Shown here: piece by piece, positions 1 to 64,000 of the stretch | How positions within the stretch are numbered: the first letter of the stretch is position 1 | Layout of the letters: the number at the start of each line of letters is the position of its first letter | Source of the DNA: an uncultured archaeon | GTDB lineage: Archaea; Aenigmatarchaeota; Aenigmatarchaeia; CG10238-14 | NCBI GenBank assembly: GCA_964392445.1 | Contig: CAYMPD010000004.1 | Coordinates: forward strand, 3,728-67,727 | Length of the DNA: 64,000 nt | Direction: 5' to 3' | Notes under the pieces: generated by a model | What the model was told of the DNA's origin: nothing | Seen by the model: only the letters and a program-made list of their open reading frames with translations | Database searches by the model: none | Made by a program: the position numbers and the translations under genes

Positions 1-148
1 AGATAGATGAATTTCTCAGATCACATGGCGCTAATATTGTTTCTAATTCTCCCCACTCTCCTGTTACTGGGAATCCTTTGTAACTACAAGATTCACATAA
101 ATCATTATTAGTCCCATTACATTTCCTCACTAATTCTTTTGATGACAT
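1..148 (-). CDS. 5' part of a hypothetical protein running off the window edge (MSSKELVRKCNG...)
   Basis: Manual translation: ATG at 148, frame open to position 1; no recognisable motif. Confidence 0.35.
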   Translation of the reverse strand, partial: MSSKELVRKCNGTNNDLCESCSYKGFPVTGEWGELETILAPCDLRNSSI

Positions 149-181
149 AATTATTTCAGATGAGTTTAGAACTTAAATACC

Positions 182-613
182 TTACCCAGCAATCAACTGC
201 TGTTTAGAAAATAACATAACCTTGGCAAGTTCTGCAATCAATTTAGGTTCAACAGCTATAATATCAGTTGTAGTAAGGATACCAACCAATTTCCCATCCT
301 CGATAACTGGTAACCTTTTAATTTTATTTTCAACCATTACTTGACAGGCTTCTCCTAAATCCTTGTCTTCATCAATGGTTATTACTTCCTTGCTCATAGT
401 TTTCTCAACCTTTGTTTTTGCGGCATCCAACCCTGTCGCAACAATTTTTCTTACAATATCACTTTCAGTAATAACTCCAATTATATCCTTCTTATCTTTC
501 AGAATGATTAAAGAACCAATTTTGTACTTCGACATTATTCTAGCAGCTTCTTTCACAGATATATCTTTGGTTGCCACAATTACTTTTGGATTCATCGCAT
601 CTTTGACAATCAT
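182..613 (-). CDS. Tandem CBS-domain protein
   Basis: Two CBS repeats (VKDAMNPKVIV...GSLII...GVITESDI; IKRLPVIEDGKLVGILTTTDI). Confidence 0.9.
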   Translation of the reverse strand: MIVKDAMNPKVIVATKDISVKEAARIMSKYKIGSLIILKDKKDIIGVITESDIVRKIVATGLDAAKTKVEKTMSKEVITIDEDKDLGEACQVMVENKIKRLPVIEDGKLVGILTTTDIIAVEPKLIAELAKVMLFSKQQLIAG

Positions 614-672
614 AGCATATAATATAGGGTTAATGATATTAATGATTTATACTTGGTAAATAACTAATAATT

Positions 673-786
673 ATGAAGGACAACTACAATCTGTTCATTA
701 CTATAGCAGTTGCATTTGTGATTACTGTTTATATTCTGTTTTATTTTCTTGTGCAGAGGTATGGTGTTTGGGGAGATAGAAGATGA
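673..786 (+). CDS. Putative 37-aa single-TM microprotein
   Basis: Manual translation MKDNYNLFITIAVAFVITVYILFYFLVQRYGVWGDRR; fills the gap between two genes. Confidence 0.35.
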   Translation: MKDNYNLFITIAVAFVITVYILFYFLVQRYGVWGDRR

Positions 787-788
787 TT

Positions 789-3656
789 TTAAAAACTAAT
801 CTCAACCACTTTATCCCTAAAATTCAATTTCCCTTCATTTTTACCTTCCAACTTACCAACTTCAACACTACTAGCACCAACATCTTTTTTCAAGTCATCT
901 ACGAATTTACTAAGACTCTTCTCGGTCTCAGTATCTGATTTCAATGTCAATTCTATCCTATCACTTATTTTCAATCTCGCTTTCTTCCTGGTCGATTGAA
1001 TTTTCCTTGTTAAATCCCGATAAAGTCTTTCTCCCATTAATTCTTTGTCTTCTGATAAATCTAGGAAAACTCTACCTTTCTTGAAATCCTCACTTGCAAA
1101 TTCACCTTTCGGTTCTTGGTTTACTATTTCAACAACTGTAACATTCGCTCTTTTCTTTATTATTTCCCCAAGATTTTCCACAGCTTCTTTAACACTTTCA
1201 TCTTCCGAAACTACAACCATCCTTTTAACAGGCCATCTCAATTTAAGATTAACTTTTTGTCTTGCCGAGAATGAAGTTTCAATTATATCTCGAGTCACTT
1301 TCATATCCTTTTCTAATTTTTCATCTATTAGATCCTCCTGAACTTCTGGTAATTTTTCCAGGTGAACACTTTCTTTGCCTCCCATCAAAGGTTTAACCAC
1401 ATCCTGATAACCCTCTTCTGCCAAGAACGGACAAACTGGTGCGAATAATTTACTCAAACTGTCCACAGCCATACCCATCATGTAAAAAGCAGCTTTTTTA
1501 TCTTCGCCCTCATACCCAGGCCATGTTCTATCCCTGACTAGTTTTATGTACCATCGGGAATAATCATCAAGAACAAATTTCTCAAGAGCTTCGATTGATT
1601 TGTGATTTCTGTACTTGCTGAAGTAATTGTTGTACTTTTTTAACATGGAATGTAATCTTGACAATAACCACTTATCTTCTATTTCCAAATTCGGTTTCTT
1701 TTCTGGAACTTCCTTAACATAAGTCTTAACAAATCTAAACGTATTCCTAACAATATTCAATTTTTTCTTAACATTTTCAGCATCCTTCCAATTAAAGTAA
1801 AAGTCATTCCAAGCAGTACTTGAAAGCAAATAATACCTAAGAGCATCTCTACCATACTTCTTAATCACATCCTCGGGAGCAACTATATTCCCTTTTGACT
1901 TGGACATTTTATCTCCATGAGCATCCAGAACAAACCCGTGGAAAAGTATGTTATCATAAGATCTTCTATCAAATGTTATCACACTAGTTATCATCTGGGA
2001 ATTCCACCAGCCTCTTATCTGGTCAGGGCCTTCCAGGTTGAATTCATTAGGCCACCATTCTTCGAATAGGTCTTTTCTTTTTGGATATCCAAGACTTGCC
2101 CAACTAGCTAAGCCAGAGTCAAACCATACATCCAGGACGTCAGGTATCCTCCTCATCTTCCCTCCACATTCCTCACATTCGAGAACAATCTCATCCACAT
2201 ATGGTCTATGCAAATCATCCAATTCTTTTGGTAACTCGTCTGATGAACCTATGACTTTTGTTCCCCCGCACTTCTCACACTCCCAGATTGGTAATGGTAT
2301 ACCCCAGTATCTTTGTCTTGAGACAGGCCAATCACCTAATGATTCTAACCAATTATGAAACCTTTTCCCCGCCCAATCTGGAACCCAGTTAACTTTCTTG
2401 TTCTCTTCAATTAGTTTATCTCGTATTTCCGTTACTCTGAAAAACCACTGAGGTACTGCCATGAAAATCAAGGGAGAATCACATCTCCAACAGAAAGGAT
2501 AATCGTGACTTACATTTTCTTTGGTGAAAAGTAGTCCTCTTCTTTCAAAATCTTCCATTATCTTTGGATCTGCGTCCTTGACAAACATCCCAGAATATTT
2601 CCCACAATTGCTATTGTAAGTAGCATCCATTTTCAAGGGAGAAACTACGGGTAAATTATTCTCCTTACCAACTTTATAGTCCTCTTCACCATGACCCGGG
2701 GCTGTGTGTACTAATCCTGTCCCTTCTTCAAGCGTCACAAACTGATCTGACATAACAACCCTCCAGGCATTCTTAATATCCTTGTGGAATGGGAATAGGT
2801 CTGATAGAGGATGAGTATATTCCATGCCCTCAAGGTCCTCTCCTAGAACAACTTTTTCTATATCATAATTTTCCACATCAGCTTTTTCCATTACCTGTTC
2901 AACCAATTCATGTGCAAATATCAGTGTCTCTCCGTGGACTTCTACGTAAGCATAATGTGCTCCAGGTTTAACCATTATTCCAGTGTTTGAGGGTAAAGTC
3001 CAAGGTGTAGTAGTCCAGACCAATAAATAAGTATTTTTCTCTCCTTTAACCGGGAATTTCACATAGACTGAAGGATCTGTGACCTTGTTATACTCTATCT
3101 CGTTATAAGCTACAGCAGTTTGACAATGTGGGCAGACATGAACACTGTACTTATCCTTGTACAGGAGTCCTTTCTCATAACCTACTTTGAATGTATACCA
3201 ACCACCTTCAATGTAGTCTTTTTTAAGTGTCAAATAAGGATTATCCCAATCCATCCACACTCCTAAGTTATTGAATTGATCATTCATAATATCCAAGAAC
3301 TCAGTTGCGAACTTTCTACATTCTTTATTAAATTTTTCAATTCCCATTTCTTCTATTTCCTGCTTTGAACCTATCCCTAATTTCTTTTCAACTTTATTTT
3401 CTATTGGTAATCCATGGGTATCATAACCAGGTTGCGATCTTACATTAAATCCCTTCATTCTTTTGTACCTCAGGAATGAATCTTTCAGAATTTTATTCCA
3501 AGCAGTACCTAAGTGAATATAACCAGTAGCATAAGGAGGACCATCTAGGAAATAAAATTTCCCCCCTTCTTTGTTCATATTTAATGCTTTCTTTGGAATC
3601 CCTTTTTCAGCCCAGAATTTTTGGATTTCTTGTTCTTTTTCTTTAACACTAACCAT
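789..3656 (-). CDS. ileS: Isoleucyl-tRNA synthetase
   Basis: DGPPYATG, HLGT (HIGH), WTTTPWT, GTGLVH, SRQRYWG, KMSKS motifs. Confidence 0.97.
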   Translation of the reverse strand: MVSVKEKEQEIQKFWAEKGIPKKALNMNKEGGKFYFLDGPPYATGYIHLGTAWNKILKDSFLRYKRMKGFNVRSQPGYDTHGLPIENKVEKKLGIGSKQEIEEMGIEKFNKECRKFATEFLDIMNDQFNNLGVWMDWDNPYLTLKKDYIEGGWYTFKVGYEKGLLYKDKYSVHVCPHCQTAVAYNEIEYNKVTDPSVYVKFPVKGEKNTYLLVWTTTPWTLPSNTGIMVKPGAHYAYVEVHGETLIFAHELVEQVMEKADVENYDIEKVVLGEDLEGMEYTHPLSDLFPFHKDIKNAWRVVMSDQFVTLEEGTGLVHTAPGHGEEDYKVGKENNLPVVSPLKMDATYNSNCGKYSGMFVKDADPKIMEDFERRGLLFTKENVSHDYPFCWRCDSPLIFMAVPQWFFRVTEIRDKLIEENKKVNWVPDWAGKRFHNWLESLGDWPVSRQRYWGIPLPIWECEKCGGTKVIGSSDELPKELDDLHRPYVDEIVLECEECGGKMRRIPDVLDVWFDSGLASWASLGYPKRKDLFEEWWPNEFNLEGPDQIRGWWNSQMITSVITFDRRSYDNILFHGFVLDAHGDKMSKSKGNIVAPEDVIKKYGRDALRYYLLSSTAWNDFYFNWKDAENVKKKLNIVRNTFRFVKTYVKEVPEKKPNLEIEDKWLLSRLHSMLKKYNNYFSKYRNHKSIEALEKFVLDDYSRWYIKLVRDRTWPGYEGEDKKAAFYMMGMAVDSLSKLFAPVCPFLAEEGYQDVVKPLMGGKESVHLEKLPEVQEDLIDEKLEKDMKVTRDIIETSFSARQKVNLKLRWPVKRMVVVSEDESVKEAVENLGEIIKKRANVTVVEIVNQEPKGEFASEDFKKGRVFLDLSEDKELMGERLYRDLTRKIQSTRKKARLKISDRIELTLKSDTETEKSLSKFVDDLKKDVGASSVEVGKLEGKNEGKLNFRDKVVEISF

Positions 3657-3841
3657 AACTACACCTCATTGACTTATCAAACAATTTAGAATTCAAAGTA
3701 AATAAAACATCAAGTTTAGAAAACAATCCGGTCAACACCCACGGAAATCACAACAATTAATAGGAAGGGAAGATACTTAAATTTGATGGTGGGAAAATAA
3801 ATCCTCGGATTATTAAAAATATAGTTATTGTTGGTGAACAA

Positions 3842-5263
3842 ATGGGTCTTTTTGGAGTGGTCACAAAAAGGAAAAATATGATTGAAGATCTACTTCTAGG
3901 AATCGATTATCATTCTCACCTTTTTACTGAAAAGGCGGGACTTGCTACATTCGATCCTGACTATGGGTTTGATTATATGACTGATTCCATAAAAGGTTCT
4001 CAGTTTAAGGCAGTTTTCTATCCTAAGGTCGGAGATTTGTACGGAGGAAAATACGGAATTGGAGTTATTAGTGGTAGTGATTATCAACCAATTGTTTTCC
4101 AGACTCCTTTAGGTGACTTTGCTTTATGTATGAATGGGCTTGTGAGTAACGAAGAAGAAGTTTTTAGATCAATGTTAAGAGAAAAACGCGTACTTTCTAG
4201 AACAGAAGGGAACTCACTGAATCAAGTTGAACTTATTGCGAATCTTATTGGAAGAGAATCCACATATAGCGATGGTTTGTTAAGATTGCATGATCATATT
4301 TATGGTTCCACTTCTTTGTTACTCATGAACGAGAATGGTATATACGCATTTTCTGATAAGTTTCCTCTTACTGTTGGAAGGAGGGATGATGATTGGGCTA
4401 TAGCTTCTGAGAGTTCGGCGTTTCCAAATATAGGTTTTGAAACATATAGATTTCTATCACCTGGAACAGCTGTTAGAATTGATGAAAATGGGGTCGAAGA
4501 ACTAGGTAAGGTAGATGATTTGGATATTTGTACCTTTCTTTGGATATATACAGCATTTCCTTCATCGAGTTTTGATGGTGTTAATGTCGAAGAGACTAGA
4601 TACAGATCTGGTGAGAAATTAGCAGAAAAACATCCTGTGGAGGATGCAGATTTAGTTTCAGGTGTCCCAGACTCGGGCACTGCTTACGCTGTTGGTTTTT
4701 CAAGAAGTGGAACTCCGTATCATAGAGCATTGATTAAATACACACCTGGCTATGGGAGAAGTTATACCCCACCCAGTCAAAAAGTAAGAGATAGGATTGC
4801 TTCAAAGAAATTAATACCAGTTTGGGATATCATTCGTGAGAAATCAATGGTTATAACAGAGGATTCTATAGTCAGGGGAACACAGTTGGGGAATATTGTA
4901 GATATGATCTGGGACAGGAATAGGAGCGGTGAACCACAAGGAGCCAGAGAAATACATGGTAGAGTTGGCTCCTCACCGTTAATTCATCCATGTCCTTATA
5001 ATATTTCAACTAGAAAACCAGGAGAACTTGCTGCCGTTAGGGCTATTAGAGCTATAGAAGGGGATAATAACCCTGATTTGACTCCTTATCTCGATACCAC
5101 ATCTAGACAATACGAAGAGATGATAGATTGGATAAGACAAGATCTAGGTCTTACTTCTTTAGCTTATCAAACACCGCAGGACATGGTTGAAGCAATAAGT
5201 CTACCTCCAGAAAAGTTGTGCATGTACTGTTGGATGGGTAGTCGTACTCATGAGAGAAAATAA
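3842..5263 (+). CDS. purF: Amidophosphoribosyltransferase (PurF family, lacks the N-terminal Cys)
   Basis: Ntn domain plus PRTase (GVPDSG, ITEDSIVRGT), Fe-S-type Cys residues (CTF, HPCPY, CMYC); starts MGLFG. Confidence 0.88.
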   Translation: MGLFGVVTKRKNMIEDLLLGIDYHSHLFTEKAGLATFDPDYGFDYMTDSIKGSQFKAVFYPKVGDLYGGKYGIGVISGSDYQPIVFQTPLGDFALCMNGLVSNEEEVFRSMLREKRVLSRTEGNSLNQVELIANLIGRESTYSDGLLRLHDHIYGSTSLLLMNENGIYAFSDKFPLTVGRRDDDWAIASESSAFPNIGFETYRFLSPGTAVRIDENGVEELGKVDDLDICTFLWIYTAFPSSSFDGVNVEETRYRSGEKLAEKHPVEDADLVSGVPDSGTAYAVGFSRSGTPYHRALIKYTPGYGRSYTPPSQKVRDRIASKKLIPVWDIIREKSMVITEDSIVRGTQLGNIVDMIWDRNRSGEPQGAREIHGRVGSSPLIHPCPYNISTRKPGELAAVRAIRAIEGDNNPDLTPYLDTTSRQYEEMIDWIRQDLGLTSLAYQTPQDMVEAISLPPEKLCMYCWMGSRTHERK

Positions 5264-5295
5264 TTTTCTGTTAAGTCACTAATTTTAGAAAAAAA

Positions 5296-6729
5296 TTATA
5301 TTTTTTGAACATCGTGAGAGTAACTTTCTTTTAATCCAGAACCTGTCATCATGATAAACTCTGCATTTTTTTGCATTTCTTTTATGTTCATTGCACCACA
5401 ATAACTCATCCCAGATCTCAAACCACCCATCAGCTTAGAAATAACCTCGAAAACACCGCCTTTATACGGAACACACGCTTCAACTCCTTCTGGTATTATA
5501 TTAAAAATATCAATGTTCCTCCATTTCTTGGCATCTCTTCTTTGTTTTGTTGTTAGATTTGAACCTAATGAAGCTGAGCCTCGATAGATTTTATACTTTC
5601 TCCCATTTTTGATTATCTCTTTTCCGGGAGTTTCCTTTGTCCCTGCGAAGAAAAAGCCAGTCATCAAAGACGAAGCGCCTGCAGCCAAAGCTTTAGTTAT
5701 ATCACCCGAGGTTCTTAGTCCACCATCAGCAATTATTGGTATCTCATAATCCTTAGCAATTTTAGCAGATTCCATCACTGCAGTTAATTGAGGAACACCA
5801 GAACCAGTAACAATTCGAGTTATACAAGTAGAACCTGGTCCCACACCTACTTTAACCCCATCAGCACCAGCTTTTATCAAGTCTTTTGTTCCTTTCGCTG
5901 TCGCCACATTACCTGCTATAACTTCAACTCCGTCAAAATTCTCTTTCACCGTTTTAATCGTATCAATACACAGATCGGAATGTCCATGGGCAATATCAAC
6001 AACAATCACATCACATCCCACATTTATCAAGGCATCGGTTCTTTCTAATACATCTACTTTCACACCAATAGCAGCACCTACTCTTAACCTCCCTTTCTTG
6101 TCTTTAGTCGCATCTGGGAATTCATTTATTTTTTCAATATCCTTGCTTGTGATAAGTCCTTTCAATTTCCCCTTTTTATCAACAAGTGGAAGTTTTTCAA
6201 CTTTTTCTTTTCTAAAAATTTCCCTTGCTTCTTTCATAGTAATTTCTGGACTACTAAGAACCAAATCTTCGTATTTTGTCATTATATCAGACACTTTTTT
6301 GTTAAGTTTATCTTCAAATATTATGTCTCTATTGGTTACTATCCCCAGAAGCTTGTTATTTTTATCGACAACAAGAATTCCGTTCACATTTTTTTCTTTC
6401 ATTAAGTTTTTGACTTCTCTGATTGTAGTTTTCGGATGACAACTATATGGATTTTCAATTACTACACATTCATATCTTTTAACCTTTTCAACCTCCTTAG
6501 CCTGTTTTTCCGGTGTCATGAATCTGTGAATTATTCCTATCCCCCCTGCTCTTGCCAGGGCTATTGCCATACGAGATTCGGTAACTGTATCCATGTTCGC
6601 AGAAATCAGAGGTATTTTCATTTTAATTTTTGGAGTTAGAAATGTAGATGTATCAACATCCTTCCTAGACTTAACAGGTGACTTTTTTGGAACTAGTAGA
6701 ACGTCATCAAAAGTTAATGCTTTTTTCAA
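5296..6729 (-). CDS. guaB: IMP dehydrogenase with CBS subdomain
   Basis: [27 protein letters not shown] catalytic Cys, IADGG; TTG start. Confidence 0.96.
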
Positions 6730-6771
6730 GTTGTATCCTTACTAATATTTGTTGAGGGAAAAATAAATAAT

Positions 6772-7392
6772 TTAATATATTTCCAGTAGAGTTCTCGTTA
6801 TATCTGTTAATGAGTCTTCGGGAGATAACACCTTTTGGAAACGCTCAAGTTCTTCTCTAGATATATCAGCTCTTTTTAATTCCTTTTCAATAACTCTAAT
6901 TTCCCTTCTCATTCTCCCTTCAATTATTTCTCGGGTTGTCTCCATAACTCCCCATGGATAAATTATCCATTTATCTGTTTGCCCTGCATAATAATTAGGA
7001 ACTACTATAGATTGGGGTTTTCTATGTAATGTAGCGACCCTTGTTTCGTCTACTATTGGTATGTAATGTTCAATTACACCATTTATGGTAGTTCCCGTAT
7101 CCGCCACATCATCTGTTATGAGTACTCTTCCACCTTTTATATTATCTGGAGGACAACTAATTTCTAATTCTCCGGTTTCACCTAGTTGAGTATACAAACG
7201 AGCCACGACAGGTATGTAAGCTGTATCCCTTCCTGCTCCTCTGAATCTATCTAATATGAGTCTTAGAACAATAAAACCACCACTACCAATACCTATGATT
7301 GAATCGGGTTCATAACTAGAAGATATTATCTGTTGATATAAAGTATCGATCAACCTATGAACGTCTTCATCAGAACATCTCAAATAGTCCAT
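6772..7392 (-). CDS. Type I phosphoribosyltransferase (purine salvage, hypoxanthine/xanthine-guanine PRT-like)
   Basis: VLITDDVADTGTT PRPP loop, WIIYPW; next to guaB. Confidence 0.8.
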   Translation of the reverse strand: MDYLRCSDEDVHRLIDTLYQQIISSSYEPDSIIGIGSGGFIVLRLILDRFRGAGRDTAYIPVVARLYTQLGETGELEISCPPDNIKGGRVLITDDVADTGTTINGVIEHYIPIVDETRVATLHRKPQSIVVPNYYAGQTDKWIIYPWGVMETTREIIEGRMRREIRVIEKELKRADISREELERFQKVLSPEDSLTDITRTLLEIY

Positions 7393-7484
7393 ATCAAAAC
7401 TGAAATTTTTAGATTTATAATGATTTTTATGTAGAAATCAATAATTAATCTCTTCAATCCCAAATATAATCTAACTAACATGAG

Positions 7485-7952
7485 GTGATATCCATACCTG
7501 AATGTACCCTCTGTGGAAAAAATGTTGAAAAACTTTTTCTTGCGAAAGTTGAAGGCTCTAAAATAGAAGTATGTGAAAAATGTGGAAAATACGGGGAAAT
7601 AATAGAGGAGATAAAACCAAAAGCAAAAAAAGAGGGACCACTTCTAATAGAAAAAGAAATCCCAGAGTTAGAAGAAACAGAAGAAGAGTTAAAATCCAAT
7701 TATGGAAAAATAATCATCCAAACCCGTCAAAAAAAGGGATTGGAAAGAAAAGAGTTTGCAATGAAAATAAACGAAAAAGAATCAATCATCCGGCGAGTAG
7801 AAAAACAACAAATGATACCAGATGAAAGATTAAGAAAAAAAATAGAAAATTCCCTTAACATAAAACTAACACAAATATACGAAAAAACAAAACTAAAAAC
7901 CCAATCCAGAAAAACTACTTTAACCCTGGGAGATATAATAGAAATAGAGTGA
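7485..7952 (+). CDS. mbf1: Archaeal multiprotein bridging factor 1 (Zn ribbon + HTH); true start possibly ATA at 7494
   Basis: CTLCG...CEKC zinc ribbon, Cro-type HTH, C-terminal TLGD. Confidence 0.9.
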   Translation: MISIPECTLCGKNVEKLFLAKVEGSKIEVCEKCGKYGEIIEEIKPKAKKEGPLLIEKEIPELEETEEELKSNYGKIIIQTRQKKGLERKEFAMKINEKESIIRRVEKQQMIPDERLRKKIENSLNIKLTQIYEKTKLKTQSRKTTLTLGDIIEIE

Positions 7953-7958
7953 TTAATT

Positions 7959-8891
7959 ATGGAACTGAAAGGAAGAGATATGTTACATCTGAAAGACTAC
8001 AGCTCAGAAGAACTAGGATATTTAGTTAATTTGGGAATAGAAATAAAAAAGAACCCCGAAAAATACTATGATTCATTGAAGAGAAAAACACTTGTGATGC
8101 TGTTTGAAAAATCTTCGACAAGGACTAGAACATCATTTGAAGCAGGAATGAATCAGTTAGGTGGTCACGCTATATTTTTGGATTGGAAGTCATCACAGTT
8201 GGCAATAGGTGCTGAATTAAAAGACGAAGCAAGATCAATCGAAAGATACTGTGAATGTATCGCGGCAAGAGTAAGAAAACATGAAACACTTCAGATGATA
8301 GCAAATTCGGTTGAAGTTCCCGTGATTAATATGCTCTGTGAGAAGTATCACCCTTGTCAAGCTCTTGGAGATATGATGACTATAAAAGAACATCTGGGAA
8401 GCTTGAAGGGGAAGAAACTAGTTTTCACCGGGATTGCAAATAACGTAAGTAATTCGCTTGTTACTACAGGAACAAAACTTGGGATGCAGGTCACATTAGC
8501 AGTTCCAGAAAAGGACCCTAGTGCCATTGATCCGGAACTGGAAAAAATGGCGAAAAAAACTGGATTGTATGAGGAGACAAAGGACTTGAAGTCGGTTGTT
8601 GAAGATGCAGATATTGTTTACACTGATACTTGGGTTAATATAGAGTTCATGACTGACCCAAAATTCAAAAAAGAGAAAGAAAGAAGATTCAAGGTCTTTA
8701 AACCTTACCAAGTGAACGCCCAATTACTCGAGGAAACAGGTAGTGATGCCAAACTCATGCACTGTCTTCCAGCTCATATTGGTTATGAGATTACTCGAAA
8801 CGCAGTTGATCATCCCAATTCGATTATGTTTGACCAGGCTGAGAACAGGATGCACATTCAGAAAGCTATTCTTGTTAGTGTTCTTGGTTGA
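7959..8891 (+). CDS. argF: Ornithine carbamoyltransferase
   Basis: FEKSSTRT, HPCQ, YTDTW, MHCLP motifs. Confidence 0.9.
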   Translation: MELKGRDMLHLKDYSSEELGYLVNLGIEIKKNPEKYYDSLKRKTLVMLFEKSSTRTRTSFEAGMNQLGGHAIFLDWKSSQLAIGAELKDEARSIERYCECIAARVRKHETLQMIANSVEVPVINMLCEKYHPCQALGDMMTIKEHLGSLKGKKLVFTGIANNVSNSLVTTGTKLGMQVTLAVPEKDPSAIDPELEKMAKKTGLYEETKDLKSVVEDADIVYTDTWVNIEFMTDPKFKKEKERRFKVFKPYQVNAQLLEETGSDAKLMHCLPAHIGYEITRNAVDHPNSIMFDQAENRMHIQKAILVSVLG

Positions 8892-8893
8892 TT

Positions 8894-9643
8894 TCACATC
8901 TTCTTAAACAGATTAATAACAGGTTCAACTCCCACTCTTATCATGTTACTTGAATTTACTATTGTTCCATCTCTTATGAATTTATCAAGTTCTTTTTGGA
9001 ATCTTTCAATAATTTTCCTGTCAAGTTCTTTTAATCTGAATCTCTTCCCTTTCTTAATCTCCCAGTTGGAATCACCATACTTGAGTAAAGCAAATAAATC
9101 AGCTATATCTTTTTCTTTTTTGAATTTATCGGTTCTTCCTAATACTGATTCTAATTTTATTTGCACTAATATTTTTGATGATGGAATAATTATTTCTTGA
9201 CCTTTGAATTTAACCAGTTCATATTCTTTCTTGAACACATCTTCTAAAATCGATAAATGCATAATTCTTTTATCGACTTTTTTAGGACAGGCTATATCAA
9301 AATAAACAGTAAACAAGTCATATATGGGTATATCCTTTGATTTATCTTCTGATAATTCCTTTTTTGTGGAAAGTTGAACGTATTTTGCCCATCTGAAAGT
9401 GGAGTGTGGTTTGAAACCCAATGATTCTACTTTGGTTATTAAATCCTTGAAGTTAATTTCTCTGGGATTAAAGAAAATATCAATATCTCTGGATCCGATG
9501 TGACTAACTTCTAATTTCTTAAGGAAGAGATGAACTGCCCATCCGCCCATTAACCCGATATTTTTCTTTTGTTTTTGATTCAGAGACTTAAAGAATTCAT
9601 AAAGATATTTTTCTGAATATTCAACTCCCAATTTTTTGATCAT
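8894..9643 (-). CDS. AbiEii-like nucleotidyltransferase (type IV TA toxin)
   Basis: GLMGGWAV...SRDIDI Pol-beta NTase motif; ATGA overlap with the upstream wHTH gene. Confidence 0.65.
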   Translation of the reverse strand: MIKKLGVEYSEKYLYEFFKSLNQKQKKNIGLMGGWAVHLFLKKLEVSHIGSRDIDIFFNPREINFKDLITKVESLGFKPHSTFRWAKYVQLSTKKELSEDKSKDIPIYDLFTVYFDIACPKKVDKRIMHLSILEDVFKKEYELVKFKGQEIIIPSSKILVQIKLESVLGRTDKFKKEKDIADLFALLKYGDSNWEIKKGKRFRLKELDRKIIERFQKELDKFIRDGTIVNSSNMIRVGVEPVINLFKKM

Positions 9644-10269
9644 GTTTCCAACCATTTCTTCTCAATTAATTTTCCCTGTTCTTCACCCAAACCACCAAAA
9701 GATAATAAATCAGATAAAATTAAACCGATTGAAGCTATTCTAAAACCTTTTTCCTCTCTACCTAGATCAAAATAGAACTCATTTTCAACAGGTATAAGAA
9801 TTAAATTACCTTCTGTTTCTGTGGATCTTTTCACATTTTTCTGGATAAGATAATCGTTCCATTTTTCAACATCTTCCTTTTTAACATACATGTGAACCTG
9901 TTCTGTTTTAATGTAAGGTACAAGTAATTCGCCCGCGGAGAATAGAGTGAAAGAATGTTTTAATTCAGAGTTTTTTATAATTTCCATCTTTTCTCTCATT
10001 TTTTTATTGATGAAGTAATGTCTCTTGGATTTTGCAGGGAAAGGATTTGCTAGAGAAATGAATTTAATTAAGTCTGGGGCATTTGTTAGTTGATATTTTC
10101 CATTAAGTTTGGTCACAAACCCTCCTTTTTCTAATTCCTTGACAAAATTGTAAGTCGGCGAGTAATTCAAAGTACCCATAGATTTTTCCAGTTCGTAAAT
10201 AGACCAGTCTTTATCCTTTTCTTCTAGTATCCAGAGTAATAAACCAAGTCTTTTTTGTGTTAGTTCCAT
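9640..10269 (-). CDS. wHTH transcriptional regulator, AbiEi-like antitoxin
   Basis: N-terminal wHTH; C-terminal LILSDLLSFGGLGEEQG resembles AbiEi-family tails; coupled to the NTase. Confidence 0.65.
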   Translation of the reverse strand: MELTQKRLGLLLWILEEKDKDWSIYELEKSMGTLNYSPTYNFVKELEKGGFVTKLNGKYQLTNAPDLIKFISLANPFPAKSKRHYFINKKMREKMEIIKNSELKHSFTLFSAGELLVPYIKTEQVHMYVKKEDVEKWNDYLIQKNVKRSTETEGNLILIPVENEFYFDLGREEKGFRIASIGLILSDLLSFGGLGEEQGKLIEKKWLET

Positions 10270-10273
10270 AATA

Positions 10274-10300
10274 TATCTATTAAACAGATAGTATATAAAG
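10274..10300 (-). promoter_or_regulatory. TATA box (TTTATATA, 10292-10299) and TATCT-N7-AGATA palindrome before the probably leaderless AbiEi gene
   Basis: Read from sequence; TATA box lies about 23 nt upstream of the ATG. Confidence 0.45.
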
Positions 10301-10520
10301 TTAACGGTTATATCTTGACCAAGTCCTCGTATGAAGGTAGTATAATATCCGACTTTAGGAACTCCCAGAAAGTATTTGCATTATTTAGGATTTTTAGCTA
10401 TTTATTTTTTTATGAGTTGGAATTGGTTAAATTCTTTTTTAGTTGAATTACGTAAATATTGGTGGGTTTCTGGAAAAGATTCTCTCCTTCTATGAGATAG
10501 AAAAATATGAGGTGATTAGT

Positions 10521-11687
10521 ATAGTTTCACATGTTGTGGACATAAAACAATTCGATAGAGATACTTTTGAATTAGTGTTTGATGAAACTGATAGGATTTT
10601 TTCTGAACCTAAGACAACTCAAATCGACCCTTCTAGATGGACTGCTTTGTTATTTTTTGAACCTTCAACAAGAACTGCAGGTAGTTTTGAGTTGGCTTCT
10701 ATCAGAAATGGTCTTTATCCCATGCATTCTGCCGATCCCGAAAGATCTTCTGTGAAGAAAGGAGAATCTCTTCATGACACCTTAACTATGATGGTGATGT
10801 ATGAGCCTCAAATGGTTATAATGAGGCATCCCCAAGCTGGTTCGGCGAGATTTGGTTCAGAGATTCTTGACAGATATGGGATACCTCTTATAAATGGTGG
10901 AGATGATGGTCATCAACATCCTACTCAAACTTTATTAGATATGTACACAATTCGAAAAGCTTATGGTGGTATAGATGGGTTAAATATAGCTTTAATGGGA
11001 GATCACAAGCATGGTAGAACTGTAACTTCTTTAGTTGAAGGTTTGGTTAATTATGATGTAGCTATCTCTTTTATTGCCCCTGATGTTTTACAAATGACTC
11101 ACAGACCTGAAGTTTTAAGATATTTAAAAGAAAAAGGAGTTGATTTCAATCTTCTTGATAAACCAGATTTAGCATTACCTTATCTTGATGTTTTATATGT
11201 TACTAGGGTTCAGAAAGAAAGATTTGATGATCCTGGAGAATATAAAACTGTCGCAGATAGTTATGTGATTGGTCAGGGAGTTCTGAAAAAATTACGAGAA
11301 AATGTCGGAAATGTCTCAATAATGCACCCTTTACCTAGAATAAGAGAGATAAGACCCGAAGTTGATGATACCACTCATAACTTATATTTCCAGCAGGCAG
11401 CAAATGGGCTTCCAGTAAGGACAGCATTGATGCATCTTCTATTGAATGGGGAATTAGAACTCGAGCCATATTTAGCTGGTGGAAATGAGGTAACTGGATG
11501 TGGGTGTTTGAATCCAAGATGCATTACATATGTAAATCCTGAGGATCCTAGTTCAAATGATAGTTCAGATGAGAGATTGAGGGGATTTGTTGAGCCTAGA
11601 TTCCGAGTAGGACCTAATGGATTAATACACTGCGAATATTGTGATAATATTCAAACAGAATCTGGAGAACCTTATAGATGGAGTTAG
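10521..11687 (+). CDS. pyrB: Aspartate carbamoyltransferase catalytic chain fused to a PyrI-like zinc domain
   Basis: FFEPSTRT, KKGESL, HPTQ, RVQKER, MHPLPR; C-terminal CLNPRC...CEYC. Start placed at ATA 10521 (or GTG 10512); ORF track start 10443 is probably too far upstream. Confidence 0.92.
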   Translation: MVSHVVDIKQFDRDTFELVFDETDRIFSEPKTTQIDPSRWTALLFFEPSTRTAGSFELASIRNGLYPMHSADPERSSVKKGESLHDTLTMMVMYEPQMVIMRHPQAGSARFGSEILDRYGIPLINGGDDGHQHPTQTLLDMYTIRKAYGGIDGLNIALMGDHKHGRTVTSLVEGLVNYDVAISFIAPDVLQMTHRPEVLRYLKEKGVDFNLLDKPDLALPYLDVLYVTRVQKERFDDPGEYKTVADSYVIGQGVLKKLRENVGNVSIMHPLPRIREIRPEVDDTTHNLYFQQAANGLPVRTALMHLLLNGELELEPYLAGGNEVTGCGCLNPRCITYVNPEDPSSNDSSDERLRGFVEPRFRVGPNGLIHCEYCDNIQTESGEPYRWS

Positions 11688-11693
11688 TAATTT

Positions 11694-12767
11694 ATGAATT
11701 ATAATATGGATTATAAACCGTCAGTAGATTTAAGCACGGAAATAGAGACAGATCATGGAACACTTAATTTAGATTTTCCTGTTACTAGTGTTGCAGGTAT
11801 TCTTAATCAACCAGGTATTATAAAAAGAACTAGATATTTTGGTGCATTTATCAGTAAGTCGATTGGACCAAGACCAAGAAAAGGTTATGATGGACCTACA
11901 ATTGCATATGGACCTCTTAGGGTCAGGGAAAAGTCCGTGGGCGGAATTGTATTTCCACTTTCTGAGGGAGAACCATATTTACCTGAAGGTTCCATAGTAA
12001 ATGCAGTCGGTCTCAAGAACCCAGGTTATGTGGATTTTGCGAAAGAAATGAAAGACTGGGGTTGGTATCCATTCACAGTTGAAAGAAGAACATTACCTTT
12101 TTTAATATCAGTTTTTGCTAATGAACCTCGAGTACTAGCTAGAATGGTACGTTATTTATCCGATATTTGTGATGGATTCGAATTGAACTACAGTTGTCCA
12201 AATTCATTCAGAGATGAGGAAGGTGAAGAAAAAATTGGTCAATCAATTGGAAAATCTCATGAACTTGTGGCAGAATTTACATCAGCTTGCAGAGAAGCAA
12301 CCGATAGAATATTAATAGCAAAATTGACCCCAAATGTCGATTTAGACTCAATACCCAGAATAGCTGAATCGGTAGTAGAAGCTGGTGCAGATGCTATTTC
12401 AGCTATAAATACTGTATCCACAGTTACTCCCTTATATGACAATGACACTCCTATTCTGACCCGAGAACAAGGTGGGCTCTCTGGTCCTTTGATTTATCCT
12501 TTGGCATTACAGATAGTAAGTTTGATTTCCGATAGCGTGGATGTTCCAATAATAGGAGAGGGGGGGATCAATAGCCCTGAAAGAGTTTTAGGGATGATAG
12601 AAGCAGGTGCTTCTGCAGTTGGTATAGGATCTTATCTTGCTGATAGGAATATGACTACAGAAGAAAGAACAGAACGTTTAATTAATTTATATCGAGGTTT
12701 AGAGAGGTCTCTACATGAAAGAGGATTTAATACTTTGAGTGAGTATATGGAGGAATATAAAAGATGA
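11694..12767 (+). CDS. pyrD: Dihydroorotate dehydrogenase catalytic subunit (class 1B)
   Basis: NAVGLKNPG, ELNYSCPN, AKLTPN, AINT, GGLSG motifs; followed by pyrK. Confidence 0.9.
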   Translation: MNYNMDYKPSVDLSTEIETDHGTLNLDFPVTSVAGILNQPGIIKRTRYFGAFISKSIGPRPRKGYDGPTIAYGPLRVREKSVGGIVFPLSEGEPYLPEGSIVNAVGLKNPGYVDFAKEMKDWGWYPFTVERRTLPFLISVFANEPRVLARMVRYLSDICDGFELNYSCPNSFRDEEGEEKIGQSIGKSHELVAEFTSACREATDRILIAKLTPNVDLDSIPRIAESVVEAGADAISAINTVSTVTPLYDNDTPILTREQGGLSGPLIYPLALQIVSLISDSVDVPIIGEGGINSPERVLGMIEAGASAVGIGSYLADRNMTTEERTERLINLYRGLERSLHERGFNTLSEYMEEYKR

Positions 12768-13618
12768 GATTTCAGAGCGGAGGATTCCAAGAATATAGGA
12801 TTAACTCACTTATAGATAGAGGTGAAGATACCGCTATTCTAACCTTAGATGGGAGAATGGAAGGGAGACCTGGTCAATTTGTCTTGATTACCAGAGAAGA
12901 TATTAGTGGAGAAAAACCGTTTTCAGTTGCTAAGTATGATCCCCTCACATTTGCAATAAAATCAGTCGGTCCTTTCACAGATGCTATGCGTCGTTCTAAT
13001 ATTGGAGATAGAGTTATGATAAGAGGTCCTTATGGTAATGGATTCCCGATTGAAGATTTCAAGGAGAATGTTTGGCTTGTAGGTGGTGGTGTTGGTGTGG
13101 CGCCCTTATTGTCATTGGCTCATGCTTTGAGAGAGGGAAGGGGAGATAATCTTGAAATTGAGAGTTATCTTGGATTCAGGAAAGCAGAACAAGCATTATT
13201 TTTAAGAGAATTCTCTAGTATGGGGCCCACGTATGTTTCAACTGATGATGATTCATATAGGGATATTGAAGACGTGGATTGGATAAAGGGGTGGGTAATT
13301 AATCATTTTATTGGGAAGCTACCGGATTCACCCGAGGAATATCCTTTATCAATAGCACTTTGTGGTAACGAGCGTTTAATGGAGCAGGTTTTAACAATTC
13401 TAGTTGATCACGCTTACTCAAAAGATATTTTTGCTTCAGTTGAAAGGATGATGTGTTGTGGTTGTGGTACTTGCGGTAATTGTGAAATTGATGGATTTAC
13501 TTCTTGTGGGGATGGACCAGTTTTCTCTTTTGAGAAATTATACGGATTAATAGATTTTGGTAGATATCATCGGGATGAGTATTCAAGAAAAGTCCCGAAT
13601 AACGGTTATGAAAGATGA
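12764..13618 (+). CDS. pyrK: Dihydroorotate dehydrogenase electron transfer subunit
   Basis: PGQF, KPFS, RGPYGNGF, GGGVG, MCCGCGTCGNC...SCGDGPVF [2Fe-2S] motif. Confidence 0.9.
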   Translation: MRFQSGGFQEYRINSLIDRGEDTAILTLDGRMEGRPGQFVLITREDISGEKPFSVAKYDPLTFAIKSVGPFTDAMRRSNIGDRVMIRGPYGNGFPIEDFKENVWLVGGGVGVAPLLSLAHALREGRGDNLEIESYLGFRKAEQALFLREFSSMGPTYVSTDDDSYRDIEDVDWIKGWVINHFIGKLPDSPEEYPLSIALCGNERLMEQVLTILVDHAYSKDIFASVERMMCCGCGTCGNCEIDGFTSCGDGPVFSFEKLYGLIDFGRYHRDEYSRKVPNNGYER

Positions 13619-14907
13619 TAGGTTTTATTAATTCACAGATTTATCAAAACGGAATTTTTCAACCATTGAATATTTACACAGAAGATGGAGTGATAGTTGA
13701 AGTTACAACAGAATCCAGGGACTGTGATCAAGTTTATGATTTATCAGGTATGATGATTCTTCCTGGGTTGGTTGATACACATGTTCATTTCCGCGGGGGA
13801 AATCAAAGTTACAAAGAAACATTTTACACTGGTTCAAGGGTTGCTAGAAAAGGAGGTGTAACTTATGTAGGTGATATGCCGAATAATGATCAGCCAATTA
13901 TTACACTGGAAAGATTAAGAAAGAAAGAAGATGTTGCTTTAAGAGACTCTGTTGTAAATTTTGGGTTATATGCTGCAGTTACTCCAGAGAGTTTACCTTA
14001 TCTTGCTGAATTAGCTCCATATGTTTTGGCATTCAAACTTTTTATGGGAGAATCTACTGGTGGGATAAATTATCTTTATGATGAACTTGAAGAAGCGTTT
14101 GAGAGAGTTGCAAGAACTGAGAAATTATTGTGTGTGCATGCTGAGGACCAGAATATATTGGATGAGGCTAAAAGAGAGTACCAAGACGATTTAAGACCTG
14201 TAGCACATATTTTGGCTCGACCACCAGAAGCAGAAATTGAGGCGATAGGATACGCATTAAAACTAGCTAAAGATTATGAATTACCATTACACTTTTGTCA
14301 TGTTTCAACAAAAGGAGGGGTTGAATTAATAAGAGAAGCAAAAGATTATGGATTGAATGTCACGGCTGAAACCTGTCCTCATTATCTATTTATGACATTA
14401 GAGGATCTTTTAAGATTAGGGCCATATGCAAAAATGAATCCACCACTGAGATCTTACGAAGACCAAGAAGCATTATGGGAAGCGATAGAGGATGGAACAT
14501 TAATTTCAATTACTAGTGATCATGCCCCACATACGAAAGAAGAAAAGAATAGAGGTCTAGATAATATTTGGGGTGCACCATCTGGTATACCAGGTGTTGA
14601 GACTACATTACCACTTATGTTGAATGCTGTTTATGAGGGGAGGCTAACTTTATCACAACTTGTTGAACTTATGCATGATAATCCTGTCGTAAGATTTAGT
14701 CTTGGTAGGTATGGTTATATAGAAGAAGGTAATGATGCTAATTTGACTGTTATTGATCCAACTAGAGAGTGGATGATAGAAAATGATAAATTGTTAACTA
14801 AGTGTGGATGGAGTCCTTATCATGGATGGAGTGGTGTTGGTAGTCCTGTTGGTGTTGTTGTTAATGGTAGAGTAAATGGTTTGGGAGGTTACTTGGTTAG
14901 GATATGA
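13615..14907 (+). CDS. pyrC: Dihydroorotase
   Basis: DTHVH, DMPN, FKLFMG, VHAE, HFCH, SDHAPH, GIPGVET. Confidence 0.92.
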   Translation: MIGFINSQIYQNGIFQPLNIYTEDGVIVEVTTESRDCDQVYDLSGMMILPGLVDTHVHFRGGNQSYKETFYTGSRVARKGGVTYVGDMPNNDQPIITLERLRKKEDVALRDSVVNFGLYAAVTPESLPYLAELAPYVLAFKLFMGESTGGINYLYDELEEAFERVARTEKLLCVHAEDQNILDEAKREYQDDLRPVAHILARPPEAEIEAIGYALKLAKDYELPLHFCHVSTKGGVELIREAKDYGLNVTAETCPHYLFMTLEDLLRLGPYAKMNPPLRSYEDQEALWEAIEDGTLISITSDHAPHTKEEKNRGLDNIWGAPSGIPGVETTLPLMLNAVYEGRLTLSQLVELMHDNPVVRFSLGRYGYIEEGNDANLTVIDPTREWMIENDKLLTKCGWSPYHGWSGVGSPVGVVVNGRVNGLGGYLVRI

Positions 14908-14914
14908 TTCTAAA

Positions 14915-15577
14915 TTATAATAGATTCATTTCAACTGTTCCGTATTTATCAAAATAATCCTCTATTTTCCTTGCTATTTCTTTTCCAGGTCGGAGTTTTT
15001 CATATGCTCTTGGTAGAACCGTAGTTGCATCTGTTAATGCGTGATAGGGAGTCCCCTTTTCTTGTAACACATCTTCAACTCCCCTTGGATCTTCATCAGC
15101 CACTCTTTCCAATCTATTAACTAAGGCTATTGCTGATGCCACATAAAGTCCAGAGCTTTTCAATTGTTCTATAAATTCAATCAATGATCCTCCAGTCGTT
15201 GTAACATCTTCAAGAACACATACCCTATCTCCTTCCTCAGCTGGTCCAACGAAGAGTCTATCCCTAGATGCTCCGTGGAATTTAATTCCTTTCCTCCCCA
15301 TCACTAGTTTACCCCCAAGTTTATATGATAGGAATAATCCTAGTTTTGTTGCTCCATCAGGGACTCCTATGACATAATCATATTCTATTCCTTCCTCTCT
15401 TAAGAAATCTTCTACATAACCCACCGTAGTATCTGTCAATGAAACTGTATTGGTAAGTCCTCTCATGTTTGCGTACCAGTCAGATTCTCTCCCGGATTTT
15501 AGTATTAGGGGTGATTCAAAGAATCCTATACATCTTTGATATATTATGAAATCTTCGTATCCTGGTCTATCAAACAT
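14915..15577 (-). CDS. pyrE: Orotate phosphoribosyltransferase
   Basis: LKSGRES, RKGIKFHG, VLEDVTTTGGS. Confidence 0.88.
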   Translation of the reverse strand: MFDRPGYEDFIIYQRCIGFFESPLILKSGRESDWYANMRGLTNTVSLTDTTVGYVEDFLREEGIEYDYVIGVPDGATKLGLFLSYKLGGKLVMGRKGIKFHGASRDRLFVGPAEEGDRVCVLEDVTTTGGSLIEFIEQLKSSGLYVASAIALVNRLERVADEDPRGVEDVLQEKGTPYHALTDATTVLPRAYEKLRPGKEIARKIEDYFDKYGTVEMNLL

Positions 15578-15582
15578 TCAGA

Positions 15583-16371
15583 TCACATAAATCTCCCTAC
15601 TCTTTCTCCATATCTTTGGGCTGCTTCTTTTGGATTATCAGCTCTATGTATACCAGAACCTATTATTCCGTAATGTCCCACAGCCCCAGCATCTTGCGCA
15701 GTTTGAATAGCATTTTCTATATCTCCACCTTGTCTACCTATTCCAGGCATTAAAACGTTAGGTTTGACATCATATTCCCGTAAGGTTAATAACATACTTG
15801 TCAATTCCTCTGGTTTGTTTCCAGGTCCTATGAAGTGATGTACACCTGTTAATGCATATAGCTTCAATGCCCTCTGTTCAGCGTCACTGGCTATATAACC
15901 TCGGAAAATTTCATCACCCAATTCAGGGAACATATCTTTCAAGGTCACTTCTTCGGTCTCATCAAATCCTCTTTGTGTTAACCTGAAACCTCCTACAGGT
16001 GTAATCCCGTTTTTATAACATGATCTCACACATGCCGCTTGTACTCTAGGACTAGCAAAAGGGAATAAAATTAAGGACTGTACACCAGATCTTCCGTAAG
16101 CTCTTATAAAATCGGGTTCAGTGAATTCTACATCGTTTCCTTCTTTCTGAACATCCCATATCACGGGTTTGTCAGTATGTTGTCTAACAGCTCTAATACC
16201 ATCAACAACAGAACCACTTATCTCATGCATTCTTCCAAGTTTATATCCTACTATACCATCAACATTATGTGTATCTTCAACGAGTTGACCTAATCTTTCT
16301 GAGGGAACATCACATGCAACAATTATACCACTACTAGTTGAGAAAATTTCACTTTCACTCATTAAAATCAC
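15583..16371 (-). CDS. pyrF: OMP decarboxylase, divergent
   Basis: IVACD, GYKLG, DVQKEGND, PGIGRQGG, IIGSGI; operon with pyrE. Confidence 0.78.
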   Translation of the reverse strand: MILMSESEIFSTSSGIIVACDVPSERLGQLVEDTHNVDGIVGYKLGRMHEISGSVVDGIRAVRQHTDKPVIWDVQKEGNDVEFTEPDFIRAYGRSGVQSLILFPFASPRVQAACVRSCYKNGITPVGGFRLTQRGFDETEEVTLKDMFPELGDEIFRGYIASDAEQRALKLYALTGVHHFIGPGNKPEELTSMLLTLREYDVKPNVLMPGIGRQGGDIENAIQTAQDAGAVGHYGIIGSGIHRADNPKEAAQRYGERVGRFM

Positions 16372-16499
16372 CTAACTAGTTTTCAATTCCCAGACTATTA
16401 TTACTTACTTAAACGCTAATAGAAAAATCTCTAATCACTTATCTGTTACAAAATAACTCTCCCCAAAACTTTTATCATTTCATTCACAATTAATTATGT

Positions 16500-17024
16500 A
16501 TGCACGAACTAATCAAAAAACGAAGAAGTATAAGAAAATTCTCGGACAAAAAAGTAGAAGAAGAAAAACTTAAACAAATCCTTACGGCAGCAATGATAGC
16601 ACCGTCCGGTAGAAATATCCGTCCATGGGAATTTATAGTTGTAAAGGATAAAGAAAAAAGAGAAAAATTAGCGAAGTTAAGATCCAGTGGTAGGTTTATT
16701 CGAGATGCACCTGCTACAATAGTTGTTCTTGGTAAGGAAAATGAGAGTAATCTGTGGTTACAGGATTGTTCTTTGGCTGCAGGTCATATTTACCTTGAAA
16801 CGGTTAATCAGGGATTAGGGACATGTTGGGTTAATGCTGTTGGGTCACAGACAGATGATGGTAGAGGTGCGGAGAAAGCTTTTAAAGAAGTACTTGGTGT
16901 TCCGGACGATATGAGAGTATTAGGATTATTTCCCATAGGATATCCTGCTGAGGAGAAAAAGAATTATGATGAAGGCCATTATGATGAGGCTATAGTCCAT
17001 TCGGAGAATTATTCGACCAAATAA
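16500..17024 (+). CDS. Nitroreductase family protein
   Basis: RRSIRKF, APSGRNIRPW, GLGTCWV. Confidence 0.92.
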   Translation: MHELIKKRRSIRKFSDKKVEEEKLKQILTAAMIAPSGRNIRPWEFIVVKDKEKREKLAKLRSSGRFIRDAPATIVVLGKENESNLWLQDCSLAAGHIYLETVNQGLGTCWVNAVGSQTDDGRGAEKAFKEVLGVPDDMRVLGLFPIGYPAEEKKNYDEGHYDEAIVHSENYSTK

Positions 17025-17147
17025 TTCCTTATTTTATATGAAATAGAAAAAAATCTCCCACCTCAAATTATAAATACTAGTTTAACTATTATGCAGTAAC
17101 AAGGTGAAAACAATGCGAGGCGAAAATGTTCACATCAGGTGAATTAG

Positions 17148-17375
17148 TTCACTCGTAAGAATAGTTCTGAAGAAATTTTTGCTTCTAAGATTGCTTCTAA
17201 GGGTAGAATAACTATACCGATTAGTCTTAGGGCTAAACTTGGTTGGTTAGAGGGTAAAGAAGTTAAAATTAGAGTTTCTGGGGATAGTTTAATTCTTTCT
17301 GTTAATGGTCAGAATGGTGTAAAGGTTAGCATAGATGATTGTGGCTCATCTGGACCTGGTTCAATTCCAGATTGA
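17148..17375 (+). pseudogene. AbrB/SpoVT-like DNA-binding reading frame with no canonical start; its 3' end reads through tRNA-His
   Basis: Manual translation ...SKIASKGRITIPISLRAKLGWLEGKEVKIRVSGDSLILSVNGQNGVKVSIDDCGSSGPGSIPD*; in-frame TAG at 17145. Confidence 0.55.
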
Positions 17376-17377
17376 CC
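17307..17377 (+). tRNA. tRNA-His(GTG) with an atypical acceptor/T-stem junction
   Basis: D arm GTGT/GCAT, anticodon arm GATGA-TTGTGGC-TCATC, T arm CTGG-TTCAATT-CCAG; 3' acceptor strand 2 nt short. Confidence 0.7.
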
Positions 17378-17402
17378 TTGGTAAAAATAGAGGTGAATAA
17401 AA

Positions 17403-18134
17403 ATGAAAAAAATAGGAATAATAGGTGGTATGGGACCTGAGGGAACTGCGGATTTGTACATGAAAATAGTAAGATATTACCAGGATAATTTTGGAGCAAA
17501 GTACGATAAAGATTTCCCACCGATGATGATCTACAGTGTCCCAATACCTGATCTAGTTGAAAATCTGGAAAATGAAAAAATAACTTTGGATATGTTATCT
17601 GAGGCAGTGAAGACATTGGAAAATGTTGGTTGCGATTTCCTAGTAATAGCGTGCAACACAGTCCAGTTTCTATTAGATGATCTTAGAGAATCAGTTAAAA
17701 TACCAATCCTGGGAATAGCCGAAATAAGTGCTAGGTTTGTGTCAAACAAAAGTTATAAAAAAGTGGGAATATTAGGAACAGAGGCAACTATATCTCAGAA
17801 AAAAGTTTATGAAAAAGATTTTCAGGAAATTGGGGTTGAATTAATTAAACCAATGAAAGATGACCAAGAAGAATTAACTAGAATAATAATGAACCAACTT
17901 GCAGGTGAAACAACAAAAAAGGAAAAAGATAACTTGAAGACGATAATTGAAAACTTGGAAACCCGTGGAACAGAAGCTGTTTTAATAGCATGTACAGACT
18001 TACCACCAATAATAAATCAGGAAGACTTTGATATCCCGATAATCGATTGCACACAAGTTTATGCTGATGAGGCGGCGAGATTATCTACTTTTAAATCTAA
18101 ATTCAATAATAATGTAGGAGATAATTATGTCTAA
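17403..18134 (+). CDS. Aspartate/glutamate racemase family protein (two-Cys type)
   Basis: IGIIGGMGP, IACNT and IACTDLP motifs. Confidence 0.9.
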   Translation: MKKIGIIGGMGPEGTADLYMKIVRYYQDNFGAKYDKDFPPMMIYSVPIPDLVENLENEKITLDMLSEAVKTLENVGCDFLVIACNTVQFLLDDLRESVKIPILGIAEISARFVSNKSYKKVGILGTEATISQKKVYEKDFQEIGVELIKPMKDDQEELTRIIMNQLAGETTKKEKDNLKTIIENLETRGTEAVLIACTDLPPIINQEDFDIPIIDCTQVYADEAARLSTFKSKFNNNVGDNYV

Positions 18135-19428
18135 TAAATTCCAACCACCAAGAGGGACAAGAGATTTTCTCCCAGAAGAAATGATACTTAGGGAAAAAGT
18201 GTTTGATACTGTGAAAAAGGTTTTTAAAAGATATGGTTATGATCCCGCTAAAACACCTGCTTTTGAAAATTTCGATCTTTTTGCAATGAAAGAATCAATC
18301 GGTGAAGGAGAACAGGATAAATTGTATGTATTCGAGGATAAATCTGAGCGAAAGTTAGCGTTAAGATTCGATCAAACAGTTCCATTAGCAAGATTGGTAG
18401 CCACAAATCCTCAGTTACCAAAACCTTTCAAAAGATATGAGATATCAAGAGTTTGGAGATATGAGGATACAAGAAGAGGACGTTACCGTGAATTCTGGCA
18501 ATGCGATGTTGATATAGTCGGTTCAAGAGAAATGTCGGCAGATTCTGAAATAATTGATTGTGCGTTGACAATAATGGAAGAATTGGGTTTTGAGGATTGC
18601 TACGTTAGAATTAATAACAGAAAATTATTATCAGGGATAATCCGATTTGCAGGAGTTGAAGAAAATAAAGTAATAGAAGCATTCCGAACGATTGACAAGC
18701 TCGACAAGATTGGGATTGGTGGTGTTAAAAAAGAATTGAATGAAAGGGGAATAGAAGACCAAACCGCAGAAAAAATAATCGAAATAATAGGATTAGAAGG
18801 GGAACCGAGAGAAATATTGTCCAAAGTCAAAGATTATTTTGGTGATATCAAAGAAGGTCTGGAAGGTGTGAAAGAGCTAGAAGAATTAATTAAGAATCTT
18901 GAGATGATGGGAAAAGAAAATGTTATCTTTGACATAAGTCTCGCTCGTGGTTTGGATTATTACACTTCAACAATTTTTGAGCTTATGGGAAAAGACGAGA
19001 AAATAGGTAGTCTGGCAGGAGGAGGAAGATACGATAAAATGATCGGTGCTTTTACTGGCAACAAGAAAGAAATACCTGCAGTGGGCATAGCATTAGGAAT
19101 AGAAAGAATAATTGATCTTCTGAAAGAAAGGGGAGGTATTTCCCAAAAAACTTACACCAAGGTTTTCGTAATAAATGTTAATGATCAAGTAAGGGAAAAA
19201 TCTGTAAAAATATCCCAAGAACTCCGTCAATCAGGAATAAACACCCAGAATGATATCATGGGAAGACCGCTAAGTAAACAGCTTGACTATGCCAATTCTC
19301 TAGGAATACCTTACACAGTTATAGTCGGTCCAAAAGAAGTGGAATCAAATAGATTCAAACTCAAGAACATGAAAACAGGAGAAGAAACAGAATTAACTCT
19401 CGAAAAGATAATCGAAACTCTTTCTTAG
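18127..19428 (+). CDS. hisS: Histidyl-tRNA synthetase
   Basis: PRGTRDF, LRFDQTVP, GRYREFWQCD, ARGLDYY, GGGRYD, GIERI. Confidence 0.97.
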   Translation: MSNKFQPPRGTRDFLPEEMILREKVFDTVKKVFKRYGYDPAKTPAFENFDLFAMKESIGEGEQDKLYVFEDKSERKLALRFDQTVPLARLVATNPQLPKPFKRYEISRVWRYEDTRRGRYREFWQCDVDIVGSREMSADSEIIDCALTIMEELGFEDCYVRINNRKLLSGIIRFAGVEENKVIEAFRTIDKLDKIGIGGVKKELNERGIEDQTAEKIIEIIGLEGEPREILSKVKDYFGDIKEGLEGVKELEELIKNLEMMGKENVIFDISLARGLDYYTSTIFELMGKDEKIGSLAGGGRYDKMIGAFTGNKKEIPAVGIALGIERIIDLLKERGGISQKTYTKVFVINVNDQVREKSVKISQELRQSGINTQNDIMGRPLSKQLDYANSLGIPYTVIVGPKEVESNRFKLKNMKTGEETELTLEKIIETLS

Positions 19429-19553
19429 AGTACCATTCCACCCGAGAACATAACGGTTGATTCAAGTACTAACCCGCATTTTTGACAGATTAAACCTTCT
19501 GAGTTGTATTTGAGATTTGTTGAACCACATTCCGGGCACCTTCGGTCTTGCAT
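19425..19553 (-). CDS. TFIIB-type zinc-ribbon microprotein (42 aa)
   Basis: Manual translation MQDRRCPECGSTNLKYNSEGLICQKCGLVLESTVMFSGGMVL; not in the ORF track. Confidence 0.75.
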   Translation of the reverse strand: MQDRRCPECGSTNLKYNSEGLICQKCGLVLESTVMFSGGMVL

Positions 19554-19634
19554 AGTTACTACCTGTATGTGGTTATGAATAGATAGATATAAAAAGGTTT
19601 TTGTGGTGGGCTTTACAAGAAATGGATAGTGTTT

Positions 19635-19874
19635 TTATAGGACTTGCCTTGCTAAAAATTCCATCCTAAATCTTGATAAATTACTGAAATCGTATTGTGC
19701 ACAAGTATAACCTGCAGTTGAAGTTCTATTATTTTTAGTATCCCTCAAAGTAACTACAATTCCATGAGGACCGTATGAAATATCTAATATATTATAACTA
19801 TCTGGACCTCCAAAGGAAGCCACTTGATTTCGTACATCTCTTCTTAAATCATTTCCATTTCCCATAAAATCCAT
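19635..19874 (-). CDS. Hypothetical protein
   Basis: Non-overlapping ORF; no motif. Confidence 0.5.
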   Translation of the reverse strand: MDFMGNGNDLRRDVRNQVASFGGPDSYNILDISYGPHGIVVTLRDTKNNRTSTAGYTCAQYDFSNLSRFRMEFLARQVL

Positions 19875-19971
19875 TTAACTTTATTTTAAGTTAGATTTAA
19901 ATAATCAACAAATCCCTATTTTCCCAATTACTTATAAGTCTTCCTTTCCCTAATTAATGAACGTGATGTAA

Positions 19972-21789
19972 ATGAATGTTAAAAAAATTGTTTGTGATAC
20001 TTCTATCATTATTGATGGAAAAATTACTGAAATGTTAGAAAAAGACCAATTAGAAGGTTTAGAAGAATTAATTGTACCTAATGCTGCTCTTGATGAATTA
20101 CAAGCTCAAGCTTCAAAAGGAAGAAATGAAGGTTATGTAGGATTGGAAGAGTTAAAGAAGATAAGACAATTATGTGAAGAGAAAGATATTAATCTCAGAT
20201 TCACAGGTAAAAGACCTACTCTCGAGGAAATAAAACTTGCTGGTGGGGGGAGATTAGACGCAATAATTCGGGACGCTGCAAAGTTCGAGGACGCCACCCT
20301 TTTAACAGCAGATTATGTTCAAAGTTTGGTTGGGGATGCAGAAGGTGTAAAAACAGAGTATATTCCACCTGAGGAAGAAGAGGAAGGAGAGTTAATTTTT
20401 GAAAAATATTTTACCCCAGACACAATGAGTGTTCATCTCAAGGAAAATGTTAAACCAATGGGTAAAAGGGGGAAACCAGGAAAATTCAGGTTGCAAGACA
20501 TTGAAGACAAACCATTGACAAAACAACAAATGGAAAATATAATTCGAGATATTGTTGAAAGGGCTAGGAAAACCGAAGATACATTCATAGAGGCTGAAAG
20601 AGGAGGCTCAACAGTAATCCAAATGGGAAACAACCGAATAGCAATAGCCCGTCCACCATTCTCAGACGGATTCGAAGTAACAATAGTTAGACCAATAGTA
20701 AAACTAACACTTGAAGATTACAAATTATCTGATAAGTTGAAAAAAAGATTAAAAGAAAAAGCCGAAGGGGTTCTAGTTGCAGGTCCACCAGGATCAGGAA
20801 AATCAACCTTCACCGCAAGCCTAGCAGAATTCTACTTCTCCCAGGGAAGAATAGTTAAAACACTTGAGTCACCTAGAGATCTTCAATTAGGTCCAGAAAT
20901 TACTCAATACGCTCCTTTGGGTGGAGATTATTTCAAGACATCGGATGTTCTTCTTTTGGTAAGACCCGACTATACTATTTTCGACGAAGTGAGACAACCA
21001 AACCACTTCCGAATTTTTGCTGATATGAGGCTAGCGGGTGTTGGTATGGTTGGTGTAGTTCATGCTTCTGAGGCTGTTGATGCGGTTCAAAGATTTATTG
21101 GGAAGATTGAGTTAGGAATGATTCCCCATGTGGTTGATACTGTTATTTACATAAGAGCTGGTCAGATAGAAAAAGTTTATGAACTAGCTTTGACGGTTAA
21201 AGTACCTCATGGAATGACTGAGAAAGACTTAACAAGACCGGTTGTAGTAATAAAAGACTTTGAGACTGGTAAGTTGATATATGAAATCTATACTTATGGT
21301 GAGGAAAATGTCGTTATACCGATTGGGGATGAGGAAGAACAATTGAGTGGTCTTGAAAGTTTGGCCAAAGAGGCGATTAGAAAGGTTATGAAAAAATACG
21401 ATCCTCAGGCAGAGATTGAATTTATGGGTAAAAATAAGGTTCAAGTTAGAGTCGATAACGACTGTATTGCTAGATTAATTGGTAAGAATGGAAGTAATAT
21501 CTCCCGAATTGAGGACAAGTTAGGTGTGGGAATAGATGTTGAACCTAAGGTTGCAAGTACAGGTAAGAGAGTCAAGTTCGAAATAGAGGAAGTGGGAAAT
21601 AATGTTGTTTTTGACTTTTTAAGATCCTTGAAAGGCGAGATGGTCAATGTTTATATTGGTGATGATTATCTTCTTTCAGCCACTGTTGGTAAAAGTAATG
21701 ATGTTAAGATAACTAAAGATTCTCCTGTTGGTAAAAAACTTGTTAAGGCTTTGTTGAGTGGGAAGGAAATTAGGGTTTTGGGTGTTTGA
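19972..21789 (+). CDS. PIN-domain ATPase with KH domain (PINA family)
   Basis: PIN (CDTSIIIDG), Walker A GPPGSGKST, FDEVR, C-terminal KH LIGKNG. Confidence 0.92.
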   Translation: MNVKKIVCDTSIIIDGKITEMLEKDQLEGLEELIVPNAALDELQAQASKGRNEGYVGLEELKKIRQLCEEKDINLRFTGKRPTLEEIKLAGGGRLDAIIRDAAKFEDATLLTADYVQSLVGDAEGVKTEYIPPEEEEEGELIFEKYFTPDTMSVHLKENVKPMGKRGKPGKFRLQDIEDKPLTKQQMENIIRDIVERARKTEDTFIEAERGGSTVIQMGNNRIAIARPPFSDGFEVTIVRPIVKLTLEDYKLSDKLKKRLKEKAEGVLVAGPPGSGKSTFTASLAEFYFSQGRIVKTLESPRDLQLGPEITQYAPLGGDYFKTSDVLLLVRPDYTIFDEVRQPNHFRIFADMRLAGVGMVGVVHASEAVDAVQRFIGKIELGMIPHVVDTVIYIRAGQIEKVYELALTVKVPHGMTEKDLTRPVVVIKDFETGKLIYEIYTYGEENVVIPIGDEEEQLSGLESLAKEAIRKVMKKYDPQAEIEFMGKNKVQVRVDNDCIARLIGKNGSNISRIEDKLGVGIDVEPKVASTGKRVKFEIEEVGNNVVFDFLRSLKGEMVNVYIGDDYLLSATVGKSNDVKITKDSPVGKKLVKALLSGKEIRVLGV

Positions 21790-21854
21790 GGGGACATTTT
21801 TTTATTAAAAATATTCTAAATTCGAGTGTGGAATACAGATTTAGAAATAAATAA

Positions 21855-22136
21855 TCCAGAGGCCCTAGAATTGTATTAGAAGTTATTGATTGTGACATTA
21901 AAACCCAGAAAAATTTATTAGCAACTTTAACAAATTTAGCTTATTCAAGTTTAGATGGTAGATTTCCAGATTCTTTCCAGATCGCTTATGATCCACCTGG
22001 ATAAGAAGAAGTAAACAAAATAATAGATGGAATAAAGGAAACAGTGGAGAAATATGGATTAGAGTACGTTGAAGTTATACCTTCCTCACTTTTCTACCTG
22101 AGAGAAACAATAATTGATTTAAATATTATAACTTAA
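21855..22136 (+). pseudogene. Degraded coding-like frame with one internal TAA (22002) and no start
   Basis: About 93 codons of protein-like sequence interrupted by one stop. Confidence 0.3.
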
Positions 22137-22146
22137 TTATCAAATA

Positions 22147-22485
22147 ATGACAGGAATACCAAAAAGGTATAAGGGACATACACGTGGACATTTAGTATTT
22201 TATGGATCCAGTTCTAGTTCTTGGGAAGATTTAGTTGATGCTCTAGGAAGGAGGGGATATGAGATTGAATGCTACAAAGAACTAAACGGTGTTGATAAAT
22301 TACCGGAAAATCTTTCCTTTGTGAGGGGTTCAAAAATTTATGAAGCAGTAGTAATTTATCTTGGAAATGAAATGAAAAGATGTGGTCCTTGGAACCCCTT
22401 AATCAATCTTTCAGATGCTAATAATTGGAGTGTAGCTCATAAAAATGTAGATAGAGTTCGAAAACCTGAAAGAAGAAGATTCTAA
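22147..22485 (+). CDS. Hypothetical protein
   Basis: ORF only. Confidence 0.55.
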   Translation: MTGIPKRYKGHTRGHLVFYGSSSSSWEDLVDALGRRGYEIECYKELNGVDKLPENLSFVRGSKIYEAVVIYLGNEMKRCGPWNPLINLSDANNWSVAHKNVDRVRKPERRRF

Positions 22486-22763
22486 AACAAACTAAATATC
22501 CCTTTTTGAATCAAAAAAACAAAAAATACCACATTAAAGAATCCATTACTAAATCCAAGAAGCAAATAACCACCGATACCAGCATCAATAATGCTCACAA
22601 AGTTCAAACCACCATAACCAATCCCGAGAATTATTCCGAACAGAATCCCTTTAACAACCAGATAGCCACCAACAATTCTGTCAATATTACCTGGAAAAAA
22701 AGAAGAAGCTAGCAAGACTATTGAGCAGAAAATATCAAGCAATCCAAGTATTCTTCTTATCAT
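22482..22763 (-). CDS. Small multi-TM membrane protein
   Basis: Hydrophobic Gly-rich helices. Confidence 0.65.
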   Translation of the reverse strand: MIRRILGLLDIFCSIVLLASSFFPGNIDRIVGGYLVVKGILFGIILGIGYGGLNFVSIIDAGIGGYLLLGFSNGFFNVVFFVFLIQKGIFSLF

Positions 22764-22825
22764 AACTAGTTCTTGTTAGTTAAGAGTTTTATAGATGAAA
22801 GGTCAGAATTTTGGAAATATAGCGA

Positions 22826-23125
22826 TTAGTAGCTTGTTGTTTCTATAGGCTTCGAGTCCCCTCTTTCAAATCTTATTTTATTATAAGAGAATCTTATTAA
22901 TCCGTCAATATCTAGACCTCTCCTGAGTCTGGGATAGCGAGTATATAATTTATTTATTACCTCTGATTCTAGGTCTCCCCTGACTGGGAGATATAGATCA
23001 TCAAATTCTGGAGCTCGTCTATCCTCAAATATTGATTCTATATATTCACCTACAACCCTAATAACAAATTCTGGTAGAAATTTATCAGAGTCTACATCAA
23101 AACTACTCATAGTAATAGATAACAA
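22826..23125 (-). CDS. Hypothetical protein
   Basis: ORF only. Confidence 0.5.
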   Translation of the reverse strand: MLSITMSSFDVDSDKFLPEFVIRVVGEYIESIFEDRRAPEFDDLYLPVRGDLESEVINKLYTRYPRLRRGLDIDGLIRFSYNKIRFERGDSKPIETTSY

Positions 23126-23172
23126 GTGAAACGTTTTATCTCTAACATTTACCTTTTATAGAAAAAATAATA

Positions 23173-25029
23173 CTACCTAAACAAGAACGAATTTATCATT
23201 ATCGATATTGTACTGGAAACACTCGCTGCGCATGCTAACAAGGGACTAACAGTTAACCCCAATCCCATCAACAAACCCGAGGCAATTACAACCGCAGCAA
23301 GATTATAGGTATAAGTCCAGAAAAGATTCTGTCTTATTTTGGTCTGTGTAAAATCACTTATTTTTATCAATTTTTTAACCATTGTTAGATCGTTTCTTGT
23401 AAGAACTACATCCGCAGACTCCTTGATCAAATCTAGTTCATTATTAACCGATATTCCAACATCTGCTTGGGCAAGTGATGGAGCGTCGTTTATCCCATCT
23501 CCTATCATTACCAACCGCCCTTTCTCTCTTAATTCTTTGACTATCTCGAGTTTGTTTTCGGGTGTTACTTCTGAGAATATTTTTTCGATTCCTAATTCTT
23601 CTCCTATTCTTTCAGCCTTTGTTTTTGTATCGCCAGTTAACATTATTATTTCATTGCCTCTTTTTTTAAGGAATTCCACTAGTTCTTTTGACGCTTCTTT
23701 TAATGTATCTTGGAATTCAATCAAACCCATAGGCTTTCTATCCACACACACTATCACAGTATTTTGCAAATCTTCAGGTAACCCATCCTTTTCTATATTG
23801 AATTTATTTAGTAAACTCTCCTTCCCCACATGGATCGTGTGATCTTTGTATCTAGCATAAACACCCATCCCGAAGTATTCACGGAAATGATCGGGTTCAG
23901 GTACTCGTTTATTTTTATCGAGTTGGTCGTACAGAATTTTCACAAGTACATGCGAGGAATTCTTTTCGGCTATCAAAAAGTATTTAATGACCTCATCACA
24001 ACTAAAATCATTCAGAGTTTTTATCTGATCTACCATCCATTTTCCCTCAGTCAGTGTCCCAGTTTTGTCGAAAACATAGGTATTAATTTCAGGCAGCATC
24101 TCCACACTTCTTGGATTTTTAACAATAATCCCATTCTTAGTCAATGTTATTATTGCGAAAATTATTGCTATGGGTGTCGCTAGGACTAATGAGGCGTTTG
24201 ATGATATTACTAGGACAGTTGTTGCTTTTTGTAAGGCGTTATAAGTTGAAACACCCAAGAATTTCCAAATTCCAAATGTTGCTAGTGATGATAGGATTAT
24301 GAAGAACATGAATGCTTTGTAAGATTTTGCTAGTCTTTTTTTGTTCTGAGTTTTTGATTCTTCAACATTTTTTATCAAGTCCACTATTTGTGAGAGATAG
24401 GTATCTTCACCCAATCTTTCAACTTTAACTTTTATCATCCCGTCTATCACTATTGTTCCAGCGATAACTTTATCACCTCTTTCCTTTTCCACTTCTTGAC
24501 TTTCGCCAGTGATTAAACTCTCATCCACGCATGAACTTCCTGAGACTATTTCTCCATCGACTGGAACCTTTTTACCTGAGGCGATTATTATGATGTCACC
24601 TTCTGATAGACTTTTGATTGATAACATCTTCTCTTTTCCATTTCTTATTACTTTGACTTTTTTGGGTAGGAGTTTGTATAAGTCGGAAAATGTTTTCTGG
24701 ATTCCTTGGTAAGTTTTTTGTTCGATTAGTTTTGTAATGTAGTAAATCAGGATCAGTATTCCCGTGATGTAAAAATAGGTTTTTTGTTGGATTGTCATTC
24801 CGTAGATACTGAGAATATAAACCGAAGCTGTACTCAAGAGGACTAGTAGATCAATGTTGTAATCCCCTAAATTCTCTTTTATGATGTAGTAGGATGTTGT
24901 TATTTGGATGATTGTTGTGAGTGTGAGTAGAATAAGTATATTCTCCGGATTAACTATTCCAAGCATTATTACAGGTAAACCTACTACTAGGTTAACAAGA
25001 AACAGGCATGCCAGTAATTTCCCCCTCAT
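23173..25029 (-). CDS. P1B-type (heavy-metal) ATPase, atypical TM metal site, no N-terminal metal-binding domain
   Basis: TGES, DKTGTLT, LTGD, GDGINDAP; CPC replaced by SNA. Likely start MRGK at 25029. Confidence 0.88.
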   Translation of the reverse strand: MRGKLLACLFLVNLVVGLPVIMLGIVNPENILILLTLTTIIQITTSYYIIKENLGDYNIDLLVLLSTASVYILSIYGMTIQQKTYFYITGILILIYYITKLIEQKTYQGIQKTFSDLYKLLPKKVKVIRNGKEKMLSIKSLSEGDIIIIASGKKVPVDGEIVSGSSCVDESLITGESQEVEKERGDKVIAGTIVIDGMIKVKVERLGEDTYLSQIVDLIKNVEESKTQNKKRLAKSYKAFMFFIILSSLATFGIWKFLGVSTYNALQKATTVLVISSNASLVLATPIAIIFAIITLTKNGIIVKNPRSVEMLPEINTYVFDKTGTLTEGKWMVDQIKTLNDFSCDEVIKYFLIAEKNSSHVLVKILYDQLDKNKRVPEPDHFREYFGMGVYARYKDHTIHVGKESLLNKFNIEKDGLPEDLQNTVIVCVDRKPMGLIEFQDTLKEASKELVEFLKKRGNEIIMLTGDTKTKAERIGEELGIEKIFSEVTPENKLEIVKELREKGRLVMIGDGINDAPSLAQADVGISVNNELDLIKESADVVLTRNDLTMVKKLIKISDFTQTKIRQNLFWTYTYNLAAVVIASGLLMGLGLTVSPLLACAASVSSTISIMINSFLFR

Positions 25030-25171
25030 TATTAGAATTAATTGGAAGTGAAACTTAAATTTGGGAGTTGTTTTTGTGAAAATGTGTACAGGTGTCCATG
25101 TTTTGAATTTAAAGTAATTATACAAAAAGATAAAATTATCTAATTCTTTAATAAAACTAGTTACTTAAATT

Positions 25172-25453
25172 CTATACGACCTTAGATTCCGTCCTTAAAG
25201 TTCTAAAACCTTTATTCCAAAAACGGTTAATCGCAGCTTGATGAAGAGAGGTTGCAAAATAACCTGTTTCACAATAATCTCCTCCTCTATCCTGGACAGG
25301 TTCATAGCCATCTCCTTCAAAAACCATAGTTTCATATGTTCTTTCATATGTTCCATTTTGCCTCGTTGTTGATACTCTTACAACTCTGTCTCTAGTTCCA
25401 TCATTCCTTGGTCTACTCATATAGGTTGTTATTTGTTGTATCTGTTGTATCAT
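25172..25453 (-). CDS. Hypothetical protein
   Basis: ORF only. Confidence 0.55.
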   Translation of the reverse strand: MIQQIQQITTYMSRPRNDGTRDRVVRVSTTRQNGTYERTYETMVFEGDGYEPVQDRGGDYCETGYFATSLHQAAINRFWNKGFRTLRTESKVV

Positions 25454-25647
25454 AGTTTCATTCTATAATGTTAATTATTTAAACCTATCGTTTCTCAATT
25501 ATAACCTCATTATTATCGTGTTTTCACACTTTTATCCTAGTATAATTTTTAGAATACATAATTTTACACAAAACTTCAGTCATTTATTGTTAATTATTTT
25601 TCAACTTACCCATTAACTTTTTCTTAACTCAAATCGAACTATTAACC

Positions 25648-26856
25648 ATGAGATCAAAGTCCAAAAAAATAGTGAAAAAAACTCACAAATATTGTGTTAA
25701 AGGAACTTATGTTTACCCATTGACAATAAAAACAGGTAAAGGCTGTTACATCCAAGATCACGACGGTAAATGGTATCTGGACTTCAATGCGAACGTTTCA
25801 AGTTGTAATGTTGGTTATGCTCACCCGGAAATCCAAAAGGTTATAGAAAAATACTCCAAACTCGGGGCTCACAAAATCGCGGGACAAGACTTTTACACTG
25901 AAGAACAAGCAAATTTAGCAGAAAAACTAGTTAAAATAACTCCAAGAAAACTAAGAAAAGTATTCTTATCAAATTCAGGTGCAGAATCAGTAGAAAATGC
26001 GATGAAATTTGCTTTCCGAAAAAAAGGACCATTACCCGGAGTAGGATGTTCAAGAGGATTTCATGGAAGAACTTTGGGGGCATTGACATTCACAGACAGT
26101 AAAGCCGTGCAGAAAAAGAACTTTCCTGAGATTAATCATGAATTAATTGAGTTTTGTACCTCAGATAACGATCCCAATATCTACCAGCTCGAAAAACTAA
26201 TCCAAAGAGAATCTACTCCAGCATTTGTTCTCTTGGAATGTGTCCAGGGTGAAGGTGGTTATAGGCCTGCGAGTAAAAAATTCATTAAGACCCTTAAAAA
26301 AATCAGTAAAAAACACAAATTCCCGATGATTCTGGATGAAATTCAATCAGGTTTAGGAAGGACAGGGAAATGGTGGTCGTTTGAACATTACGGCATCATC
26401 CCAGATTTAATCACTTCTGCTAAAAGTCTACAAGTGGGTGCGACAATAACATCGAAAAAATACGACCCTAACGAAAAAGGTGCGGTATCTTCAACTTGGG
26501 GAGGTGGCCATAGAATAGACATGGCTATAGGACTGAAAACAATTGAGATAATTGAAAAGGAGAATTTGCTTAAGAACTCAGAAAAAATGGGGAATTATAT
26601 GCTAAAAAGGTTGAATGAGATCAAAGAAAAGTATTCGGTTGATGTAATTGATGTTCGTGGTTTGGGTTTGATGATTGGGTTGGAACTAAGGGATGAGAAA
26701 AGAAGGAATTTTGTTGTTAAGGATTGCTTTAAGAACGGTCTTCTGCTTTTAGGGTGTGGTTTCAAGACAGTAAGATTTGCTCCTCCGTTGATAATTACTC
26801 GAAAAGAGATAGATGAAGGGTTAGAAATATTTGAGGAAGCGGTTAAGAAGTGTTAA
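25648..26856 (+). CDS. Class III PLP aminotransferase (ornithine/acetylornithine/4-aminobutyrate type)
   Basis: SNSGAESVE, FHGRT, ECVQGEGG, DEIQSG, SAK, STWGG. Confidence 0.9.
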   Translation: MRSKSKKIVKKTHKYCVKGTYVYPLTIKTGKGCYIQDHDGKWYLDFNANVSSCNVGYAHPEIQKVIEKYSKLGAHKIAGQDFYTEEQANLAEKLVKITPRKLRKVFLSNSGAESVENAMKFAFRKKGPLPGVGCSRGFHGRTLGALTFTDSKAVQKKNFPEINHELIEFCTSDNDPNIYQLEKLIQRESTPAFVLLECVQGEGGYRPASKKFIKTLKKISKKHKFPMILDEIQSGLGRTGKWWSFEHYGIIPDLITSAKSLQVGATITSKKYDPNEKGAVSSTWGGGHRIDMAIGLKTIEIIEKENLLKNSEKMGNYMLKRLNEIKEKYSVDVIDVRGLGLMIGLELRDEKRRNFVVKDCFKNGLLLLGCGFKTVRFAPPLIITRKEIDEGLEIFEEAVKKC

Positions 26857-26857
26857 T

Positions 26858-27889
26858 TTACATTTTAAATCCAATTCCTTTAACACTAATGCTCTTACCT
26901 TCAACCTTAAACTTCACAGGTAACATCTTCTCAATAACCTTAACATTAGTAACAACATGATCTGTTGCTCCTTCCACTGAAACACTTGACTTTCCGTCAG
27001 CTAGCGCCAAGAAAGGCAGTATCTGGTCAGCCATATATTTGTCCAAGCAAGCTCCTCGCTCGAGCGATTTCACTAGTTCTTCGGCAGCTTCTCGACCAAC
27101 TATTTCTGCCTTTAACCCTCGTTCTCCAAGATAAGATGCACCCAAAACCGAATTTTCACAGATGGCATAACATGTACAACTTGATCCTCGGGATAAACTG
27201 TTAACACGTTTGTAGGTCATAGAAGCCTTAGTTTTAGAAAAATGGTACTGAAGTAGTCTTAAAGCACTCTCTCCCTGTCTTTTAGCAATACTTTTCGGTA
27301 AATCCCCACATACAGAGTCCACATACAAAGATTTAATCTCTCCCCGTGTTTCACATATCCAAGGTCTTAATTTGCGTGCAGGTTCTGATTTTACTTTAAT
27401 TCTTCCTCCACCTTTGGGATAATAGCCATGTTTAATGACTTCTATCCCAAGTTTAGCTCCTAGCTTGTTTAAAATTGGAAAAGCGACATTCTGGTAGTAC
27501 TGAACTGTGGGAGACCATTTAACTTCTGTTCCACCTATTATCTCAAAAGAAACACGTTTTTTAGCGAAAATAAGGATTGGTAATAGTGTTTGAAGCAAAA
27601 GAGTAACACTTCCGGCGGTTCCTATGTTTATTTTACCAGAACTGACATCTAACTTTTTTGGAGTGAATTGTAATTCAGTTGAACATTCCTCTAACCCATT
27701 AACAACCGCATCACAGAATTCTTTAACAATTTTTACCCCCATCATGTGCTGAGGACGAAGACCATGTTTTCCTAGGGGTTTATTAGTGCGGATATTGAAC
27801 AACTTGACTGGTTCTTGGGTTAATGCTGATAGACCTATGGCTGTTCTTAAAACCTGTCCTCCCCCACCAGATCCATCTATCTCTATCAT
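26858..27889 (-). CDS. rtcA: RNA 3'-terminal phosphate cyclase
   Basis: IDGSGGGGQVLR, GLRPQH, GTAGS, GYYPKGGG, catalytic H in DHVVTN. Confidence 0.95.
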   Translation of the reverse strand: MIEIDGSGGGGQVLRTAIGLSALTQEPVKLFNIRTNKPLGKHGLRPQHMMGVKIVKEFCDAVVNGLEECSTELQFTPKKLDVSSGKINIGTAGSVTLLLQTLLPILIFAKKRVSFEIIGGTEVKWSPTVQYYQNVAFPILNKLGAKLGIEVIKHGYYPKGGGRIKVKSEPARKLRPWICETRGEIKSLYVDSVCGDLPKSIAKRQGESALRLLQYHFSKTKASMTYKRVNSLSRGSSCTCYAICENSVLGASYLGERGLKAEIVGREAAEELVKSLERGACLDKYMADQILPFLALADGKSSVSVEGATDHVVTNVKVIEKMLPVKFKVEGKSISVKGIGFKM

Positions 27890-27925
27890 GAATAATAATT
27901 AGAAAAAATAAGTAAAATAAGTTAT
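27854..27925 (+). repeat. Direct repeat copy A (rtcA 5' end plus upstream spacer)
   Basis: 27854-27891 matches 29144-29181 at 37/38 nt; weaker similarity continues about 35 nt. Confidence 0.9.
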
Positions 27926-28489
27926 ACACCTCAAGTTTTTTTTGGATTTCGCTTTGCTGTCTTTCTTAGATTTTTTTAATCTCTTTTTCTTATTATCCTC
28001 CATCTCTTTCAATACTATTCTAACTTTGTTAACTATTTCTTTTGAGGTTTCTTCTAATACCTCCAGTTTTTCCTTTTCAATTTCTGTTTTTGTCCCATAT
28101 TGCATATCTTCTCTCATCGTCTTGGCATCGTTTTTAACTCCTTTACTAACGTTTCTTACACTTTTAACATCCTTTTTTGTAAGTTTTATCTTCTTCAGAT
28201 CTATCAGATGTTCTATTGTGGTGAATGTACATTCTTGATTTCGTGACTCATAACCTACTTTTGAAAGAATTGCAAGAAATGAATGATACATCGAATAAAA
28301 TCCAGCATTTACAGCCCAGTCAGTGAATCCACCTTTTATGTTGTGTTTCATTGCTTTTAAGTTATGTAAAGCCTTCTCTATGTGCTTTTTAGATTCTTCA
28401 TCACTCGACTTAACTTTTTTGATACCTCTGTGGTATTTTCCTTTACCTTTTCTTAAACACCAGTTGAATTTATCCTCTGTTCTTGTCAT
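27899..28489 (-). CDS. HEPN-domain protein (putative RNase toxin)
   Basis: HIEKALHNL...WAVNAGFYSMYH...GYESRNQEC; ATGA overlap with the MNT gene. Confidence 0.8.
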   Translation of the reverse strand: MTRTEDKFNWCLRKGKGKYHRGIKKVKSSDEESKKHIEKALHNLKAMKHNIKGGFTDWAVNAGFYSMYHSFLAILSKVGYESRNQECTFTTIEHLIDLKKIKLTKKDVKSVRNVSKGVKNDAKTMREDMQYGTKTEIEKEKLEVLEETSKEIVNKVRIVLKEMEDNKKKRLKKSKKDSKAKSKKNLRCITYFTYFF

Positions 28490-29082
28490 TTCATCATCAC
28501 CTTTTTGATTGCTTTCACTATATAACGACTTCCCCATAAAATAAAACCCTTTCTTATTATATCTAGTATCACTTGATCTTTTTCTCTGAGGTTTTGTTCC
28601 AAGTCTTTTTCTGTTTGGAAAACAGGGTGTATTTCTTTTGCTGATATAGAATTGATTTCCTCTATTTTCTTTTTTAGCTTCCTATAGTTTGAAGAATCGG
28701 ATAAAACCAATATATCAATATCATTTGCTTCTTTTGGATTTTCTATGAAAGAGCCGAAAACAATTAGTGAGTATGAAATATCTTTTAGTCCATCTAGGTT
28801 TTCCACCAATACCTCTAGATCTGGATTTTCTTTCTTTTGGGAGAGAATCAATTCTGAAACTTTAATTGCAATTTCATTATTTAGATCGATAGAATAAAAT
28901 ACTGAATTTCCCATCTTTTCAGGGACAAGTATTTCTTGAGCTTCTAACCTTTTGAGTATCTTATATCCTCCCATTGGACTAAGATCAAGTTCTCTGGTTA
29001 ATTGGTTGATGCTATACTTTTCTGTGAAATTTCTAATTAAAAAATTAATTACTCTTGCTTCATTCTTTGTTAATGATATCAT
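28486..29082 (-). CDS. wHTH-fused minimal nucleotidyltransferase (MNT antitoxin)
   Basis: N-terminal wHTH; VFGSF...NDIDIL motif. Confidence 0.85.
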   Translation of the reverse strand: MISLTKNEARVINFLIRNFTEKYSINQLTRELDLSPMGGYKILKRLEAQEILVPEKMGNSVFYSIDLNNEIAIKVSELILSQKKENPDLEVLVENLDGLKDISYSLIVFGSFIENPKEANDIDILVLSDSSNYRKLKKKIEEINSISAKEIHPVFQTEKDLEQNLREKDQVILDIIRKGFILWGSRYIVKAIKKVMMK

Positions 29083-29122
29083 ATACCTCTAGTATATAAT
29101 TATATACCTCTAGTATATAAAG
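29081..29122. promoter_or_regulatory. Tandem 19-bp repeat (period 21), each with a TATAC-N5-GTATA palindrome, overlapping the TATA box and start codon: probable autoregulatory operator
   Basis: ATATACCTCTAGTATATAA at 29081-29099 and 29102-29120. Confidence 0.65.
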
Positions 29123-29143
29123 ATTTCTTTAGTGGAACTATAA

Positions 29144-29216
29144 CTGTCCTCCCCCACCAGATCCATCTATTTCTATCATGATTAATTAATTGGTAAAAGA
29201 AGTAAAAGTAAGTTAT
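29144..29216 (+). repeat. Direct repeat copy B; on the minus strand it encodes the truncated rtcA start MIEIDGSGGGGQL*
   Basis: Direct sequence comparison with 27854-27925. Confidence 0.9.
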
Positions 29217-29494
29217 CCATCAAAATCCTTAAGAACGGTTTCAGCATAATCCATTATTTTCTTGTTTATGTTCATCTGTGCATCTTCTACTTTTTGCTTT
29301 ATATCTGGATCGTCTCCCATAGTGTTTTCCACTGTCCACAAAACCAACAAATTACTTTGTAATTCTGACCAAAAAAAAGCTTTTTGTACAAACCTCTTCA
29401 TCTTATCTGGATTATTGGCTTTTAAAGCCTCCTCTTTCCAGGTCTGGTAATGAGGTGTACATGTTTTAATTATTTCACGTGGCTCTAATTTCAT
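29213..29494 (-). CDS. Hypothetical helical protein
   Basis: Lys-rich ORF with a plausible start. Confidence 0.7.
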   Translation of the reverse strand: MKLEPREIIKTCTPHYQTWKEEALKANNPDKMKRFVQKAFFWSELQSNLLVLWTVENTMGDDPDIKQKVEDAQMNINKKIMDYAETVLKDFDG

Positions 29495-29594
29495 GTGTTA
29501 CTATAAGGTAGTACTCCTATATAAGTATTTCTATATTTTGTCACTTATTTGTGGTTACATAGGTTATAAGACTTCTGGACCCCAAAAATAATCT

Positions 29595-29912
29595 ATGTCC
29601 AAATCCCCTTTGCAAATAATCTTCGAACTTCTTGTTCTAATAATCCAAACAACAGTAGATGGACTAAAATTGATCTTTGAAAAATTAGTTGAACTATTCG
29701 AATCCCTAGTTTTTCTAGCAAACAAAGGAATATCAGGACTGATTGTAGCATCGGTTATAGGAGGAATCGTGGTAATACTAATCTCGAGGTTTATTTTCGG
29801 GAACACAAAAACACTTTTAAGAGTCCTTTTAGTTTATATGGGATTTGTTCTAGTCATGATTTTACTTTTTTTCCTAACTACTTCTAAAGGTCAAACTCCT
29901 CCTGTCTCTTAG
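29595..29912 (+). CDS. Small membrane protein
   Basis: Two to three hydrophobic helices. Confidence 0.65.
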   Translation: MSKSPLQIIFELLVLIIQTTVDGLKLIFEKLVELFESLVFLANKGISGLIVASVIGGIVVILISRFIFGNTKTLLRVLLVYMGFVLVMILLFFLTTSKGQTPPVS

Positions 29913-31149
29913 GAGCGACAGCGTCAATATTCTTAGAAATCAAATCTTCAGCAAAACTATGAGTATCATCCCCATGTACACAAAAAATCTTCTCAGCTCC
30001 AGTTTTTACGATAAAATCAATCAAATCCGAGTGAGAGGCATGAGCACTGAAATCCAATTTTTTAACCATCATCTTAACCTTAAAATCAAGATCCTCATGA
30101 ACATATCTACCCGTTTTCAAGAGTTTATCACCCTCAGTATCGGGAACTTGAAATCCAGTCATAATAAGTGAACAGTCTTCACGATTATGTAGTTTTTTTA
30201 AATAATAAACAACAGCACCACCAGAAAGCATACCACTGGTCGTAATAACCACACAAGGCTTCTTAACAAGTTTTTTTCTTTGCATATGATGTTCAACATA
30301 CTTAACTCCCATTCTTTTCATTGCACTTTTAAGTGAATTATACTTATTCTGAAGGTGAGGATAATCGTTAATAATATCAGTTGCTTGTCTAGCCATCCCT
30401 TCAACATACATAGGAGACTTAATTCCATATTTATCCAGAATTAACATAACTTCTTGTGATCGGGCAATAGCAAAGCATGCAATAACCGCAATACCATCAT
30501 TCGCTAGGGTATTTTTAACCGTCTCAATTAGTTTCTTCTCTTCGGCTTCTCTGTTTGGATGTTCATTCCCAACATAAGTAGATTCAGTTATTAGAACATC
30601 GGGTGTAGGTATATTCATATCACATCCAGCCAACAATCGAGTACTGTCTGTGTTAAAATCACCAGTGTAAAGAATATTTTTACCACCATTTTCAACAAAA
30701 AACATACACGAACCAGGAATATGACCAGCATCATAACTTGTTATTTTGGACTTACCAATCTTAAATGGTTTTCTATAATCAACTCTTCTGAATTTTTTCA
30801 CTGCTCTTCTGGTATCATGACCTGTGAATCTGATTTTTTTCCCTTCCATTTTTGCGATTTTAATCGAATCTTTCCAAAGCATTCGGGAAAAGGGTAGTGT
30901 TATTTCTTGACCTATTAACGGACAATTCTGGCCTTGATGATAAAGATAGGGAACTGCTCCTGAGTGGTCTAAGTGGGTATGAGTGAGGAGGATTGAGTTG
31001 AGTTTTTCTTTAACCTCCTCCGGATACTGAATCGGTTCTTCTTGAAGCTTCACACCATAATCCATTACTAATTTCTCGGTTCCTGTATCGACTAGAATTG
31101 CGGATGATCCTACTTCGTTACATGCTCCTAAAAAAGATATCTTTGTCAA
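29884..31149 (-). CDS. Metallo-beta-lactamase / beta-CASP ribonuclease
   Basis: LTHTHLDH, AGHIPGS, YTGD, ESTY, FSAHA, VHGD. Confidence 0.92.
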   Translation of the reverse strand: MTKISFLGACNEVGSSAILVDTGTEKLVMDYGVKLQEEPIQYPEEVKEKLNSILLTHTHLDHSGAVPYLYHQGQNCPLIGQEITLPFSRMLWKDSIKIAKMEGKKIRFTGHDTRRAVKKFRRVDYRKPFKIGKSKITSYDAGHIPGSCMFFVENGGKNILYTGDFNTDSTRLLAGCDMNIPTPDVLITESTYVGNEHPNREAEEKKLIETVKNTLANDGIAVIACFAIARSQEVMLILDKYGIKSPMYVEGMARQATDIINDYPHLQNKYNSLKSAMKRMGVKYVEHHMQRKKLVKKPCVVITTSGMLSGGAVVYYLKKLHNREDCSLIMTGFQVPDTEGDKLLKTGRYVHEDLDFKVKMMVKKLDFSAHASHSDLIDFIVKTGAEKIFCVHGDDTHSFAEDLISKNIDAVAPKRQEEFDL

Positions 31150-31192
31150 ATAAACAACTCCTTGAGAATTTAGTAGTTAGTATTTAAAAGGA

Positions 31193-32197
31193 TTAACCGT
31201 TGAATAGGGGACTTAAAGCTCTTCCGTGTATTCTATTCGATATAGCAGTTGTTAAAATAGCTATTATGCTATGAATCTCGATAAACTCCCTTTCCTCTTC
31301 GGTATAATGATGAGGGATAGTATCTGTTCCTATTATTCTATATCCACCTTCTACAATTCTTTCTTTTGCGGGACGCCCTTCTGAATCGGGTGTTAAACCT
31401 AGATGTGTTACACAAGTTTCCACGCTTCTAGCACCTCTTTCCATAAGAAGATCTGCAGCATTCATTGATGTACCACCAGAATCAAGGATATCATCGTATT
31501 GGACAACCTTTAAACCTTCCACATTCCCTATCAAACCTACAGGCCTTGTTTTCCCAACACCCAAACGTTCTTTTATAATTACGGCTAAAGGTAGACCGAG
31601 TACATCTGCGAATCTACGACAATTTTTGATGGCTCCACCGTCAGGAGCAACAATAACAGTTTCATTTATAGAGTGATTTTCCCTATATTTTTCAGCCAAG
31701 AATCTGTATGTAGGAAAAGCTTCAAGATGACAATTCCCAGAGAATGAAGCCACAGCTTGATCAACATGGGGATGAAAAGTAAATACTCTATCAGCCCCAG
31801 CAACTTCGTATGCATCTGAAACTAATCTAGAACTTATATCCTCTCTATCATAACTTCTATCTTGTCTTAGCCAAGGATTATAAGGTTCAATTAAAACTAC
31901 CTGTGTAGCATCACATCTTTTTAGAGTTCTGATAATTGATAAAACCTGAACTAGCGATTCAGCTGCAGGTAAAGACATTTGATTTATCAAATATACTTCC
32001 TTCTTTCTGACAGTGTCACTTAAAGTGAATTTGAGTGAACCATCATTAAATAATGTTTCATATGCTTCTATTAGCGAGAAGAAATTTCTATCTTTATCTG
32101 GGAGACTCTGATAAACTCTTTCTCCTATGTAAAAGGGGACATCAACTTTACGTCTAGGATCGTATTTAGGAATAACTATTGCGTAGGGTTGCTTCAT
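31193..32197 (-). CDS. prs: Ribose-phosphate pyrophosphokinase, divergent
   Basis: LRQDR, VAPDGGA, DDILDSGGT, THL; likely start MKQP at 32197. Confidence 0.85.
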   Translation of the reverse strand: MKQPYAIVIPKYDPRRKVDVPFYIGERVYQSLPDKDRNFFSLIEAYETLFNDGSLKFTLSDTVRKKEVYLINQMSLPAAESLVQVLSIIRTLKRCDATQVVLIEPYNPWLRQDRSYDREDISSRLVSDAYEVAGADRVFTFHPHVDQAVASFSGNCHLEAFPTYRFLAEKYRENHSINETVIVAPDGGAIKNCRRFADVLGLPLAVIIKERLGVGKTRPVGLIGNVEGLKVVQYDDILDSGGTSMNAADLLMERGARSVETCVTHLGLTPDSEGRPAKERIVEGGYRIIGTDTIPHHYTEEEREFIEIHSIIAILTTAISNRIHGRALSPLFNG

Positions 32198-32549
32198 ATT
32201 AGTAAATTTGAAAAATAACTTTAAGTTCCAAGAAATTTTCAAAAATAAATAATTTTTTTAATATATTATATTATTTAACAGCTTTTCTTATAAATCTTTT
32301 ATTCTAATACCATCTGGATTTTCATATGCTATTCCTAAGTATTGCTCATAGTGTGTTAATGGATTTTTCCCTGTTGAATCAAGTACATATAATCTACTTT
32401 TAGGGGATTCTAGAACTGGAAATTTATGAGACTTATGAGGGAATGTGCCTCAAGTTTCTATATGGTAAACCAATCCATTACCAAGTAAAACTTAAATTCT
32501 CTTAGTCAATCTAATTATTAATTTATTTTCCTATCACCAATAATTACCT

Positions 32550-33485
32550 ATGAACCTAACACATGGTGCAAAAACAGCAGTTAAACAATGTATGAATATT
32601 CAGTCCAATGAAAGTGTTCTAATAATAACTGACAATGATATGCCTAGACAGATAACAGGATCACTTTTCCAGCAATCCCGAAAAATCACAAAAAGTACAG
32701 TGGTAAAAAAAATGAAAACTTTAGATAGATCTGGTCAAGAACCTCCAGAAGAAATAGCAAAATTAATGCAACAACCCGACGTTCTATTTTTGGTAACATC
32801 CAAATCCTTGAGCCACACACAAGCAAGAAGAACAGCATCTCAAAAAGAGGTTAGAATCGCATCAATGCCAACAGTACCAGTATCATCATTCGTGGATGGA
32901 GGTTTAACCGCGGACTATAATCAAGTCAAGAAGAACTGTGAAAGAATGTTTAATGCGATCAAAGAGAAAAAAAACATCCACCTAACCTCACCTAATGGAA
33001 CAGATGTTGAATTAAAAATAGGTCAATACAAACTCGATAAGGACGATGGAATTTATCATGAACCAGGATCTTTTGGTAATCTTCCTGCGGGAGAAGTATG
33101 TACAGCTCCAAATAAATGCTCAACTAATGGGAAACTGGTCTTAGATAAAATGGGAAGGTTTGGGGAGAATATTAAAATCACAATCAAGAACGGATATGCA
33201 ATAAAAATACAAGGTTCACCAGAGTTAAAATCAACCGTGATCAAGCTTGGTAAGGACGGACGAAATGTTGCTGAAATAGGTATAGGTGCTAATCCAAAGG
33301 CCAAAGTAATTGGGGTTACACTTGAGGATGAGAAAGTTTACGGTACAGTCCACATGGCACTCGGCAATAATGCTAGTTGGGGTGGAGATGTTGATGTTCA
33401 GTTTCATGATGATGGAATAATTCTTAAACCTACTTTGAAAGTTGATGGTGAAGTTTTGATTAAAGATGGCAAGTGGGCGATTTGA
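32550..33485 (+). CDS. M29-type metallo-aminopeptidase
   Basis: GNLPAGEV, AEIGIGANP, LEDEK, HMALG, H-x-D. Confidence 0.88.
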   Translation: MNLTHGAKTAVKQCMNIQSNESVLIITDNDMPRQITGSLFQQSRKITKSTVVKKMKTLDRSGQEPPEEIAKLMQQPDVLFLVTSKSLSHTQARRTASQKEVRIASMPTVPVSSFVDGGLTADYNQVKKNCERMFNAIKEKKNIHLTSPNGTDVELKIGQYKLDKDDGIYHEPGSFGNLPAGEVCTAPNKCSTNGKLVLDKMGRFGENIKITIKNGYAIKIQGSPELKSTVIKLGKDGRNVAEIGIGANPKAKVIGVTLEDEKVYGTVHMALGNNASWGGDVDVQFHDDGIILKPTLKVDGEVLIKDGKWAI

Positions 33486-33525
33486 TAAAAAATTATAAGG
33501 CCAACAAATCCTATTAATTTCCTAG

Positions 33526-34578
33526 GTGAATAACATCCAATACATACTTGACTTCATAAATGCTAATATGTACCTAAAATCCCTGATTATACTAGTTTCA
33601 TTCTTCCTAGGTTCTAAATTATTCCTGTTCATCACCGAAAGAGTCATTTACAAATTAGTCAAAAAAACAAAAACCAGAGTTGACGACAAAATCATTCACA
33701 GAACCGGAAAACCTATCTCACTTGTCCTACTTTTAATCGGCCTCAGATTAGCAATACTACCATTGAACTTGGGAGAAAAACTAATGTCCTCCTCAACAAA
33801 TTTAATCCTCTCACTAATAATACTAGCCATCTCTTACACATTTGTCATGGTTTTTGACGTTCTGATAAATAATTGGGGACTGAAATGGGCGAAAAAAACA
33901 AAATCCACTTTAGACGATAACTTAGTCAAACTCTTACAAAAAACGTCCAAAGTAATAATCTTTTCCATAGCATTCATTTACGTTCTTGATGTTTGGGGGA
34001 TAGAAATAATTCCGTTTTTGGCAAGTATGGGTATAGCAGGTATTGCAATCGCATTTGCACTACAAGATAGTCTGGGAGATGTCTTTGGTGGATTAACACT
34101 GATACTTGACAAGTCTGTGAAGATGGGTGATGTGATTGAACTAGATGATAAAACAACTGGGACAGTGATTGATATTGGGTTAAGAAGTACAAAAATGAGG
34201 ACCTTTGACAATGAGTTGGTAATAGTTCCTAATGGCCAGTTGTCCGATTCAAAAATAATGAACTATGCAGAACCCGATCAGACAGTAAGATTAGTTATTC
34301 CTTTTGGGGTTGCTTATGGGTCTGATATTGATAAAGTCAAAAAAATAATTCTGAAAAAGATTAAAAATTTGGAGCATATACTAGACGATCCAAAACCTCT
34401 AATAAGGTTCGTGGAAATGGGAGATTCTTCTTTAAACTTTAAGTTGTATCTGCAGGTGGATCACTATTCTAATAGATCCGCAACTAAGGATGAAGTAAAC
34501 ACTATTATTTATAACACTTTGAGAAAAGAGGGTATAGAGATACCAAATCCCCAGTTGGATGTTTGGTTAAGGAAGTAA
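33526..34578 (+). CDS. mscS: MscS small-conductance mechanosensitive channel; start possibly ATC at 33535
   Basis: GIAGIAIAFALQD, IGLRSTK, VPNGQL, GVAYGSD, IEIP. Confidence 0.92.
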   Translation: MNNIQYILDFINANMYLKSLIILVSFFLGSKLFLFITERVIYKLVKKTKTRVDDKIIHRTGKPISLVLLLIGLRLAILPLNLGEKLMSSSTNLILSLIILAISYTFVMVFDVLINNWGLKWAKKTKSTLDDNLVKLLQKTSKVIIFSIAFIYVLDVWGIEIIPFLASMGIAGIAIAFALQDSLGDVFGGLTLILDKSVKMGDVIELDDKTTGTVIDIGLRSTKMRTFDNELVIVPNGQLSDSKIMNYAEPDQTVRLVIPFGVAYGSDIDKVKKIILKKIKNLEHILDDPKPLIRFVEMGDSSLNFKLYLQVDHYSNRSATKDEVNTIIYNTLRKEGIEIPNPQLDVWLRK

Positions 34579-34722
34579 TACTCCAGCTTTTCCTGTACCA
34601 AAACTATTTATACCAATTATGTCATTAGTTATGAGTGAAGTGATGGTGATGAACCGCCAATATGTAACGCTAGTATAGAAGAAAAAGATTTTACTAGTGA
34701 TAATAAGCTTCTTCTTGATTGT

Positions 34723-34977
34723 TTGAGGAAAGTTCTTGACGAGAGGCTAACACAAAAACAGAAATTCATTGTTAACTTTCTACGAGTGAACGGAGCAGAT
34801 AATATTACACGTTTGGTTGAATTTTTAGCAAAGGAAATGGAATGTTCTGAATCTTGTGTTTGGAATAATATTAATTCTTTGAAGAAATGTGGGTTGGTTG
34901 AGAATGGTTTGAATAGACCTGTTAAACTTTCTGGGGTTTGCAGAAGTATTTTTGGAGGAGATGATGATGAAAGGTGA
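34723..34977 (+). CDS. Small winged-HTH protein (start uncertain; frame open from 34639)
   Basis: LTQKQKFIV...SESCVWNNINSLKKCGLV helix-turn-helix pattern. Confidence 0.6.
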   Translation: MRKVLDERLTQKQKFIVNFLRVNGADNITRLVEFLAKEMECSESCVWNNINSLKKCGLVENGLNRPVKLSGVCRSIFGGDDDER

Positions 34978-34998
34978 ATGTTTTTACTTCTTTATTTT

Positions 34999-35114
34999 CC
35001 CGTGGTAGCTCAATCGCAGAGCGCCTGGTTGTAGATGGACATAGAATACTTCTTGTTATTCTTGAATGTCTGATAGTGACCAGAAGGTTGGGAGTTCAAT
35101 TCTCTCCCATGGGA
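34999..35114 (+). tRNA. tRNA-Tyr(GTA) with a 44-nt intron at 37/38 (35035-35078)
   Basis: Acceptor CCCGTGG/CCATGGG with C1-G72 and A73; D and T arms; BHB motif around the intron. Confidence 0.92.
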
Positions 35115-35130
35115 TCAGAGGCGATGAAAA

Positions 35131-35496
35131 ATGAGTAGAAATAAATATGGACTCAGAATACAGGGCGAAGTTAGAGATATCTATATTTTTGATTTTATGA
35201 ATGCTCTTCAGGAATATACAGGAGAGAATATTGGAGTTTTGAATGGTGGTGGAGGCTTAAAGAGACTAGTAAACAGTGATGTTGAAGGTAGAGTTAGAGG
35301 TGATTGGTATGAAATGATGGTCGAATGTGGTGAACCGAATAGTTTTATACCTTATACAAGGACTTTCCCTATTAGGTTGGATTTCAAAACCACTCCGAGA
35401 AACAAAAGAAGAGCAGATGAAACCATGGAAGATATAATTAGGATAGTGCTAGACAATGGAGGTTCAGTATTCTTCTATGGAGAGTTTGAGAGGTGA
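35131..35496 (+). CDS. Hypothetical protein
   Basis: ORF tightly packed behind tRNA-Tyr. Confidence 0.6.
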   Translation: MSRNKYGLRIQGEVRDIYIFDFMNALQEYTGENIGVLNGGGGLKRLVNSDVEGRVRGDWYEMMVECGEPNSFIPYTRTFPIRLDFKTTPRNKRRADETMEDIIRIVLDNGGSVFFYGEFER

Positions 35497-35502
35497 GGTA
35501 GT

Positions 35503-35913
35503 ATGTGGCTTGATAAAGTGAAAAAAATACTATATGGAATTTGTTTGACTTCTACAATTTCAGGTTGTGGAGATGTGAACATGGATACAAATAGAGAAAT
35601 ATCTAGGTCCGTAACGAGGGAAATTAAAGCAGAGAAATTTGAATGTAAAGAGATTTTTTATCCTGGGGCGGGGGGAGTTTTTGCGAAAGAAATAATAATC
35701 TCAATAGAAGATGAGAATGGAGTATTGTACAGAAGTAATGCTGTATGGCCGACTGAAAATGAAAAATTTGGTTACTTTGAAGAATTATGTGGTAGAATGA
35801 GAAGAGGGAAGATAGGAGCAGGAGCGGATGTAGCTCTTTACGGAGAAATAAGACCAAGAAGAGACAGTATTTTACAAGTAGATGAAATATACCTGACTGA
35901 TCTAGGTGATTAA
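35503..35913 (+). CDS. Hypothetical protein, possible lipoprotein
   Basis: N-terminal hydrophobic stretch ending ISGC; GAGG SD. Confidence 0.6.
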   Translation: MWLDKVKKILYGICLTSTISGCGDVNMDTNREISRSVTREIKAEKFECKEIFYPGAGGVFAKEIIISIEDENGVLYRSNAVWPTENEKFGYFEELCGRMRRGKIGAGADVALYGEIRPRRDSILQVDEIYLTDLGD

Positions 35914-35914
35914 A

Positions 35915-36598
35915 ATGAAAACAATAGGAATAATAGGTGGTATGGGACCTGAAACAACTTCAAAATTTTATTTAGAGCTAATTAGGTTGTCTAGAAGGGA
36001 AATGGGTCATTTACCATCAATCATAATAGAAAGCTTACCGATTAGTTTTAGTTCGGAAGAGAATTTTGTTAAAAACGGAATTAAAGAATCTGAATTCGAG
36101 AGATTAATGATTAAATCGGCGAAACGTTTCGAGGAGATAGGGGTTAATCTGGTAGTAATCCCATCAAATACAGCCCACTTTTTCATAGAAAAAGTCAGGG
36201 AAAGCACAAGTATTCCTGTGATGAATATCATAAAGGAAACTACTAAATTGTGTCTCAAAAGGGGTTTTAGGAAAGTTGGGGTTCTGGGGACTGAAATTAC
36301 AATGAAAAATAGATTATATGAGAAAGAATTCGAGAAATTTAACATCGAAATTATTAAATTGGATAAGAAAAATCAGGAAGAATTATCAAATATAATACAT
36401 AGAATAGTCACTGGTGATACTAAAACAAAAGATCAAAAAAATTTAGAAAATCTAATGGAAATTTTAAAAAATAAGGGTGCAGAAGTAATAATTTTGGGTT
36501 GCACAGACCTTCAAAATCTAATCAAAGATAGTTCTAATATTGAAATAATCGATAGTATGCATACTCTTGTTGAAGCAACATTCAGGAAATTATTATGA
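35915..36598 (+). CDS. Aspartate/glutamate racemase family protein (first Cys replaced by Ser)
   Basis: IGIIGGMGP, IPSNTAH, LGCTDL. Confidence 0.88.
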   Translation: MKTIGIIGGMGPETTSKFYLELIRLSRREMGHLPSIIIESLPISFSSEENFVKNGIKESEFERLMIKSAKRFEEIGVNLVVIPSNTAHFFIEKVRESTSIPVMNIIKETTKLCLKRGFRKVGVLGTEITMKNRLYEKEFEKFNIEIIKLDKKNQEELSNIIHRIVTGDTKTKDQKNLENLMEILKNKGAEVIILGCTDLQNLIKDSSNIEIIDSMHTLVEATFRKLL

Positions 36599-36629
36599 TT
36601 AAAAAAACAAAAATTATGTAGGTGATAAT

Positions 36630-37100
36630 GTGTCAAAAGTAGATCAAGTAAAACAGTTCATAGAAGAAAATAATCTAGAAGCAGAGATAATAGAGCATGA
36701 AGAATCAGGATTAACAAGCGAACAGGCCGCAGAAGCAACAGGAGTAGATATAGAACAAATAATCAAAACACTACTATTCATGGACAAGAAACACAGACCA
36801 GTAATAGTAATCTGTCAAGGTCATAAAAGAGTCGATATGGATAAAGTGATAAAGTTTGTCGAACTAAAAAAACCAAGATTAGCTAGACCAGAAGAAATCA
36901 AACAATTACTGGGAACAGAACCAGGAGGAACACCACCGATATGCTTACCCGAAGATATACCAGTTCTGATGGATAAAGGAGTCACTAAACAGAAATTTGT
37001 GGTTGGGTCAGCGGGAACAAAATTCACTGGCTTAAAACTAAAACCATATGATATTGTTAAATTTACTAATGCTAAAATAGTTAGTATAACTGAGGGATAG
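36630..37100 (+). CDS. YbaK/EbsC (INS superfamily) aminoacyl-tRNA deacylase
   Basis: IIKTLLF, GTEPGGTPP, VVGSAG. Confidence 0.85.
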   Translation: MSKVDQVKQFIEENNLEAEIIEHEESGLTSEQAAEATGVDIEQIIKTLLFMDKKHRPVIVICQGHKRVDMDKVIKFVELKKPRLARPEEIKQLLGTEPGGTPPICLPEDIPVLMDKGVTKQKFVVGSAGTKFTGLKLKPYDIVKFTNAKIVSITEG

Positions 37101-37104
37101 AGAA

Positions 37105-37248
37105 ATGACAGAATACTTTACAAGATACATCAAATACCCAGACGGAACACTAGAAGAATTAAAAGTTCCTAAGAAAGAAGTAAGAAAACAAATACTAGAA
37201 TCTGCTAAAAGAAACAAAGAAATGTTGGACATACTTGCAAAACTTTAG
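37105..37248 (+). CDS. 47-aa hypothetical protein
   Basis: Manual translation MTEYFTRYIKYPDGTLEELKVPKKEVRKQILESAKRNKEMLDILAKL; exactly fills the ybaK-tyrS gap. Confidence 0.55.
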   Translation: MTEYFTRYIKYPDGTLEELKVPKKEVRKQILESAKRNKEMLDILAKL

Positions 37249-37257
37249 GTGAAATTA

Positions 37258-38343
37258 ATGGATTTAGAAAAAAGAATGGAATTAATTAAAAGACCTCCAA
37301 CTGAAGAGGTAATTACAGAGGAAGACCTGAAAGAATTATTGCAAACAAAAGATCATCCAGTAGCTTATGACGGGTTTGAAACTTCAGGACTTCTACACTT
37401 AGCATCAGGGCCCTTACGTGCAATTAAAGTTCAAGATATGCTTGATGCAGGTTGCGAATTCATTCTATGGATAGCCGACTGGTTTGCTTATATCAACAAC
37501 AAAATGGGCGGAGATTTAGAACTCATCAAAAAAACAGGCGAATATTACATCGAAGGTTGGAAAGCGTGTGGAGTCGACATGAAAAAAGTCAAAGTTATGT
37601 GGACGAGCGATGCCGTAAAAGACCCGAATTACTGGAAAGGTGTTATAGATGTTGCCAAGAATACAACCGTCAACCGAACAATCCGCTCAGGACCAATAAT
37701 GGGAAGAAGCGAGTCAGAGATGCAATACACGGCACAGTTGTTCTACCCGATGATGCAGGCGTGGGATCCATTTTATCTCAAAGCTGATATTCTCCAATTG
37801 GGAATGGATCAAAGAAATGCTACAGTTCTTTCGCGTGAATTAACTTCAAAGTTGGGTTATTCGACAAGGGTGTGTGTTCATCATCATTTATTAGCAGGTT
37901 TGCAGGGACCAAAAGAAGGAAGAATGGGACAAGAAACAGCAACAGTTCAGTTAGAAGACAAGATGAGTAAATCCAAACCAAATACAGCAATATTCATCCA
38001 CGACAGTAAGAAGGAAATCCAGGAAAAAATAAATGGTGCATTTTGCCCAGAAAAAGTTGTTAAAGGGAACCCAGTTTTGGAAATATGGAAGTACATAGTC
38101 TTCAGAAAATTTGATTCTAGAACTATAAAAAGACCGTCCAAATTCGGTGGAGATATTACAGTCGGAAATTACGAAGAACTAGAAAATAAGTTCAGAAAAG
38201 GAGAATTACACCCATTAGATCTGAAAAAAGAAACATCCGAAGCTTTAAACGAAATAATAAACCCAATAAGGAAACATTTCGAAAGAAACAAAAAAGCTAA
38301 GAAATTGTACGAAACTGTAAAAAAGGCCAAAATAACCCGCTAA
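37258..38343 (+). CDS. tyrS: Tyrosyl-tRNA synthetase (archaeal type)
   Basis: [12 protein letters not shown] (HIGH), ADWFA, YPMMQ, GMDQ, KMSKS. Confidence 0.95.
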
Positions 38344-38618
38344 ATAACATTCCCATTATGTTCTTCTAACCAATTAGTGATACCTTTCTTGATATCAATT
38401 ATCACCTTTTCCCCAGAAGGCATAGTTCTTTTGATTGTCATCGCAACTTTTTTCTTTTTAAACTCTTCCTTTGCGATTTTAAGGGGATCAAATACACCTT
38501 TCGGTTTTTTAATAAGCAATGGTGCACCTAAAGAAATCTGTAAGGATCTCGCACCTATAATCCTTGCGACTTCGAATCTTGTTAATCTTTCATTTGGCCA
38601 GATTGAAATAAAATTCAC
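38340..38618 (-). CDS. rpoK: RNA polymerase subunit Rpo6/K; start possibly ATT at 38609
   Basis: [22 protein letters not shown]. Confidence 0.93.
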
Positions 38619-38623
38619 CTCAT

Positions 38624-38818
38624 TTAAGGCTGAAACTTTGCCACTTTTTTAATTAAATCAACATGTCCTATAAACAAACCTCTACAGCAGTATCGGATTA
38701 AACCTAAATCATCCAAAACCTTCTTGGAATCTTCACCTTTTTCCACTCTTTTTTTGTATTCTTCCCATAGATGACCTACAACTTTTCCACAGCTGAAACA
38801 ACGAACTGGTATTATCAT
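38624..38818 (-). CDS. rpoN: RNA polymerase subunit Rpo10/N
   Basis: [10 protein letters not shown]...RYCCR. Confidence 0.96.
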
Positions 38819-38823
38819 TTTCT

Positions 38824-39237
38824 TTACCTCTTTGACCTTTGTTTATGTCTTCTTGCCCCTTTTCTCGAACGGGATGGTTTATGGGGCTCACATCTCCTAG
38901 CATCATACGCTAAAAGATTCCTATCATAATCAAGATACGTTTTCTTTAGTTTTTCATCTTTAAAAAATTCTACCATCCCTTTAGCAATACTCTGACGGAT
39001 GGCGTCTGCTTGTGAGGATATTCCTCCACCTGAAACATTAACTTTAACATCAACTTCTTTTGATTTGTCTCCGACTAGGATTAACGCTTCTCTTATTTTC
39101 ATCCTTACAAACTCGGGTTGGTAGATGTCTAATGGAGTGTCATTGATTTCCACTTTCCCCTTCCCTTTTTTGAATCTCGCTCTAGCTACACTCGTCTTTC
39201 TTTTCCCAGTCGCGAATGCTAGTTTTTCTTTAGCCAT
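38824..39237 (-). CDS. rps9: 30S ribosomal protein S9 (uS9)
   Basis: [26 protein letters not shown] tail. Confidence 0.96.
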
Positions 39238-39238
39238 T

Positions 39239-39673
39239 TTACCATCTCTTCTTTGCTCCTAACCACAATGATAATTCTTCAACACTAATACTTTTACACT
39301 TTAATCTATTAGCATCTGCGTCTTTTAAACGAATTGGTTCTTTATTTTTTAATTCTTTTGGGACTCCCACGTGAACTTTTAACCTTTTGTAAGCCTTCTG
39401 CCCCCTTTGTATTTTTATTGGTAGCATTCCTCTTATTACCCTTCTTACTATTCCACTCGGTGTTTTTGGGTAATGTGGACCATGTCTGGGATCCCCTCTT
39501 TGCCGTCTTTCAAGGTATTTTTGCTTTGTGTTTTTTGGATTTCCCGATATTCTTACCTTTTCACAATTAACCACATGAACTTGTTCACCTTTAAGCAGAT
39601 CTTTAGCAACACGAGTAGACAATCTTCCTAATATTTGGTTGTCAGCATCGTAAACTTTCATAATCATCAACAC
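39239..39673 (-). CDS. rpl13: 50S ribosomal protein L13 (uL13)
   Basis: ILGRLS, VNCEK, GPHYPK, IRGMLP. Confidence 0.95.
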   Translation of the reverse strand: MLMIMKVYDADNQILGRLSTRVAKDLLKGEQVHVVNCEKVRISGNPKNTKQKYLERRQRGDPRHGPHYPKTPSGIVRRVIRGMLPIKIQRGQKAYKRLKVHVGVPKELKNKEPIRLKDADANRLKCKSISVEELSLWLGAKKRW

Positions 39674-40032
39674 AGTATTTTAACCTTAGTCCCTTTTGGG
39701 TTATCTTTCATTAATTCTCGAATTGTTATAGCTTTTCCCTTTACTTTTTTAATCTTTTCTTCCGCAGGATTACTAAATCTCCACGCAGAAACTGTTACAG
39801 GTTTTGTTAATTCCCCAAACCCAAGTACTACTCCTGGGACGATTACTGTTTCATTTTTTTTGGTATGTCTCTCGATGTGGCTTAAATTAACTTCTACCCT
39901 CTGCCTTCTAGGTTTGTTTAGTTTTTCGGCTATATCTTTGAGAAAATTAGAATTAACTTCAAACGATTTCTCTCTTAGATTTTGAATTAATTTTTTTAAT
40001 ATCGGATTTGTAGGTCCAGTGCGCTTAACCAA
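39667..40032 (-). CDS. rpl18e: 50S ribosomal protein L18e (eL18)
   Basis: TNP, VNLSHI, VPGVVLG, NPKG. Confidence 0.95.
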   Translation of the reverse strand: MVKRTGPTNPILKKLIQNLREKSFEVNSNFLKDIAEKLNKPRRQRVEVNLSHIERHTKKNETVIVPGVVLGFGELTKPVTVSAWRFSNPAEEKIKKVKGKAITIRELMKDNPKGTKVKILC

Positions 40033-40065
40033 TCGCTACACCTCGGGATTTTCAACTCATTATAG

Positions 40066-40626
40066 TTGTGTGGGAAGATTTATAAAGGTTTACTCAATTT
40101 TATAAGATTAAATTTCTTAATTAACCATATGTTCAATCTTAATGATAAAAATAAGGGTTACTTAATATCAATAATTCTTCTTATTTCTTTTTCTCTTACT
40201 ACGGGACTTAATAGGGTTAAACCTAAAAATAACGAAATCGAATCAAAATCACCTAAAATGGAAGTTACAACCTCCCCCGAAATAGAGGCTACACCATTCG
40301 ATTTTGATATCTATTTGGATATGACAGCAGCTTATATACTTCGTCTATATGATTTTCCTTACATAATATGTCTCTCGGGTACAGGTAGGCGCCTCGATAT
40401 CGGAATTTTTGATTTCATTCATGATCCTACTAAAGCCAGTTTTAGACCTATTGAAAATGGTAAAATAGGTACTTATGTCCCCCATCCGATCAGTGGGAGG
40501 TTGGTACCTGTATATATAGGAGAGGACACCGAAATGGGAAAATGTGGTCCTATAGTGAAACAAAGATATTCTGTTCCTTCTGTTGAGTTCATTGAAGATG
40601 TGAGAGGACCTTATTTAGATTTGTAA
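40066..40626 (+). CDS. Hypothetical membrane-anchored protein (start probably downstream, MFNL)
   Basis: N-terminal hydrophobic helix. Confidence 0.55.
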   Translation: MCGKIYKGLLNFIRLNFLINHMFNLNDKNKGYLISIILLISFSLTTGLNRVKPKNNEIESKSPKMEVTTSPEIEATPFDFDIYLDMTAAYILRLYDFPYIICLSGTGRRLDIGIFDFIHDPTKASFRPIENGKIGTYVPHPISGRLVPVYIGEDTEMGKCGPIVKQRYSVPSVEFIEDVRGPYLDL

Positions 40627-40714
40627 AAATTATGTTAAACTTCAATTCGGTCACTTCCGAACAAAATCTTAATGCTATTTAAACTAACCGAACTAATTGT
40701 CTTTTAGCAAATAA

Positions 40715-41245
40715 ATGGGGTGGAAGAATATGAAAAAATTGTTAACATTTCTGCTTTTGATACCATTAGCCATAGCATTGTCAGGATGTACGACTGAACA
40801 ACCGATCGGTGGAGAAAGAGATGAGCATGGATGCCTTGGACCTGCGGGATATTCATGGGACGAGGAAATACGGGCTTGTGTAAGGACATGGGAACTGGAT
40901 GAAAGCCAAAAAGAAGCAGCAGAAATAGCTGTTGAGCAGGTAGGATCAGAGAAATACCTAACCGTTACCAAAGTGGAAACTCTAAGATGTCTCGGATGTT
41001 TCATAATAGAACTGGAAAAAGGAGAAGAAAGAGATGTGATATCTGTAGAACTTAGTGATTGGGATGTTATTAGTGAAACCTTGGTAAGACATACATGTAC
41101 TGAACAAGAAAGACAAGCCGAGATTTGCACGATGGAATATATGTCTGTGTGTGGATTCAAAGCGGATGGAAGTTCAAAGACCTATGGTAATGATTGTCAG
41201 GCATGTGCTGATGGAGTAGAATACTGGGAAGTCGGAGAGTGCTAG
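40715..41245 (+). CDS. Secreted/lipoprotein with Cys-rich modules and a C-terminal Kazal-like domain
   Basis: Signal ending LSGC; GGERDEHGCLGPAGYSW; CTMEYMSVCG...TYGNDCQAC. Confidence 0.75.
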   Translation: MGWKNMKKLLTFLLLIPLAIALSGCTTEQPIGGERDEHGCLGPAGYSWDEEIRACVRTWELDESQKEAAEIAVEQVGSEKYLTVTKVETLRCLGCFIIELEKGEERDVISVELSDWDVISETLVRHTCTEQERQAEICTMEYMSVCGFKADGSSKTYGNDCQACADGVEYWEVGEC

Positions 41246-41454
41246 TGGGAAACTATAACCAAAGGACCCTTTTAACCATTTTTTCTTTATTTTTATCCAA
41301 TACTCTCGAAAAACCCCTCAACCAAAAGACTTAAATACCTATCATGACATCCTATTAGGAGTAAAGTACGAAGTGGTGACAAGTAGCGTTGGTTAATAAT
41401 ATACTAATTCTATTGCTTTTGTGACTTTAATAAAAAAAATAAAGAGATGATATA

Positions 41455-42831
41455 ATGAATTTTGAAAGTATGAATATTGAGAAGTCAGTATTGGGTTCGT
41501 TAGATAATATGGGCTTTGAACAAGCAACAAGAATCCAATCAGAAACTATACCTTTGATAAAACAAGGTTATGATGTTATTGGTCAATCCAAGACAGGTTC
41601 AGGTAAAACTGCGGCTTTTGGAATACCTTTGGTTGAAAAAGTCAATCGAGGAAAAAAAGCTCAGGCATTAATCCTAGCACCTACGAGGGAATTGGCAAAA
41701 CAAATTGCAAGAGAGATTGAAAAGTTTTCGGATTTGAAAAGATTAAAAGTTCAAACCGTTTACGGTGGGGTTTCAATGAGACCTCAGATAAGGGGGTTAA
41801 AGACAGCAGAAATAATTGTTGGTACTCCCGGAAGAATTCTAGATCATTTAAGACGTGGAAATTTTGACACAAGGAATTTGGAAATCTTTGTTCTAGACGA
41901 AGCGGACAGAATGATCGATATGGGATTTATTGATGATATAAAAAAGATAGAGAGACAAATACCAAATAAAAGACAAACACTTTTGTTCAGTGCTACAATG
42001 CCAGGAAATCTAAGGAAAGTTACACAGAAATTTACAAATAATGCAAAAAGAGTTAAGACAAAAACTAAAGTAGAGGAAACCCTTTTAGAACAATATTATT
42101 GTGATGTTAAACCTAGAAAGAAGTTCTCATTGTTAATACATTTAATTCAAGAAGAAGACCCTGAACTTGCTATAGTTTTCTGTAAAACTAGGAGAGAAAC
42201 TAGCTCTGTGGCAAGGAATTTGAAAAGGAAAGGTTTAGATGCAGAAGCTTTGCATGGAGGATTATCCCAACATCAAAGAGAAAAGATAATAGGTAAATTC
42301 AAAAAAAGAAGATTAAGAATTCTGGTCGCGACAGACGTTGCATCAAGAGGTTTGGATATAGATGATATAACTCACATATTTAACTACAGGTTACCTAGTA
42401 ATGCAGAGGACTATGTGAATAGAATTGGAAGAACTGCCAGAGCTGGTAAGTCTGGTAAAGCGATATCTTTGTTAAGTTCAGATGATCATGGTTCTTTTAG
42501 AAGAATAATGAGGAGATACTCTTATGATGTTAAGAAGATGGAAAAATCTGATTTTAAGGATCTCCAATTTAATAAGAGAGCTCCTAGGAAAAGGAAATCT
42601 AGGAGGAATTATAATATTCAAGGAGGTGATAATTTGAAAGGAAAAGTTAAATGGTTCAATTCCATGAAAGGATTTGGATTCATAGAACCAGAGGGTGGTG
42701 AGAAGGACGTTTTTGTTCATCAGTCATCACTCGCGGACGAAAAAGAATACTTGAGAGAAGACGACGAAGTTGAATTTGAAGTTGAAGAAACACCAAAGGG
42801 AAAACAAGCAGTAAATGTTAGAAAAGTTTAG
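41455..42831 (+). CDS. DEAD-box RNA helicase fused in-frame to a C-terminal cold-shock domain
   Basis: Q motif, [32 protein letters not shown]; CSD GKVKWFN...GFGFI...VFVH. Confidence 0.95.
42634..42831 (+). CDS. Possible independently translated cold-shock protein (internal in-frame TTG start)
   Basis: GGAGGTGAT SD at 42622-42630, 4 nt from GGTGA to TTG; MKGKVKWFN is a typical Csp N-terminus. Confidence 0.6.
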
Positions 42832-42875
42832 GCTTAATTAGTTTAGACTTATTTAAAAACTGGGAAAGGTTAAGG

Positions 42876-42889
42876 TTTTTTTTATTTTT
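42876..42889 (+). terminator. Oligo-T tract after the helicase/CSD gene
   Basis: T-rich run typical of archaeal terminators. Confidence 0.35.
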
Positions 42890-43013
42890 GTTAATTATAT
42901 TTACAGATTGAAATTCTTAGATTTTAATAAATTATATAAACTAGATTCCATTTCTTTTTACTTTGTCCATGAGTGCTTGGTTGTTCAGGAGAAGGAAATA
43001 ATTGAATTATTTC

Positions 43014-43277
43014 TTACGATCTAGACCAGTTACTATCAACCCAAAGCCCAATATTATTGTCACCCAAATCAGGACTTGACTGACTTGAGATTGTAACTAG
43101 GGTCGGGTCAGAATACATACTTGCTGCAGTAAAACTTCCTTCAGCCTGTAGCATCGTACCTTTCGCAATATTAAAGGCAGCATAAAAGAAATGTCTCGAC
43201 CATTGACTTAAAACTTTTGCTAATACTCCAAAACCTACCATTATACTTCCAGCTATTTTTTTCATAAAAAACACCAC
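43014..43277 (-). CDS. Hypothetical protein
   Basis: ORF only. Confidence 0.45.
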   Translation of the reverse strand: MVFFMKKIAGSIMVGFGVLAKVLSQWSRHFFYAAFNIAKGTMLQAEGSFTAASMYSDPTLVTISSQSSPDLGDNNIGLWVDSNWSRS

Positions 43278-43379
43278 GATAAATTGGTTTTAGTGGTTTA
43301 TAAATTTTGGGGGTATTAATGGGTTTTAAGATAACAATGAGGTGTCTATTTAAAAATTAGTTTAGAAATTAATCGATAA

Positions 43380-43961
43380 ATGATAGATTTCGATACCCAA
43401 TATGCAAGAAGACATGAATCAATACAAGAAAACCTAGATATTGTTAGACATCTATTCGAAATTGCGACAAGGGAAGGTTTAAAAAGAATATCTTTTTATA
43501 GAAGAGAAAAATCATATTTCCCATGTGGACTTCATGAAGGAATTCCAATAGGTCTAGATTTAATAAGGGATCATGTAAAATACGGTTTTCCTAACATTCT
43601 AGCCAAAATGAGATTATTGTATGAAATTTCTGAAGGAGATGTTGATATATCATCTGTATACGCATTACTTCAAGGGGGATTGGGAATCGTTTCAGAAGAT
43701 ATGAGTGGAGGAGGATTATATAGAGTTTCAGATAATACTCCAACGAGATTTTTAAGAATGGATCTCTTTAATCAAATATTTTTTGGGGAACCTAAAAGTG
43801 AGTTGAGAAAAACAACTTTTTGGATAGAACATGGAAAAGAGGTTAGAACCCCTATTGTCGATTTAGATCACGTTAATGTTAGTCAATCATTTAAAGATAT
43901 TTATATACAGTATGTTAGTCAGTATAAGAAAGACCCAAGATTTATAATAAGACCCAGATAG
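43380..43961 (+). CDS. Hypothetical protein
   Basis: 193-aa ORF with TATA-like upstream sequence. Confidence 0.65.
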   Translation: MIDFDTQYARRHESIQENLDIVRHLFEIATREGLKRISFYRREKSYFPCGLHEGIPIGLDLIRDHVKYGFPNILAKMRLLYEISEGDVDISSVYALLQGGLGIVSEDMSGGGLYRVSDNTPTRFLRMDLFNQIFFGEPKSELRKTTFWIEHGKEVRTPIVDLDHVNVSQSFKDIYIQYVSQYKKDPRFIIRPR

Positions 43962-44039
43962 GAAATTCAACAAAATTCATCATTTTATAAAATACTTTCC
44001 TATTTAAAACCTCAAGCCCGAATTCTAATTGCTAATAAC

Positions 44040-44579
44040 ATGCAAATACTCGAAGAAATAAGAAACTGGGAAGGAAAACCAAAAGAATTGATTATAAATT
44101 TATCCGAGGAAGCTAAGAAGAAACCCGAATTGCTCGAACAGGTCGAAGAAGGACTAAAACAAGGTTCTAAAGTTGAAAAAAGCATCTGCGCAGAAGTCAT
44201 GGAATATGTAAGCAAAGACAAACCAGAACTAGTAGTACCATACCTTAACACAGTGATAGATTACTTGGATTCTGACGCTTCAAGGGTTAAGTGGGAGACA
44301 GCAAGAGTGATCGGAAACGTTTCAAGTGTATCCCCGGACAAAGTAACCGAAGATATTCCCAAACTTATGACTAACACCGAGGACAAGAGTACTGTTGTTC
44401 GATGGAGTACTGCATTTGATTTGACTGAGATCGCTAAGAATAATGCTAGTGTGAGGGATGAGTTGGTATCTAAGTTCAAGGAAATTGTGAAGAGAGAAGA
44501 CAATAATGGGGTTAGGAATGTTTATTTGAAGGGTTTGAAGGAGATTGATAGTGAAAAATGGGGATTATTATCGGTTTGA
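44040..44579 (+). CDS. HEAT-repeat protein
   Basis: Repeats ...RVKWETARVIGNV and ...VVRWSTAFDLTEI. Confidence 0.75.
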   Translation: MQILEEIRNWEGKPKELIINLSEEAKKKPELLEQVEEGLKQGSKVEKSICAEVMEYVSKDKPELVVPYLNTVIDYLDSDASRVKWETARVIGNVSSVSPDKVTEDIPKLMTNTEDKSTVVRWSTAFDLTEIAKNNASVRDELVSKFKEIVKREDNNGVRNVYLKGLKEIDSEKWGLLSV

Positions 44580-44603
44580 CCCAATAAAAAACATCAAAAA
44601 TCA

Positions 44604-44630
44604 TCGGTTTGAACCGAAGCATTTATAAAT
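44604..44630 (+). promoter_or_regulatory. Palindrome TCGGTT-TG-AACCGA next to the TATA box of the ATPase gene
   Basis: Read from sequence; a partial copy TCGGTTTGACCC lies at 44571. Confidence 0.4.
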
Positions 44631-44650
44631 AGATAATACAAATATGTAGT

Positions 44651-45952
44651 ATGAAAGAAATAGAAAACAGTCTAAGAAAGTGGAATCTTTGGTGGGCAGA
44701 GGATAAAATAAGTGAAGATTTAGTAGGTATACCCCGGGTGAAAACAAAAGAAGTTCTATCAGTTATGAATTTAAGGCATATTAAAGATGTTATAGGAGTT
44801 AGAAGATCTGGTAAAACAACTTTACTCTATCAGGTCATTGATAAATTAATAAATAATGGAACGGACCCGAAAAAAATAGTTTTCATAAATTTTGATGATC
44901 CAACTCTAAATATTTCCAAGTTAGATGAAATTCTAAAGACAATTTACAAGATAAATCCAGATGTGGAATATTTGTTCCTTGATGAAGCATCTGAGAAAGA
45001 AGGCTGGGAAAGATGGGTTAGAACAATTTATGACTTAAAGAAATTCAAACAGATATTTGTAACAGGGTCGAGTGCGAGTTTACTTTCAAAGGAAATTGGG
45101 AAAGTCTTGACAGGTAGACACATAACTTTTGTTCTATATCCTTTTTCTTTCAAAGAATTCTTGATTTCTAATGGATGGGGAAATTTCAATAAAAATTATC
45201 TACTTAAAGAAAAAAATAAACTCATTCATTTTCTCCACAGATATTTAAAAGAAGGAGGATTTCCGGAGACTTTAAACAAGGATGAATCAAGTTCTAAGGC
45301 TATACTTACCAACATATACAATGACATTATTGCAAGAGATATTGTGTCAAGACATGAAGTGGACTCTGATAAGGTAAATAAATTAGCTTATTACCTCTTA
45401 ACCAACTTCACAAATGAGTATTCCTACAGTAAATTGGCTAAAAAAATTGGTATTGACTGGGAGACAGTTGAAAGATACATGAAATTCCTTGAAGATACGT
45501 TTCTTGTACTGAGTTTGGATTTATTCTCATTCAAAGTGGGCACTCAGTTCAAGCGAAATAAGAAAATTTATTGTATTGATACAGGATTAAGAAATACCGT
45601 TTCATTTAGATTCTCTCAGGATATAGGAAGATTGGCTGAGAATTTAGTTTTTATTGAGTTAAAGAGGAGAGGTGAAGATGTTTATTATTGGAAATCCAAG
45701 GGAGGTAAAGAAATAGATTTCTTGGTTAAAAGGGGAACGGATGTAAAACAGTTGATTCAAGTCTGTTGGAATGTAGAAAATGAGAAGACTAAAAAAAGAG
45801 AGGTTAAATCATTGTTAAAGGCTATGGATGAATTCGGTTTGAAAGAGGGTGTTATAATAACTGAAGATTATGAAGGAGAAGAAAAAATAAATGGCAAATC
45901 TATTCGGTATTTACCTCTATGGTATTGGTTATTGGAAATTTCTGAAGAGTAG
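44651..45952 (+). CDS. AAA+ ATPase (AAA_14 / DUF4143 type) with a C-terminal PD-(D/E)xK-like domain
   Basis: GVRRSGKT, FLDE, VTGSS, LTGR, KIYCIDTG, ENLVF, EIDF...IQV. Confidence 0.88.
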   Translation: MKEIENSLRKWNLWWAEDKISEDLVGIPRVKTKEVLSVMNLRHIKDVIGVRRSGKTTLLYQVIDKLINNGTDPKKIVFINFDDPTLNISKLDEILKTIYKINPDVEYLFLDEASEKEGWERWVRTIYDLKKFKQIFVTGSSASLLSKEIGKVLTGRHITFVLYPFSFKEFLISNGWGNFNKNYLLKEKNKLIHFLHRYLKEGGFPETLNKDESSSKAILTNIYNDIIARDIVSRHEVDSDKVNKLAYYLLTNFTNEYSYSKLAKKIGIDWETVERYMKFLEDTFLVLSLDLFSFKVGTQFKRNKKIYCIDTGLRNTVSFRFSQDIGRLAENLVFIELKRRGEDVYYWKSKGGKEIDFLVKRGTDVKQLIQVCWNVENEKTKKREVKSLLKAMDEFGLKEGVIITEDYEGEEKINGKSIRYLPLWYWLLEISEE

Positions 45953-45955
45953 TAG

Positions 45956-46813
45956 CTAAATTTCCGACTTCTGTGTCGACACACCACTAACTATTATCAA
46001 AGTTCCTCCAATTATTTGGAATATATTCATCGGTTCTTTTAGAAAAATCAAGCCCAACAAAGATACTATTACAGGAACCGACATGGACATCATAGTCAAA
46101 TAGCTAGCACTTGATACGGATATAGTCTTGTTAAGGAATATTGCTAGTATGGCTCCGAAAATACCCGTCATTATAACAAATCTACTCGCTTTAATCTCCA
46201 GAGGGTTGATATTTAAGATAGGTAACAAAAGTAATAAGACTAAGAGAGCAAATCCTATCCTACCAAGACTGATAATGTCTGAATGTATTTCTTTTGTCAA
46301 AGGTTTAGTTATTATTAAAGCTGAAGAAAAACAAAGAGCCGTGATTAAAGTTAATAAATCTCCAACTTTCGGTATTATCATTTTACCCCCAGTAGTAAGT
46401 AAGTAAATCCCAATTACAAACACAACAAGTAGAATAATTTTCCTTTGAGTGAATCTTTCTTTCAAAAAGAAGAAAGCCAATAATGTCGTAAAAAGTAATG
46501 TGCTCTTGACTAAAAATCCATAGTTTATTGATGTGGATAGTTTCAAGCCATAAAATCCCAAAATATATGCTGTTCCGACAAATAAACCTATTAAAAATAG
46601 TCTTTTAAGATGTTTGAATTTAATATTTTTCAGTTCTTTTCTCCTCGTTAGTAGATTGTATACCAAAAGTATGGTTGCGTTGATAACTGTTCCTTGAATC
46701 GTATAGGGCAAGGCTTCTGCACCTAAGTTTATTGCGTTCTTATTGAAAAATATTAACAGAGCCCAGGATAAAGAGAAGATAGAGACATAAAGTAATTTTT
46801 TATCGATTTTCAT
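45956..46813 (-). CDS. DMT/EamA family transporter
   Basis: About 10 TM helices in duplicated halves. Confidence 0.85.
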   Translation of the reverse strand: MKIDKKLLYVSIFSLSWALLIFFNKNAINLGAEALPYTIQGTVINATILLVYNLLTRRKELKNIKFKHLKRLFLIGLFVGTAYILGFYGLKLSTSINYGFLVKSTLLFTTLLAFFFLKERFTQRKIILLVVFVIGIYLLTTGGKMIIPKVGDLLTLITALCFSSALIITKPLTKEIHSDIISLGRIGFALLVLLLLLPILNINPLEIKASRFVIMTGIFGAILAIFLNKTISVSSASYLTMMSMSVPVIVSLLGLIFLKEPMNIFQIIGGTLIIVSGVSTQKSEI

Positions 46814-46860
46814 AACAACTTATTAGAAGTTCAGGATTAAATCAGTTACTTCACCTAAAA

Positions 46861-47343
46861 TCAAAGTTCATTCACATCATCAGGTAAATGGTCTATACCT
46901 CCAAATTCTTTTACAACAATGGATTTTATTTTAGATTTCACTTTTGGACTAACGTGAGTAATTGTCATCTTCTCTTCACCCCCAATACTCTCACAATCAT
47001 CTTCTATTAAAATATTAGGAGAGATTCTTTCAGCAACATCTTTGTATTCTTCACCATCTTTTCTGAAAATCAACTTACCCTGAGGAAAATTATAATTCTT
47101 CAAAACATTTCTAATCATTTCAACTTCTTTTGGTTTTCTCCTACTAGTCAAGTAAATTAATCTGATCCCTTGTTTATCCCACTTCTTTAATTTTTTTACA
47201 CAATCACCCCTTGGGACATAATTCTGAAAATCTCTCACCGAACTTTCTCTATTCTTAACTTGTTCAACTATTTCCTCTCTTGAGTGTCCTTTAGCACCTG
47301 AATGCATCAACAAAGTACCTTCGGTAAAAATCATTATTTTCAT
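46861..47343 (-). CDS. HAD-like hypothetical protein
   Basis: IFTEGTL, YLTSR, LIEDD resemble HAD motifs I, II and IV. Confidence 0.6.
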   Translation of the reverse strand: MKIMIFTEGTLLMHSGAKGHSREEIVEQVKNRESSVRDFQNYVPRGDCVKKLKKWDKQGIRLIYLTSRRKPKEVEMIRNVLKNYNFPQGKLIFRKDGEEYKDVAERISPNILIEDDCESIGGEEKMTITHVSPKVKSKIKSIVVKEFGGIDHLPDDVNEL

Positions 47344-47344
47344 T

Positions 47345-47722
47345 TCAATCCTTAACTACTATCATACTTATTTCCACACTAGCTCCAAGTGGTAGTCCTT
47401 TCACACATACTGTTTCTCTTGCTGGGAATGGATCACTCATATAATTCCCATAAATCTCATTTATTTTTCCATAAGATTCCATATCAGTAACAAATATAGT
47501 TGTTTTTACGACATCATTAAAAGAAAATCCGGCTTTCTCTAAAACTGATTTCAGATTTTTCATAATTTGGTGTGTTTGTTCTTCTATATTCCCTTCTAAT
47601 AATTCTCCGTCGGGTTTTAAATGAATTTGACCTGAAGTGAACAACATTTTTCCAGTTTTGATGGCTTGAGAATAAGGTCCTACAGATTCTGGTGCTCCTT
47701 TAGTTTCGATTTTAGTTTTCAT
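47345..47722 (-). CDS. ridA: RidA/YjgF enamine deaminase
   Basis: GPYSQA, SGQI, DVVKTT, FPARETV, VEI; start MKTK at 47722. Confidence 0.92.
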   Translation of the reverse strand: MKTKIETKGAPESVGPYSQAIKTGKMLFTSGQIHLKPDGELLEGNIEEQTHQIMKNLKSVLEKAGFSFNDVVKTTIFVTDMESYGKINEIYGNYMSDPFPARETVCVKGLPLGASVEISMIVVKD

Positions 47723-47790
47723 AATAACCAAGAAATAATAGAACTTCCAAAGATAAAACTCTTTTATTATTAATTTACCAACAATTACCC

Positions 47791-48594
47791 ATGAAGAGAA
47801 TGCAAAACAAAGTAGCTCTAGTAACCGGAGCTGCATTGGGATATAAGAACGGTGGTCCATCAATAGGCAGTGCTATAGCTTTCAAGTTGGCTTCTGAAGG
47901 AGCGAAAGTAGTAATTGTGGATATCAACGAAGAAATGGGAAAAAGGGCGGCTGAGAGGATAAGGCAAGAGAGTGGAGAGGCTGTGTTTATTGAATGTGAT
48001 GTATCCAAAACTGAAGATGTTAAAAGAGCCATAGAAACAACTAAGAAAGAATTCGGTGAATTACATTGTATCGTGAATTGCGCTGCCTCATATAAAGGAG
48101 ATATTTTCAAAAATGTGGTTGAAACATCTGAAAAAGACTGGAAACATATAATTGATATTAACTTGAATGGTTATTACAGATTTGCTAAGTATGGAATACC
48201 TTTGATTCTTGAGAGTGGAGGAGGGACTGTGGTTAATATATCTTCTGCTGCCGCTTTTAAAGTGAATAAGAATTTCAGTGTTTATCCTGTTACAAAGTCT
48301 GCGATTAACTCGTTGACAAGAACTATAGCTATAGATTTCGCACCAGAGATTAGATGTAATGCAATATGTCCCGGATTTGTTAGGATAGCTAATTCAGAGA
48401 ATGATCGGACGGGAGAAGAATTAAAGGAATGGCTTGAAGGAATAGCTAAAACTTATCCATTAAAAAGAGTATGCTCGGTTGAGGAAATAGCCAATGTTGC
48501 ATTGTTTTTGGCGAGCGAGGAATCTTCTTACATCAACGGGGAGTGTATAGTTGTTGATGGTGGTAGATCTGTTGCGGATAGTCATGAGTTTTAG
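47791..48594 (+). CDS. SDR family oxidoreductase
   Basis: VTGAA, VNCAA, VNISS, YPVTK (YxxxK), CNAICPG, VDGG. Confidence 0.92.
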   Translation: MKRMQNKVALVTGAALGYKNGGPSIGSAIAFKLASEGAKVVIVDINEEMGKRAAERIRQESGEAVFIECDVSKTEDVKRAIETTKKEFGELHCIVNCAASYKGDIFKNVVETSEKDWKHIIDINLNGYYRFAKYGIPLILESGGGTVVNISSAAAFKVNKNFSVYPVTKSAINSLTRTIAIDFAPEIRCNAICPGFVRIANSENDRTGEELKEWLEGIAKTYPLKRVCSVEEIANVALFLASEESSYINGECIVVDGGRSVADSHEF

Positions 48595-48595
48595 T
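48553..48595 (+). repeat. Direct repeat A (3' end of the SDR gene)
   Basis: 37/43 identical to 51360-51402. Confidence 0.75.
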
Positions 48596-48604
48596 AACCG
48601 GTGA

Positions 48605-49000
48605 GCAAGAAACATCTCGACTTTAGTCAGGAGATGAATTGCGATAATTATCTTATCCTGAAAATTGAAAAAAATAGATGGAGAGAGAATTTTCCCTATA
48701 ATTCGTACTTTTGCTTAGTGATAGTTGGGTTCTCTTCCTTAAAAAAATTTCAGAGGTTTTGAATATGAGATGGACTAGATATAACCATACGACTGGAGAA
48801 TCTTATCTCCATTTGCAGTTTACACCAAAATATAGGAGAATAGTGTTTACTGAGAGAATAATAAGGAGAAGTTGTAAAATTTTATGAGATGGATAGCGAA
48901 AGATTCGGGCGGTTGGTTCAATAACAGCAGAATTGAGAAAATTTTACATTGAAAGATACCAAAACAAACATTGGTGAGGAATAGATTACTTGACCTACCT
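48605..49000 (+). mobile_element. Degraded IS200/IS605-family element (TnpA fragment 48765-48887 and subterminal hairpin 48613-48636)
   Basis: MRWTRYNHTTGESYLHLQFTPKYRRIVF matches the Y1 transposase N-terminus; hairpin CATCTC-GAC-TTTA-GTC-AG-GAGATG; right boundary uncertain. Confidence 0.75.
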
Positions 49001-49164
49001 AAAGTTGAAAATTCAGGGATAAAACTTTATCACTAACTTTTGAAAGAACCTTCGAGGTCTTAAATCGAGATATTTAGTTGCATCCTAGAAATGGTTTCAC
49101 AAAAAGGTAAAAACCGAATAAAAGGTAGTTTTTGAGATTCCAAAATTATAAAAAAGAAAAAAAA

Positions 49165-49884
49165 TCATTCCTTAAACAACCATCCAAATAAACCCTTGTT
49201 CCTTTTTTCTCGATTTGCCATTTTTTGTAATCTATTTTGTTCTTGCTCTATTTGTTGAATTTGTTCCTGGAAAATTTGTTTTATTTCCTCGTCTTCTATT
49301 CTTTCTTCTAGTTCTCTTAATGCTCGAATTCTTTCTTCGTTTCCGTTAACCTCCTGTTCTAACTCATCGGCAGCCTCTTCATCTCCACCAAGTAATAATC
49401 TTCTAAGCATCCCCCTCGTCTGGATTCTCTCTTCTACTTTTAAAGTCGCCTGAACAGAATTGTTGAACTCCATGGCTATCTCTGAGACTTCATCTCCAAT
49501 ACCCCCCTTTTCTTCAAGCATCTGTCTCATGTATAATAAATTATGTACAGACTCTCTCACTCTGTTTTGATTTCTGTATATTTTCTGTATATTTTCAGGT
49601 AAACCTTGGATTTCTTCATCCATTTCCTGATATCTCTTCTGGGTTCTTTCTCTTATTTGTGATATACTCTGGGCCGCTTCTGGGATATTTTTTCGTTGTC
49701 GTTTGACTAGATCCTCCTCTTTAATTGGCTTTCTTTCTTCTGATGAAGAAGACTGATTGCCGTCGGTCGGAGGTGAATCTATATCTGGTCTGTTTCCTTC
49801 TCCACCTGGCGTTTCAACTGGTTGTGAGAGGATAAGCTGGGGTAAAAGTAGTACCAACAAAGCTAATGCAATTATTTTTTTCAT
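49165..49884 (-). CDS. Secreted coiled-coil Glu/Gln-rich protein
   Basis: Signal peptide, heptad-rich body, C-terminal KGLFGWLF. Confidence 0.75.
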   Translation of the reverse strand: MKKIIALALLVLLLPQLILSQPVETPGGEGNRPDIDSPPTDGNQSSSSEERKPIKEEDLVKRQRKNIPEAAQSISQIRERTQKRYQEMDEEIQGLPENIQKIYRNQNRVRESVHNLLYMRQMLEEKGGIGDEVSEIAMEFNNSVQATLKVEERIQTRGMLRRLLLGGDEEAADELEQEVNGNEERIRALRELEERIEDEEIKQIFQEQIQQIEQEQNRLQKMANREKRNKGLFGWLFKE

Positions 49885-49963
49885 CCTTATTACCACCTAC
49901 TATTATTTGTTTTCTTTCAATTAATTAATTTTCTCTTCTTTTAGAGAATCTATAAATATTAAA

Positions 49964-51304
49964 TTATAACAATATCCATGCATATAATACCCAAAGTATT
50001 ATCACAATGAAATTCAACCATACTCCATACGAGAACATTTTCTTAAAAGTCACATGTTTATTCTTAGAAATTATAGCATTAGGAGGAGTTGCAATTGGTA
50101 ACATAAAAGCCATATCACTACACACAGCAACTGTAAATATTCCTAACAAAGGACTAAAGCCCGCTGACTTGTAAAATTGTATTATTATAGGTATAAGAGT
50201 TGCTGATAAGGCCGTGTTTGAAATCAGTTCTGTGGAGAAATTGGCTATTATTGCCGTAATGAGAAGATATGAAATTTCATTTTTTGGAACAAAACTCATA
50301 AATTGGATGAAAAGGTCAGAGATCCCCACGCTTAAGAGGATATTGCCTAGGGCCAAAGCACCACCTAACATCAAAATAATATCCCAGGGGATTTTGACAT
50401 CTTTAATTTTTAAAATTGGTTCTTTCTTGGTTCTGATTAGAAATAGTAAGGATGCACCTAATAGACCGATAATAACATCACTAATTTCGATGGTAGATTT
50501 TTGAGATAAATATGGTCGAAGCAACCAGAACAAGACGGTTATTAAAAGGATTAAAATAGTCAATTTTGCATTGGTTTCAAGTCTGATTCTTTTTGTCTTT
50601 ACTCTGATTTTCTTGGTGTTGGGAGCTCTCCAACTCATGTATATCCACAGGATCAGTAAAAGAAGTGAAGTAAAAGGCATTAAAATTTTAGCCCATCCTA
50701 AAAACCCTATATTTACACCCTCTCTCATCATATATTCCGCTCCTATAAGGTTGGTGGTTGTACCTATCAAAATAGCTGTGCCGCCGATTGAGGCCGCATA
50801 AGCTATTGACAATAACAGAGAAACTCGATATTCTTCGTCTTCGTTCTTTATCGCTTCTAATATCCCTACACCAATGGGAAGCATGAGCATTGTCGCAGTT
50901 GTGTTCGCCATTAAAGTTGATAAAAGGGCAGTTGATAATATTGTTCCTAGAATAACAAGTCGTGAACTTTTTCCAGATAGTTTCATTAGAGAAAAAACTA
51001 TCTTTTCATCAATTTTCCATTTTGATACAGCTGAAGAAAAGATGAAACCAGAAATAAATAACAAAAGTATACTGGAATAATAATTAGATACTATTTCTCC
51101 AAATGATATCAAGTTTAGAAGAGGGCCAAAAATTAAAGGTATAAGCCCAGTTACCCCGATTGGTATTAATTTAGTTGTCCACAATATTGTACATGTAAAT
51201 AATATCAGAAGTGATGCTCTGATACTTTTCTGTAAAGGTAGAAGATAGATCAATAACCAAGTTAGTAGAATTAGCAGTAACCAAAAAAGTTTTTTCGTTT
51301 TCAT
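49964..51304 (-). CDS. SLC13/DASS family anion transporter
   Basis: LMANTATT, IGTTTN, SNTA, LPIATPPNAI. Confidence 0.9.
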   Translation of the reverse strand: MKTKKLFWLLLILLTWLLIYLLPLQKSIRASLLILFTCTILWTTKLIPIGVTGLIPLIFGPLLNLISFGEIVSNYYSSILLLFISGFIFSSAVSKWKIDEKIVFSLMKLSGKSSRLVILGTILSTALLSTLMANTTATMLMLPIGVGILEAIKNEDEEYRVSLLLSIAYAASIGGTAILIGTTTNLIGAEYMMREGVNIGFLGWAKILMPFTSLLLLILWIYMSWRAPNTKKIRVKTKRIRLETNAKLTILILLITVLFWLLRPYLSQKSTIEISDVIIGLLGASLLFLIRTKKEPILKIKDVKIPWDIILMLGGALALGNILLSVGISDLFIQFMSFVPKNEISYLLITAIIANFSTELISNTALSATLIPIIIQFYKSAGFSPLLGIFTVAVCSDMAFMLPIATPPNAIISKNKHVTFKKMFSYGVWLNFIVIILWVLYAWILL

Positions 51305-51359
51305 CGAAGATAATTAGATTTCGAGTTTAATAAAACCTGTATTATTTCAAATATTTTTG

Positions 51360-51402
51360 GTTGATGGTGATAGATATATTTCTGATAGTCATGAATTTTA
51401 GT
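51360..51402 (+). repeat. Direct repeat B (vestigial SDR 3' end, reads VDGDRYISDSHEF*)
   Basis: Direct comparison with 48553-48595. Confidence 0.75.
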
Positions 51403-51463
51403 CTGATAATTTACTAATTAATATCCTTTAAAGAACAATTACTTATGTAAAAACTAGGAAGAG

Positions 51464-52027
51464 TTGAGAATAATGACAAATTTTAACATTAAAATCGAAA
51501 ATATCGTTGCTACGGCCCCTTTAGGTGTAAGAATATCCCTTGAATCGTTAGTTGAATATTTAGAGGGAAGTGAATACGAGCCTGAACAGTTTCCCGGCTT
51601 AGTCTATAGGGTAAAAGACCCCAAATCTGCAACACTAATCTTCTCAACCGGTAAAATTGTGTGTACTGGCGCAAGAAATATTGAAGATGTTACCACTGTT
51701 ATTAAAAAAGTTGTTAAAGTGTTGAAAGAAAGTGGAATTGCAGATCCTAAAGGTTACAAGATTGAGGTTCAGAACATCGTCGCTTCAGCAAGGCTACCAG
51801 CAAGGTTGGACCTGGATAAAATTGTATTTGAGGTAGAAAATTCTGAGTACGAACCAAACCAATTTCCCGGCTTAGTCTATAGGGTAAAAGACCCAAAGAC
51901 CACATTGTTATTGTTTGGTTCAGGTAAAATCATCTGTACTGGTGCAAGAAAGATAAAAGAAGTGGAATACGCTATAGAAATCATGTTTAAGAAATTGAAG
52001 AGTATAGGCGCACTTAGAAAGGATTGA
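51464..52027 (+). CDS. tbp: TATA-box binding protein
   Basis: Two repeats NIVA...YEPxQFPGLVYR...GKIxCTGAR. Confidence 0.97.
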   Translation: MRIMTNFNIKIENIVATAPLGVRISLESLVEYLEGSEYEPEQFPGLVYRVKDPKSATLIFSTGKIVCTGARNIEDVTTVIKKVVKVLKESGIADPKGYKIEVQNIVASARLPARLDLDKIVFEVENSEYEPNQFPGLVYRVKDPKTTLLLFGSGKIICTGARKIKEVEYAIEIMFKKLKSIGALRKD

Positions 52028-52030
52028 TGA

Positions 52031-52105
52031 TGGACCCGATGGGATTTGAACCCATGATCTCCTCGTCCGAAGCGAGGCGCATTATCCAAACTCTGCTACA
52101 GGTCC
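52031..52105 (-). tRNA. tRNA-Arg(TCG), no intron
   Basis: GGACCTG/CGGGTCC acceptor, CCTCG-CTTCGGA-CGAGG anticodon arm, ATGGG-TTCAAAT-CCCAT T arm. Confidence 0.95.
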
Positions 52106-52262
52106 TCTAACACTAATAATAACTGGAATTTATAAAACTTAATCTTTAACTGCTACTAGTAAGACAAAGTAAGATATATTAGTTTACATTTTTAATTAAT
52201 ATTATAGGTACCAATTTTACAATCTTTTTTTCTGGGTAGCGCAAGACTTAGAGGTTGGTCGG

Positions 52263-52436
52263 ATGAAATATTGTGAGAACTGCAAAGAATTCTTCCCTGA
52301 GAAAGACAATTACTGTCCCTTGTGCGGGAGAAAGCTAACTGAAACCAAGGGCGGGACAAAAAAAGAATCTAAAACCAACAAATCCGATGTTTTATTGGAA
52401 GATTACAACTATGAGGACACTTTTAGGGACTGGTGA
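52263..52436 (+). CDS. Zinc-ribbon microprotein (57 aa)
   Basis: Manual translation MKYCENCK...NYCPLCGRKL...; not in the ORF track. Confidence 0.7.
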   Translation: MKYCENCKEFFPEKDNYCPLCGRKLTETKGGTKKESKTNKSDVLLEDYNYEDTFRDW

Positions 52437-52491
52437 TCTTTGACTGGATTTACGCCCATTTTCTTAGATGATTCTACTTCTTGTGGATGGG

Positions 52492-52941
52492 TTAATTGTT
52501 CCATTCCAATTTATCTCCTACTTGAATGTTGTTCTCCTTTGAAAAATTCGCATTTACCTCTAGAACATATTTAGTGGGTTCGTTTGAGGGATAGCTTTCA
52601 CAAGGATCTGATTCACATGGCTGAATGTTTTGCTTTATTTCTGTTATTGTACCATTTTCCGCGATAAATATCATGTCCAGAGGTATTAGTGTATTTTTCA
52701 TCCAGAATGAAACGTTTCGTTCGTTTTCGAAAATGAATAACATACCGGAATTTTGTGGTAAACTTTTTCGGTACATCAAACCTTTACTTCTTTCTTTGGG
52801 ATCATCGGCTATTTCTATATCAATCTCAACTTTCCCACCCTCACTGATTATGGAAAATGGTATAACTTTTTTTGTTATACATCCACAGAGAACTACCAAT
52901 AAGGCGATTATAATCAACTGAGAGAGTTTTTTCAGTTTCAC
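52492..52941 (-). CDS. DUF192 family lipoprotein
   Basis: GLMYR, GMLFIF, FWMKNTLIPLDMIF, YVLEVN. Confidence 0.9.
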   Translation of the reverse strand: MKLKKLSQLIIIALLVVLCGCITKKVIPFSIISEGGKVEIDIEIADDPKERSKGLMYRKSLPQNSGMLFIFENERNVSFWMKNTLIPLDMIFIAENGTITEIKQNIQPCESDPCESYPSNEPTKYVLEVNANFSKENNIQVGDKLEWNN

Positions 52942-53093
52942 TTAATTTCCCTTACTATATTATCTGTTTTATCGGATTTAATTGTGAAATATTTTCCACA
53001 GTAAACACATTTTTTGGATTTTTTGTAAGGTGATCCTTTACTTTGGTACTTTTGTTTGTGGTGACATTTGTCGCAGATAACCCAGAATTTCAT
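52938..53093 (-). CDS. Zinc-ribbon microprotein (51 aa)
   Basis: Manual translation MKFWVICDKCHH...KKCVYCGKYF...; GTGA overlap with the DUF192 gene. Confidence 0.7.
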   Translation of the reverse strand: MKFWVICDKCHHKQKYQSKGSPYKKSKKCVYCGKYFTIKSDKTDNIVREIK

Positions 53094-53143
53094 AGAATTA
53101 TATTGGGATTTGAGGGTTTAAAGGATTTTGATAGTAAAATTCA

Positions 53144-53234
53144 CGCCCCGAGCAGGACTCGAACCTGCGGCCTTCTGGTTAACAGCTTCAGCCCTGAATT
53201 CAGGTCAACTGCTCTACCACTGAGCTACCGGGGC
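53144..53234 (-). tRNA. tRNA-Asn(GTT) copy 1 with a 19-nt intron at 30/31 (53187-53205)
   Basis: GCCCCGG/TCGGGGC acceptor, G73, CTGTTAA loop; BHB helix CAGT/GCTG. Confidence 0.9.
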
Positions 53235-53235
53235 A

Positions 53236-54540
53236 TCAAGGTCTCATTCTACCCATGGTTCTTGGAAATGGAACTGTTTCACGAATATTTTCAATTCCAC
53301 AAATCCACATAACAACTCTTTCCAATCCCATACCAAATCCTGAGTGAGGAACCGAACCATACTTCCTTAAATCCATATACCATTGGTAATCCTTTTTCTT
53401 CAAGCCAAATTCTTTAATTCTCTTTTTCAGTGCTTTTGGATTATCTATTCTTTGACTTCCACCTATTATCTCACCATAACCTTCGGGGGCAATAATGTCG
53501 TTTGAAAGAGTTAATTTTGGATTTTCAGGATCAGGTTCCATGTAAAAAGCCTTAATTTTTGTTGGAAATCTGTGGATAATTATCGGTTTTTCAAACTGCT
53601 TGGAGATAAATCTTTCTTGAGGAGCACCAAAATCGTCCAGATATTCAATATCAAAATCGTTCTTTTGTAACAACTCTATGGTCTCATCATAACTTATCCT
53701 TGGGAATGGTGGTTCTATTTTTTCGAGTTTTTCGATATCTCTTCCTAGTTCTTTTAATTGTCTTTTATTCTTCTTTAACACTCCTTTAACTATCGCTGTA
53801 ATCAATCCTTCTTGAAGTTTAATATTATCTTCAAAGTCATAGAAAGCCATCTCAGGCTCAAGCATCCAGAATTCGGCCAAATGCTTTGGTGTATGAGACT
53901 TTTCCGCGCGGAAAGTAGGACCAAAGCAATAAACCTTTCCTAATGATGGAACAACAGCCTCACTGTATAACTGACCACTTTGGGCAAGATAAACCTTACC
54001 ACCAGGGTATTTTGTTTCAAATAATGTAGTACTTTCCTCACAACAGGTTGGAGTCAATATAGGAGTGTCTACTCGATAAAAACCTTGAGAATCCAAGAAA
54101 TCAATCGCACTTTTAATAACGGTTGATCTTATCCTAAGAATAGGTCTTTGACTTGGGCTTCTTAACCACAAGTGACGGTTACTTAGGAGAAAATCGATTC
54201 CATGGTCTTTTTTACCTAGAGGGTAATCGTCTGCTACCTGGAGAACCTTAATATCATTAATCTCTATCTCATACCCATCTGGAGCTCTTTCATCTTCTTT
54301 TACTTTACCTTCGATTATAACCGAGGATTCTTGTGTTAATTTCTCAGCATCTTCAAACGTTTTTTTGTCAACATTATCTTTATGGATTGTTGCCTGAATG
54401 GTCCCAGACCCGTCTCGGATGATGAAGAATTGAACACCACCACTTGACCTCAGATTCTCTACCCATCCACCTAGTTTGACTTTGCCTTTGGTTTTATCAT
54501 CGAGTATATTTTCTATTTTGTTCAGTTTCATGATTATCAA
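53236..54540 (-). CDS. asnS: Asparaginyl-tRNA synthetase
   Basis: OB fold, NRHLWLR, QSGQLY, FRAEKS, APEGYGEIIGGSQR, YGSVPHSGFGMGLER. Confidence 0.93.
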   Translation of the reverse strand: MIIMKLNKIENILDDKTKGKVKLGGWVENLRSSGGVQFFIIRDGSGTIQATIHKDNVDKKTFEDAEKLTQESSVIIEGKVKEDERAPDGYEIEINDIKVLQVADDYPLGKKDHGIDFLLSNRHLWLRSPSQRPILRIRSTVIKSAIDFLDSQGFYRVDTPILTPTCCEESTTLFETKYPGGKVYLAQSGQLYSEAVVPSLGKVYCFGPTFRAEKSHTPKHLAEFWMLEPEMAFYDFEDNIKLQEGLITAIVKGVLKKNKRQLKELGRDIEKLEKIEPPFPRISYDETIELLQKNDFDIEYLDDFGAPQERFISKQFEKPIIIHRFPTKIKAFYMEPDPENPKLTLSNDIIAPEGYGEIIGGSQRIDNPKALKKRIKEFGLKKKDYQWYMDLRKYGSVPHSGFGMGLERVVMWICGIENIRETVPFPRTMGRMRP

Positions 54541-54613
54541 TTAGAATTTGTTAAGATAAGTTTAATAAATTTTGGACTAAGATTATTAATAACTGAAAGA
54601 GAATAACTTTTTT

Positions 54614-54934
54614 ATGTCAACGAACGGGCTACCTTATGATATTATGAATGCATCAACACGTGTTAGAACTCATCCAATGATTTATATGATTGAGGAAAAA
54701 GAAGATAGAGGTTTAACATATATTGAAGTAATTGTCCCTGGGGGAAGTTATTGTGGTACTGCAGCAAAATCTAGATTAGCAAAAGGGGACCTTTCTCCAG
54801 AAACTAGTAGTCTAGATAGATTAGGAACTAGTGTTTTTCGATATTATCCTAAGACAGCCCAAGTTCAGAATTTAAGTAATAGGATAACTAGAGTAATGCA
54901 AGAAGCAGGATTTTTACTAATCTCTCGGAGTTAA
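54614..54934 (+). CDS. Hypothetical protein
   Basis: ORF only. Confidence 0.55.
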   Translation: MSTNGLPYDIMNASTRVRTHPMIYMIEEKEDRGLTYIEVIVPGGSYCGTAAKSRLAKGDLSPETSSLDRLGTSVFRYYPKTAQVQNLSNRITRVMQEAGFLLISRS

Positions 54935-55002
54935 ATATATGAGACATTTGTATCATTTTTACTTGAATACATATTAAAACTCGTCCACCAATTTCAATTA
55001 AT

Positions 55003-55485
55003 ATGATTGGAAGGACTAGAAATGGATATGGAGGAACTTTAGGGCCGAGAGAAAGTACAGAGAAATTTTCATTAGCATGGAGTTTATCTGCTCCTATTTC
55101 AAGAGACCAAGATTTTGCGATCTATGAAGTTCCTATGGGGAAAAGTGATGGTTATAGTTCACTCGTTAGACAAATGTTTGAAAGAGCAATGGAAGGTGCT
55201 CATGTAACAGAACCTTGTAAAGAATTCTTAAGATCTATGTTCTATGTTTCTCTTAGGCAGGGAGTACCTCCAGTTAGGTGGATACCAGTAGAAAAATTTG
55301 GAATAGACCTTTCAAAAGAAAGATATGGGATATTTGGACCCGAAGAGAATTTAGGAGAGATTGAAGGAGAGCTAATAAGATTCCACGTTCATATTATAGA
55401 AGCTTATAGGATACCAGAATTAAGAGAAAGGGGGATGGAACTTAACAGAAGATGGAGAAGAGATTGGAATGAAAGATATGGTTGA
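55003..55485 (+). CDS. Hypothetical protein
   Basis: ORF only. Confidence 0.6.
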   Translation: MIGRTRNGYGGTLGPRESTEKFSLAWSLSAPISRDQDFAIYEVPMGKSDGYSSLVRQMFERAMEGAHVTEPCKEFLRSMFYVSLRQGVPPVRWIPVEKFGIDLSKERYGIFGPEENLGEIEGELIRFHVHIIEAYRIPELRERGMELNRRWRRDWNERYG

Positions 55486-55499
55486 AATTAAAAATAAAT

Positions 55500-55775
55500 T
55501 TAGTCAATTTCTTGTCTTTGCAGAAGTCTTTGATTGATATCAAAATAACCAACAGTTAAAACATATTTCCCATCTAATACCGTTCTGTAATCTTCTACAG
55601 TATAATTTCTTTCCTCTACCTCATCTAATAATAATCTTGAAACTTCACCTTCCTTATTTAAAAAATATGTAACATTCCAGGTATCTAACATTTGTCCTAT
55701 CCCAGTGTCAGAACAATCCAATACCCCTACTTTATCAAAATGAATTTTTATCATGCTGAAATCATTATTAAACAA
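55500..55775 (-). CDS. Hypothetical protein
   Basis: ORF only. Confidence 0.5.
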   Translation of the reverse strand: MFNNDFSMIKIHFDKVGVLDCSDTGIGQMLDTWNVTYFLNKEGEVSRLLLDEVEERNYTVEDYRTVLDGKYVLTVGYFDINQRLLQRQEID

Positions 55776-55819
55776 AACTTAAATTTCTTACTTTAGACTT
55801 AAAAAAGAAAAAAATTAAA

Positions 55820-55914
55820 CGCCTCGGGTCGGACTCGAACCGACGGCCTTCTGGTTAACAGCTTCAGCCCTGAAAAAGTCAGGTCAACTGCTCTACCTAC
55901 TGAGCTACCGAGGC
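55820..55914 (-). tRNA. tRNA-Asn(GTT) copy 2 with a 22-nt intron at 30/31 (55863-55884)
   Basis: GCCTCGG/CCGAGGC acceptor, G73, same anticodon arm and BHB as copy 1. Confidence 0.9.
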
Positions 55915-57309
55915 TTGAATAATTTCACGAATTTCTCTTGGGTTTCCCGCTGATTTTATTTCTTTTAAAACCTGTCCAACCAAAAAATCCAATGCTTTTT
56001 CTTCTCCAGATTTATAATCTTTCACTGCCTCTTTGTTTTTCTGTAGTATTTTATCAACTATTTTTTTAAGTTCTTGTTTACTCACCATTTTTAGACCTTT
56101 TTTACTTAAATATTCTTCGGGGTATTCACCAGTCATGGTTATTTCTTTAATCATTTCTTTTCCTAATCTTTTCGGGATTTCACCTTTATCCATCATTTCA
56201 AGGAATTTAGCAAAGTTTTCTACAGATATTTTGGAGTTTTTAATCCTGATCCCCTGATAATTCAAGCACTTCAGAAGATGAGTAATCATCCATTTAGCAA
56301 TCATCTGGGGATTTTCTAATAATTCACAGCATTCTTCGAAGAATCTAGAAAAATCCTTCCCTGTGTAAACTATCACTTTGGCTTGATAATCTGATAAATC
56401 ATACTTTTCCTGGTACCTTTCCACTAAATGATCAGGTAATTCGGGCAGAGTGGTCTTTATTCCTTGTTTCCATTCATTATTAATTTCGATTTTAGTCAGG
56501 TCTGGCTCAAAAATGTACCCATAATCCTCTTCCATCTCCTTTGTTCTCAGAGTTTTAGTTATTCCTTGAGATTCATCAAATCCTCTTGTTTCTCTTTCAA
56601 CCTTCCCTCCATTTCTAAGTACACTTTTTTGCCTAACAACCTCATAATTCAACGCTTTTTCAATCTTAGCAAAACCACTCATATTCTTGATTTCAACCCT
56701 TTTCCCGCCTTCTATTGATATGTTGACATCTACACGCATAGATCCTTCAAGTGAAGAGTCATAAACTCCAAGATATTCAAGCATAGTCGAAAGTTTAGTC
56801 AAGAATTCCCTTACCTCTTTCGGGTCTCTAAAATCGGGTTCGGTTACTATCTCACATAAGGGGGTCCCAGAGCGGTTATAATCGATTAGAACATACTTGG
56901 ATGTAGTTATGTCTCCACCTACATGAACAAGTTTAGCAGGGTCTTCCTCCAAGTGAATCCTAGTAATGTTAATTTTTTTCTCCTCTCCGTTTGAGTTAAT
57001 TTTTAAGTAACCTTTTCTTGCGAGGGGAATTTCAAATTGAGTTATCTGGAAGTTCTTTGCCATATCGGGATAAAGATAGGATTTTCTAGAGAAGAACATT
57101 TTTGTTAATATTTCACAATTTAACGCATGAGCAATTGATATACCATAATCCAACGCTTTCTTGTTGACTTTTGGTTTTGATCCTGGGAAACCAAGACATA
57201 TAGGACAGGTAGTAGAGTTAGGTTTAGAGTCTCTATAATCCGTGGAACAGGAGCAAAATAACTTTGATTTTGTGTTTAACTGTACATGAATTTCTAATCC
57301 TATTTTCAT
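55897..57309 (-). CDS. gatB: Asp/Glu-tRNA amidotransferase subunit B
   Basis: IGLEIHVQL, YPDMAKNFQITQ, HLEED, DYNRSGTPLCEIVT, MRVDVNIS, VEIKN. Confidence 0.96.
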   Translation of the reverse strand: MKIGLEIHVQLNTKSKLFCSCSTDYRDSKPNSTTCPICLGFPGSKPKVNKKALDYGISIAHALNCEILTKMFFSRKSYLYPDMAKNFQITQFEIPLARKGYLKINSNGEEKKINITRIHLEEDPAKLVHVGGDITTSKYVLIDYNRSGTPLCEIVTEPDFRDPKEVREFLTKLSTMLEYLGVYDSSLEGSMRVDVNISIEGGKRVEIKNMSGFAKIEKALNYEVVRQKSVLRNGGKVERETRGFDESQGITKTLRTKEMEEDYGYIFEPDLTKIEINNEWKQGIKTTLPELPDHLVERYQEKYDLSDYQAKVIVYTGKDFSRFFEECCELLENPQMIAKWMITHLLKCLNYQGIRIKNSKISVENFAKFLEMMDKGEIPKRLGKEMIKEITMTGEYPEEYLSKKGLKMVSKQELKKIVDKILQKNKEAVKDYKSGEEKALDFLVGQVLKEIKSAGNPREIREIIQASVAQ

Positions 57310-58730
57310 TTCATCACAGGTTGGTTTTTGTGGTAATCAGTATTTTGTTCAAATGTGTGAGCGACCTGAATCATCTTTTTCTCTTGTAAATGATCAGCAA
57401 TTATATGCATCCCAACTGGTAAACCCTCTGAGAAACCTCCTGGAACAGATATCATCGGAACACCTGCTAAGTTTGGGGGGACTGTTAGAATGTCGAGCAT
57501 ATAGGTCTGAAGTGGGGTCAAATCCTCAATTTCCGAGAATTTTGGTGGTAGAATTGGCATGGTCGGAGAAACAAGCACATCATACTTTTTGAAAGCTTTC
57601 TTGAAGTCTTGAATCACTAGTGTCCTTAATTTCATCGCTTTTAGGTAGAATTGATCCCTATATCCAGCCATTCTAGCATAAGTTCCCATGATTATCCGTC
57701 TTTTAGCTTCTTGTCCAAAACCTTCTTTTCTTACCCTTGAGAAATAATCGTTGAAACTCTCTCCTGTTTTAATTTCATTTTCCAAACCATACCTTAATCC
57801 ACACAGTTTCGCAAGGTTGGTAGAAGTTTCAGACATAGCAATTATGTAATAACTAGGTAAAGCAACATCTGTGTGTGGGAGAGAGCATTCTTCGTATTTA
57901 GCACCTAAATCTTCTAGAAGTTTAATGTTTTTCCAAATTTTGTTCTTGATTTTTTCGTTTACTCCACCGCTGAAATATTCTTTCGGAACCCCAATCTTCA
58001 TACCTTTGACATCATTTTTCCAGTAATCAGTATAATCCTCTTTTTCAACATCAAGTGAAGTAGAATCAATGGAATCATGACCAGAAATTACCGAAAATAA
58101 CAGTGAAGAATCCTCAACTGTTTTACCAATTGTTCCAATCTTATCCAGACTATTAGCATAACTAATCAAACCCCATCTAGAAACCGTTCCATAAGTTGGT
58201 GTTATCCCCACGGTATTTGTAAAAGATGTAGGACAACTTATAGACCCACCAGTGCTCTCGGCAATAGCAATATGTGGAAAATCAGAAATACTTGTCAAGC
58301 AACCCGCTCCCCCTGAACTTCCTCCACACGTTCGTTCGATATCCCAAGGATTTTTAGGAAATCCAAACGGAGTGTTAATGTTAAAAACACCATGACCAAA
58401 TTGATCCATACTAGTTTTCCCAATTATTACTCCACCCTCTTCTTTAACTCTTCTGGTAACATAAGAATCAAACGGAGGAACATATTTATGAAGAATCCTT
58501 GAGCCTGCAGTAGTTTTAAGTCCTTTTGTGCATATATTGTCTTTAACTGAGATTGGAAGGCCGTAAAGCTTCCCTTTTTTAAGCGATTTTACGTCGATTT
58601 TTTCGTTTATTGTAACAAATGGTAAATATTTCTCTTGAATTTTTCGAGTTTTTTCCAGAGTTTTAGTTAAGAAATCCTCTAAATTTAATTCCCCATTCCT
58701 GACTTTTGTTAAATACTCTTTCAGTTCCAT
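57306..58730 (-). CDS. gatA: Asp/Glu-tRNA amidotransferase subunit A
   Basis: ISVKDN, GGSSGG, STGGS amidase signature. Confidence 0.95.
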   Translation of the reverse strand: MELKEYLTKVRNGELNLEDFLTKTLEKTRKIQEKYLPFVTINEKIDVKSLKKGKLYGLPISVKDNICTKGLKTTAGSRILHKYVPPFDSYVTRRVKEEGGVIIGKTSMDQFGHGVFNINTPFGFPKNPWDIERTCGGSSGGAGCLTSISDFPHIAIAESTGGSISCPTSFTNTVGITPTYGTVSRWGLISYANSLDKIGTIGKTVEDSSLLFSVISGHDSIDSTSLDVEKEDYTDYWKNDVKGMKIGVPKEYFSGGVNEKIKNKIWKNIKLLEDLGAKYEECSLPHTDVALPSYYIIAMSETSTNLAKLCGLRYGLENEIKTGESFNDYFSRVRKEGFGQEAKRRIIMGTYARMAGYRDQFYLKAMKLRTLVIQDFKKAFKKYDVLVSPTMPILPPKFSEIEDLTPLQTYMLDILTVPPNLAGVPMISVPGGFSEGLPVGMHIIADHLQEKKMIQVAHTFEQNTDYHKNQPVMK

Positions 58731-59009
58731 CTAAACAGCCCTTGGACCTTTAAAGTAGTCATCTTCTTTATTTTCAGCATTTCCTAACGGATCCCAATCC
58801 CATTCACAAGTTTCATCTTTCCTCCAAACATTCTTAATTTCCAGAGGCTGAAATGAAGTTTCAATCTCTTCCGTATCAACTTCTTCTATTTTTCTAAACG
58901 CTTCCAGAACATCATCTATCTGTTTTGTAAATTCCTTAACTTCTTCATCTGTCAAATCCAACCTAGCTATCTCAGCAACATGTCTAATTACGTCTTCTGA
59001 TACTACCAT
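58731..59009 (-). CDS. gatC: Asp/Glu-tRNA amidotransferase subunit C
   Basis: HVAEIARL, WRKD, YFKGP; precedes gatA. Confidence 0.92.
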   Translation of the reverse strand: MVVSEDVIRHVAEIARLDLTDEEVKEFTKQIDDVLEAFRKIEEVDTEEIETSFQPLEIKNVWRKDETCEWDWDPLGNAENKEDDYFKGPRAV

Positions 59010-59189
59010 AGAAATCCCCCCAAAAAGCTAGAACTAGGAAAAAACTCAAACCAGATTAAAACATTCACCGTGCATTATTGGCACCTTAGGTAAAATATAG
59101 TGAAGTAGTATTTATAAATATGTTTATTTAAAAAAACACATTAAAAGCCTTTAAAAATGATTTTTATTGGTCTTTTGATGGTGAATTGA

Positions 59190-59798
59190 TTGGTATATAG
59201 AGTAAGAAAAGCTGAAATGAGTGACTTAGACGCAATTTTATCTCTAGAAAGAAGAAATTTCGAACCTCTTACTCAGGCTTCTGATAAAACAGTTAGAGAA
59301 AGATTTGAGAGTTACCAAGAAGGTTTTTTTATTGCGGAAATTGATTCTAATCCTGTTGGTTATATATTTGTTGCACCTTATCGTCATATTTGGGAAGATA
59401 GAGAAGAGATAAATTCTCATGAAGATTTAATACTTCCAACTCGGTATATAGATGGTGAATCAAAGATTATTCAATTTGTTTCAATTGCAGTTCTGAACAA
59501 ACATAGAGTGACCAATTTAAGTCAAAATGGATACATAGGAGAATCACCTTCACAACTTTTATTGACTAGTGCCGTAGAACATGCGATGGAGAGAGGAGCC
59601 GATCAAATATATGTTCTTGCTGTTACACCACAGGGAAATAACATTTTAAAAAATAGTGGTTTTAAGTTATATGAAGAATTTGATATAGATGATGAAGAAA
59701 TAAGATTATGGGGTTATGATTTAAGAGAAGATGGAGAATCTTTAAAGAGAGGAATTGAAGATTATTATGAAAGAAAACTATCTCCTCAACTCGTTTAA
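59190..59798 (+). CDS. GNAT family N-acetyltransferase
   Basis: RKAEMSDL, FFIAE..GYI, SIAV motif pattern. Confidence 0.75.
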   Translation: MVYRVRKAEMSDLDAILSLERRNFEPLTQASDKTVRERFESYQEGFFIAEIDSNPVGYIFVAPYRHIWEDREEINSHEDLILPTRYIDGESKIIQFVSIAVLNKHRVTNLSQNGYIGESPSQLLLTSAVEHAMERGADQIYVLAVTPQGNNILKNSGFKLYEEFDIDDEEIRLWGYDLREDGESLKRGIEDYYERKLSPQLV

Positions 59799-60206
59799 GA
59801 CAACGTGAGTACTGGTCTTCTCAATACCTTCCATTTGGAATAAGTTATTTATAAAGTTTGACAACTCTTCTCTATTTTTAAATCTAGTGACTATTATCAT
59901 ATCCTTATCTCCAGTGATTCCGTATATGGCAAAAACATTTTTGAATTTGATTAGTTTATTAGCGATTTCAAATTGCTTTTCCCGGTGAGCAACTATTTCT
60001 ATTATAGCTGGCAAATCATAACCTATCTTCTCATAATTTAAAATGGCTTTATAGTCCCTGATAATACCATCTGATTCAAGTTTTTTAATTCTTTCATAAG
60101 TGGAGCTTATTGACAAACCGATTTTTTTTGCTATTTTTTTAAGCTTTTGTTTACAGTTTTTTTCTAACTCCTCTAATATTTCAAGATTTTTTTCATCTAA
60201 ATCCAT
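59778..60206 (-). CDS. Lrp/AsnC transcriptional regulator
   Basis: LDEKNLEIL...RIKKLESDGIIRDY; ITGDKD. Confidence 0.92.
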   Translation of the reverse strand: MDLDEKNLEILEELEKNCKQKLKKIAKKIGLSISSTYERIKKLESDGIIRDYKAILNYEKIGYDLPAIIEIVAHREKQFEIANKLIKFKNVFAIYGITGDKDMIIVTRFKNREELSNFINNLFQMEGIEKTSTHVVLNELRR

Positions 60207-60545
60207 ACAATCGCCGAAATCTTTTCATAATTTAATAAGAATATATTTAAGCATTTCGTTAAATATTCGTTAAAATGATCTATAAGTTTTATATTGTGAC
60301 TTTTTCTATATTAGAGCAAGATTAGCTATGCAACCATTAACGTCCAAGGAACGAATCCAAAAAACTTATTTTAAGCGATGGCTCTGTGTAGTCGATATTA
60401 CAAAGATCATCATGATTAATTGCTGCTAATCGGGGATGATTCCTTGATTTTCTTTTTCTGGATGACCTAAAAACTAGCGATAAAGTATTCGAAAAAAATT
60501 CTGGTTTTTTGTGCTTTTTTAATTTCAAAAAAATAAAATGGGGGA

Positions 60546-60755
60546 ATGAAAAAAATGTTAACATTTTGCGAAAAATGCGGAAATGTGATGGTGTTAAAAG
60601 AAAAAGAAGGAAGAAGTATTGGACACTATCAGTGTAGAACATGTGGACTTGTAAAGAAAATGAAGCTGAATAGAATAGAATTAAAAGAAAAAATAATCCA
60701 AGAACCACAGGCAACATTAGTTCCAGAAAGACTCAAATTTCCATTGAAATTTTAG
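60546..60755 (+). CDS. RpoM/TFS-like N-terminal zinc-ribbon protein
   Basis: FCEKCGNVM...YQCRTCG; lacks the C-terminal TFS ribbon. Confidence 0.65.
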   Translation: MKKMLTFCEKCGNVMVLKEKEGRSIGHYQCRTCGLVKKMKLNRIELKEKIIQEPQATLVPERLKFPLKF

Positions 60756-61306
60756 TATTCAATCCCTTTTCGGGCAGAAATGTCTTTTTCAGTAGGGCGC
60801 TTTATTTCCCTCACTTCGGTTGCGAAATCTGCTCGATTAATTAATTTTTTAGGGGCATATCTACCAGTAAGATAAACAGTAGTTTCAGGAGGGACTTGAT
60901 CCAGGAATTCAATGACTTCTTTTACATCAAGTAATCCTTTGTAGTTTTTTCCTTCAATAGACTTAGGGCCGGTGATTAGATTTATTTCATCTAAAATTAG
61001 TAAAAAGGGCTTTTCCTCCAGTTTTTTTCTTGCAAATTCAAGTCCTTTTTCAGCTAGTTTGTAATCCTCAGGTTCAGGGTCTTTTGGATCAATGAATTTA
61101 GTCGTTCCAAATTGATAAATTTCATAGTTAGGTTTTAATCTCTCCTGAATTTTATATTCTCCTATATCTTTCCTCCCTTTCAAAAACTGAATTACTACGA
61201 CTTTTTTACCATGACCCACCGATCTTAAAGCAACTCCTAATGCAGAGGTGGTTTTACCTGCACCATGACCTGTCCAGAGATAAACAAGACCTCGTTCTCT
61301 TTTCAT
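60752..61306 (-). CDS. cobO: Cob(I)yrinic acid a,c-diamide adenosyltransferase (CobO/BtuR)
   Basis: TGHGAGKTT, VIQFLKG, ILDEI, LTGR, AD..TE. Confidence 0.9.
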   Translation of the reverse strand: MKRERGLVYLWTGHGAGKTTSALGVALRSVGHGKKVVVIQFLKGRKDIGEYKIQERLKPNYEIYQFGTTKFIDPKDPEPEDYKLAEKGLEFARKKLEEKPFLLILDEINLITGPKSIEGKNYKGLLDVKEVIEFLDQVPPETTVYLTGRYAPKKLINRADFATEVREIKRPTEKDISARKGIEY

Positions 61307-61354
61307 TAAAACTCACTATCAATTAATTATATCTGAATCTATTTTAGAATTACT

Positions 61355-61654
61355 TTATTCCACGCCCAACTTCTTCTTACCTTCTTTACTAATATCATCT
61401 GGAGACCATGCTGGGTCGAACACCAATTCAACTTTAACCCCTTTAACCCCTTCTATCTCTTGAACCGCATCTTGAACCTCACGAGTTATATGTGAGTGCA
61501 TTGGACAGAAAGGATTTGTCAGTGTCATTTTAATCTCTACTTTATCATCTTTTACTTTTACCTCTCGAATAAACCCTAAATCTACGACACTCAAAGGCAT
61601 TTCCGGGTCATAGACCTCCTCCAACCTCTCAATAACATCTTTTTTCTTTACCAT
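61355..61654 (-). CDS. DUF59/SufT-type Fe-S assembly protein
   Basis: VYDPE...VVDLG...TNPFCP...FDPAW. Confidence 0.9.
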   Translation of the reverse strand: MVKKKDVIERLEEVYDPEMPLSVVDLGFIREVKVKDDKVEIKMTLTNPFCPMHSHITREVQDAVQEIEGVKGVKVELVFDPAWSPDDISKEGKKKLGVE

Positions 61655-61687
61655 AATTAATTACCCTTTAAATAAATCTGGAGAATA

Positions 61688-61882
61688 TTATCCCCCACTC
61701 ACACTAATACAACCAACAGGACATACATCAGCTGCTTCCTGATTACAACCTACAGCTTCAACTTCAGTCTCTACAGGATGAGCTTTACCATCATCCCTCA
61801 TTTCCCAATTGTCAGGGCAAATAGAAACACATGCACCACAACCAATACATTCATCATGGTCTTGTTTAACTTTTATTGTCAT
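61688..61882 (-). CDS. Ferredoxin
   Basis: CIGCGACVSICP...AADVCPVGCI. Confidence 0.92.
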   Translation of the reverse strand: MTIKVKQDHDECIGCGACVSICPDNWEMRDDGKAHPVETEVEAVGCNQEAADVCPVGCISVSGG

Positions 61883-61912
61883 TCTTTAACCTCCATCTTT
61901 TTTTACCATTAA

Positions 61913-62302
61913 TTATTTGGTTTTGTTTTTCTTATGTTTTTCCCTGTATTTTTTGATAGCTTCATGTAAAGCATCAGCTGCAAGATTAGAGCAATGCATT
62001 TTTACCGGTGGTAATCCATCTAGTTCATCAGCAACATCCTGTTTTGTTAACTTCATAGCTTCATCAAGTGTTTTCCCTCTTGCAAGCTCTGAAAGCATGG
62101 ATGTAGTTGCAATAGCAGCAGCACAACCCATTGTTTCCCAGCCAATATCAAGAATTTTGTCATTCTTAACTTTGATATAGATATGCATTACATCTCCACA
62201 TACAGGATTACCTTTTTTACCAACAGCATCATATTTCTTGAGTTTACCTTGGTTCTTTGGATTTTTGAAATTTTCAATAACTTTTTCTGTATAGACACTC
62301 AT
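61913..62302 (-). CDS. iscU: IscU/NifU Fe-S scaffold
   Basis: GNPVCGD, GCAAAIA, KMHCSNL. Confidence 0.95.
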   Translation of the reverse strand: MSVYTEKVIENFKNPKNQGKLKKYDAVGKKGNPVCGDVMHIYIKVKNDKILDIGWETMGCAAAIATTSMLSELARGKTLDEAMKLTKQDVADELDGLPPVKMHCSNLAADALHEAIKKYREKHKKNKTK

Positions 62303-62306
62303 ACTA

Positions 62307-63410
62307 TCACCCCTTAATTGGACTCATCTCCCTTAGTTTTCCTACGATTTCTTTTAGTTTTTTCAAAGTTATATTTATTTGCTCATTTGTAACGTACTTA
62401 CTCAACCCCATCCTGATAGAACCATGACTTTGCTCTTCTCCGTATCCCATTGATTCTAACACATGACTTGATCTTAACCCCTTTCCTGCACAAGCACTTC
62501 CAGTTGATAAAATTATTCCTTCCATATCCAGATAAAGAACTATTGCTTCTCCTTCGATAAATTTGAATCCAACTGAAAGGACATACGGTAATGAGTTTTC
62601 CTCCGGTGTGAAAATGGTGGTACGAGGTATTTTTTTTATTTCTTGGATCAATTTCATTTTTTGCTTCATCATTATTTCAGTATTTTTATTATCCCATAAT
62701 TTAACTGCTTCCCCAAACCCGGCTATTCCTGGGATGTCATAAATTCTAGTTCCTTGGATTAGTGGTTTTAGATTAATATCTTTTTTCTTATATAATGCAC
62801 CTACTCCTTTAGGACCATGGATCAGATGAGCAGTAATTGTTAACAGGTCAATATTCATTTTCTCTACATCTATTGGAACTTTTAGGAATGACTGAGAAGC
62901 ATCGACATGTAGTAGCACTTTTTGATCACGACAAATTTCACCTATTTTTTCTATATTTTGAATTGTTCCTACTTCTTGGTTAGCATGTTGGATTGAAATT
63001 AGAACTGTGTCTTTTCGGATGGACTTTTTGAATTGATCCAAATTCACGAAACCTTTGTTATCAACATCCAAGTATGTTATCGGATAACCCTCCTTTTCCA
63101 AGCTTTTACAAGTTTTAAGTATTGATGAATGTTCTATTTTTGTTGTTATTATATGACCTTGTTTTACCCCTCTTAACACTTGATTATTAGTTTCAGATTG
63201 TCCAGATGTGAATGTTATTTCTTCTGGTTTGGAGTTTATTTTCTCTGCAATTATTTTTCGTGTTTTTTCTATGACTTTTCTTGAGGACATCGTGAATGAT
63301 GGAGAATAATCTGATATTGCTACCCCATATTGTTCTATCTGATATTTTTTCATACTTTTAACTACTTTTTCATCCATTTTTGTGGTTGTGGTGTTATCTA
63401 GATATATCAT
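62307..63410 (-). CDS. iscS: IscS-like cysteine desulfurase homologue lacking the PLP lysine
   Basis: YLDN, EHSS, HVDASQ, TAHL-IHGPKG, STGSAC. Confidence 0.85.
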   Translation of the reverse strand: MIYLDNTTTTKMDEKVVKSMKKYQIEQYGVAISDYSPSFTMSSRKVIEKTRKIIAEKINSKPEEITFTSGQSETNNQVLRGVKQGHIITTKIEHSSILKTCKSLEKEGYPITYLDVDNKGFVNLDQFKKSIRKDTVLISIQHANQEVGTIQNIEKIGEICRDQKVLLHVDASQSFLKVPIDVEKMNIDLLTITAHLIHGPKGVGALYKKKDINLKPLIQGTRIYDIPGIAGFGEAVKLWDNKNTEIMMKQKMKLIQEIKKIPRTTIFTPEENSLPYVLSVGFKFIEGEAIVLYLDMEGIILSTGSACAGKGLRSSHVLESMGYGEEQSHGSIRMGLSKYVTNEQINITLKKLKEIVGKLREMSPIKG

Positions 63411-63521
63411 AAGAATTATTATGGTAATTAGTATTTATATAACAGTGTTATAATTAACCATATTTTTAAGTTGGTTTAAAAATATTTTTAAAATTTTTGG
63501 AGACAAACAATTGAATGTAGA

Positions 63522-63800
63522 TTAGACCGAAATTCCAAAATCCTTTATTGCTTCAATAACACAGTCAATAACATAATTATAATCTTCAGGGTCTCTTTTT
63601 CTATACTGATCTACTGTCTCCCCTTCAGGTAACATACCACTTCGATATGCAAACGCTCTACTCCCAAAACTCTGTCTTAATGAGTTTCTCCTATGGATAG
63701 TTGCTCCATTAGGTGGCAATATAGCTAATTTATAATCAAGACTATCAAAAAAAGCTAGAGCTACTCTATCTTTGACTCTAGAAAAAATTCCTTTATACAT
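63522..63800 (-). CDS. Hypothetical protein
   Basis: ORF only. Confidence 0.55.
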   Translation of the reverse strand: MYKGIFSRVKDRVALAFFDSLDYKLAILPPNGATIHRRNSLRQSFGSRAFAYRSGMLPEGETVDQYRKRDPEDYNYVIDCVIEAIKDFGISV

Positions 63801-64000
63801 ATATTTTTAATAAAATAATAATCTAAAATACTTAAGCCAAATAAATTTTTAACCATTCTTTTCAAAAACCCAGCCCCTCATAGTTAAGTAGATACTTCTT
63901 GATGAGGATCTAGGAATAAGTATGATTTTCCTTAAACTTCACAATCAGAACATCCACCAGTCTTACTAATCAACCTACTAATATCATCCTTGGAACTCTT

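Follow-up and report, generated by a model that had tools for sequence, protein, structure and literature searches.

A small set of genes in a clade of Aenigmarchaeota is probably translated from the codons AUA, AUU or AUC (together, AUH; ATH in DNA), placed 4–6 nt after a strong GGUGA-type Shine-Dalgarno (SD) motif. The set comprises rpoK, mbf1, mscS and pyrB, with pyrC in a more distant relative. Initiation at AUH in this clade is well supported by sequence comparison, because relatives' copies of these genes occur that have no normal start codon.

Layout of the four sites

The DNA analysed, a 64-kb stretch referred to here as the window, comes from an uncultured archaeon of the Aenigmarchaeota (DPANN). 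Four of its genes, assigned by NCBIfam to the families aMBF1 (mbf1), aspartate carbamoyltransferase (pyrB), MscS (mscS) and RNA polymerase subunit K (rpoK), carry a strong GGTGA motif followed by a 5-nt spacer and then by ATA (mbf1 and pyrB), ATC (mscS) or ATT (rpoK) (Table 1). A preliminary description had reported an Ile codon at this position (SD+5) in four genes, and all four sites are present in the sequence as stated there. It had also held that normal genes place ATG, GTG or TTG shortly after GGTGA, which is borne out by about 16 other window genes in which GGTG[A/G/T] is followed by one of these codons after a gap of 4–9 nt (mostly 4–6). Canonical starts at SD+5 include those of tyrS (37258), pyrF (16362), a racemase gene (35915) and a TTG gene at 59190.

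Table 1. Features of the four genes with an ATH codon at SD+5 (window coordinates)
Feature	Position	Strand	Remarks
mbf1 SD, GAGGTGAT	7482..7489	+	in-frame GTG 7485-7487 inside; spacer tatcc, then ATA 7494
mbf1 (aMBF1) CDS from proposed ATA start (7494-7496)	7494..7952	+	reads M-PECTLCG
pyrB SD, GAGGTGAT	10509..10516	+	in-frame GTG 10512-10514 inside; spacer ttagt after GGTGA, then ATA 10521
pyrB CDS from proposed ATA start (10521-10523)	10521..11687	+	TIGR00670 match from H 10530
mscS predicted TATA box	33492-33499	+	promoter prediction
mscS SD, AGGTGA	33524..33529	+	in-frame GTG 33526-33528 inside; spacer ataac, then ATC 33535
mscS CDS from proposed ATC start (33535-33537)	33535..34578	+	database call begins at ATG 33568
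rpoK SD, GAGGTGA	38615..38621	-	directly after rpoN stop TAA 38626-38624; in-frame GTG 38618-38616; spacer atttt
rpoK CDS from proposed ATT start (38609-38607)	38340..38609	-	orthologues keep ATT/ATA

The motifs at the ATH sites (GAGGTGAT in mbf1 and pyrB, GAGGTGA in rpoK, AGGTGA in mscS) are purine-rich and of SD type; the organism's own 16S rRNA lies outside the window. Motif and spacing (4–7 nt being taken as the expected gap) at all four sites are those of an archaeal SD-led start, and the codon is not AUG, GUG or UUG. From the base composition of the window, ATH is expected by chance at about 9% of positions. Each of the four conserved SD-led genes with no canonical codon at SD+3 to SD+9 carries ATH at SD+5, and the ATH is kept in orthologues. 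The distance from motif to ATH is 5 nt at 4/4 window sites and 4–6 nt in orthologues. A spacing of exactly 5 at all four sites, which places the GTG of the SD in frame, has a chance of only a few per cent under the canonical spacing distribution, although the detection of the sites was itself biased towards this spacing. With 5 nt between them, the SD-internal GTG is bound to be in frame with the ATH codon, as it likewise is in tyrS, pyrF and the racemase gene with ATG at SD+5. The open reading frame list does pick this GTG for mbf1, mscS and rpoK, as had been described; pyrB is listed from an upstream TTG (10443).

Start codons in orthologous copies

Five orthologous rpoK lineages keep ATT or ATA at SD+4 or SD+5, four of them with no in-frame canonical codon. 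The arrangement in these four is GGTGG+tttt+ATA (L081; L numbers denote orthologous loci), GGTGA+tttt+ATT (L082/L083 and L084) and GGTGA+tttt+ATA (L093). The GTG of the SD is out of frame in each, the stretch from the upstream stop to the ATH codon holds no in-frame ATG, GTG or TTG, and the next canonical codon downstream is reached only past the conserved LTRFE core. The N-terminal pattern of related RpoK proteins is M(x)(x)WP.DRLTRFE. In L086 a GTG with its own SD lies one codon away.

The mscS gene of L093 keeps ATC at SD+6 with the SD GTG out of frame; its first canonical codon, a TTG, already falls within the first transmembrane helix, and the database call is only 307 aa long. In L096 an ATG stands at the ATC position and the SD GTG is mutated to GTA.

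The mbf1 layout, GGTGA or GGTGG followed by 5 nt, is kept in L001 and L099–L103; L097/98 read GGCGA at the motif, and L002 reads GGTAG. In L097 and L098, recovered from two samples, ATT follows GGCGA after 5 nt and the SD GTG is mutated to GCG; a TAG lies three codons upstream, and no canonical codon precedes the zinc-ribbon CxxC motif. L002 has no SD GTG, a stop four codons upstream and an ATG exactly at the homologous ATA codon. Position 1 of the NCBIfam profile TIGR00270 aligns with E 7500 of the window gene. Among the close mbf1 homologues listed, ten that are called from three codons upstream have Ile as residue 4, and three others are shortened calls.

The pyrB gene encodes PyrB extended at its C terminus by a segment similar to the PyrI zinc domain. 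Its ATA at SD+5 is kept in L089, the one close orthologue, where a GTG and a TTG are also in frame, and conservation in this one relative does not discriminate between the readings considered here. For pyrC, the more distant relative L090 has GGTGA+ttaat+ATA, the ATA matching window ATG 13615 in a residue-for-residue alignment.

Alignment of orthologous N-termini places the start at the ATH codon for mbf1 and mscS, where ATG occupies the homologous codon in L002 and L096, and in the pyrC pair; for rpoK, the GTG of L086 is one codon off and the M(x)(x)WP pattern fits. The SD-less ATG at which L094 mscS starts aligns with the window GTG. The suggestion in the preliminary description that the lineage may start routinely at AUH holds in part. 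The copies with no canonical option (rpoK L081, L082/83, L084 and L093; mscS L093; mbf1 L097/98) argue for AUH codons as starts; "routinely" goes too far, the cases in the window and in about 60 genes of relatives' flanking DNA being confined to mbf1, rpoK, mscS, pyrB, pyrC and one candidate wHTH gene.

Alternative explanations

The GTG embedded in the SD could instead be the true start in the window copies, the ATH codon being an ordinary Ile three residues in; the mbf1 and mscS mRNAs would then be leaderless or nearly so, and rpoK would be translated by reinitiation after rpoN. We consider this unlikely. The GTG is in frame in 4/4 window genes, but the same in-frame GTG in tyrS, pyrF and the racemase gene, each with ATG at SD+5, marks it as a by-product of the spacing. 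Nor is it conserved and in frame among orthologues: it is out of frame in rpoK of L081–L084 and L093 and in mscS of L093, and is replaced by GCG in mbf1 of L097/98 and by GTA in L002 (mbf1) and L096 (mscS). The genes in which it is out of frame or absent (rpoK L081–L084 and L093; mscS L093; mbf1 L097/98 and L002) are otherwise intact and conserved. Window genes with no SD, moreover, begin with ATG almost without exception.

Promoter geometry bears on the same question. A rule for leaderless genes, calibrated on predictions for the window's SD-less genes, places the end of the TATA box ~21–24 nt upstream of the start codon. The predicted distance from TATA box to GTG is 26 nt in mscS, 35 nt or 15 nt in mbf1 and 51 nt in pyrB; rpoK is operon-internal, its GTG following the rpoN stop by 5 nt, as reinitiation would have it. 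The mscS distance, measured to GTG 33526, is borderline, and the SD-less ATG of L094 aligned there has identical promoter geometry. Neither of the two candidate boxes of window mbf1 matches the rule, nor does the pyrB distance. Several mbf1 orthologues have a canonical codon 2–3 codons ahead of the ATH position (ATG in L102, GTG in L099–L103); there a conserved AATTAAT box precedes this codon by 24–26 nt, as in leaderless genes, and the full range to GTG or ATG in L099–L103 is 24–29 nt. Upstream of pyrB, a predicted TATA box at 10453–10460 implies a leader of ~37 nt, so the SD would be within the mRNA; the GTG would fall inside this leader with no SD of its own. In the window copies of mbf1 and mscS the GTG is still a live rival, because the predicted promoters imply that transcription starts close to it.

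A further alternative is recoding in place of initiation, either with rpoK made as an RpoN–RpoK fusion by read-through or frameshifting, or with the genes reached by termination and reinitiation after a mini-ORF, ATG AGG TGA, that overlaps the SD (7480–7488 at mbf1). Both forms are highly improbable. rpoK shares its frame with the rpoN stop in L082/83, L081 and L093 but not in the window or in L084. ATGAGGTGA occurs at 3/4 window sites and ATGAGGTAG in L002, but the mini-ORF ATG is missing from L001, L089, L081–L084, L093 and window mscS, and mbf1 and pyrB are preceded by divergent intergenic regions with no upstream gene.

There is slightly less again to be said for the canonical codons chosen by automatic callers as the real starts, namely TTG 10443 or GTG 10536 for pyrB and ATG 33568 for mscS. 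Database calls P0001 (414 aa, from TTG 10443) and P0121 (336 aa, from ATG 33568) adopt two of them, but Prodigal ignores ATA and ATT by design (PMC2848648). In L089 pyrB a TAG stands just ahead of the GTG, directly upstream of the SD, so the extension from TTG 10443 is not conserved; GTG 10536 is GTA in L089 and lies downstream of the His conserved at the N-terminus of the family. In twenty MscS homologues, conservation extends 12–15 residues further upstream than the position equivalent to ATG 33568. An artefact, be it a sequencing or assembly error or the decay of pseudogenes, is scarcely credible: the source metagenome has low coverage (~4x), but the same ATH recurs in many independent assemblies and samples, the reading frames are full length and conserved, and independent contigs from two public runs (X1 and X2) that are identical to the window at mbf1 (7365–7558, X1; 7377–7534, X2) and pyrB (10274–10606, X1) exclude assembly error at these two sites.

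Possible mechanism, known systems and consequences

If the AUH codons are the starts, pairing of SD and anti-SD would set the small ribosomal subunit so that AUH occupies the P site. The initiator Met-tRNA would pair with the first two bases and tolerate the mismatch at the third position, so that the protein would begin with Met. The length of the SD, which is 8 nt in mbf1 and pyrB and 7 nt in rpoK, may compensate for the weak codon; alternatively, the codon may serve to hold output down. Near-cognate AUH codons are very inefficient in other organisms where this has been measured, which sits awkwardly with a gene for an RNA polymerase subunit.

A broader version, in which the start-codon check is blind to the third base throughout the clade through changes in aIF1, aIF2, initiator tRNA or P-site rRNA, and AUH after a good SD is about equivalent to GUG or UUG, is conceivable but doubtful. 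Were the third base unread, many further AUH starts would be hidden genome-wide, some with no recognisable SD, for example at the wHTH gene (34639–34977). A search that gives a lead only found no aIF1 homologue in the window or in the relatives' loci examined; neither an initiator tRNA nor a 16S rRNA was found within the 64-kb window.

The start region of P. abyssi aEF1A reads GGAGGUGAUUUAA-AUG (PMC6237735). The sites described here resemble archaeal SD-led initiation of this kind, and that at GGUGA in Sulfolobus operons, in the GGUGA motif extended to GAGGUGAU, in the ~5 nt spacing and in their position relative to orthologous N-termini, and they are found both in operon-internal (rpoK) and in first genes; they differ in having AUA, AUU or AUC at the start position. 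A 2020 review of archaeal initiation gives AUG, GUG and UUG alone as start codons (PMC7531240). There is also some likeness to archaeal leaderless initiation: most window genes look leaderless, with a predicted TATA box ending 21–24 nt before ATG, and the promoters of mscS and some mbf1 copies put the predicted transcript start near GGTGA. In contrast to leaderless genes, L093 mscS and L097/98 mbf1 have no canonical codon, rpoK is operon-internal and pyrB has a predicted leader.

In bacteria, infC and pcnB start with AUU, and NCBI translation table 11 permits ATT, ATC and ATA. As in our genes, the near-cognate AUH codon of these cases is preceded by a good SD and has been conserved through evolution in particular genes, but here the host is an archaeon with aIF1/aIF2, and ~6% of window genes are concerned as against a handful per bacterial genome. 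The AUU of infC belongs to a feedback loop, since IF3, which infC encodes, discriminates against AUU; such autoregulation does not apply to genes encoding aMBF1, PyrB, MscS and RpoK, none of which is an initiation factor. Animal mitochondria initiate at AUA and AUU with a modified tRNA-Met anticodon, a changed code (AUA = Met) and leaderless mRNAs. There too, Ile-type codons are read at the start by an initiator or Met tRNA; in our case, however, the genetic code shows no sign of change, and the codons include AUU and AUC besides AUA.

Prodigal excludes ATA, ATT and ATC as starts by design (PMC2848648), and callers blind to these codons would give wrong N-termini in these DPANN genomes. Relative to the AUH starts, the window calls are 26 residues too long for pyrB and 11 residues too short for mscS; the L093 mscS call loses 40 residues including the first membrane helix, and the first zinc-binding CxxC is missing from three mbf1 calls. 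Literature searches found no prior description of AUH starts in this group, which does not prove that there is none. It has been reported that aIF1 destabilises complexes on non-AUG codons (PMC6237735). Orthologues of the RNA polymerase subunit and of the ribosome-associated factor retain AUH starts at an identity of only 60–75%, and a clade with AUH starts kept in this way would be a natural system for asking how the e/aIF1–aIF2 start-codon check is tuned.

Shine-Dalgarno-led starts in the window

The preliminary description had placed an isoleucine codon, ATA, ATT or ATC (ATH; AUH in RNA), at the start position behind a GGTGA-type Shine-Dalgarno (SD) sequence in mbf1, pyrB, mscS and rpoK, and inspection of the sequence found all four sites as described (Table). 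The gene names are borne out by NCBIfam, whose family profiles start 2-5 residues past the ATH codon: position 1 of the aMBF1 profile falls on E 7500, position 2 of PyrB on H 10530 and position 3 of RpoK on N 38594. The mechanical ORF list starts mbf1, mscS and rpoK at the GTG inside the SD, the choice already ascribed to the ORF track, and starts pyrB at an upstream TTG (10443).

Start sites and associated features in the window and in DNA loci of relatives (L-handles). Coordinates in the first four rows are those of the SD; window spacers are counted after GGTGA.
Feature	Locus	Coordinates	SD	Spacer	Proposed start codon
mbf1	window	7482-7489	GAGGTGAT	tatcc	ATA 7494
pyrB	window	10509-10516	GAGGTGAT	ttagt	ATA 10521
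mscS	window	33524-33529	AGGTGA	ataac	ATC 33535
rpoK	window	38621-38615, minus strand	GAGGTGA	atttt	ATT 38609
rpoK	L093		AGGTGA	tttt	ATA
rpoK	L081		AGGTGG	tttt	ATA
rpoK	L082/L083		AGGTGA	tttt	ATT
rpoK	L084		AGGTGA	tttt	ATT
rpoK	L086		AGGTGT	aaac	GTG, one codon downstream
mbf1	L099-L101 (truncated calls)		GGTGA	tatcc	ATT
mbf1	L097/L098 (two samples; truncated calls)		AGGCGA	tacca	ATT; TAG three codons upstream
mbf1	L103		GGTGG	tatcc	ATA
mbf1	L102		GGTG	ATG-ccc	ATC; canonical ATG two codons upstream, overlapping SD
Conserved pyrB upstream region	window	10453-10520
Conserved pyrB upstream region	L089	60-136
Conserved pyrB upstream region	L097	2600-2671
Conserved pyrB upstream region	L090	1590-1655
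Winged-helix gene	window	34639-34977 (+)
Winged-helix gene	L093	3307-3684
Winged-helix gene	L082	~5022 (-)
Winged-helix gene	L094	1304-1627

Scanning both strands of the window gave about 16 gene starts with ATG, GTG or TTG 4-9 nt (mostly 4-6 nt) after GGTG[A/G/T]. Among them, with the 5-nt spacing reported earlier for canonical starts, are pyrF, the racemase gene, tyrS and a TTG-started gene at 59190; all four likewise have an in-frame GTG within the SD, which the ORF list chooses in three. The in-frame GTG is thus a by-product of 5-nt spacing and no evidence of a start. By our count the SDs of the ATH genes (8, 8, 7 and 6 nt) are longer on average than those of canonical genes (~6 nt). The GGTG scan brought up no further well-defined window gene with a non-start codon behind its SD: ATA 51533, ATT 30613 and ATT 20645, which follow GGTG motifs, lie within other genes or antisense to them, and ATA 3797 was discounted, since the purF-like ORF containing it is served by a GGTGA+4+ATG of its own at 3842.

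In three of the four ATH genes the SD is enclosed by a mini-ORF, ATG AGG TGA (7480-7488, 10507-10515 and 38623-38615 (-)); the ATG-started mbf1 of L002 also has its SD in a one-codon mini-ORF, ending in TAG (L002:9525-9533). Since the mini-ORF is not kept in other orthologues, it is probably an extension of the SD giving a longer match to the anti-SD.

SD-led starts are a minority in the window (G+C 35%), with operon-internal genes among them. Most genes lack an SD and show a leaderless pattern, with the end of a TATA-like 8-mer 21-24 nt upstream of the ATG; about 30 SD-less genes carry a TTTAWAWA-like box [e.g. 7392 (-), 10269 (-), 44651 (+) and 63410 (-)]. Taking the first possible start, as the ORF list does, misleads at two genes. 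The PRPP synthase gene (31193-32242, -), considered as a candidate without a proper start, was rejected, its real start being ATG 32197, which matches L096, and not the listed TTG 32242; in a 434-aa gene (53236-54540, -), TTG 54540, at 21 nt, is a better match to leaderless TATA spacing than ATG 54531. By its ornithine carbamoyltransferase the window is nearest to MAGs of Aenigmarchaeota (DPANN), L001 (81%) and L002 (79%). Public runs matching the window are low-coverage DNA metagenomes, with no RNA run among them.

Start sites of rpoK orthologues

Six rpoK lineages were compared, drawn from a metagenome scan using the neighbouring S9 gene and from L093, which belongs to the same MAG as L001 and is syntenic with window 33.5-40 kb. 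A 4-nt spacing shifts the SD's GTG out of frame. No ATG, GTG or TTG is in frame from the upstream stop to the ATH codon in L081, L082/83, L084 and L093, where the first downstream canonical codon comes only after the LTRFE core. RpoK N-termini of relatives (MFVWPKDRLTRFE, MWPLDRLTRFE and MIWPKD...; protein-level representatives, no DNA) correspond to the ATH position. An in-frame rpoN stop ahead of rpoK in three lineages would allow RpoK to be made as a read-through fusion with RpoN, but in the window and in L084 that stop is out of the rpoK frame, so such a fusion does not account for the pattern. Taken alone, the rpoK comparison, read from gene sequences, shows ATH starts to be in use in the clade. 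The NCBI-derived rpoK call at L093:7581-7874 (-) itself takes a non-canonical ATA as start, though one eight codons ahead of the SD-proximal ATA, so that the protein has 97 aa instead of 89.

Start sites of mscS, mbf1 and pyrB

Alignment of N-termini with orthologues, the check proposed in the preliminary description, placed a canonical ATG exactly at the ATH position in the mbf1 of L002 (GGTAG, without GTG; stop four codons upstream) and the mscS of L096 (63%; AGGTAA-attaa-ATG).

The database call of the window MscS (P0121, 336 aa) begins at ATG 33568, and 20 homologues keep 12-15 residues upstream of it. The L093 mscS (87% identical) retains the ATC (ctt-AGGTGT-ataact-ATC) with the GTG out of frame and has no canonical codon ahead of a TTG in the first membrane helix, so an ATC start is required there; its public call is shortened to 307 aa. 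The L094 mscS (84%) lacks an SD, and its ATG aligns with window GTG 33526, 26 nt past the same TATA box. For the window mscS, an ATC start and a leaderless GTG start are both possible.

The mbf1 start region of L001 is identical to that of the window. Ten listed close homologues are called three codons upstream, with Ile at residue 4 (MISIPEC, MILIPEC, MVSISEC, VTFISEC, VVSIPEC), and three other calls are truncated, losing the first CxxC. The differing starts among relatives indicate that the N-terminus has shifted within a four-codon span. From a conserved AATTAAT box to GGTG the distance is 24-26 nt in L097-L103, 34-35 nt in the window and L001, and ~41 nt in L002. L097/L098 have no canonical codon ahead of the zinc ribbon, and as judged from these alignments a non-canonical start is unavoidable in that pair only. 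In the window the ATA start is favoured, because of its 8-nt SD and because neither candidate TATA box suits the GTG.

The sole close pyrB relative in the protein collection, L089 (63%; AGGTGT-tgatt-ATA), conserves the ATA, yet GTG and TTG are likewise in frame. A TAG directly before its GTG indicates that the TTG 10443 extension in the called window protein (P0001, 414 aa) lacks conservation; L089 has GTA in place of window GTG 10536. A predicted TATA box at 10453-10460 implies a ~37-nt leader, so that both the SD and the GTG in it would fall within the mRNA. More distant pyrB genes (L090, L097, L103) have ATG within one to a few residues of the ATA position. The L090 pyrC reads GGTGA-ttaat-ATA, its ATA aligning residue for residue with window pyrC ATG 13615.

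Upstream of pyrB, the sequence TATT-GGTGGGTTTCT ... TCTCCTTCTAT(G/T)AGATA(G/A)AAAA is kept among relatives of 40-63% protein identity. RNAalifold gave no convincing leader structure (-1.1 kcal/mol), and the element may serve as a binding site for a regulator or, within the leader, in pyrimidine control. The window PyrB (10521-11687) is ~80 residues longer than usual, with a CxxxxC...CxxC tail resembling that of a relative (P0003) with a weak Pfam PyrI_C match; it looks like a catalytic chain fused to the regulatory-chain zinc domain. A separate pyrI is present in L097 but does not follow pyrB in the window.

Frequency and proposed mechanism of ATH initiation

Proposed ATH starts account for 4 of ~65 window genes and about one fifth of SD-led starts. 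When ORF 5' ends across the window were compared with those of orthologues, a single extra gene stood out, a small winged-helix gene whose sole canonical in-frame start in the window is TTG 34723. In-frame alignment with relatives extends over the 27 codons before this TTG, a whole-codon indel included; in L082 the TTG equivalent is CTT, and the conserved N-terminal extension lacks any canonical start. The region is overlapped by a conserved ATA (34660) and by a conserved out-of-frame uORF of 9-10 codons (ATG 34649, MNRQYVTLV*). The gene may be a fifth with a non-canonical start, or its expression may be coupled to the uORF. A candidate ATT start in an L086 GTPase (L086:16171) was rejected because ATG occurs in frame 6 codons before it.

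The best reading of these sequences is that the SD would position the ribosome and initiator Met-tRNA would initiate on the near-cognate AUH; the longer SDs of the ATH genes fit compensation for a weak codon. A tblastn search with an M. jannaschii aIF1 query gave no match in the window or fetched loci, and Rfam and ARAGORN found neither initiator tRNA nor 16S rRNA in the window. The tRNAs identified were tRNA-His, Arg and Ser plus two with introns. One of the latter (34999-35114, +; ~47-nt intron), missed by ARAGORN, is probably tRNA-Tyr (GUA). The other (55820-55914, -; ~25-30-nt intron in or near the anticodon arm), given a 4-base anticodon by ARAGORN, was rejected as the initiator on its G1-C72 pair.

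Reviews of archaeal initiation name only AUG, GUG and UUG as start codons (PMC7531240), aIF1 reportedly makes complexes on non-AUG codons less stable (PMC6237735), and Prodigal ignores ATA and ATT (PMC2848648). For archaea, DPANN included, our literature searches turned up no account of AUH starts. Bacteria do have them (infC, pcnB), and translation table 11 permits them; given this bacterial precedent, the archaeal case is a variant and not a new principle. The earlier suggestion that the lineage may initiate routinely at AUH is supported as to AUH use, given orthologues without a canonical codon, but not as to routine use, since ~60 further genes flanking the anchors (L003, L086, L093, L102, L103) yielded no new ATH-start family. 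Gene-specific, long-retained ATH starts fit the evidence better.

Follow-up and report, generated by a model that had tools for sequence, protein, structure and literature searches.

The autoregulatory +1 frameshift of E. coli prfB, the release factor 2 gene, takes place at CUU-UGA-C (PMC5009743). The archaeal locus described here resembles prfB in its short zero-frame ORF behind a Shine-Dalgarno (SD) sequence and ATG, in a proposed +1 slip from NUU at a slow A site, and in a functional product that lies in the +1 frame, with the shift serving as both sensor and effector; antizyme frameshifting follows a similar sensor-effector logic. Unlike prfB, the slow codon would be a pathway-cognate sense codon (His, Tyr, Pro, Cys, Trp or Asn) and not a stop, two sites stand in series in the His cassette, the system is archaeal and proposed from sequence comparison, and the +1 frame passes through a tRNA gene. 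Similarities are also found with 'hungry codon' +1 frameshifting and with the CUU-AGG-C site of yeast Ty1 (Gallant; Farabaugh; PMC5009743), where a shift-prone NUU in the P site is followed by a sense codon slowed by a limiting aminoacyl-tRNA. In those cases the codon is hungry because of starvation in the laboratory or because it is rare and fixed, whereas here the identity of the codon tracks the regulated aminoacyl-tRNA synthetase (aaRS)/tRNA operon, which implies a physiological sensor.

Attenuation of the hisL/trpL type and the T-box also sense the charging of a cognate tRNA and control aaRS and biosynthesis genes, with cognate codons in the leader. They differ from the present locus, which has no terminator/antiterminator hairpins or specifier loop, carries a single sensor codon and would use the reading frame as its read-out; at gathering score, Rfam returned only tRNA from the window, and the sole repeats are short GTGAA/TTCAC arms. 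To our knowledge, archaea have no T-box system and no established leader-peptide attenuation. A full-text literature search found no description of such a frameshift-leader system.

The window, that is, the whole stretch of 64,000 nt that was analysed, belongs to an archaeal Aenigmarchaeota metagenome-assembled genome (MAG; G000; 1.2 Mb, 34% GC, 54 contigs, 95% complete) in which several tRNA genes contain introns. The best reading of positions 17055-19428 is a histidine operon with a promoter, a frameshift leader, an AbrB-like protein, an embedded tRNA-His, a racemase-family gene and a histidyl-tRNA synthetase (HisRS). The explanation favoured here, with a probability of roughly 0.7, combines a decaying, redundant tRNA-His with an AbrB-like protein reached by a double +1 shift that senses charged tRNA-His. 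The features are as follows.

17055..17079, plus strand: promoter-like box ctcccacctcaaattataaatacta, a putative promoter, and an archaeal TATA-like element about 30 nt 5' of the SD
17101..17107, plus strand: SD-like AAGGTGA, 5 nt before the ATG at 17113, conserved in cassettes
17113..17142, plus strand: leader ORF 1, MRGENVHIR and a TGA stop that lies inside an invariant 15-mer
17128-17134, plus strand: proposed shift site 1, GTT CAC A, within leader ORF 1
17126-17158, plus strand: upstream ORF 2, MFTSGELVHS and a stop
17132..17158, plus strand: +1 segment, TSGELVHS and a stop, with the invariant 15-mer GGTGAATTAGTTCAC (17138-17152)
17147-17153, plus strand: proposed shift site 2, GTT CAC T, within the +1 segment
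17151..17375, plus strand: AbrB/SpoVT-like frame, beginning TRKNSSEEIFASKIASKGRITIP (PF04014; domain about 17187-17297; stop TGA 17373-17375)
17307..17377, plus strand: damaged operon-embedded ('type B') tRNA-His(GTG), found by ARAGORN and Rfam
17403..18134, plus strand: Asp/Glu/hydantoin-racemase-family gene with its own SD, AGAGGTGA (Pfam PF01177, 138 bits)
18127..19428, plus strand: HisRS (Pfam tRNA-synt_His, 162 bits, and HGTP_anticodon), the start of which overlaps the end of the racemase-family gene by 8 nt

The original prediction had noted a tRNA-His with an acceptor 2 nt too short, with normal D, anticodon and T loops and an encoded G-1, and each of these points was recovered. ARAGORN called tRNA-His(GTG) at 17307-17378, while Rfam gave the window copy 35.3 bits against a gathering score of 29 and placed a 2-column gap in its 3' acceptor strand. 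The likeness to tRNA is regarded as real because its E-value is 0.0011 (all 4227 families on the window) and because orthologous tRNAs occupy the same place in other genomes. G-1 (17307) and C73 (17377) are both encoded as a pair, the anticodon lies at 17341-17343, and the anticodon arm GATGA/TTGTGGC/TCATC (17333-17349) presents GUG in a 7-nt loop on a 5-bp stem. The D arm and a T loop reading TTCAATT are also present.

The 3' acceptor strand reads CCAGA-TT-GACC in the window compared with CC(G/C)G(G/A)-CTCTGGC-C in the orthologs (alignment A1); two nucleotides are absent between 17373 and 17374, where TT--GACC corresponds to CTCTGGCC in the orthologs. A continuous 7-bp acceptor stem is not found in the window copy, and pairing requires either a 2-nt bulge (A4 G5) or unpaired A6 and A7. 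Pair 49-65 is a C-A mismatch, and positions 32/38 are T/C in place of the C/A of all seven other copies in alignment A1. The GC content has fallen to 45%, with 13 GC-to-AT changes relative to the G004 copy. Low GC alone does not indicate decay, as other embedded copies are AT-shifted but intact (L118, 48% GC).

A search of the genome for a second tRNA-His, which had been suggested as a check, found a canonical copy on contig C17 (C17:10879-10953; G-1, C73, CCA, 61% GC, stem GCCCGGT/GCTGGGC) that scores 52.3 bits in Rfam compared with 35.3 for the window copy. Stand-alone tRNA-His genes of the C17 type were also found in four genomes of the same genus, G001 (100% identical), G002, G003 and G004 (on C57), and in G010 and G017. 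Orthologs of the window copy, placed behind the same AbrB frame, occur in G004, G013, G010, G016, G017, G053, G054 and G057, and those of G004, G013, G010, G053, G054 and G057 are canonical, with Rfam scores of 47.7 and 50.0 bits. Alignment A1 shows pairing in 98% of its cells and changes on both sides in 12 of the 22 pairs. The cassette itself is absent 5' of the racemase gene in G001, where a transposase is in place, and at HisRS in G003, which has a plain promoter there. The tRNA has been deleted from six metagenome loci, cleanly in L102, L120, L140 and L152 and also in L101 and L125; in the last two the AbrB frame is fused directly to the racemase gene.

This comparison shows the window copy as an apparently redundant tRNA-His in decay, and not a reduced working tRNA: the canonical C17 tRNA-His covers decoding, so the embedded copy would be free to decay. 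The histidine decoder of the genome is predicted to be the C17 copy and not the window copy. Decay was among the options offered in the original prediction, and it is the one that the canonical C17 copy, the canonical embedded orthologs and the losses in several lineages bear out. Like other redundant tRNA copies on their way to becoming pseudogenes, the window copy has a stem lesion and an AT shift, scores lower with the covariance model and coexists with another gene for the same isoacceptor; it is unusual for such a copy to lie inside the translated frame of a regulatory operon and to have had its stems kept by compensation until recently. The tRNA anomaly itself can be considered ordinary, which its operon setting is not, and where an odd isolated tRNA is met in a MAG it is advisable to look for a second copy first and to propose unusual tRNA biology only afterwards.

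Two other options had been raised with decay, namely a reduced but functional tRNA-His co-evolving with the adjacent HisRS and a transcript repaired by editing. Retention of G-1, C73 and the GUG anticodon would suit either of them, but the genome has a canonical tRNA-His, a finding that the original prediction had itself named as counting against a functional copy, the HisRS has a standard domain make-up and the orthologous embedded copies have full stems. Nothing was found in support of co-evolution with HisRS or of repair by editing, and we know of no archaeal editing that inserts acceptor-strand nucleotides. Both options are considered highly improbable. The tRNA was also considered as a scar of mobile-element integration (att) and rejected as such, given the housekeeping flanks, the synteny conserved across families and the fact that the copy does not duplicate the C17 tRNA.

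An error of assembly or sequencing would make the 2-nt gap an artefact and leave the embedded tRNA-His intact and functional as in relatives. The rest of the cloverleaf is indeed kept by compensatory changes, and a called protein of a near relative (P0002) ends in ...GSIPGSGL, which implies an intact TTCTGGC strand. Restoration of the two nucleotides would in addition move the end of the frame to a TAA at 17398-17400, the usual position 2 nt before the racemase ATG. The site (CCAGATTGACC), however, is not a homopolymer, the window copy has further lesions of its own (the C49-A65 mismatch and T32/C38), embedded copies are dispensable and have been lost many times, and the allele turned up in no second assembly when metagenome contigs were scanned for its pattern. 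Such an error is judged unlikely.

Somewhat less unlikely, though still doubtful, is that the short-stemmed RNA works in cis within the operon transcript, as a tRNA-like structure such as an RNase P/Z cut site or one that the ribosome has to unwind, and not as a decoder. This would account for stems that are kept while the sequence drifts. Four stem pairs have changed on both sides compared with G004, three of them to a pair type absent from the other aligned copies, and the compensatory pairs peculiar to the window copy (T2-A71, A7-T66 and T29-A41) indicate that the structure was selected until recently. The D and anticodon arms are intact, as is the T arm apart from the C49-A65 mismatch, G-1 and C73 have been retained, and the frameshift frame crosses the tRNA in every cassette that still holds one. 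The many lineages without any tRNA at the locus argue against a cis-acting role, as does the weak RNAfold prediction (-20.1 kcal/mol, z -1.5, no cloverleaf), although minimum-free-energy folds of unmodified tRNAs are weak evidence either way. The window tRNA sequence may still act as an RNA structure; as a tRNA, it is here regarded as decaying.

An AbrB-like frame with no start codon that runs through the tRNA to a stop at 17375, preceded by two short ORFs in other frames (17113-17142 and 17126-17158), was likewise part of the original prediction and was recovered. The frame matches PF04014 (AbrB/MazE) with 34.1 bits against a Pfam cut-off of 24.7 (E = 2.6e-8), and is open from 17148 to 17375 with no ATG, GTG or TTG, including the stretch between the TAG at 17145 and the domain. 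The core SKGR(I/V)(T/S)IP...LR.KL of the window protein is that of the SpoVT/AbrB/MazE family and scores above the Pfam cut-off; unlike that family, the window frame lacks both its own start and a partner toxin gene, and its C-terminal tail is encoded by a tRNA gene. The overlap with the tRNA stands as predicted, but the frame is not the oddity that it had been taken for; it is a conserved coding frame, most likely reached by +1 shifts from the upstream ORFs. The start codon is missing in nearly all of 39 distinct cassettes, and the exceptions, e.g. L027, have CAG for TAG. AbrB is conserved as a protein with many third-position changes; it is under purifying selection and is a conserved coding frame, not a pseudogene.

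All 39 distinct loci share the same cassette order, which consists of the SD and ATG, "MRGExVH", a second "GELVH" and AbrB, each step being +1 at NTT-CAY. The 5' region kept in relatives comprises the promoter-like box (cccacYtYaa..tatttata, 5' of every cassette), the SD with its ATG, a 9-10-codon ORF of the form MRGEx(V/L/F)H with synonymous changes at the Arg, Gly and His codons, and the 15-mer GGTGAATTAGTTCAC. Cassettes from at least 11 genomes carry this 15-mer without change, as do the AbrB cassettes found within a set of 56 metagenome stretches. Its three readings are a TGA stop in the first frame, GELVH in the +1 frame and, in the AbrB frame, a TAG for which certain cassettes have CAG. 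In 39/39 cassettes the AbrB domain keeps its phase with the 15-mer: the distance from the 15-mer to the KGR codons takes five values (46, 49, 52, 55 and 61 nt), all of them 1 mod 3. Site 1 is separated from the 15-mer by 4 or 7 nt only, never by 5 or 6. The 15-mer is also a 5+5 inverted repeat (GTGAA-N4-TTCAC), and could be an operator or hairpin. Within the genome studied no extra copies of the cassette were found. The same 15-mer was seen as tandem short repeats in Bacteroidota-like/lake metagenome contigs (L052, L055, L100, L103, L113, L121, L135, L138 and L141); lacking the AbrB cassette, these are probably unrelated repeats.

The sole consistent path from the conserved ATG to AbrB appears to be two successive +1 shifts, and this frame architecture is apparent when the cassettes are compared. 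The ribosome would translate from the ATG to GTT|CAC and shift by +1, continue through ACA TCA GGT GAA TTA to the second GTT|CAC, shift again, and proceed with ACT CGT into AbrB; the proposed entry from the SD and ATG at 17113 would explain why AbrB has no start codon. At each site the peptidyl-tRNA on NUU would re-pair on UUC while the His codon in the A site awaits His-tRNA(His), such that a scarcity of charged tRNA-His would lead to more synthesis of the AbrB-like protein. The zero-frame ORF (17113-17142) ends three codons past site 1. Entry at site 2 is confined to a window three codons wide, GTT CAC TCG, as an AbrB-frame TAG lies directly 5' of the site and a frame-2 stop (TAA) follows two codons after it. 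In L029, site 1 has been lost and the ATG is directly in frame 2, so a single shift suffices. Every site has NTT followed by C or T, giving UUC or UUU in the +1 frame, with the slowness of the A site deduced only from the match between codon and pathway. Re-pairing from GUU to UUC keeps two of three pairs, which counts against the proposed slip. The trans-frame junction implied for the AbrB-like protein is ...MRGENV-TSGELV-TRKNSSEEIF..., and that for the cysteine synthase described below is predicted as MTGELV-KDDPLELIGNTPL.

Alternatively, AbrB may start at the GTG at 17139 inside GGTGAA, with the TAG at 17145 read through (e.g. as Gln) and the ATG-led ORFs acting as ordinary regulatory uORFs. 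CAG stands in place of TAG in some cassettes and also in called proteins beginning M.SQKVNQFT, and the stop of uORF1 overlaps the GTG (GTGA) like a termination-reinitiation signal. Against this, TAG ends 107 of 502 long ORFs in the genome and no tRNA with a CUA anticodon was found there; L029 does without the GTGA coupling and keeps the layout with its ATG in frame 2, and the same TAG layout stands before the cysteine synthase and the Trp-operon regulator. A GTG start would also offer no reason for the codon after NTT to match the regulated pathway in six operons. It is an improbable alternative for AbrB; in some leaders, however, the GTG within GGTGAA is followed by an open +1 frame, and for the genes concerned a GTG start may be used.

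Four further routes to the AbrB frame were rejected. Reassignment of TAG, or pyrrolysine, conflicts with the TAG usage given above and the lack of a tRNA(CUA) in the genome, where all three stop codons are in normal use. A -1 frameshift from uORF1 would have no conserved slippery heptamer, and the TGA of uORF1 precedes the AbrB-frame TAG. An archaeal splicing (BHB) intron joining the uORF to AbrB was dismissed since GTGAAC...GTTCAC forms a symmetric 3x3 internal loop and not a bulge-helix-bulge. A non-canonical start (ATT/ATC) near SKID is not conserved, L003 having GTC at that place.

The histidine leader has counterparts elsewhere in the same genome, recognized by the pattern SD, ATG, x, GGT GAA, nnn, nTT and a sensor codon. 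The sister leaders are as follows.

MKGECF-Y (Tyr), G000 window: before tRNA-Tyr (34999-35114) and then TyrRS (37249-38343)
MGECF-P (Pro), G000: before tRNA-Pro(UGG) and a gene with a ProRS-like N-terminus (putative, without Pfam confirmation)
MTGELV-C (Cys), G000: +1 fusion to a PALP cysteine-synthase-family gene, then CysRS
Four Trp leaders, G000: before a wHTH gene, a racemase-family gene and two unknown ORFs
MHGECF-N (Asn), G000: before gatCAB, with a +1 frame that stops on the gatC ATG

Together with the histidine leader these make six candidate cognate leader types (His, Tyr, Pro, Cys, Trp and Asn) in one genome, and on comparison the putative sensor codon matches the pathway regulated. 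Further downstream in the Trp operon lie a YbaK-like gene and a class I W/Y synthetase, both without leaders of their own. Ordinary initiation would be unable to make the proteins of the Cys and Trp operons, because their conserved enzyme N-termini (IGNTPL and IGGLGPE) lie 5' of any possible start, +1 to the leader ATG. A count over 118 genomes of the order gave 94 matches to the leader pattern and 24 to a reversed control, and the sensor codons among these order-wide matches are dominated by Trp (21), Cys (13), His (11) and Asn (9). Loci sampled from other genomes had a His leader before a HisRS paralog, an Asn leader before a class II D/K/N synthetase (with an ATGA overlap), a Trp leader before a racemase-family gene and a Cys leader before a PALP enzyme and also before an HTH protein.

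It is reasonably likely that these leaders constitute a genome-wide, ribosome-based regulon in Aenigmarchaeota, in which a seven-codon leader (M-x-G-E-x-V/L/F/I and the cognate codon) shifts +1 when the charged tRNA is scarce. The shifted ribosome would make a small DNA-binding regulator or the enzyme itself, and would also read on through the embedded tRNA gene as far as the aaRS gene start. If true, such a regulon would do in archaea what the T-box and attenuation do in bacteria, and the damaged tRNA-His would be a relic, or a surviving structural part, of the device. The histidine locus and its five sister leaders offer a testable candidate for a sensor based on the choice of reading frame at a single cognate codon. 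The AbrB and wHTH regulators, the cysteine synthase, the racemase-family genes and the HisRS paralogs are overlooked or cut short by gene callers, and as a result such genes are under-reported in the annotations of small genomes.

In three operons (His, Tyr and Pro) the +1 frame crosses the embedded tRNA from end to end, and in the Tyr operon the intron too. Its stop in relatives overlaps, abuts or falls within a few nucleotides of the ATG of the next gene. Insertions within the tRNA or ahead of it leave the frame unchanged (24 nt and 15 nt in G017, 15 nt in G016), and in L118 the AbrB frame, the tRNA and the racemase gene form a single frame of 305 codons. The shifted ribosome would continue through the tRNA sequence to the downstream gene starts, which suggests that it is meant to reach these genes by translational coupling; perhaps it also competes with excision of the tRNA. 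In the window, the TGA at 17373-17375 is a product of the deletion junction (TT^GACC), and hence the lesion breaks both the tRNA and the usual coupling geometry. Reading frames through tRNA genes can be deliberate.

Several further observations were made on these operons. The Tyr leader region (34961-35138, plus strand) reads ATG ATG ATG AAA GGT GAA TGT TTT TAC, or MMMKGECF-Y, directly 5' of the intron-bearing tRNA-Tyr; its +1 frame, from 34986, passes through the whole tRNA-Tyr and stops on the ATG of the next gene. The 3' genes of this operon are a racemase paralog (35906-36598), a YbaK-like gene (36603-37100) and TyrRS (37249-38343). A wHTH-like frame at 34639-34977 (within 34631-34977, plus strand) has no clear start, TTG 34723 being a possible ordinary one; the uORF MSEVMVMNRQYVTLV, which ends in a stop, overlaps this frame and contains a Tyr codon, but its phase is -1/+2 and not +1. 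The Asn leader (59075-59005, minus strand) encodes MHGECF-N-LV and a stop behind an SD, with a +1 frame of 17 codons, and is followed, after gatC, by gatA (57306-58730) and gatB (55897-57336), provisionally identified from sequence and gene order. Directly before the Cys leader, at C13:15240-15384 of the same genome (L059:341-485), there is a possible intron-bearing tRNA (GCCGAGG...TGCAA...GGGTTCGACTCCCATCCTCGGC) for which ARAGORN gave no call, and a LAGLIDADG-like frame lies just 5' of it (L059:1-513).

Single-shift His leaders (M-x-G-E-x-V-H) were observed in G016 (L073/L022), G019 (L021), G009 (L079) and G065 (L090). They stand before a SAM methyltransferase-like gene, a HisRS-family paralog and an ORF of 400 aa without a Pfam match, which might also belong to a His regulon.

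Separate paralogs of the Asp/Glu-racemase family occur in the synthetase operons for His, Tyr and Trp (17403-18134; 35906-36598; and, on contig C19 of the same genome, L060:960-1646), and in other lineages the racemase-family gene is either fused to AbrB or has a Trp leader 5' of it. In two genomes of the same genus (L092 of G001 and L093 of G004), HisRS carries an extra N-terminal domain of about 165 aa as a fusion (beginning MKARLESAQHIL); this domain is absent from the HisRS of the genome studied and may resemble an AlaX/ThrRS editing domain.

Follow-up and report, generated by a model that had tools for sequence, protein, structure and literature searches.

The window (the whole 64,000 nt stretch of DNA analysed, from a tiny-celled archaeon) carries two plus-strand gene modules, one for His (17307–19428) and one for Tyr (34999–38343), each combining a tRNA gene, an amino-acid racemase gene and the cognate aminoacyl-tRNA synthetase (aaRS) gene. 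The modules are two copies of a conserved co-directional arrangement of DPANN archaea and CPR bacteria, in which tRNA(X) is followed by optional accessory genes, a racemase, in some cases a YbaK-like protein, and the X-tRNA synthetase. Sequence comparison suggests that the racemases are amino-acid specific and would supply the synthetase next to them with the L-form made from the D-form, while D-aminoacyl groups would be taken off tRNA by the YbaK-like protein. The probability of arrangement and mechanism together is put at roughly 0.55. No earlier description of a racemase in one gene string with the cognate tRNA and synthetase was found in the literature, and the arrangement is apparently undescribed so far.

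The His and Tyr modules

The order of the His module is tRNA-His, racemase (racA) and HisRS. In the Tyr module tRNA-Tyr is followed by two orphan open reading frames, a racemase (racB), a YbaK-like editing protein, a 47 aa open reading frame and TyrRS (Table 1). ARAGORN, Rfam, Pfam, NCBIfam and reading of the sequence reproduced all element positions of the first-pass annotation. The interval 17307–38343 given there holds two modules with approximately 15.5 kb of unrelated housekeeping genes between them. The genes are tightly packed, with 24 nt between tRNA-His and racA, an 8 nt overlap of racA and hisS, and gaps of 1–31 nt between the Tyr-module genes. This packing leaves no room for internal promoters.

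Table 1. Positions in the window of the His and Tyr module features and of the coding stretch ahead of tRNA-His
Feature	Position	Strand	Evidence
SpoVT/AbrB-like coding stretch ASKGRITIPISLRAKLGWLEGKEVKIRVSGDSLILSVN	17148..17306	+	translation
tRNA-His, anticodon GTG	17307..17378	+	ARAGORN; Rfam 35.3 bits
racA, cofactor-independent amino-acid racemase, HisRS-linked clade	17403..18134	+	PF01177 E = 4.7e-40
hisS, histidyl-tRNA synthetase	18127..19428	+	Pfam tRNA-synt_His + HGTP_anticodon
tRNA-Tyr with intron	34999..35114	+	Rfam RF00005 47.9 bits; read by eye
Orphan open reading frame, 121 aa	35131..35496	+	open reading frame
Orphan open reading frame, 136 aa	35503..35913	+	open reading frame
racB, racemase of TyrRS-linked clade	35915..36598	+	PF01177 6.8e-34
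YbaK-like (YbaK/ProX-superfamily) aminoacyl-tRNA editing protein	36630..37100	+	tRNA_edit PF04073 6e-28
47 aa open reading frame	37105..37248	+	46 aa orthologue, same position in L086
tyrS, archaeal-type tyrosyl-tRNA synthetase	37258..38343	+	PF00579 1.7e-49

The SpoVT/AbrB-like stretch lacks a canonical start, and its reading frame continues into tRNA-His. Such a stretch is also found ahead of tRNA-His in loci L002, L004, L012, L015 and L167/168, and may be a regulator of the His module. racA gives 167 bits against TIGR00035 (cutoff 93), AspR of P. horikoshii (1JFL) is the nearest known structure, and both catalytic Cys are kept. In the tree it groups with the His clade, whose motifs P-IPDLVE and IIMN-QLAGE it displays. 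hisS scores 405 bits against TIGR00442 (cutoff 286.75).

ARAGORN missed tRNA-Tyr because of an intron of approximately 44 nt (roughly 35036–35079), a detail that is new relative to the first-pass annotation. Read by eye, the gene shows the anticodon GTA at 35031–35033, a C1-G72 pair and A73, and is therefore an archaeal tRNA-Tyr. Orthologous intron-bearing tRNA-Tyr genes, in which the exons are conserved and the intron has diverged, are found upstream in L084 and L087. Neither orphan nor the 47 aa open reading frame matches a family in Pfam or NCBIfam; the 136 aa orphan has a lipoprotein-like signal at its N-terminus (…LTSTISGCGD). tyrS scores 395 bits against NF006330 (archaeal type PRK08560; cutoff 220). 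Its ATG start at 37258 follows an AGGTGA motif, while the longest open reading frame begins with GTG at 37249.

Gene neighborhoods in relatives

Positions were counted at 85 loci outside the window, with aaRS genes detected by seeds and neighbors taken out to ±8 genes. All 22 detected aaRS genes (22/22) are on the racemase strand at offsets −1 to +3, with none at other offsets out to ±8. Offset +1 alone holds 14 aaRS genes, against an expectation of 1.8 (binomial P = 3.6e-9). The adjacency is thus not due to chance. A Pfam census of 144 neighbors of non-canonical racemases is led by HGTP_anticodon (14), tRNA-synt_His (13) and tRNA-synt_1b (9), and includes HisG (3) and Trp_repressor (2). The canonical AspR clade served as control. 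Its leading neighbor families are dicarboxylate symporter, peptidase S58 and amidohydrolase; no co-oriented aaRS is found there, only two ProRS genes on the opposite strand.

Linkage of racemase and aaRS is seen again in Aenigmarchaeota, Nanoarchaeota, Woesearchaeota, Micrarchaeota and Undinarchaeota as well as in CPR bacteria, and the adjacency noted in the window is thus kept widely across lineages. tRNA-His lies upstream of the racemase in at least 11 related loci as well as in the window (L002, L004, L008, L009, L012, L015, L018, L021, L030, L167, L170). Trp is a third amino acid with the same module logic, with tRNA-Trp upstream in L050 and L118. HisG-like genes are found within His modules and the Trp repressor within Trp modules. 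Taken together, recurrence, the Trp case and the domain fusions described below make a functional link of racemase, synthetase and tRNA, as proposed in the first-pass annotation, well supported by comparative sequence data.

The matching of amino acids is not strict throughout. A TrpR-like gene at the head of the His module in L170 counts against it. In three lineages (L001, L004, L171/173) the racA subclade also has ThrRS nearby, and so a scheme of one racemase for one amino acid may be too neat.

The racemase family

By sequence, racA and racB belong to the cofactor-independent Asp/Glu-racemase superfamily as divergent representatives, and share 34% identity. HisRS-, TrpRS- and TyrRS-linked racemases form separate clades in the tree, and in two active-site segments each clade has motifs of its own. 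The amino-acid racemase motifs GGMGP, CNT and GCT[DE]L are kept. All aaRS-linked racemases lack R48 and K164 of PhAspR, the Arg/Lys pair of canonical aspartate racemases. These two residues we take, from PhAspR-citrate structure work, to be the beta-carboxylate ligands. Because the pair is lost, the enzymes are presumably not Asp/Glu-specific.

A 30 nt stretch is identical in the two racemase genes. It occurs exactly twice, as first noted, and zero times in shuffles, but gives no special evidence of recent paralogy. The stretch codes for the N-terminal IGIIGGMGPE motif of the family, and 27 nt of it are matched at 21–25/27 positions in many unrelated genomes. Thus the identity reflects a conserved motif and AT-rich codon use, and not necessarily gene conversion.

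racB gives 158 bits against TIGR00035. Its orthologue in L086 shares 57% identity, and those in L084/85, there fused to YbaK, 55%. The second catalytic Cys of racB is retained (GCTDL) but the first is replaced by Ser (VIPSNT), with the codon TCA where orthologues have TGT (Cys). With one of the two catalytic Cys missing, racB may be one-directional, slow or non-catalytic. A precedent is a RacX-type member of the superfamily, which racemizes Trp and Tyr efficiently and keeps its activity when the first Cys is replaced by Ala (PMC12838360).

The YbaK-like domain and its fusions

The YbaK-like protein matches PDB entries 1WDV (1e-16) and 2CX5 (1.6e-14) and displays the conserved K-T-L lysine. Its score against the Cys-tRNA(Pro) deacylase model, 81 bits, is below the cutoff of 153. 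By similarity it falls in the APE2540/TTHA1699-like group, a subgroup without an assigned specificity. Free YbaK-like proteins are also found in L086 and, between racemase and TrpRS, in L092. In P0123, present on two contigs (L084/85), racemase and YbaK are fused, with TyrRS directly next. The TrpRS of L118 carries a YbaK-like domain at its N-terminus, and racemase and tRNA-Trp are directly ahead. The two fusions support a functional unit that would involve tRNA editing. The YbaK-like domain probably strips D-aminoacyl groups from tRNA; we know of no D-specific member of the YbaK family.

A TyrRS-fold paralogue and other readings

In many His and Tyr modules of relatives a TyrRS-fold protein without HIGH and KMSKS, previously without annotation, is found beside the racemase. 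It keeps the full TyrRS architecture, including the C-terminal domain. The paralogue is missing from both window modules; by comparison with L084 and L086, the two orphans of the Tyr module occupy its slot. It may be a sign of another chemistry that depends on tRNA. The module would then yield a tRNA-dependent product, with the paralogue in the role of a cyclodipeptide synthase or aminoacyl transferase and with precursor or product epimerized by the racemase-family enzyme; the window would hold a reduced version. The invariant Y-x3-E of the paralogue, which we take to resemble the Tyr/Glu pair of cyclodipeptide synthases, is in line with this, as is the presence, in the Pfam family of the module racemases, of hydantoin racemases, whose substrates are cyclic amino-acid derivatives. 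However, the paralogue has no Pfam CDPS match and its best 50 Foldseek matches are all true TyrRS. The window synthetases look like ordinary housekeeping copies, scoring well above equivalog cutoffs, ribosomal and RNA polymerase genes form the syntenic context of TyrRS, and secondary-metabolite clusters are rare in organisms with such small genomes. Together with the absence of the paralogue from the window, this makes such a product unlikely.

The racemases, being reversible, might instead make D-His, D-Tyr and D-Trp from the L-forms for envelope, signaling or host harm, their adjacency to synthetases reflecting only a shared response to amino-acid supply. Bacterial D-Tyr and D-Trp are signaling and antibiofilm compounds. 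A RacX homologue substituted at the first-Cys position, where racB has Ser, is biased toward L-to-D (PMC12838360). Yet production of D-amino acids that poison the co-expressed synthetase would be self-defeating, and an editing domain fused to racemase or TrpRS a costly patch. Neither D-amino-acid ligase nor Mur-type genes are enriched among the 144 neighbors of the Pfam census, and this role is improbable.

The domain fused to the racemase binds the aminoacyl-CCA end, which raises another possibility, namely that the racemase-family protein epimerizes D to L in place, on aminoacyl-AMP or aminoacyl-tRNA, or is a non-catalytic sensor or synthetase subunit. An ester has a more acidic alpha-proton than a free carboxylate, which would suit epimerization in place, and the Cys lost in racB is compatible with a non-standard role. 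This is doubtful, and slightly more so than the product and D-amino-acid readings, as the amino-acid racemase motifs are retained, precedent is lacking and no RNA-binding feature was seen. The last reading, inherited synteny or chance packing with no functional link, could appeal to dense DPANN and CPR genomes that share genes by transfer and to same-clade loci without an aaRS neighbor (L003, L013, L016 and others), but is close to refuted by the comparative data: three synthetases are linked, each to its own racemase clade, the strand is shared in every case, the link spans two domains of life, cognate tRNAs lie upstream, there are two independent domain fusions, and the association is missing from the control clade.

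Comparison with known systems

D-to-L conversion with editing would share its purpose, keeping D-amino acids, classically D-Tyr and D-Trp, out of translation beside the synthetase, with the chiral proofreading factors DTD1, DTD2 and DTD3. However, no module protein matches the DTD families in Pfam or NCBIfam, and the deacylase candidate has the YbaK fold. The module is encoded with one specific tRNA and synthetase, whereas DTDs are general factors; it would also add a racemase that recycles the D-amino acid, which DTDs only release. The PF04073 domain and the K-T-L lysine are common to the YbaK/ProX (INS-superfamily) trans-editing factors that act with ProRS, and like the INS domain in ProRS the YbaK-like domain is found free or synthetase-fused, but its partner is TyrRS, TrpRS or the racemase. 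P. horikoshii AspR and the broad-spectrum RacX/YgeA share fold and family (PF01177, TIGR00035) with the module racemases, and racA has the two-Cys motifs of the AspR family. The module racemases differ from AspR in the replaced R48/K164, in clade-specific pocket motifs and in genomic partners, with synthetases and tRNAs in place of dicarboxylate transporters or peptidases.

A known arrangement close to the modules is the tRNA-Trp(A73)-ORF1-TrpRS-A operon found in CPR and DPANN (Mukai et al., 2017, Life 7:8, PMC5370408). These operons come from the same organisms and are headed by the tRNA gene, with the Trp repressor upstream in some and with a suspected class-I-aaRS-like protein that lacks annotation; they carry extra, non-canonical TrpRS copies, and a racemase or YbaK domain is not mentioned (PMC5370408). 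The modules extend the pattern to His and Tyr, and their synthetases are apparently canonical. For a repurposed aaRS fold, as the TyrRS-fold paralogue appears to be, there are two precedents. One is HisZ-HisG, where amino-acid metabolism has taken up a synthetase paralogue, and which the HisG-like genes of His modules recall. The other is the cyclodipeptide synthases, with a TyrRS/TrpRS fold and without ATP motifs, although the best fold matches of the paralogue are TyrRS and not CDPS.

Proposed role of the modules

TyrRS and TrpRS are classic D-amino-acid mischargers and, to our knowledge, lack editing domains. In the proposed mechanism the racemase would act on the free amino acid of the neighboring synthetase, and as the synthetase drains only the L-form, D would on balance be turned into L. 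D-His or D-Tyr would become usable for a cell that scavenges and is poor in biosynthesis, and the pool of D-amino acid open to mischarging by TyrRS, TrpRS and perhaps HisRS would be lowered. Residual D-aminoacyl-tRNA would be hydrolyzed by the YbaK-like protein and the D-amino acid released would return to the racemase, giving a repair loop of deacylation, racemization and recharging. Co-transcription with the tRNA would couple this loop to demand for its amino acid. If this is true, D-histidine, D-tyrosine and D-tryptophan would be both barred from proteins and recycled.

Organization of the two modules

The His and Tyr modules of the window both place a cognate tRNA and a racemase ahead of the synthetase (Table). 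In the His module, tRNA-His and racA are 24 nt apart with a GAGGTGA ribosome-binding motif inside this spacer, and racA and hisS overlap by 8 nt. The synthetase gives 216 bits on the HisZ model, under the cutoff of 271.65, and is thus a HisRS as opposed to HisZ. Gaps between the genes of the Tyr module are 1–31 nt. From this spacing, each module is a candidate operon and may form a single transcription unit.

The tRNA-Tyr carries an intron of ~44 nt beside the anticodon, and its C1-G72 pair, read from the sequence, is the archaeal pair. Loci L084 and L087 of relatives contain orthologous intron-bearing tRNA-Tyr genes, where the conserved exons show compensatory changes and the intron sequence has diverged. 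The anticodon, the terminal pair, the position of the intron and the conserved exons all fit an archaeal tRNA-Tyr. The two open reading frames that follow, 121 aa and 136 aa, show no family match and fill the place that is taken in L084 and L086 by a TyrRS-fold paralogue described below. The 136 aa sequence displays a lipoprotein-like N-terminus (…LTSTISGCGD). The small open reading frame ahead of tyrS has a counterpart in L086 (size range 46–47 aa), where a Fic-domain gene is inserted directly ahead of it.

A SpoVT/AbrB-like coding stretch adjoins the tRNA-His. It lacks an ATG, GTG or TTG start, is not closed by a stop ahead of the tRNA, and its frame runs on through the tRNA gene. The stretch is kept in L002, L004, L012, L015 and L167/168. 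Database protein P0138, a 'MazE+racemase' fusion, is a gene-calling artefact that results from in-frame read-through across tRNA-His.

The 15.5 kb between the modules consists of unrelated housekeeping genes (PIN-ATPase-KH, P-type ATPase, aminotransferase, RtcA, a HEPN/NTase pair and a beta-CASP RNase). The overlapping HEPN-domain and nucleotidyltransferase-domain genes are arranged like a HEPN/MNT toxin-antitoxin pair. A further tRNA in the window, with a four-base anticodon call, probably contains an intron. Window GC is 35% and the nearest relatives are Aenigmarchaeota.

Features of the window and of loci from relatives (L numbers) discussed in the text
Feature	Location	Strand	Evidence or remark
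SpoVT/AbrB-like stretch	window 17148-17306		
tRNA-His(GTG)	window 17307-17378	+	ARAGORN, Rfam
racA, PF01177 racemase, 243 aa	window 17403-18134	+	Pfam
hisS, HisRS	window 18127-19428	+	TIGR00442 405 bits (cutoff 286.75); HGTP_anticodon 4e-18
HEPN-domain and nucleotidyltransferase-domain genes	window 27899-29082	-	overlapping
tRNA-Tyr, GTA anticodon, C1-G72 pair	window 34999-35114		Rfam 47.9 bits; missed by ARAGORN
Orphan, 136 aa	window 35503-35913		upstream of racB
racB, racemase, 227 aa	window 35915-36598	+	PF01177, TIGR00035
YbaK/ProX-superfamily editing protein	window 36630-37100	+	PF04073
Conserved small ORF, 47 aa	window 37105-37248		between YbaK-like gene and tyrS; no family match
tyrS, archaeal-type TyrRS	window 37258-38343	+	NF006330 395 bits (cutoff 220)
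tRNA, 95 nt, anticodon call gact	window 55820-55914	-	ARAGORN; Rfam tRNA 49.6 bits
HisG-like protein	L002:5125-5793		
HisG-like protein	L009:920-1498		
HisG-like protein	L018:3640-4185		
TyrRS-fold paralogue (example)	L019:6967-8004		
Trp-repressor-family gene	L048:941-1270		
Trp-repressor-family gene	L054:7228-7473		
TyrRS with AlaX-like domain	L084:3106-4704		
Counterpart of small ORF	L086:6349-6489		
TrpRS with YbaK-like domain	L118:1508-2995		
Trp-repressor-family gene	L170:1792-2085		

Conservation of the racemase-synthetase linkage

The survey covers 80 genome loci with relatives of racA, 80 metagenome loci with relatives of racB, and loci of close homologues; open reading frames were called in the fetched loci and searched with the window proteins. 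The adjacency of racemase and aminoacyl-tRNA synthetase (aaRS), noted in the first-pass annotation for the window, is found to be widespread in relatives and extends over archaea and CPR bacteria. HisRS follows the racemase on the same strand, mostly as its direct neighbor, in Aenigmarchaeota, Nanoarchaeota, Woesearchaeota, Micrarchaeota, unclassified archaea and CPR Microgenomates; in Undinarchaeota the order is reversed, with HisRS ahead of the racemase on the same strand (racemase/HisRS loci L002, L005, L008–L012, L014, L015, L018, L020, L021, L121, L145, L167, L169). A racemase followed by TrpRS is present in CPR bacteria and one nanoarchaeote (L036, L047, L050, L054, L055, L068, L070, L092, L118, L143), the TrpRS being identified by NCBIfam in part of the loci and in the rest by matches to seeds or Pfam. 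The window string of racB, YbaK, small open reading frame and TyrRS is conserved in L086, from an Aenigmarchaeota genome. In L084/L085 the racemase and YbaK form one 394 aa protein with TyrRS immediately after it, and in L028 (Saccharibacteria) TyrRS precedes the racemase.

The tRNA follows the same logic. At least 11 further loci show tRNA-His upstream of the racemase, with an intron in L009 and two tRNA-His copies in L018. In L050 and L118, tRNA-Trp is directly ahead of the racemase-TrpRS pair, and in L118 only 2 nt separate the tRNA end from the racemase start codon. Thus the order tRNA(X), racemase, X-tRNA synthetase, proposed from the His and Tyr loci, holds for three amino acids (His, Tyr, Trp).

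Among 85 loci, all 22 synthetases detected by the seed search are on the racemase strand at offsets of −1 to +3, and no others are found out to ±8 genes. Offset +1 holds 14 synthetases where 1.8 are expected (P = 3.6e-9). In an unbiased census of Pfam families among 144 flanking proteins, HGTP_anticodon (14), tRNA-synt_His (13) and tRNA-synt_1b (9) rank first; HisG (3) and Trp_repressor (2) come next. Racemases of the canonical clade, similar to the aspartate racemase of P. horikoshii (PhAspR), have no co-oriented aaRS neighbor. Their census shows dicarboxylate symporters, S58 peptidases and amidohydrolases, and the only synthetase neighbors are two ProRS genes on the opposite strand.

ThrRS is found near racA-subclade racemases in three lineages (L001, L004, L171/173). 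A one-off rearrangement, considered for L001 where a transposase is situated upstream, is ruled out by the recurrence in L004 and L171/173, and the proximity of ThrRS stays as a caveat. ThrRS adjoins the racemase or sits three genes away; the groups are Aenigmarchaeota and Shapirobacteria, and the latter have an opposite-strand EamA-family transporter gene between the two.

Divergent HisG-like proteins are present within three of the tRNA-His/racemase/HisRS strings, with about 56 bits, under the TIGR00070 cutoff of 75.75. In CPR bacteria, Trp-repressor-family genes are situated upstream of racemase modules (L048, L054, L170). As a caveat, the gene in L170 is the first of a His module, with tRNA-His and a His-type racemase behind it.

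Racemase family and active site

Both window racemases belong to PF01177 (racA 138 bits, racB 118 bits; cutoff 31) and TIGR00035 (167.5 and 158.5 bits; cutoff 93.1) and share 34% identity. Scores are below the cutoffs for glutamate racemase TIGR00067 (56 and 48 bits against 146.65) and cysteate racemase CuyB, NF052483 (about 150 bits against 190). The first-pass annotation took an identical 30-nt stretch at the 5′ ends of the two genes as a sign of their relationship. The identity is real but carries little weight: it encodes the family IGIIGGMGPE motif, and the same 27 nt are identical at 21–25 of 27 positions in many unrelated genomes. Gene conversion as its source, suggested by a simple codon-usage model (P about 2e-4), is rejected on the conservation of the motif across these genomes.

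The nearest solved structure is that of PhAspR. Alignment of all racemases from the fetched loci to PhAspR shows Arg48 (P[KQ]IPDRTA) and Lys164 ([VI]KAG) invariant across the canonical clade, while all aaRS-linked racemases lack both. In racA these positions are Leu and Ala; racB has Phe/Val-type residues (ISNFVK) and Thr (IVTGD). The synthetase-linked racemases display a one-residue deletion and clade-specific replacements at the two segments, which read P-[IL]PDVVE and IIMN-ILAGK in the His-linked clade, P-VPDFIS and IIRN-VIAGK in the Trp-linked clade, and P-I[ES][NG]F[IV]K and IIH[RK]-IV in the Tyr-linked clade. The three groups are also apart in a neighbor-joining tree. Arg48 and Lys164 are presumably the ligands of the substrate side-chain carboxylate. 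This conservation pattern argues that the synthetase-linked enzymes are not aspartate racemases (EC 5.1.1.13).

Both catalytic cysteine positions (PhAspR Cys82 and Cys194) are kept in racA (IACNT, ACTDL). In racB the second is Cys but the first is Ser (VIPSNT), although orthologs keep both. The Ser codon is TCA and the ortholog Cys codon TGT; because two nucleotides are changed, a sequencing slip is not the explanation. The missing Cys may mean that the chemistry of racB is changed. For a recently characterized RacX of the same superfamily, kcat/Km is 141 s^-1 mM^-1 in the racemization of Trp and 95 s^-1 mM^-1 in that of Tyr; with Ala at the first-Cys position the enzyme is active though direction-biased (PMC12838360), which matters here because of the Ser in racB.

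Editing domains

The YbaK-like protein of the window matches PF04073 with 97.8 bits (cutoff 25.5) and is nearest to APE2540 (1WDV) and TTHA1699 (2CX5). The conserved K-[ST]-L lysine is kept: IIKTLLF in the window, IVKTLIV in 1WDV and IVKSLVF in 2CX5. The score for the Cys-tRNA(Pro) deacylase YbaK (TIGR00011) is 81 bits, below the equivalog cutoff of 153.25. Pfam and NCBIfam searches of the module proteins show no match to a D-aminoacyl-tRNA deacylase (DTD) family, either DTD1 or DTD2.

In relatives the YbaK-like domain appears in several arrangements. It is free between racemase and TyrRS in L086, fused to the racemase in L084/85, and free between racemase and archaeal TrpRS in L092. In L118, after tRNA-Trp and the racemase, the TrpRS itself carries an N-terminal YbaK-like (tRNA_edit) domain. 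The L084 TyrRS has a C-terminal AlaX-like editing domain, and in L093 an AlaX-like gene is two genes upstream. The racemase::YbaK fusion is rare; with 1.84 billion representatives searched, the best 150 matches contain no further case. Both TyrRS and TrpRS ordinarily lack an editing domain, and they are the textbook mischargers of D-amino acids. That a hydrolytic editing domain attaches by turns to the synthetase or to the racemase has its simplest explanation in a product that serves as the racemase substrate.

A TyrRS-fold paralogue in relatives

Beside many His- and Tyr-type racemases of relatives there is an unannotated 270–440 aa protein, which often overlaps the racemase start (L010, L012, L015, L019, L021, L022, L030, L084–L087, L094, L169/170). 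It is absent from the window. It has no Pfam match, and only 17 homologs, all called hypothetical, are found in 5.8 billion proteins. By Foldseek, an AlphaFold model (pLDDT 93, pTM 0.91) aligns over about 340 columns with TyrRS of archaea and eukaryotes (E around 1e-11, TM about 0.6), and the predicted structure has the full archaeal TyrRS fold. Other residues stand at the HIGH and KMSKS positions, and the tyrosine-binding Y..Q is an invariant Y..E (Y-x3-E). A cyclodipeptide synthase is dismissed, as there is no Pfam match and every one of the 50 best Foldseek hits is a TyrRS. Database protein P0242 (642 aa) consists of a racemase and a further 400 aa, which show no relationship to the paralogue families.

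Interpretation

The modules appear to couple an amino-acid-specific racemase functionally to its cognate synthetase and tRNA, with a probability of about 0.8. The first-pass annotation read the two loci as chirality-control operons. The arrangement it described is confirmed and a functional link is supported by conservation and fusions, but the mechanism is not yet supported. The most economical mechanism, with presumed substrates and direction, has three steps and is slightly favored: the racemase would convert the D- to the L-form, driven by the synthetase consuming the L-form; the pool of mischargeable D-amino acid would be lowered; and the YbaK-like domain would remove leftover D-aminoacyl-tRNA. 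Another explanation, that the modules serve a tRNA-dependent chemistry, is kept alive by the TyrRS-fold paralogue of relatives.

An extension of the link between racemase, synthetase and tRNA, rather unlikely, is a dedicated amino-acid-specific repair loop for translation homochirality in DPANN and CPR, encoded together with the tRNA and synthetase. Here the YbaK-like domain, perhaps also the TyrRS-fold paralogue, would capture D-aminoacyl-tRNA, a specialized racemase would invert the amino acid on the ester itself or once it is released, and the synthetase would recharge it. If true, the loop would be a third chiral quality-control mechanism, distinct from DTD-type hydrolysis, and the first physiological role of racemases in translation.

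Mukai et al. (2017) reported operons of the form tRNA-Trp-ORF1-TrpRS-A from CPR and DPANN, in some of which a Trp repressor comes first, and suspected ORF1 to be class-I-aaRS-like; neither racemase nor YbaK is mentioned there (PMC5370408). No earlier description of a racemase-synthetase linkage was found in the open-access literature, and one elsewhere is possible. An arrangement conserved across two domains of life and backed by fusions is apparently undescribed, and it is rated here as a novel form of quality control or salvage tied to synthetases.

The putative His, Tyr and Trp racemases, probably diverged in specificity, could be useful biocatalysts, and study of the modules exposes an unannotated TyrRS-fold protein family that travels with them. 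The exclusion of D-amino acids from proteins is at present attributed to the selectivity of synthetases and to DTD-type deacylases. A module of racemase, editing domain, synthetase and tRNA would add a recycling step to chiral quality control and would supply TyrRS and TrpRS with an editing partner not known for them. Such a module would likewise account for the handling of D-amino acids from hosts or sediments by ultra-small symbionts that scavenge amino acids.

What the first reader, a model, noticed from the sequence alone, without database searches (positions are those of the whole stretch)
27854..29216. MNT-HEPN cassette inserted at the rtcA start and flanked by a duplicated rtcA 5' end
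Seen: a ~72-bp direct repeat (38-bp core, 1 mismatch) brackets the wHTH-MNT/HEPN pair. The upstream copy is a dead 13-codon rtcA stub (MIEIDGSGGGGQL*), and the downstream copy starts the intact rtcA. No integrase is present. Established: HEPN RNases leave 2',3'-cyclic phosphate ends, and RtcA works in RNA end healing and repair. Inference: the cassette integrated by recombination at the rtcA 5' end, could excise precisely, and now places rtcA downstream of a TA-autoregulated promoter, pairing an RNA-cutting toxin with an RNA-repair enzyme.
Basis: partly seen in the sequence, partly recalled or inferred. Interest (0 to 1): 0.66.

Follow-up and report, generated by a model that had tools for sequence, protein, structure and literature searches.

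The report
Mobile archaeal toxin-antitoxin cassette duplicating its target
A small two-gene HEPN/MNT cassette with no mobility gene has inserted just inside the rtcA gene of a DPANN archaeon and duplicated about 73 bases of the target, so rtcA stays intact; related cassettes do the same at many unrelated genes, so the link to RNA repair is a coincidence.

Summary
A 73-nt direct repeat (27854-27926 and 29144-29216, 89% identical) brackets a wHTH-MNT/HEPN pair. The upstream copy is a 13-codon rtcA stub and the downstream copy starts the intact rtcA. A syntenic relative (L073) has the clean empty site, with the upstream gene followed by 32 nt and then rtcA, so this is an insertion with target duplication. 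It recurs: 11-13 of 47 homologous cassette loci from other DPANN archaea carry direct repeats of 17-132 nt made from a different local gene end each time. Other small cassettes (AbiE, PIN, a Schlafen-like gene) do the same. The cassettes have no inverted ends and no recombinase, and the window encodes no integrase or transposase. The closest precedent is "insertion with long target duplication", described for restriction-modification genes in bacteria.

rtcA adjoins this cassette only here (1 of about 60 loci). Relatives hold unrelated cassettes at the same spot. rtcA keeps its own conserved promoter inside the duplicated segment. The HEPN protein is of the "Class II" type, which lacks the Rx4-6H RNase motif. 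How the duplication arises remains open. I favour one-ended homologous plus illegitimate recombination over a staggered cut.

The parts
29213..29494 (-). gene93: conserved 93-aa gene of unknown function and native upstream neighbour of rtcA. Its stop codon (29213-29215) is the first triplet of repeat copy A.
   Evidence: ORF; no Pfam match. Homologues at 74-75% identity lie directly upstream of rtcA or of the variable spot in L066-L071 and L073.
29144..29216 (-). Repeat copy A (upstream, 'stub' copy): the gene93 stop, the 33-nt rtcA promoter region and rtcA codons 1-12.
   Evidence: At the positions where the two copies differ, copy A mostly carries the state seen in relatives.
29138..29179 (-). 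Dead rtcA stub ORF MIEIDGSGGGGQL*: 12 rtcA codons, then Leu and a stop supplied by the insert.
   Evidence: Read from the sequence. The junction ...GGACAG|TTATAG is covered by a Logan contig.
29078..29131 (-). Cassette promoter/operator: a TTTATATA box followed by two 19-21-nt imperfect palindromes (TATATACTAGAGGTATATA twice). The second palindrome overlaps the MNT start codon.
   Evidence: Tandem and palindromic repeats (D6, I1). The region is conserved at 84-96% nt identity in more than 45 loci whose proteins are only 40-50% identical. Consensus and co-varying half-sites are shown.
28486..29082 (-). wHTH-MNT (198 aa): an N-terminal winged-helix DNA-binding domain fused to a minimal nucleotidyltransferase with an intact GS-x10-DxD motif (G110 S111 ... 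D121 D123). Putative antitoxin and autorepressor.
   Evidence: Pfam; invariant columns. The family has 701 representative clusters at E<=1e-3.
27899..28489 (-). HEPN protein (196 aa, PF05168/UPF0332). Its start overlaps the MNT stop (ATGA). It has no Rx4-6H motif; the invariant motifs are YESRNQECT and R126-E-x-x-Q-Y131-G. A Lys-rich C-terminal extension of about 32 aa is unique to this copy and reads through filler into repeat copy B.
   Evidence: The AlphaFold model has pLDDT 90.9. The best PDB fold match is the AF_0298 HEPN protein 2hsb, TM 0.87.
27993..29131 (-). Cassette core: the 1.14-kb unit that is homologous (76-77% nt) to cassettes at other loci.
   Evidence: BLAST against L002, L022 and L001. 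Units of the same size (1142-1166 nt) are shared by cassettes 91-95% identical at unrelated sites.
27927..27992 (-). A-rich filler of about 66 nt and unknown origin, between the cassette core and repeat copy B. A matching 12-nt filler lies on the other side at 29132-29143.
   Evidence: Limits of homology.
27854..27926 (-). Repeat copy B (downstream copy): the rtcA core promoter and codons 1-12 of the intact gene.
   Evidence: Its 3' half (CTAATTATTATTC-ATG) is identical to the empty site of L073.
26858..27889 (-). Intact rtcA (RNA 3'-terminal phosphate cyclase, 343 aa).
   Evidence: Pfam RTC and RTC_insert. The closest homologues are 84% identical and from Aenigmarchaeota MAGs.

Best explanation
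What it is (about 0.85). The element is a 1.14-kb self-contained Class II HEPN/MNT cassette. It has its own TATA box and two palindromic operators, a wHTH-MNT gene and a translationally coupled HEPN gene. It is a horizontally mobile module of DPANN archaea and carries no recombinase. In this Aenigmarchaeota-like genome it landed after codon 12 of rtcA by an 'insertion with long target duplication'. About 73 nt of the target were duplicated: the gene93 stop codon, the rtcA core promoter and rtcA codons 1-12. As a result rtcA remains intact with its own promoter, and a dead 13-codon stub is left upstream. The adjacency to rtcA is incidental, because the gene93|rtcA junction is a hotspot that holds different cassettes in relatives.

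How the module probably works (inferred). The wHTH domain binds the operators and autorepresses the operon. The MNT domain (GS-x10-DxD) nucleotidylylates the invariant Tyr131 of the HEPN partner to keep it inactive. Whether that partner is an RNase is doubtful.

How the duplication arose (about 0.45, my preferred route). A DNA fragment from a related lineage already carried the cassette at this hotspot. It was integrated with one homologous end, in the promoter or 5' end of rtcA, and one illegitimate end, after codon 12. This is homology-facilitated illegitimate recombination; an equivalent route is Campbell-type integration of a circle carrying the cassette plus the gene end. Under this route copy A is the recipient's allele and copy B is the donor's. 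The two repeats could later support precise loss.
For: Insertion and empty site: L073 shows gene93, 32 nt, then rtcA with full synteny. L065, L066, L069 and L072 have one copy of the segment.

Recurrence: target-derived direct repeats flank homologous cassettes in L002 (61-86 nt), L005 (124), L006 (32), L017 (97), L018 (61), L027 (45), L037 (132), L038 (33), L049 (31), L051 (66) and L041 (112). Each repeat has a different sequence and is made of the adjacent gene's end.

Mobility: cassette cores 90-95% identical sit in unrelated flanks, including two copies in one MAG (L016 and L020).

No transposon features: terminal inverted repeats are absent in 12 of 12 cassettes, there is no tRNA target, and the window has no recombinase.

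The same signature around other cargo: AbiEii/AbiEi, a PIN-like gene with UPF0175, a SLFN_AlbA_2 gene, a DUF234 ATPase, and a transporter pair in the window.

Precedent: Furuta et al. 2010 (PMC2853133) and Nobusato et al. 2000.

For the homology-assisted route: all 9 differences between the copies lie in the left 46 nt and the last 27 nt are identical. The stub keeps the consensus promoter states, and both copies look like natural alleles (copy B resembles L073, copy A resembles L066). Across 12 repeat pairs the differences are biased to third codon positions (15/11/33), and six loci differ only synonymously (11 synonymous vs 0 non-synonymous, with 5 vs 0 in L032). One repeat boundary lies 0-13 nt from the neighbour's stop codon or at the start of its promoter in 9 of 12 cases. 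Relatives end their own cassettes at the same promoter boundary.
Against: No donor lineage with the cassette at this site without a duplication was found. No excision product, circle or empty-site read was seen, although depth was low. Pooled over all pairs, the synonymous fraction of repeat differences (23 of 59) is what a simple duplication would also give if the stub decayed neutrally while the functional copy stayed constrained, so the allelic signal is not decisive. Later allelic replacement of the functional copy by ordinary recombination could mimic it. The polarity of mismatches is not consistent across loci; in L017 they lie at the end of the repeat far from the cassette. Cassette units have surprisingly sharp and similar ends at independent sites, which hints at an end-defining mechanism that this model does not supply. 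Toxicity, nucleotidylylation and operator binding are all untested.
Confidence: 0.6

Rival explanations
1. True target-site duplication. Two nicks about 73 nt apart on opposite strands, made by a host repair nuclease, a stalled fork or a transposase acting in trans, opened the target. The cassette was ligated in and the overhangs were filled in. The copies then diverged in place.
For: This is the simplest reading of repeats that are sharp on both sides. Several loci have repeats 95-98% identical (L002, L005, L017, L037). Long and variable target duplications are documented for restriction-modification insertions (PMC2853133). The pooled synonymous fraction fits decay after duplication.
Against: Repeat length varies from 17 to 132 nt, unlike any fixed-stagger enzyme. 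No inverted ends were found and the window has no transposase. In the window the unconstrained stub is the copy closer to the family consensus, and differences are confined to 46 of 73 nt (chance about 0.016). One boundary clusters at gene ends.
Confidence: 0.3
2. Site-specific integration. The repeats are attL and attR of a tiny mobilisable element that is moved by a tyrosine or serine integrase encoded elsewhere.
For: Direct repeats that restore a gene end are typical of integrase-borne elements. In L006 and L038 the stub continues with a weakly similar in-frame tail, like a surrogate gene end (my reading, weak). L060 has a 17-nt exact repeat.
Against: Every locus has a different repeat sequence and a different target gene, which would need a different integrase each time. 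No integrase lies in the cassette or anywhere in the 64-kb window. No tRNA targets were found. No motif is shared between the repeats.
Confidence: 0.06
3. The cassette was retained at rtcA because the HEPN RNase makes 2',3'-cyclic-phosphate ends and RtcA takes part in their repair, with rtcA now driven by the TA-regulated promoter.
For: The HEPN stop lies 9 nt before the rtcA ATG, with no hairpin terminator between them. HEPN RNases in general leave cyclic phosphate ends (established knowledge).
Against: The adjacency is unique to this genome among about 60 cassette loci. The same spot holds a DUF5678/aspartyl-protease pair or an 87-89-aa ORF in relatives. rtcA keeps its conserved promoter. 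A T6 run specific to copy B lies upstream of the rtcA ATG and could terminate archaeal transcription. The HEPN protein lacks Rx4-6H, and the Class II toxin function is unknown (PMC7641770). RtcA makes cyclic ends rather than repairing them.
Confidence: 0.04
4. Assembly artefact: a chimeric join of strain variants that creates a false duplication.
For: The source is a low-coverage metagenome (about 4-5x).
Against: Both junctions are present in an independent k-mer assembly with no mismatch, and the identical run (27 nt) is shorter than the k-mer. The two copies differ at 9 positions. The same architecture appears in a dozen assemblies from different studies.
Confidence: 0.02

Closest known systems
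[quoted passage not shown] 2000, Gene 259:99; Furuta, Abe & Kobayashi 2010, PMC2853133)
   Same: A compact addiction-type gene module with no mobility gene is flanked by direct repeats of tens to more than 100 bp. The repeats are a single-copy sequence in the empty site of a relative, and they often overlap the 3' end of the neighbouring gene. The mechanism is unknown.
   Different: The cargo here is a HEPN/MNT pair, which is not known to cut DNA. The 2010 authors suspected that DNA double-strand breakage by the RM cargo was the common cause. The hosts here are DPANN archaea, not naturally competent bacteria. The pattern recurs within a single cassette family (11-13 of 47 loci).
Class II HEPN/MNT modules (PF05168 + PF01909; Makarova et al. 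2009, PMC2701414; Yao et al. 2020, PMC7641770)
   Same: MNT gene followed by an overlapping HEPN gene. The MNT keeps the GS-x10-DxD motif. The HEPN protein lacks RX4HXY but keeps a conserved Tyr. Prevalent in archaea.
   Different: The MNT here is fused to an N-terminal winged-helix domain and is paired with a strongly conserved double-palindrome operator. The window's HEPN copy has a unique C-terminal extension created by the insertion.
Class I HepT/MntA type VII toxin-antitoxin (Shewanella SO_3166/SO_3165)
   Same: A nucleotidyltransferase antitoxin next to a HEPN-fold partner. Likely neutralisation by nucleotidylylation of a Tyr next to the conserved Arg.
   Different: No Rx4-6H RNase motif (R126-x4-Y131 instead). 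A different Pfam family (PF05168, not DUF86). Only a weak fold match to 7bxo.
Homology-facilitated illegitimate recombination in naturally transformable bacteria (de Vries & Wackernagel 2002; cited from memory)
   Same: Foreign DNA is integrated with one homologous anchor and one microhomology join. This can leave duplications or deletions next to the insert.
   Different: It has not been demonstrated in archaea or for these cassettes, and is inferred here only from sequence patterns.
IS1634/IS1549-type insertion sequences that create long, variable direct repeats (IS4 family review PMC2266710 appeared in search and was not read; details from memory)
   Same: Target duplications of variable, unusually long length.
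   Different: Those elements encode a transposase and have inverted ends. These cassettes have neither.

Membership tests
Insertion with long target duplication (Furuta 2010 criteria) | The insert is flanked by direct repeats longer than 30 bp | tested here: met
   73 nt at 89% identity.
Insertion with long target duplication (Furuta 2010 criteria) | A related genome has the empty site with one copy of the repeated sequence | tested here: met
   L073 has gene93, 32 nt, then rtcA with conserved synteny. L065, L066, L069 and L072 also have a single copy.
Insertion with long target duplication (Furuta 2010 criteria) | No integrase, transposase or other mobile element in the insert, and an insert shorter than 20 kb | tested here: met
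   The insert is 1.2 kb and holds only the MNT and HEPN genes. The window has no recombinase and the cassettes have no inverted ends.
Insertion with long target duplication (Furuta 2010 criteria) | The cargo is a restriction-modification system | tested here: not met
   The cargo is a HEPN/MNT pair. I therefore file it as a variant of the phenomenon, not a member of the RM set.
Class II HEPN/MNT module | Adjacent genes with a PF01909-type MNT carrying GS-x10-DxD and a PF05168 HEPN | tested here: met
   Pfam. G110, S111, D121 and D123 are invariant. The HEPN fold is confirmed.
Class II HEPN/MNT module | The HEPN protein lacks RX4HXY but keeps a conserved Tyr | tested here: met
   R126, E127 and Y131 are invariant and no His follows within 4-6 residues. 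This matches PMC7641770.
Class II HEPN/MNT module | A toxic HEPN protein neutralised by the MNT protein | not testable with these tools
   Needs expression assays. PMC7641770 states that no biochemical work had been done on Class II modules.
Class I HepT/MntA (type VII TA) | RX4HXY RNase motif in the toxin | tested here: not met
IS or MITE (non-autonomous transposon) | Terminal inverted repeats and a short target duplication of fixed length | tested here: not met
   No inverted ends above shuffled controls in 12 cassettes. Duplications range from 17 to 132 nt.
Integrase-borne integrative element | An integrase gene in or next to the element; att core often in a tRNA gene | tested here: not met
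   No integrase. No tRNA at six loci tested.
Integron gene cassette | An attC imperfect palindrome at the cassette end and a nearby intI/attI | tested here: inconclusive
   The window has no intI, and the only palindromes are the promoter operators. No dedicated attC model was run.
Rtc RNA repair operon | Conserved linkage of rtcA with partner genes | tested here: not met
   The HEPN/MNT-rtcA adjacency occurs only in the window. The neighbours of rtcA vary among relatives.

The most novel reading that the evidence does not exclude
DPANN archaea may have a general, recombinase-free way of inserting small defence and toxin-antitoxin cassettes that creates long, variable target duplications. The moved units are sharply delimited, running from the promoter to the stop codon. 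Because the cargo here does not cut DNA, the process would be host-encoded, or driven by the cassette's own DNA-binding nucleotidyltransferase, rather than caused by cargo-induced DNA breaks as was proposed for restriction-modification systems.
Probability: 0.3. Interest if true: 0.75.

Novelty: new variant of a known kind. Interest (0 to 1): 0.5.

Why it matters
How toxin-antitoxin and restriction-modification modules move when they carry no mobility genes has been open since about 2000. This family offers a dozen natural insertion events with different targets, one clean empty site and a hotspot with alternative cassettes. Competing models (staggered break versus one-ended homologous recombination) can therefore be tested on population data. 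The family also shows that long target duplication does not need a DNA-cutting cargo, and that it occurs in archaea with tiny, gene-dense genomes. In such genomes the duplication is what lets an insertion inside a gene end be tolerated. For annotation, short "dead" gene stubs next to defence cassettes mark recent cassette gain. They should not be read as functional linkage with the neighbouring gene.

Tried and rejected
- Exact-protein look-ups of the window's rtcA and MNT found nothing on record.
- The first two locus scans failed because the alignment was too diverse. A narrower alignment worked.
- Read-level search for empty-site or circular junctions: no joints in the window (3 runs, about 4-5x), L037 or L005. 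Only Logan contigs were available, so absence means little.
- No RNA runs were listed, so co-transcription could not be tested.
- Rfam gave nothing real for the 70-nt GC-rich element shared by L002 and L069; the only hit was a chance T-box match at E 0.47. The motif is absent from the window.
- The sigma-70 and hairpin-terminator scan does not apply to archaea and found nothing above shuffled controls.
- A PDB sequence search for the HEPN protein gave no hit. The fold search was needed instead.
- The codon-position and synonymous tests on repeat differences are suggestive but not decisive.
- In-register identity outside the repeats is at background level, so the 'diverged homologous tails' I thought I saw in L006 and L038 are not established.
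- The repeat in L054 is an internal 52-nt element inside HEPN, not a flanking duplication, and was excluded.
- Literature searches for toxin-antitoxin together with target duplication in archaea found no prior description.
Full report
**1. The observation**

All genes in the region are on the minus strand. In gene order they are:
- gene93 (29494->29213, 93 aa, no Pfam match)
- repeat copy A (29216->29144)
- a promoter with two 21-nt repeats (29131->29078)
- wHTH-MNT (29082->28486)
- HEPN (28489->27899, start overlapping the MNT stop)
- about 66 nt of A-rich filler
- repeat copy B (27926->27854)
- rtcA (27889->26858)

The repeat is 64 nt at 88% without gaps. With one 1-nt indel it is 73-74 nt at 89%. 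It is the strongest direct repeat in the window.

Copy A contains the stop codon of gene93, the 33-nt intergenic region and 12 rtcA codons. It then runs into TTA TAG, giving MIEIDGSGGGGQL*. Copy B starts the intact 343-aa RtcA (Pfam RTC 2.8e-72).

Independent Logan contigs of one public run cover both novel junctions with no mismatch. The longest stretch identical between the copies (27 nt) is shorter than the assembler's k-mer. The duplication is therefore physical, not an assembly artefact.

No ORF of at least 130 aa in the 64-kb window has an integrase, transposase or recombinase domain. The window is ordinary archaeal chromosome, with TBP, ribosomal proteins and aminoacyl-tRNA synthetases. 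The best-named RtcA relatives are from Aenigmarchaeota MAGs.

**2. It is an insertion, and the empty site exists**

L073 has 72% RtcA identity and 74% gene93 identity. Its gene order is beta-CASP nuclease, a 104-aa membrane protein on the opposite strand, gene93, 32 nt, then rtcA. This is the window's order without the cassette. The sequence reads ...GAG TAA CTTACTTTTACTTCCTTTTCTAATTATTATTC ATG ATAGAGATAGATGG....

Four further relatives also carry the segment once. The insertion point is after rtcA codon 12. The duplicated target runs from the gene93 stop codon to that codon.

The 36-40 nt upstream of the ATG (AAACTWC-TTTTACTT-...-AATTAWTWA) are conserved in all relatives. This is where a BRE/TATA element for a leaderless archaeal mRNA is expected. 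rtcA therefore kept its own core promoter inside copy B.

**3. The junction is a hotspot**

Between gene93 and the rtcA promoter:
- L066-L068 carry an 87-89-aa ORF.
- L069-L071 carry a DUF5678 gene plus a retropepsin-like aspartyl-protease gene.
- L065 and L072 have an AsnC regulator as the upstream neighbour.

The 3' side of rtcA also varies: a PIN pair in L069, and small ORFs in L065 and L073. In each case the insert ends exactly where the conserved rtcA promoter block begins.

**4. The cassette family and its flanks elsewhere**

The wHTH-MNT protein has 20 word-indexed homologues and 701 representative clusters at E<=1e-3. Two collection scans returned 62 loci, almost all from Woese-, Pace-, Nano- or related DPANN archaea.

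I compared the 700 nt upstream of MNT with the 2 kb downstream in each locus and ran self-BLAST. Flanking direct repeats appeared as follows.

| Locus | Repeat length (nt) | Identity | Spacing (nt) |
|---|---|---|---|
| L002 | 61-86 | 97% | 1335 |
| L005 | 124 | 98% | |
| L006 | 32 | 94% | |
| L017 | 97 | 97% | |
| L018 | 61 | 79% | |
| L027 | 45, at the two ends of a 1290-nt contig | | |
| L037 | 132 | 95% | |
| L038 | 33 | | |
| L049 | 31 | | |
| L051 | 66 | | |
| L041 | 112, around two cassettes | | |
| L060 | 17 | | |

This is 11-13 of 47 non-redundant loci that could be evaluated. Every repeat has a different sequence and is made of the end of the adjacent gene. Most often it is the 3' end. 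In L027 and L041 it is the 5' end, as in the window.

The same test on 122 tiles of the window found only two other pairs: a tRNA paralogue pair and another insertion. None was found in the rtcA control loci.

None of 12 cassettes has terminal inverted repeats above shuffled controls. No tRNA is involved.

Cassette cores 90-95% identical lie in completely unrelated flanks, including two copies in one MAG. The shared unit is always about 1.14-1.17 kb. It runs from about 20 nt upstream of the TATA box to 0-11 nt past the HEPN stop.

Other small cassettes in the same loci show the same signature:
- AbiEii/AbiEi flanked by the duplicated 3' end of maf (L032)
- a PIN-like gene with UPF0175 (L020)
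- a SLFN_AlbA_2/HATPase_c_4 gene (L014)
- a DUF234 ATPase (L001)
- a 106-aa ORF (L030)
- in the window itself, a CitMHS transporter plus a 239-aa protein flanked by a duplicated 43-nt 3' end of an SDR gene (48553-48595 and 51360-51402)

**5. What the module is**

MNT has the intact GS-x10-DxD nucleotidyltransferase motif and an N-terminal winged helix. The promoter region is far more conserved than the proteins. Its consensus in 46 loci is GAAAnnTTTATATACTnnnGGTATATAATTATATACTnnAGGTATATA. The palindrome half-sites co-vary (TATAAAC...GTTTATA, ATGTAC...GTACAT). This fits a dimeric wHTH autorepressor that covers the TATA box and the start site.

The HEPN partner is PF05168/UPF0332. A confident model (pLDDT 90.9) matches the AF_0298, TM0613 and sacsin HEPN domains and only weakly matches HepT.

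Alignments of 29 and 48 homologues show invariant YESRNQECT and R126-E-x-x-Q-Y131-G but no Rx4-6H. This is the "Class II HEPN/MNT" of Yao et al. 2020. Those authors note the missing RNase motif, the conserved Tyr and the lack of any biochemical validation (PMC7641770).

By analogy with Class I, I infer that MNT nucleotidylylates Y131. The activity of the HEPN protein is unknown.

In the window the HEPN ORF has lost its normal stop. It reads through 66 nt of filler into copy B and ends 9 nt before the rtcA ATG.

**6.

Among L001-L064, rtcA occurs only in L063 (2.4 kb away, 37% identity) and weakly in L004. The adjacency is unique to the window. Taken with the hotspot, the retained rtcA promoter and the non-canonical HEPN, the toxin-repair pairing is not supported. 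Read-through into rtcA cannot be excluded, because no RNA data exist.

**7. How the duplication arose**

[quoted passage not shown] Its mechanism is unknown, and it was tentatively ascribed to cargo-induced double-strand breaks (PMC2853133). I found no report of it for toxin-antitoxin modules or for archaea.

Two routes fit. The first is a staggered break with fill-in. The second is import of a cassette-bearing fragment from a related lineage with one homologous and one illegitimate join, or a circle carrying the cassette plus the gene end that integrates by a single crossover.

Evidence leaning to the second route:
- All nine differences between the window's copies lie in the left 46 nt (chance about 0.016).
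- The unconstrained stub keeps the consensus promoter states.
- Each copy resembles a natural allele: copy B's 3' half equals L073, and copy A's equals the L066 type.
- Over 12 repeat pairs the differences fall 15/11/33 by codon position, and six loci differ only synonymously.
- One repeat boundary sits 0-13 nt from a stop codon or at a promoter start in 9 of 12 cases.

Evidence against the second route:
- The pooled synonymous fraction (23 of 59) is also what duplication followed by one-sided constraint predicts.
- The polarity of mismatches is inconsistent across loci.
- Later allelic exchange could mimic the pattern.
- The sharply uniform cassette ends are explained by neither route.

My estimates are about 0.45 for the homology-assisted route, 0.30 for the staggered break, and the remainder for other or unknown routes.

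**8. Verdict**

The insertion and duplication reading is supported and extended to a family-wide pattern. The RNA-damage/repair pairing is not supported. This is a new variant of a known kind of event: long target duplication, here with a non-nuclease cargo in archaea. It is of moderate interest.

Noticed in passing
window 48553-48595 and 51360-51402 (insert 48596-51359): A second insertion with target duplication in the same window. A 43-nt repeat (86%) duplicates the 3' end of an SDR gene (47791-48594). It brackets two minus-strand genes, a CitMHS/Na-sulfate-type transporter and a 239-aa protein with no Pfam match.
   Followed up: partly
L069 691-721 and 1483-1513 (also L070, L071); L002 847-915: At the same gene93|rtcA hotspot, a DUF5678 gene plus a retropepsin-like aspartyl-protease gene are flanked by a 31-nt GC-rich repeat (ATTGCTCCGCTAYCGCTMCRCA). 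About 70 nt containing this motif recur at 93% identity at the left end of the HEPN/MNT cassette of L002, in a different genome. There is no Rfam match and the origin is unknown.
   Followed up: partly
window 53143-53235 and 55820-55914: A tRNA-Ser(TGA) and a second tRNA-like gene that ARAGORN reads with a 4-base anticodon (gact). They are 90% identical over 84 nt and 2.7 kb apart, and they flank an Asn/Asp-type tRNA synthetase and small ORFs. This may be a paralogue with an intron or an old integration scar.
   Followed up: no
L054 3860-3910 and 4836-4887: A 52-nt repeated element (AATTGGACG..GTGCCAAGAGCACGGGGTATTAAACCC...) sits upstream of MNT and again inside the HEPN gene, which it splits. 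It looks like a small mobile repeat and is not a flanking duplication.
   Followed up: no
L001 603-860 and 1209-2781; L022: In the closest relative of the window's cassette (74% MNT identity), HEPN is truncated to 85 aa. A DUF234 archaeal ATPase gene next to it is flanked by a 41-nt repeat that duplicates the 3' end of an intein-containing helicase gene.
   Followed up: partly
L017 3372-3468/5076-5172 and 3777-3884/5926-6033; L041 3-114/3055-3166: L017 has two interleaved, not nested, repeat pairs around the cassette. The second pair is homologous to the repeat that brackets an RHH-PIN cassette plus a HEPN/MNT cassette in L041. This points to successive events at one site.
   Followed up: no
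L027, L029, L031, L033, L034, L040, L046, L053, L060: Many metagenome contigs of 1.2-1.6 kb hold the cassette and nothing else. L027 (1290 nt) begins and ends in its 45-nt repeat. This fits assembly graphs that break at a polymorphic or multi-copy element, but low coverage could also explain it.
   Followed up: no
window 17397-17458 and 35909-35970: Two Asp/Glu racemase paralogues (17403-18134 and 35906-36598) share a 62-nt 5' end and upstream region at 84% identity.
   Followed up: no
window 27899-27992: The window's HEPN copy has lost the family's normal stop. It gains a Lys-rich tail of about 32 aa encoded by A-rich filler, plus 'ITYFTYFF' encoded by the duplicated rtcA promoter. A T6 run in copy B, absent from copy A, lies 14-19 nt before the rtcA ATG.
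   Followed up: partly
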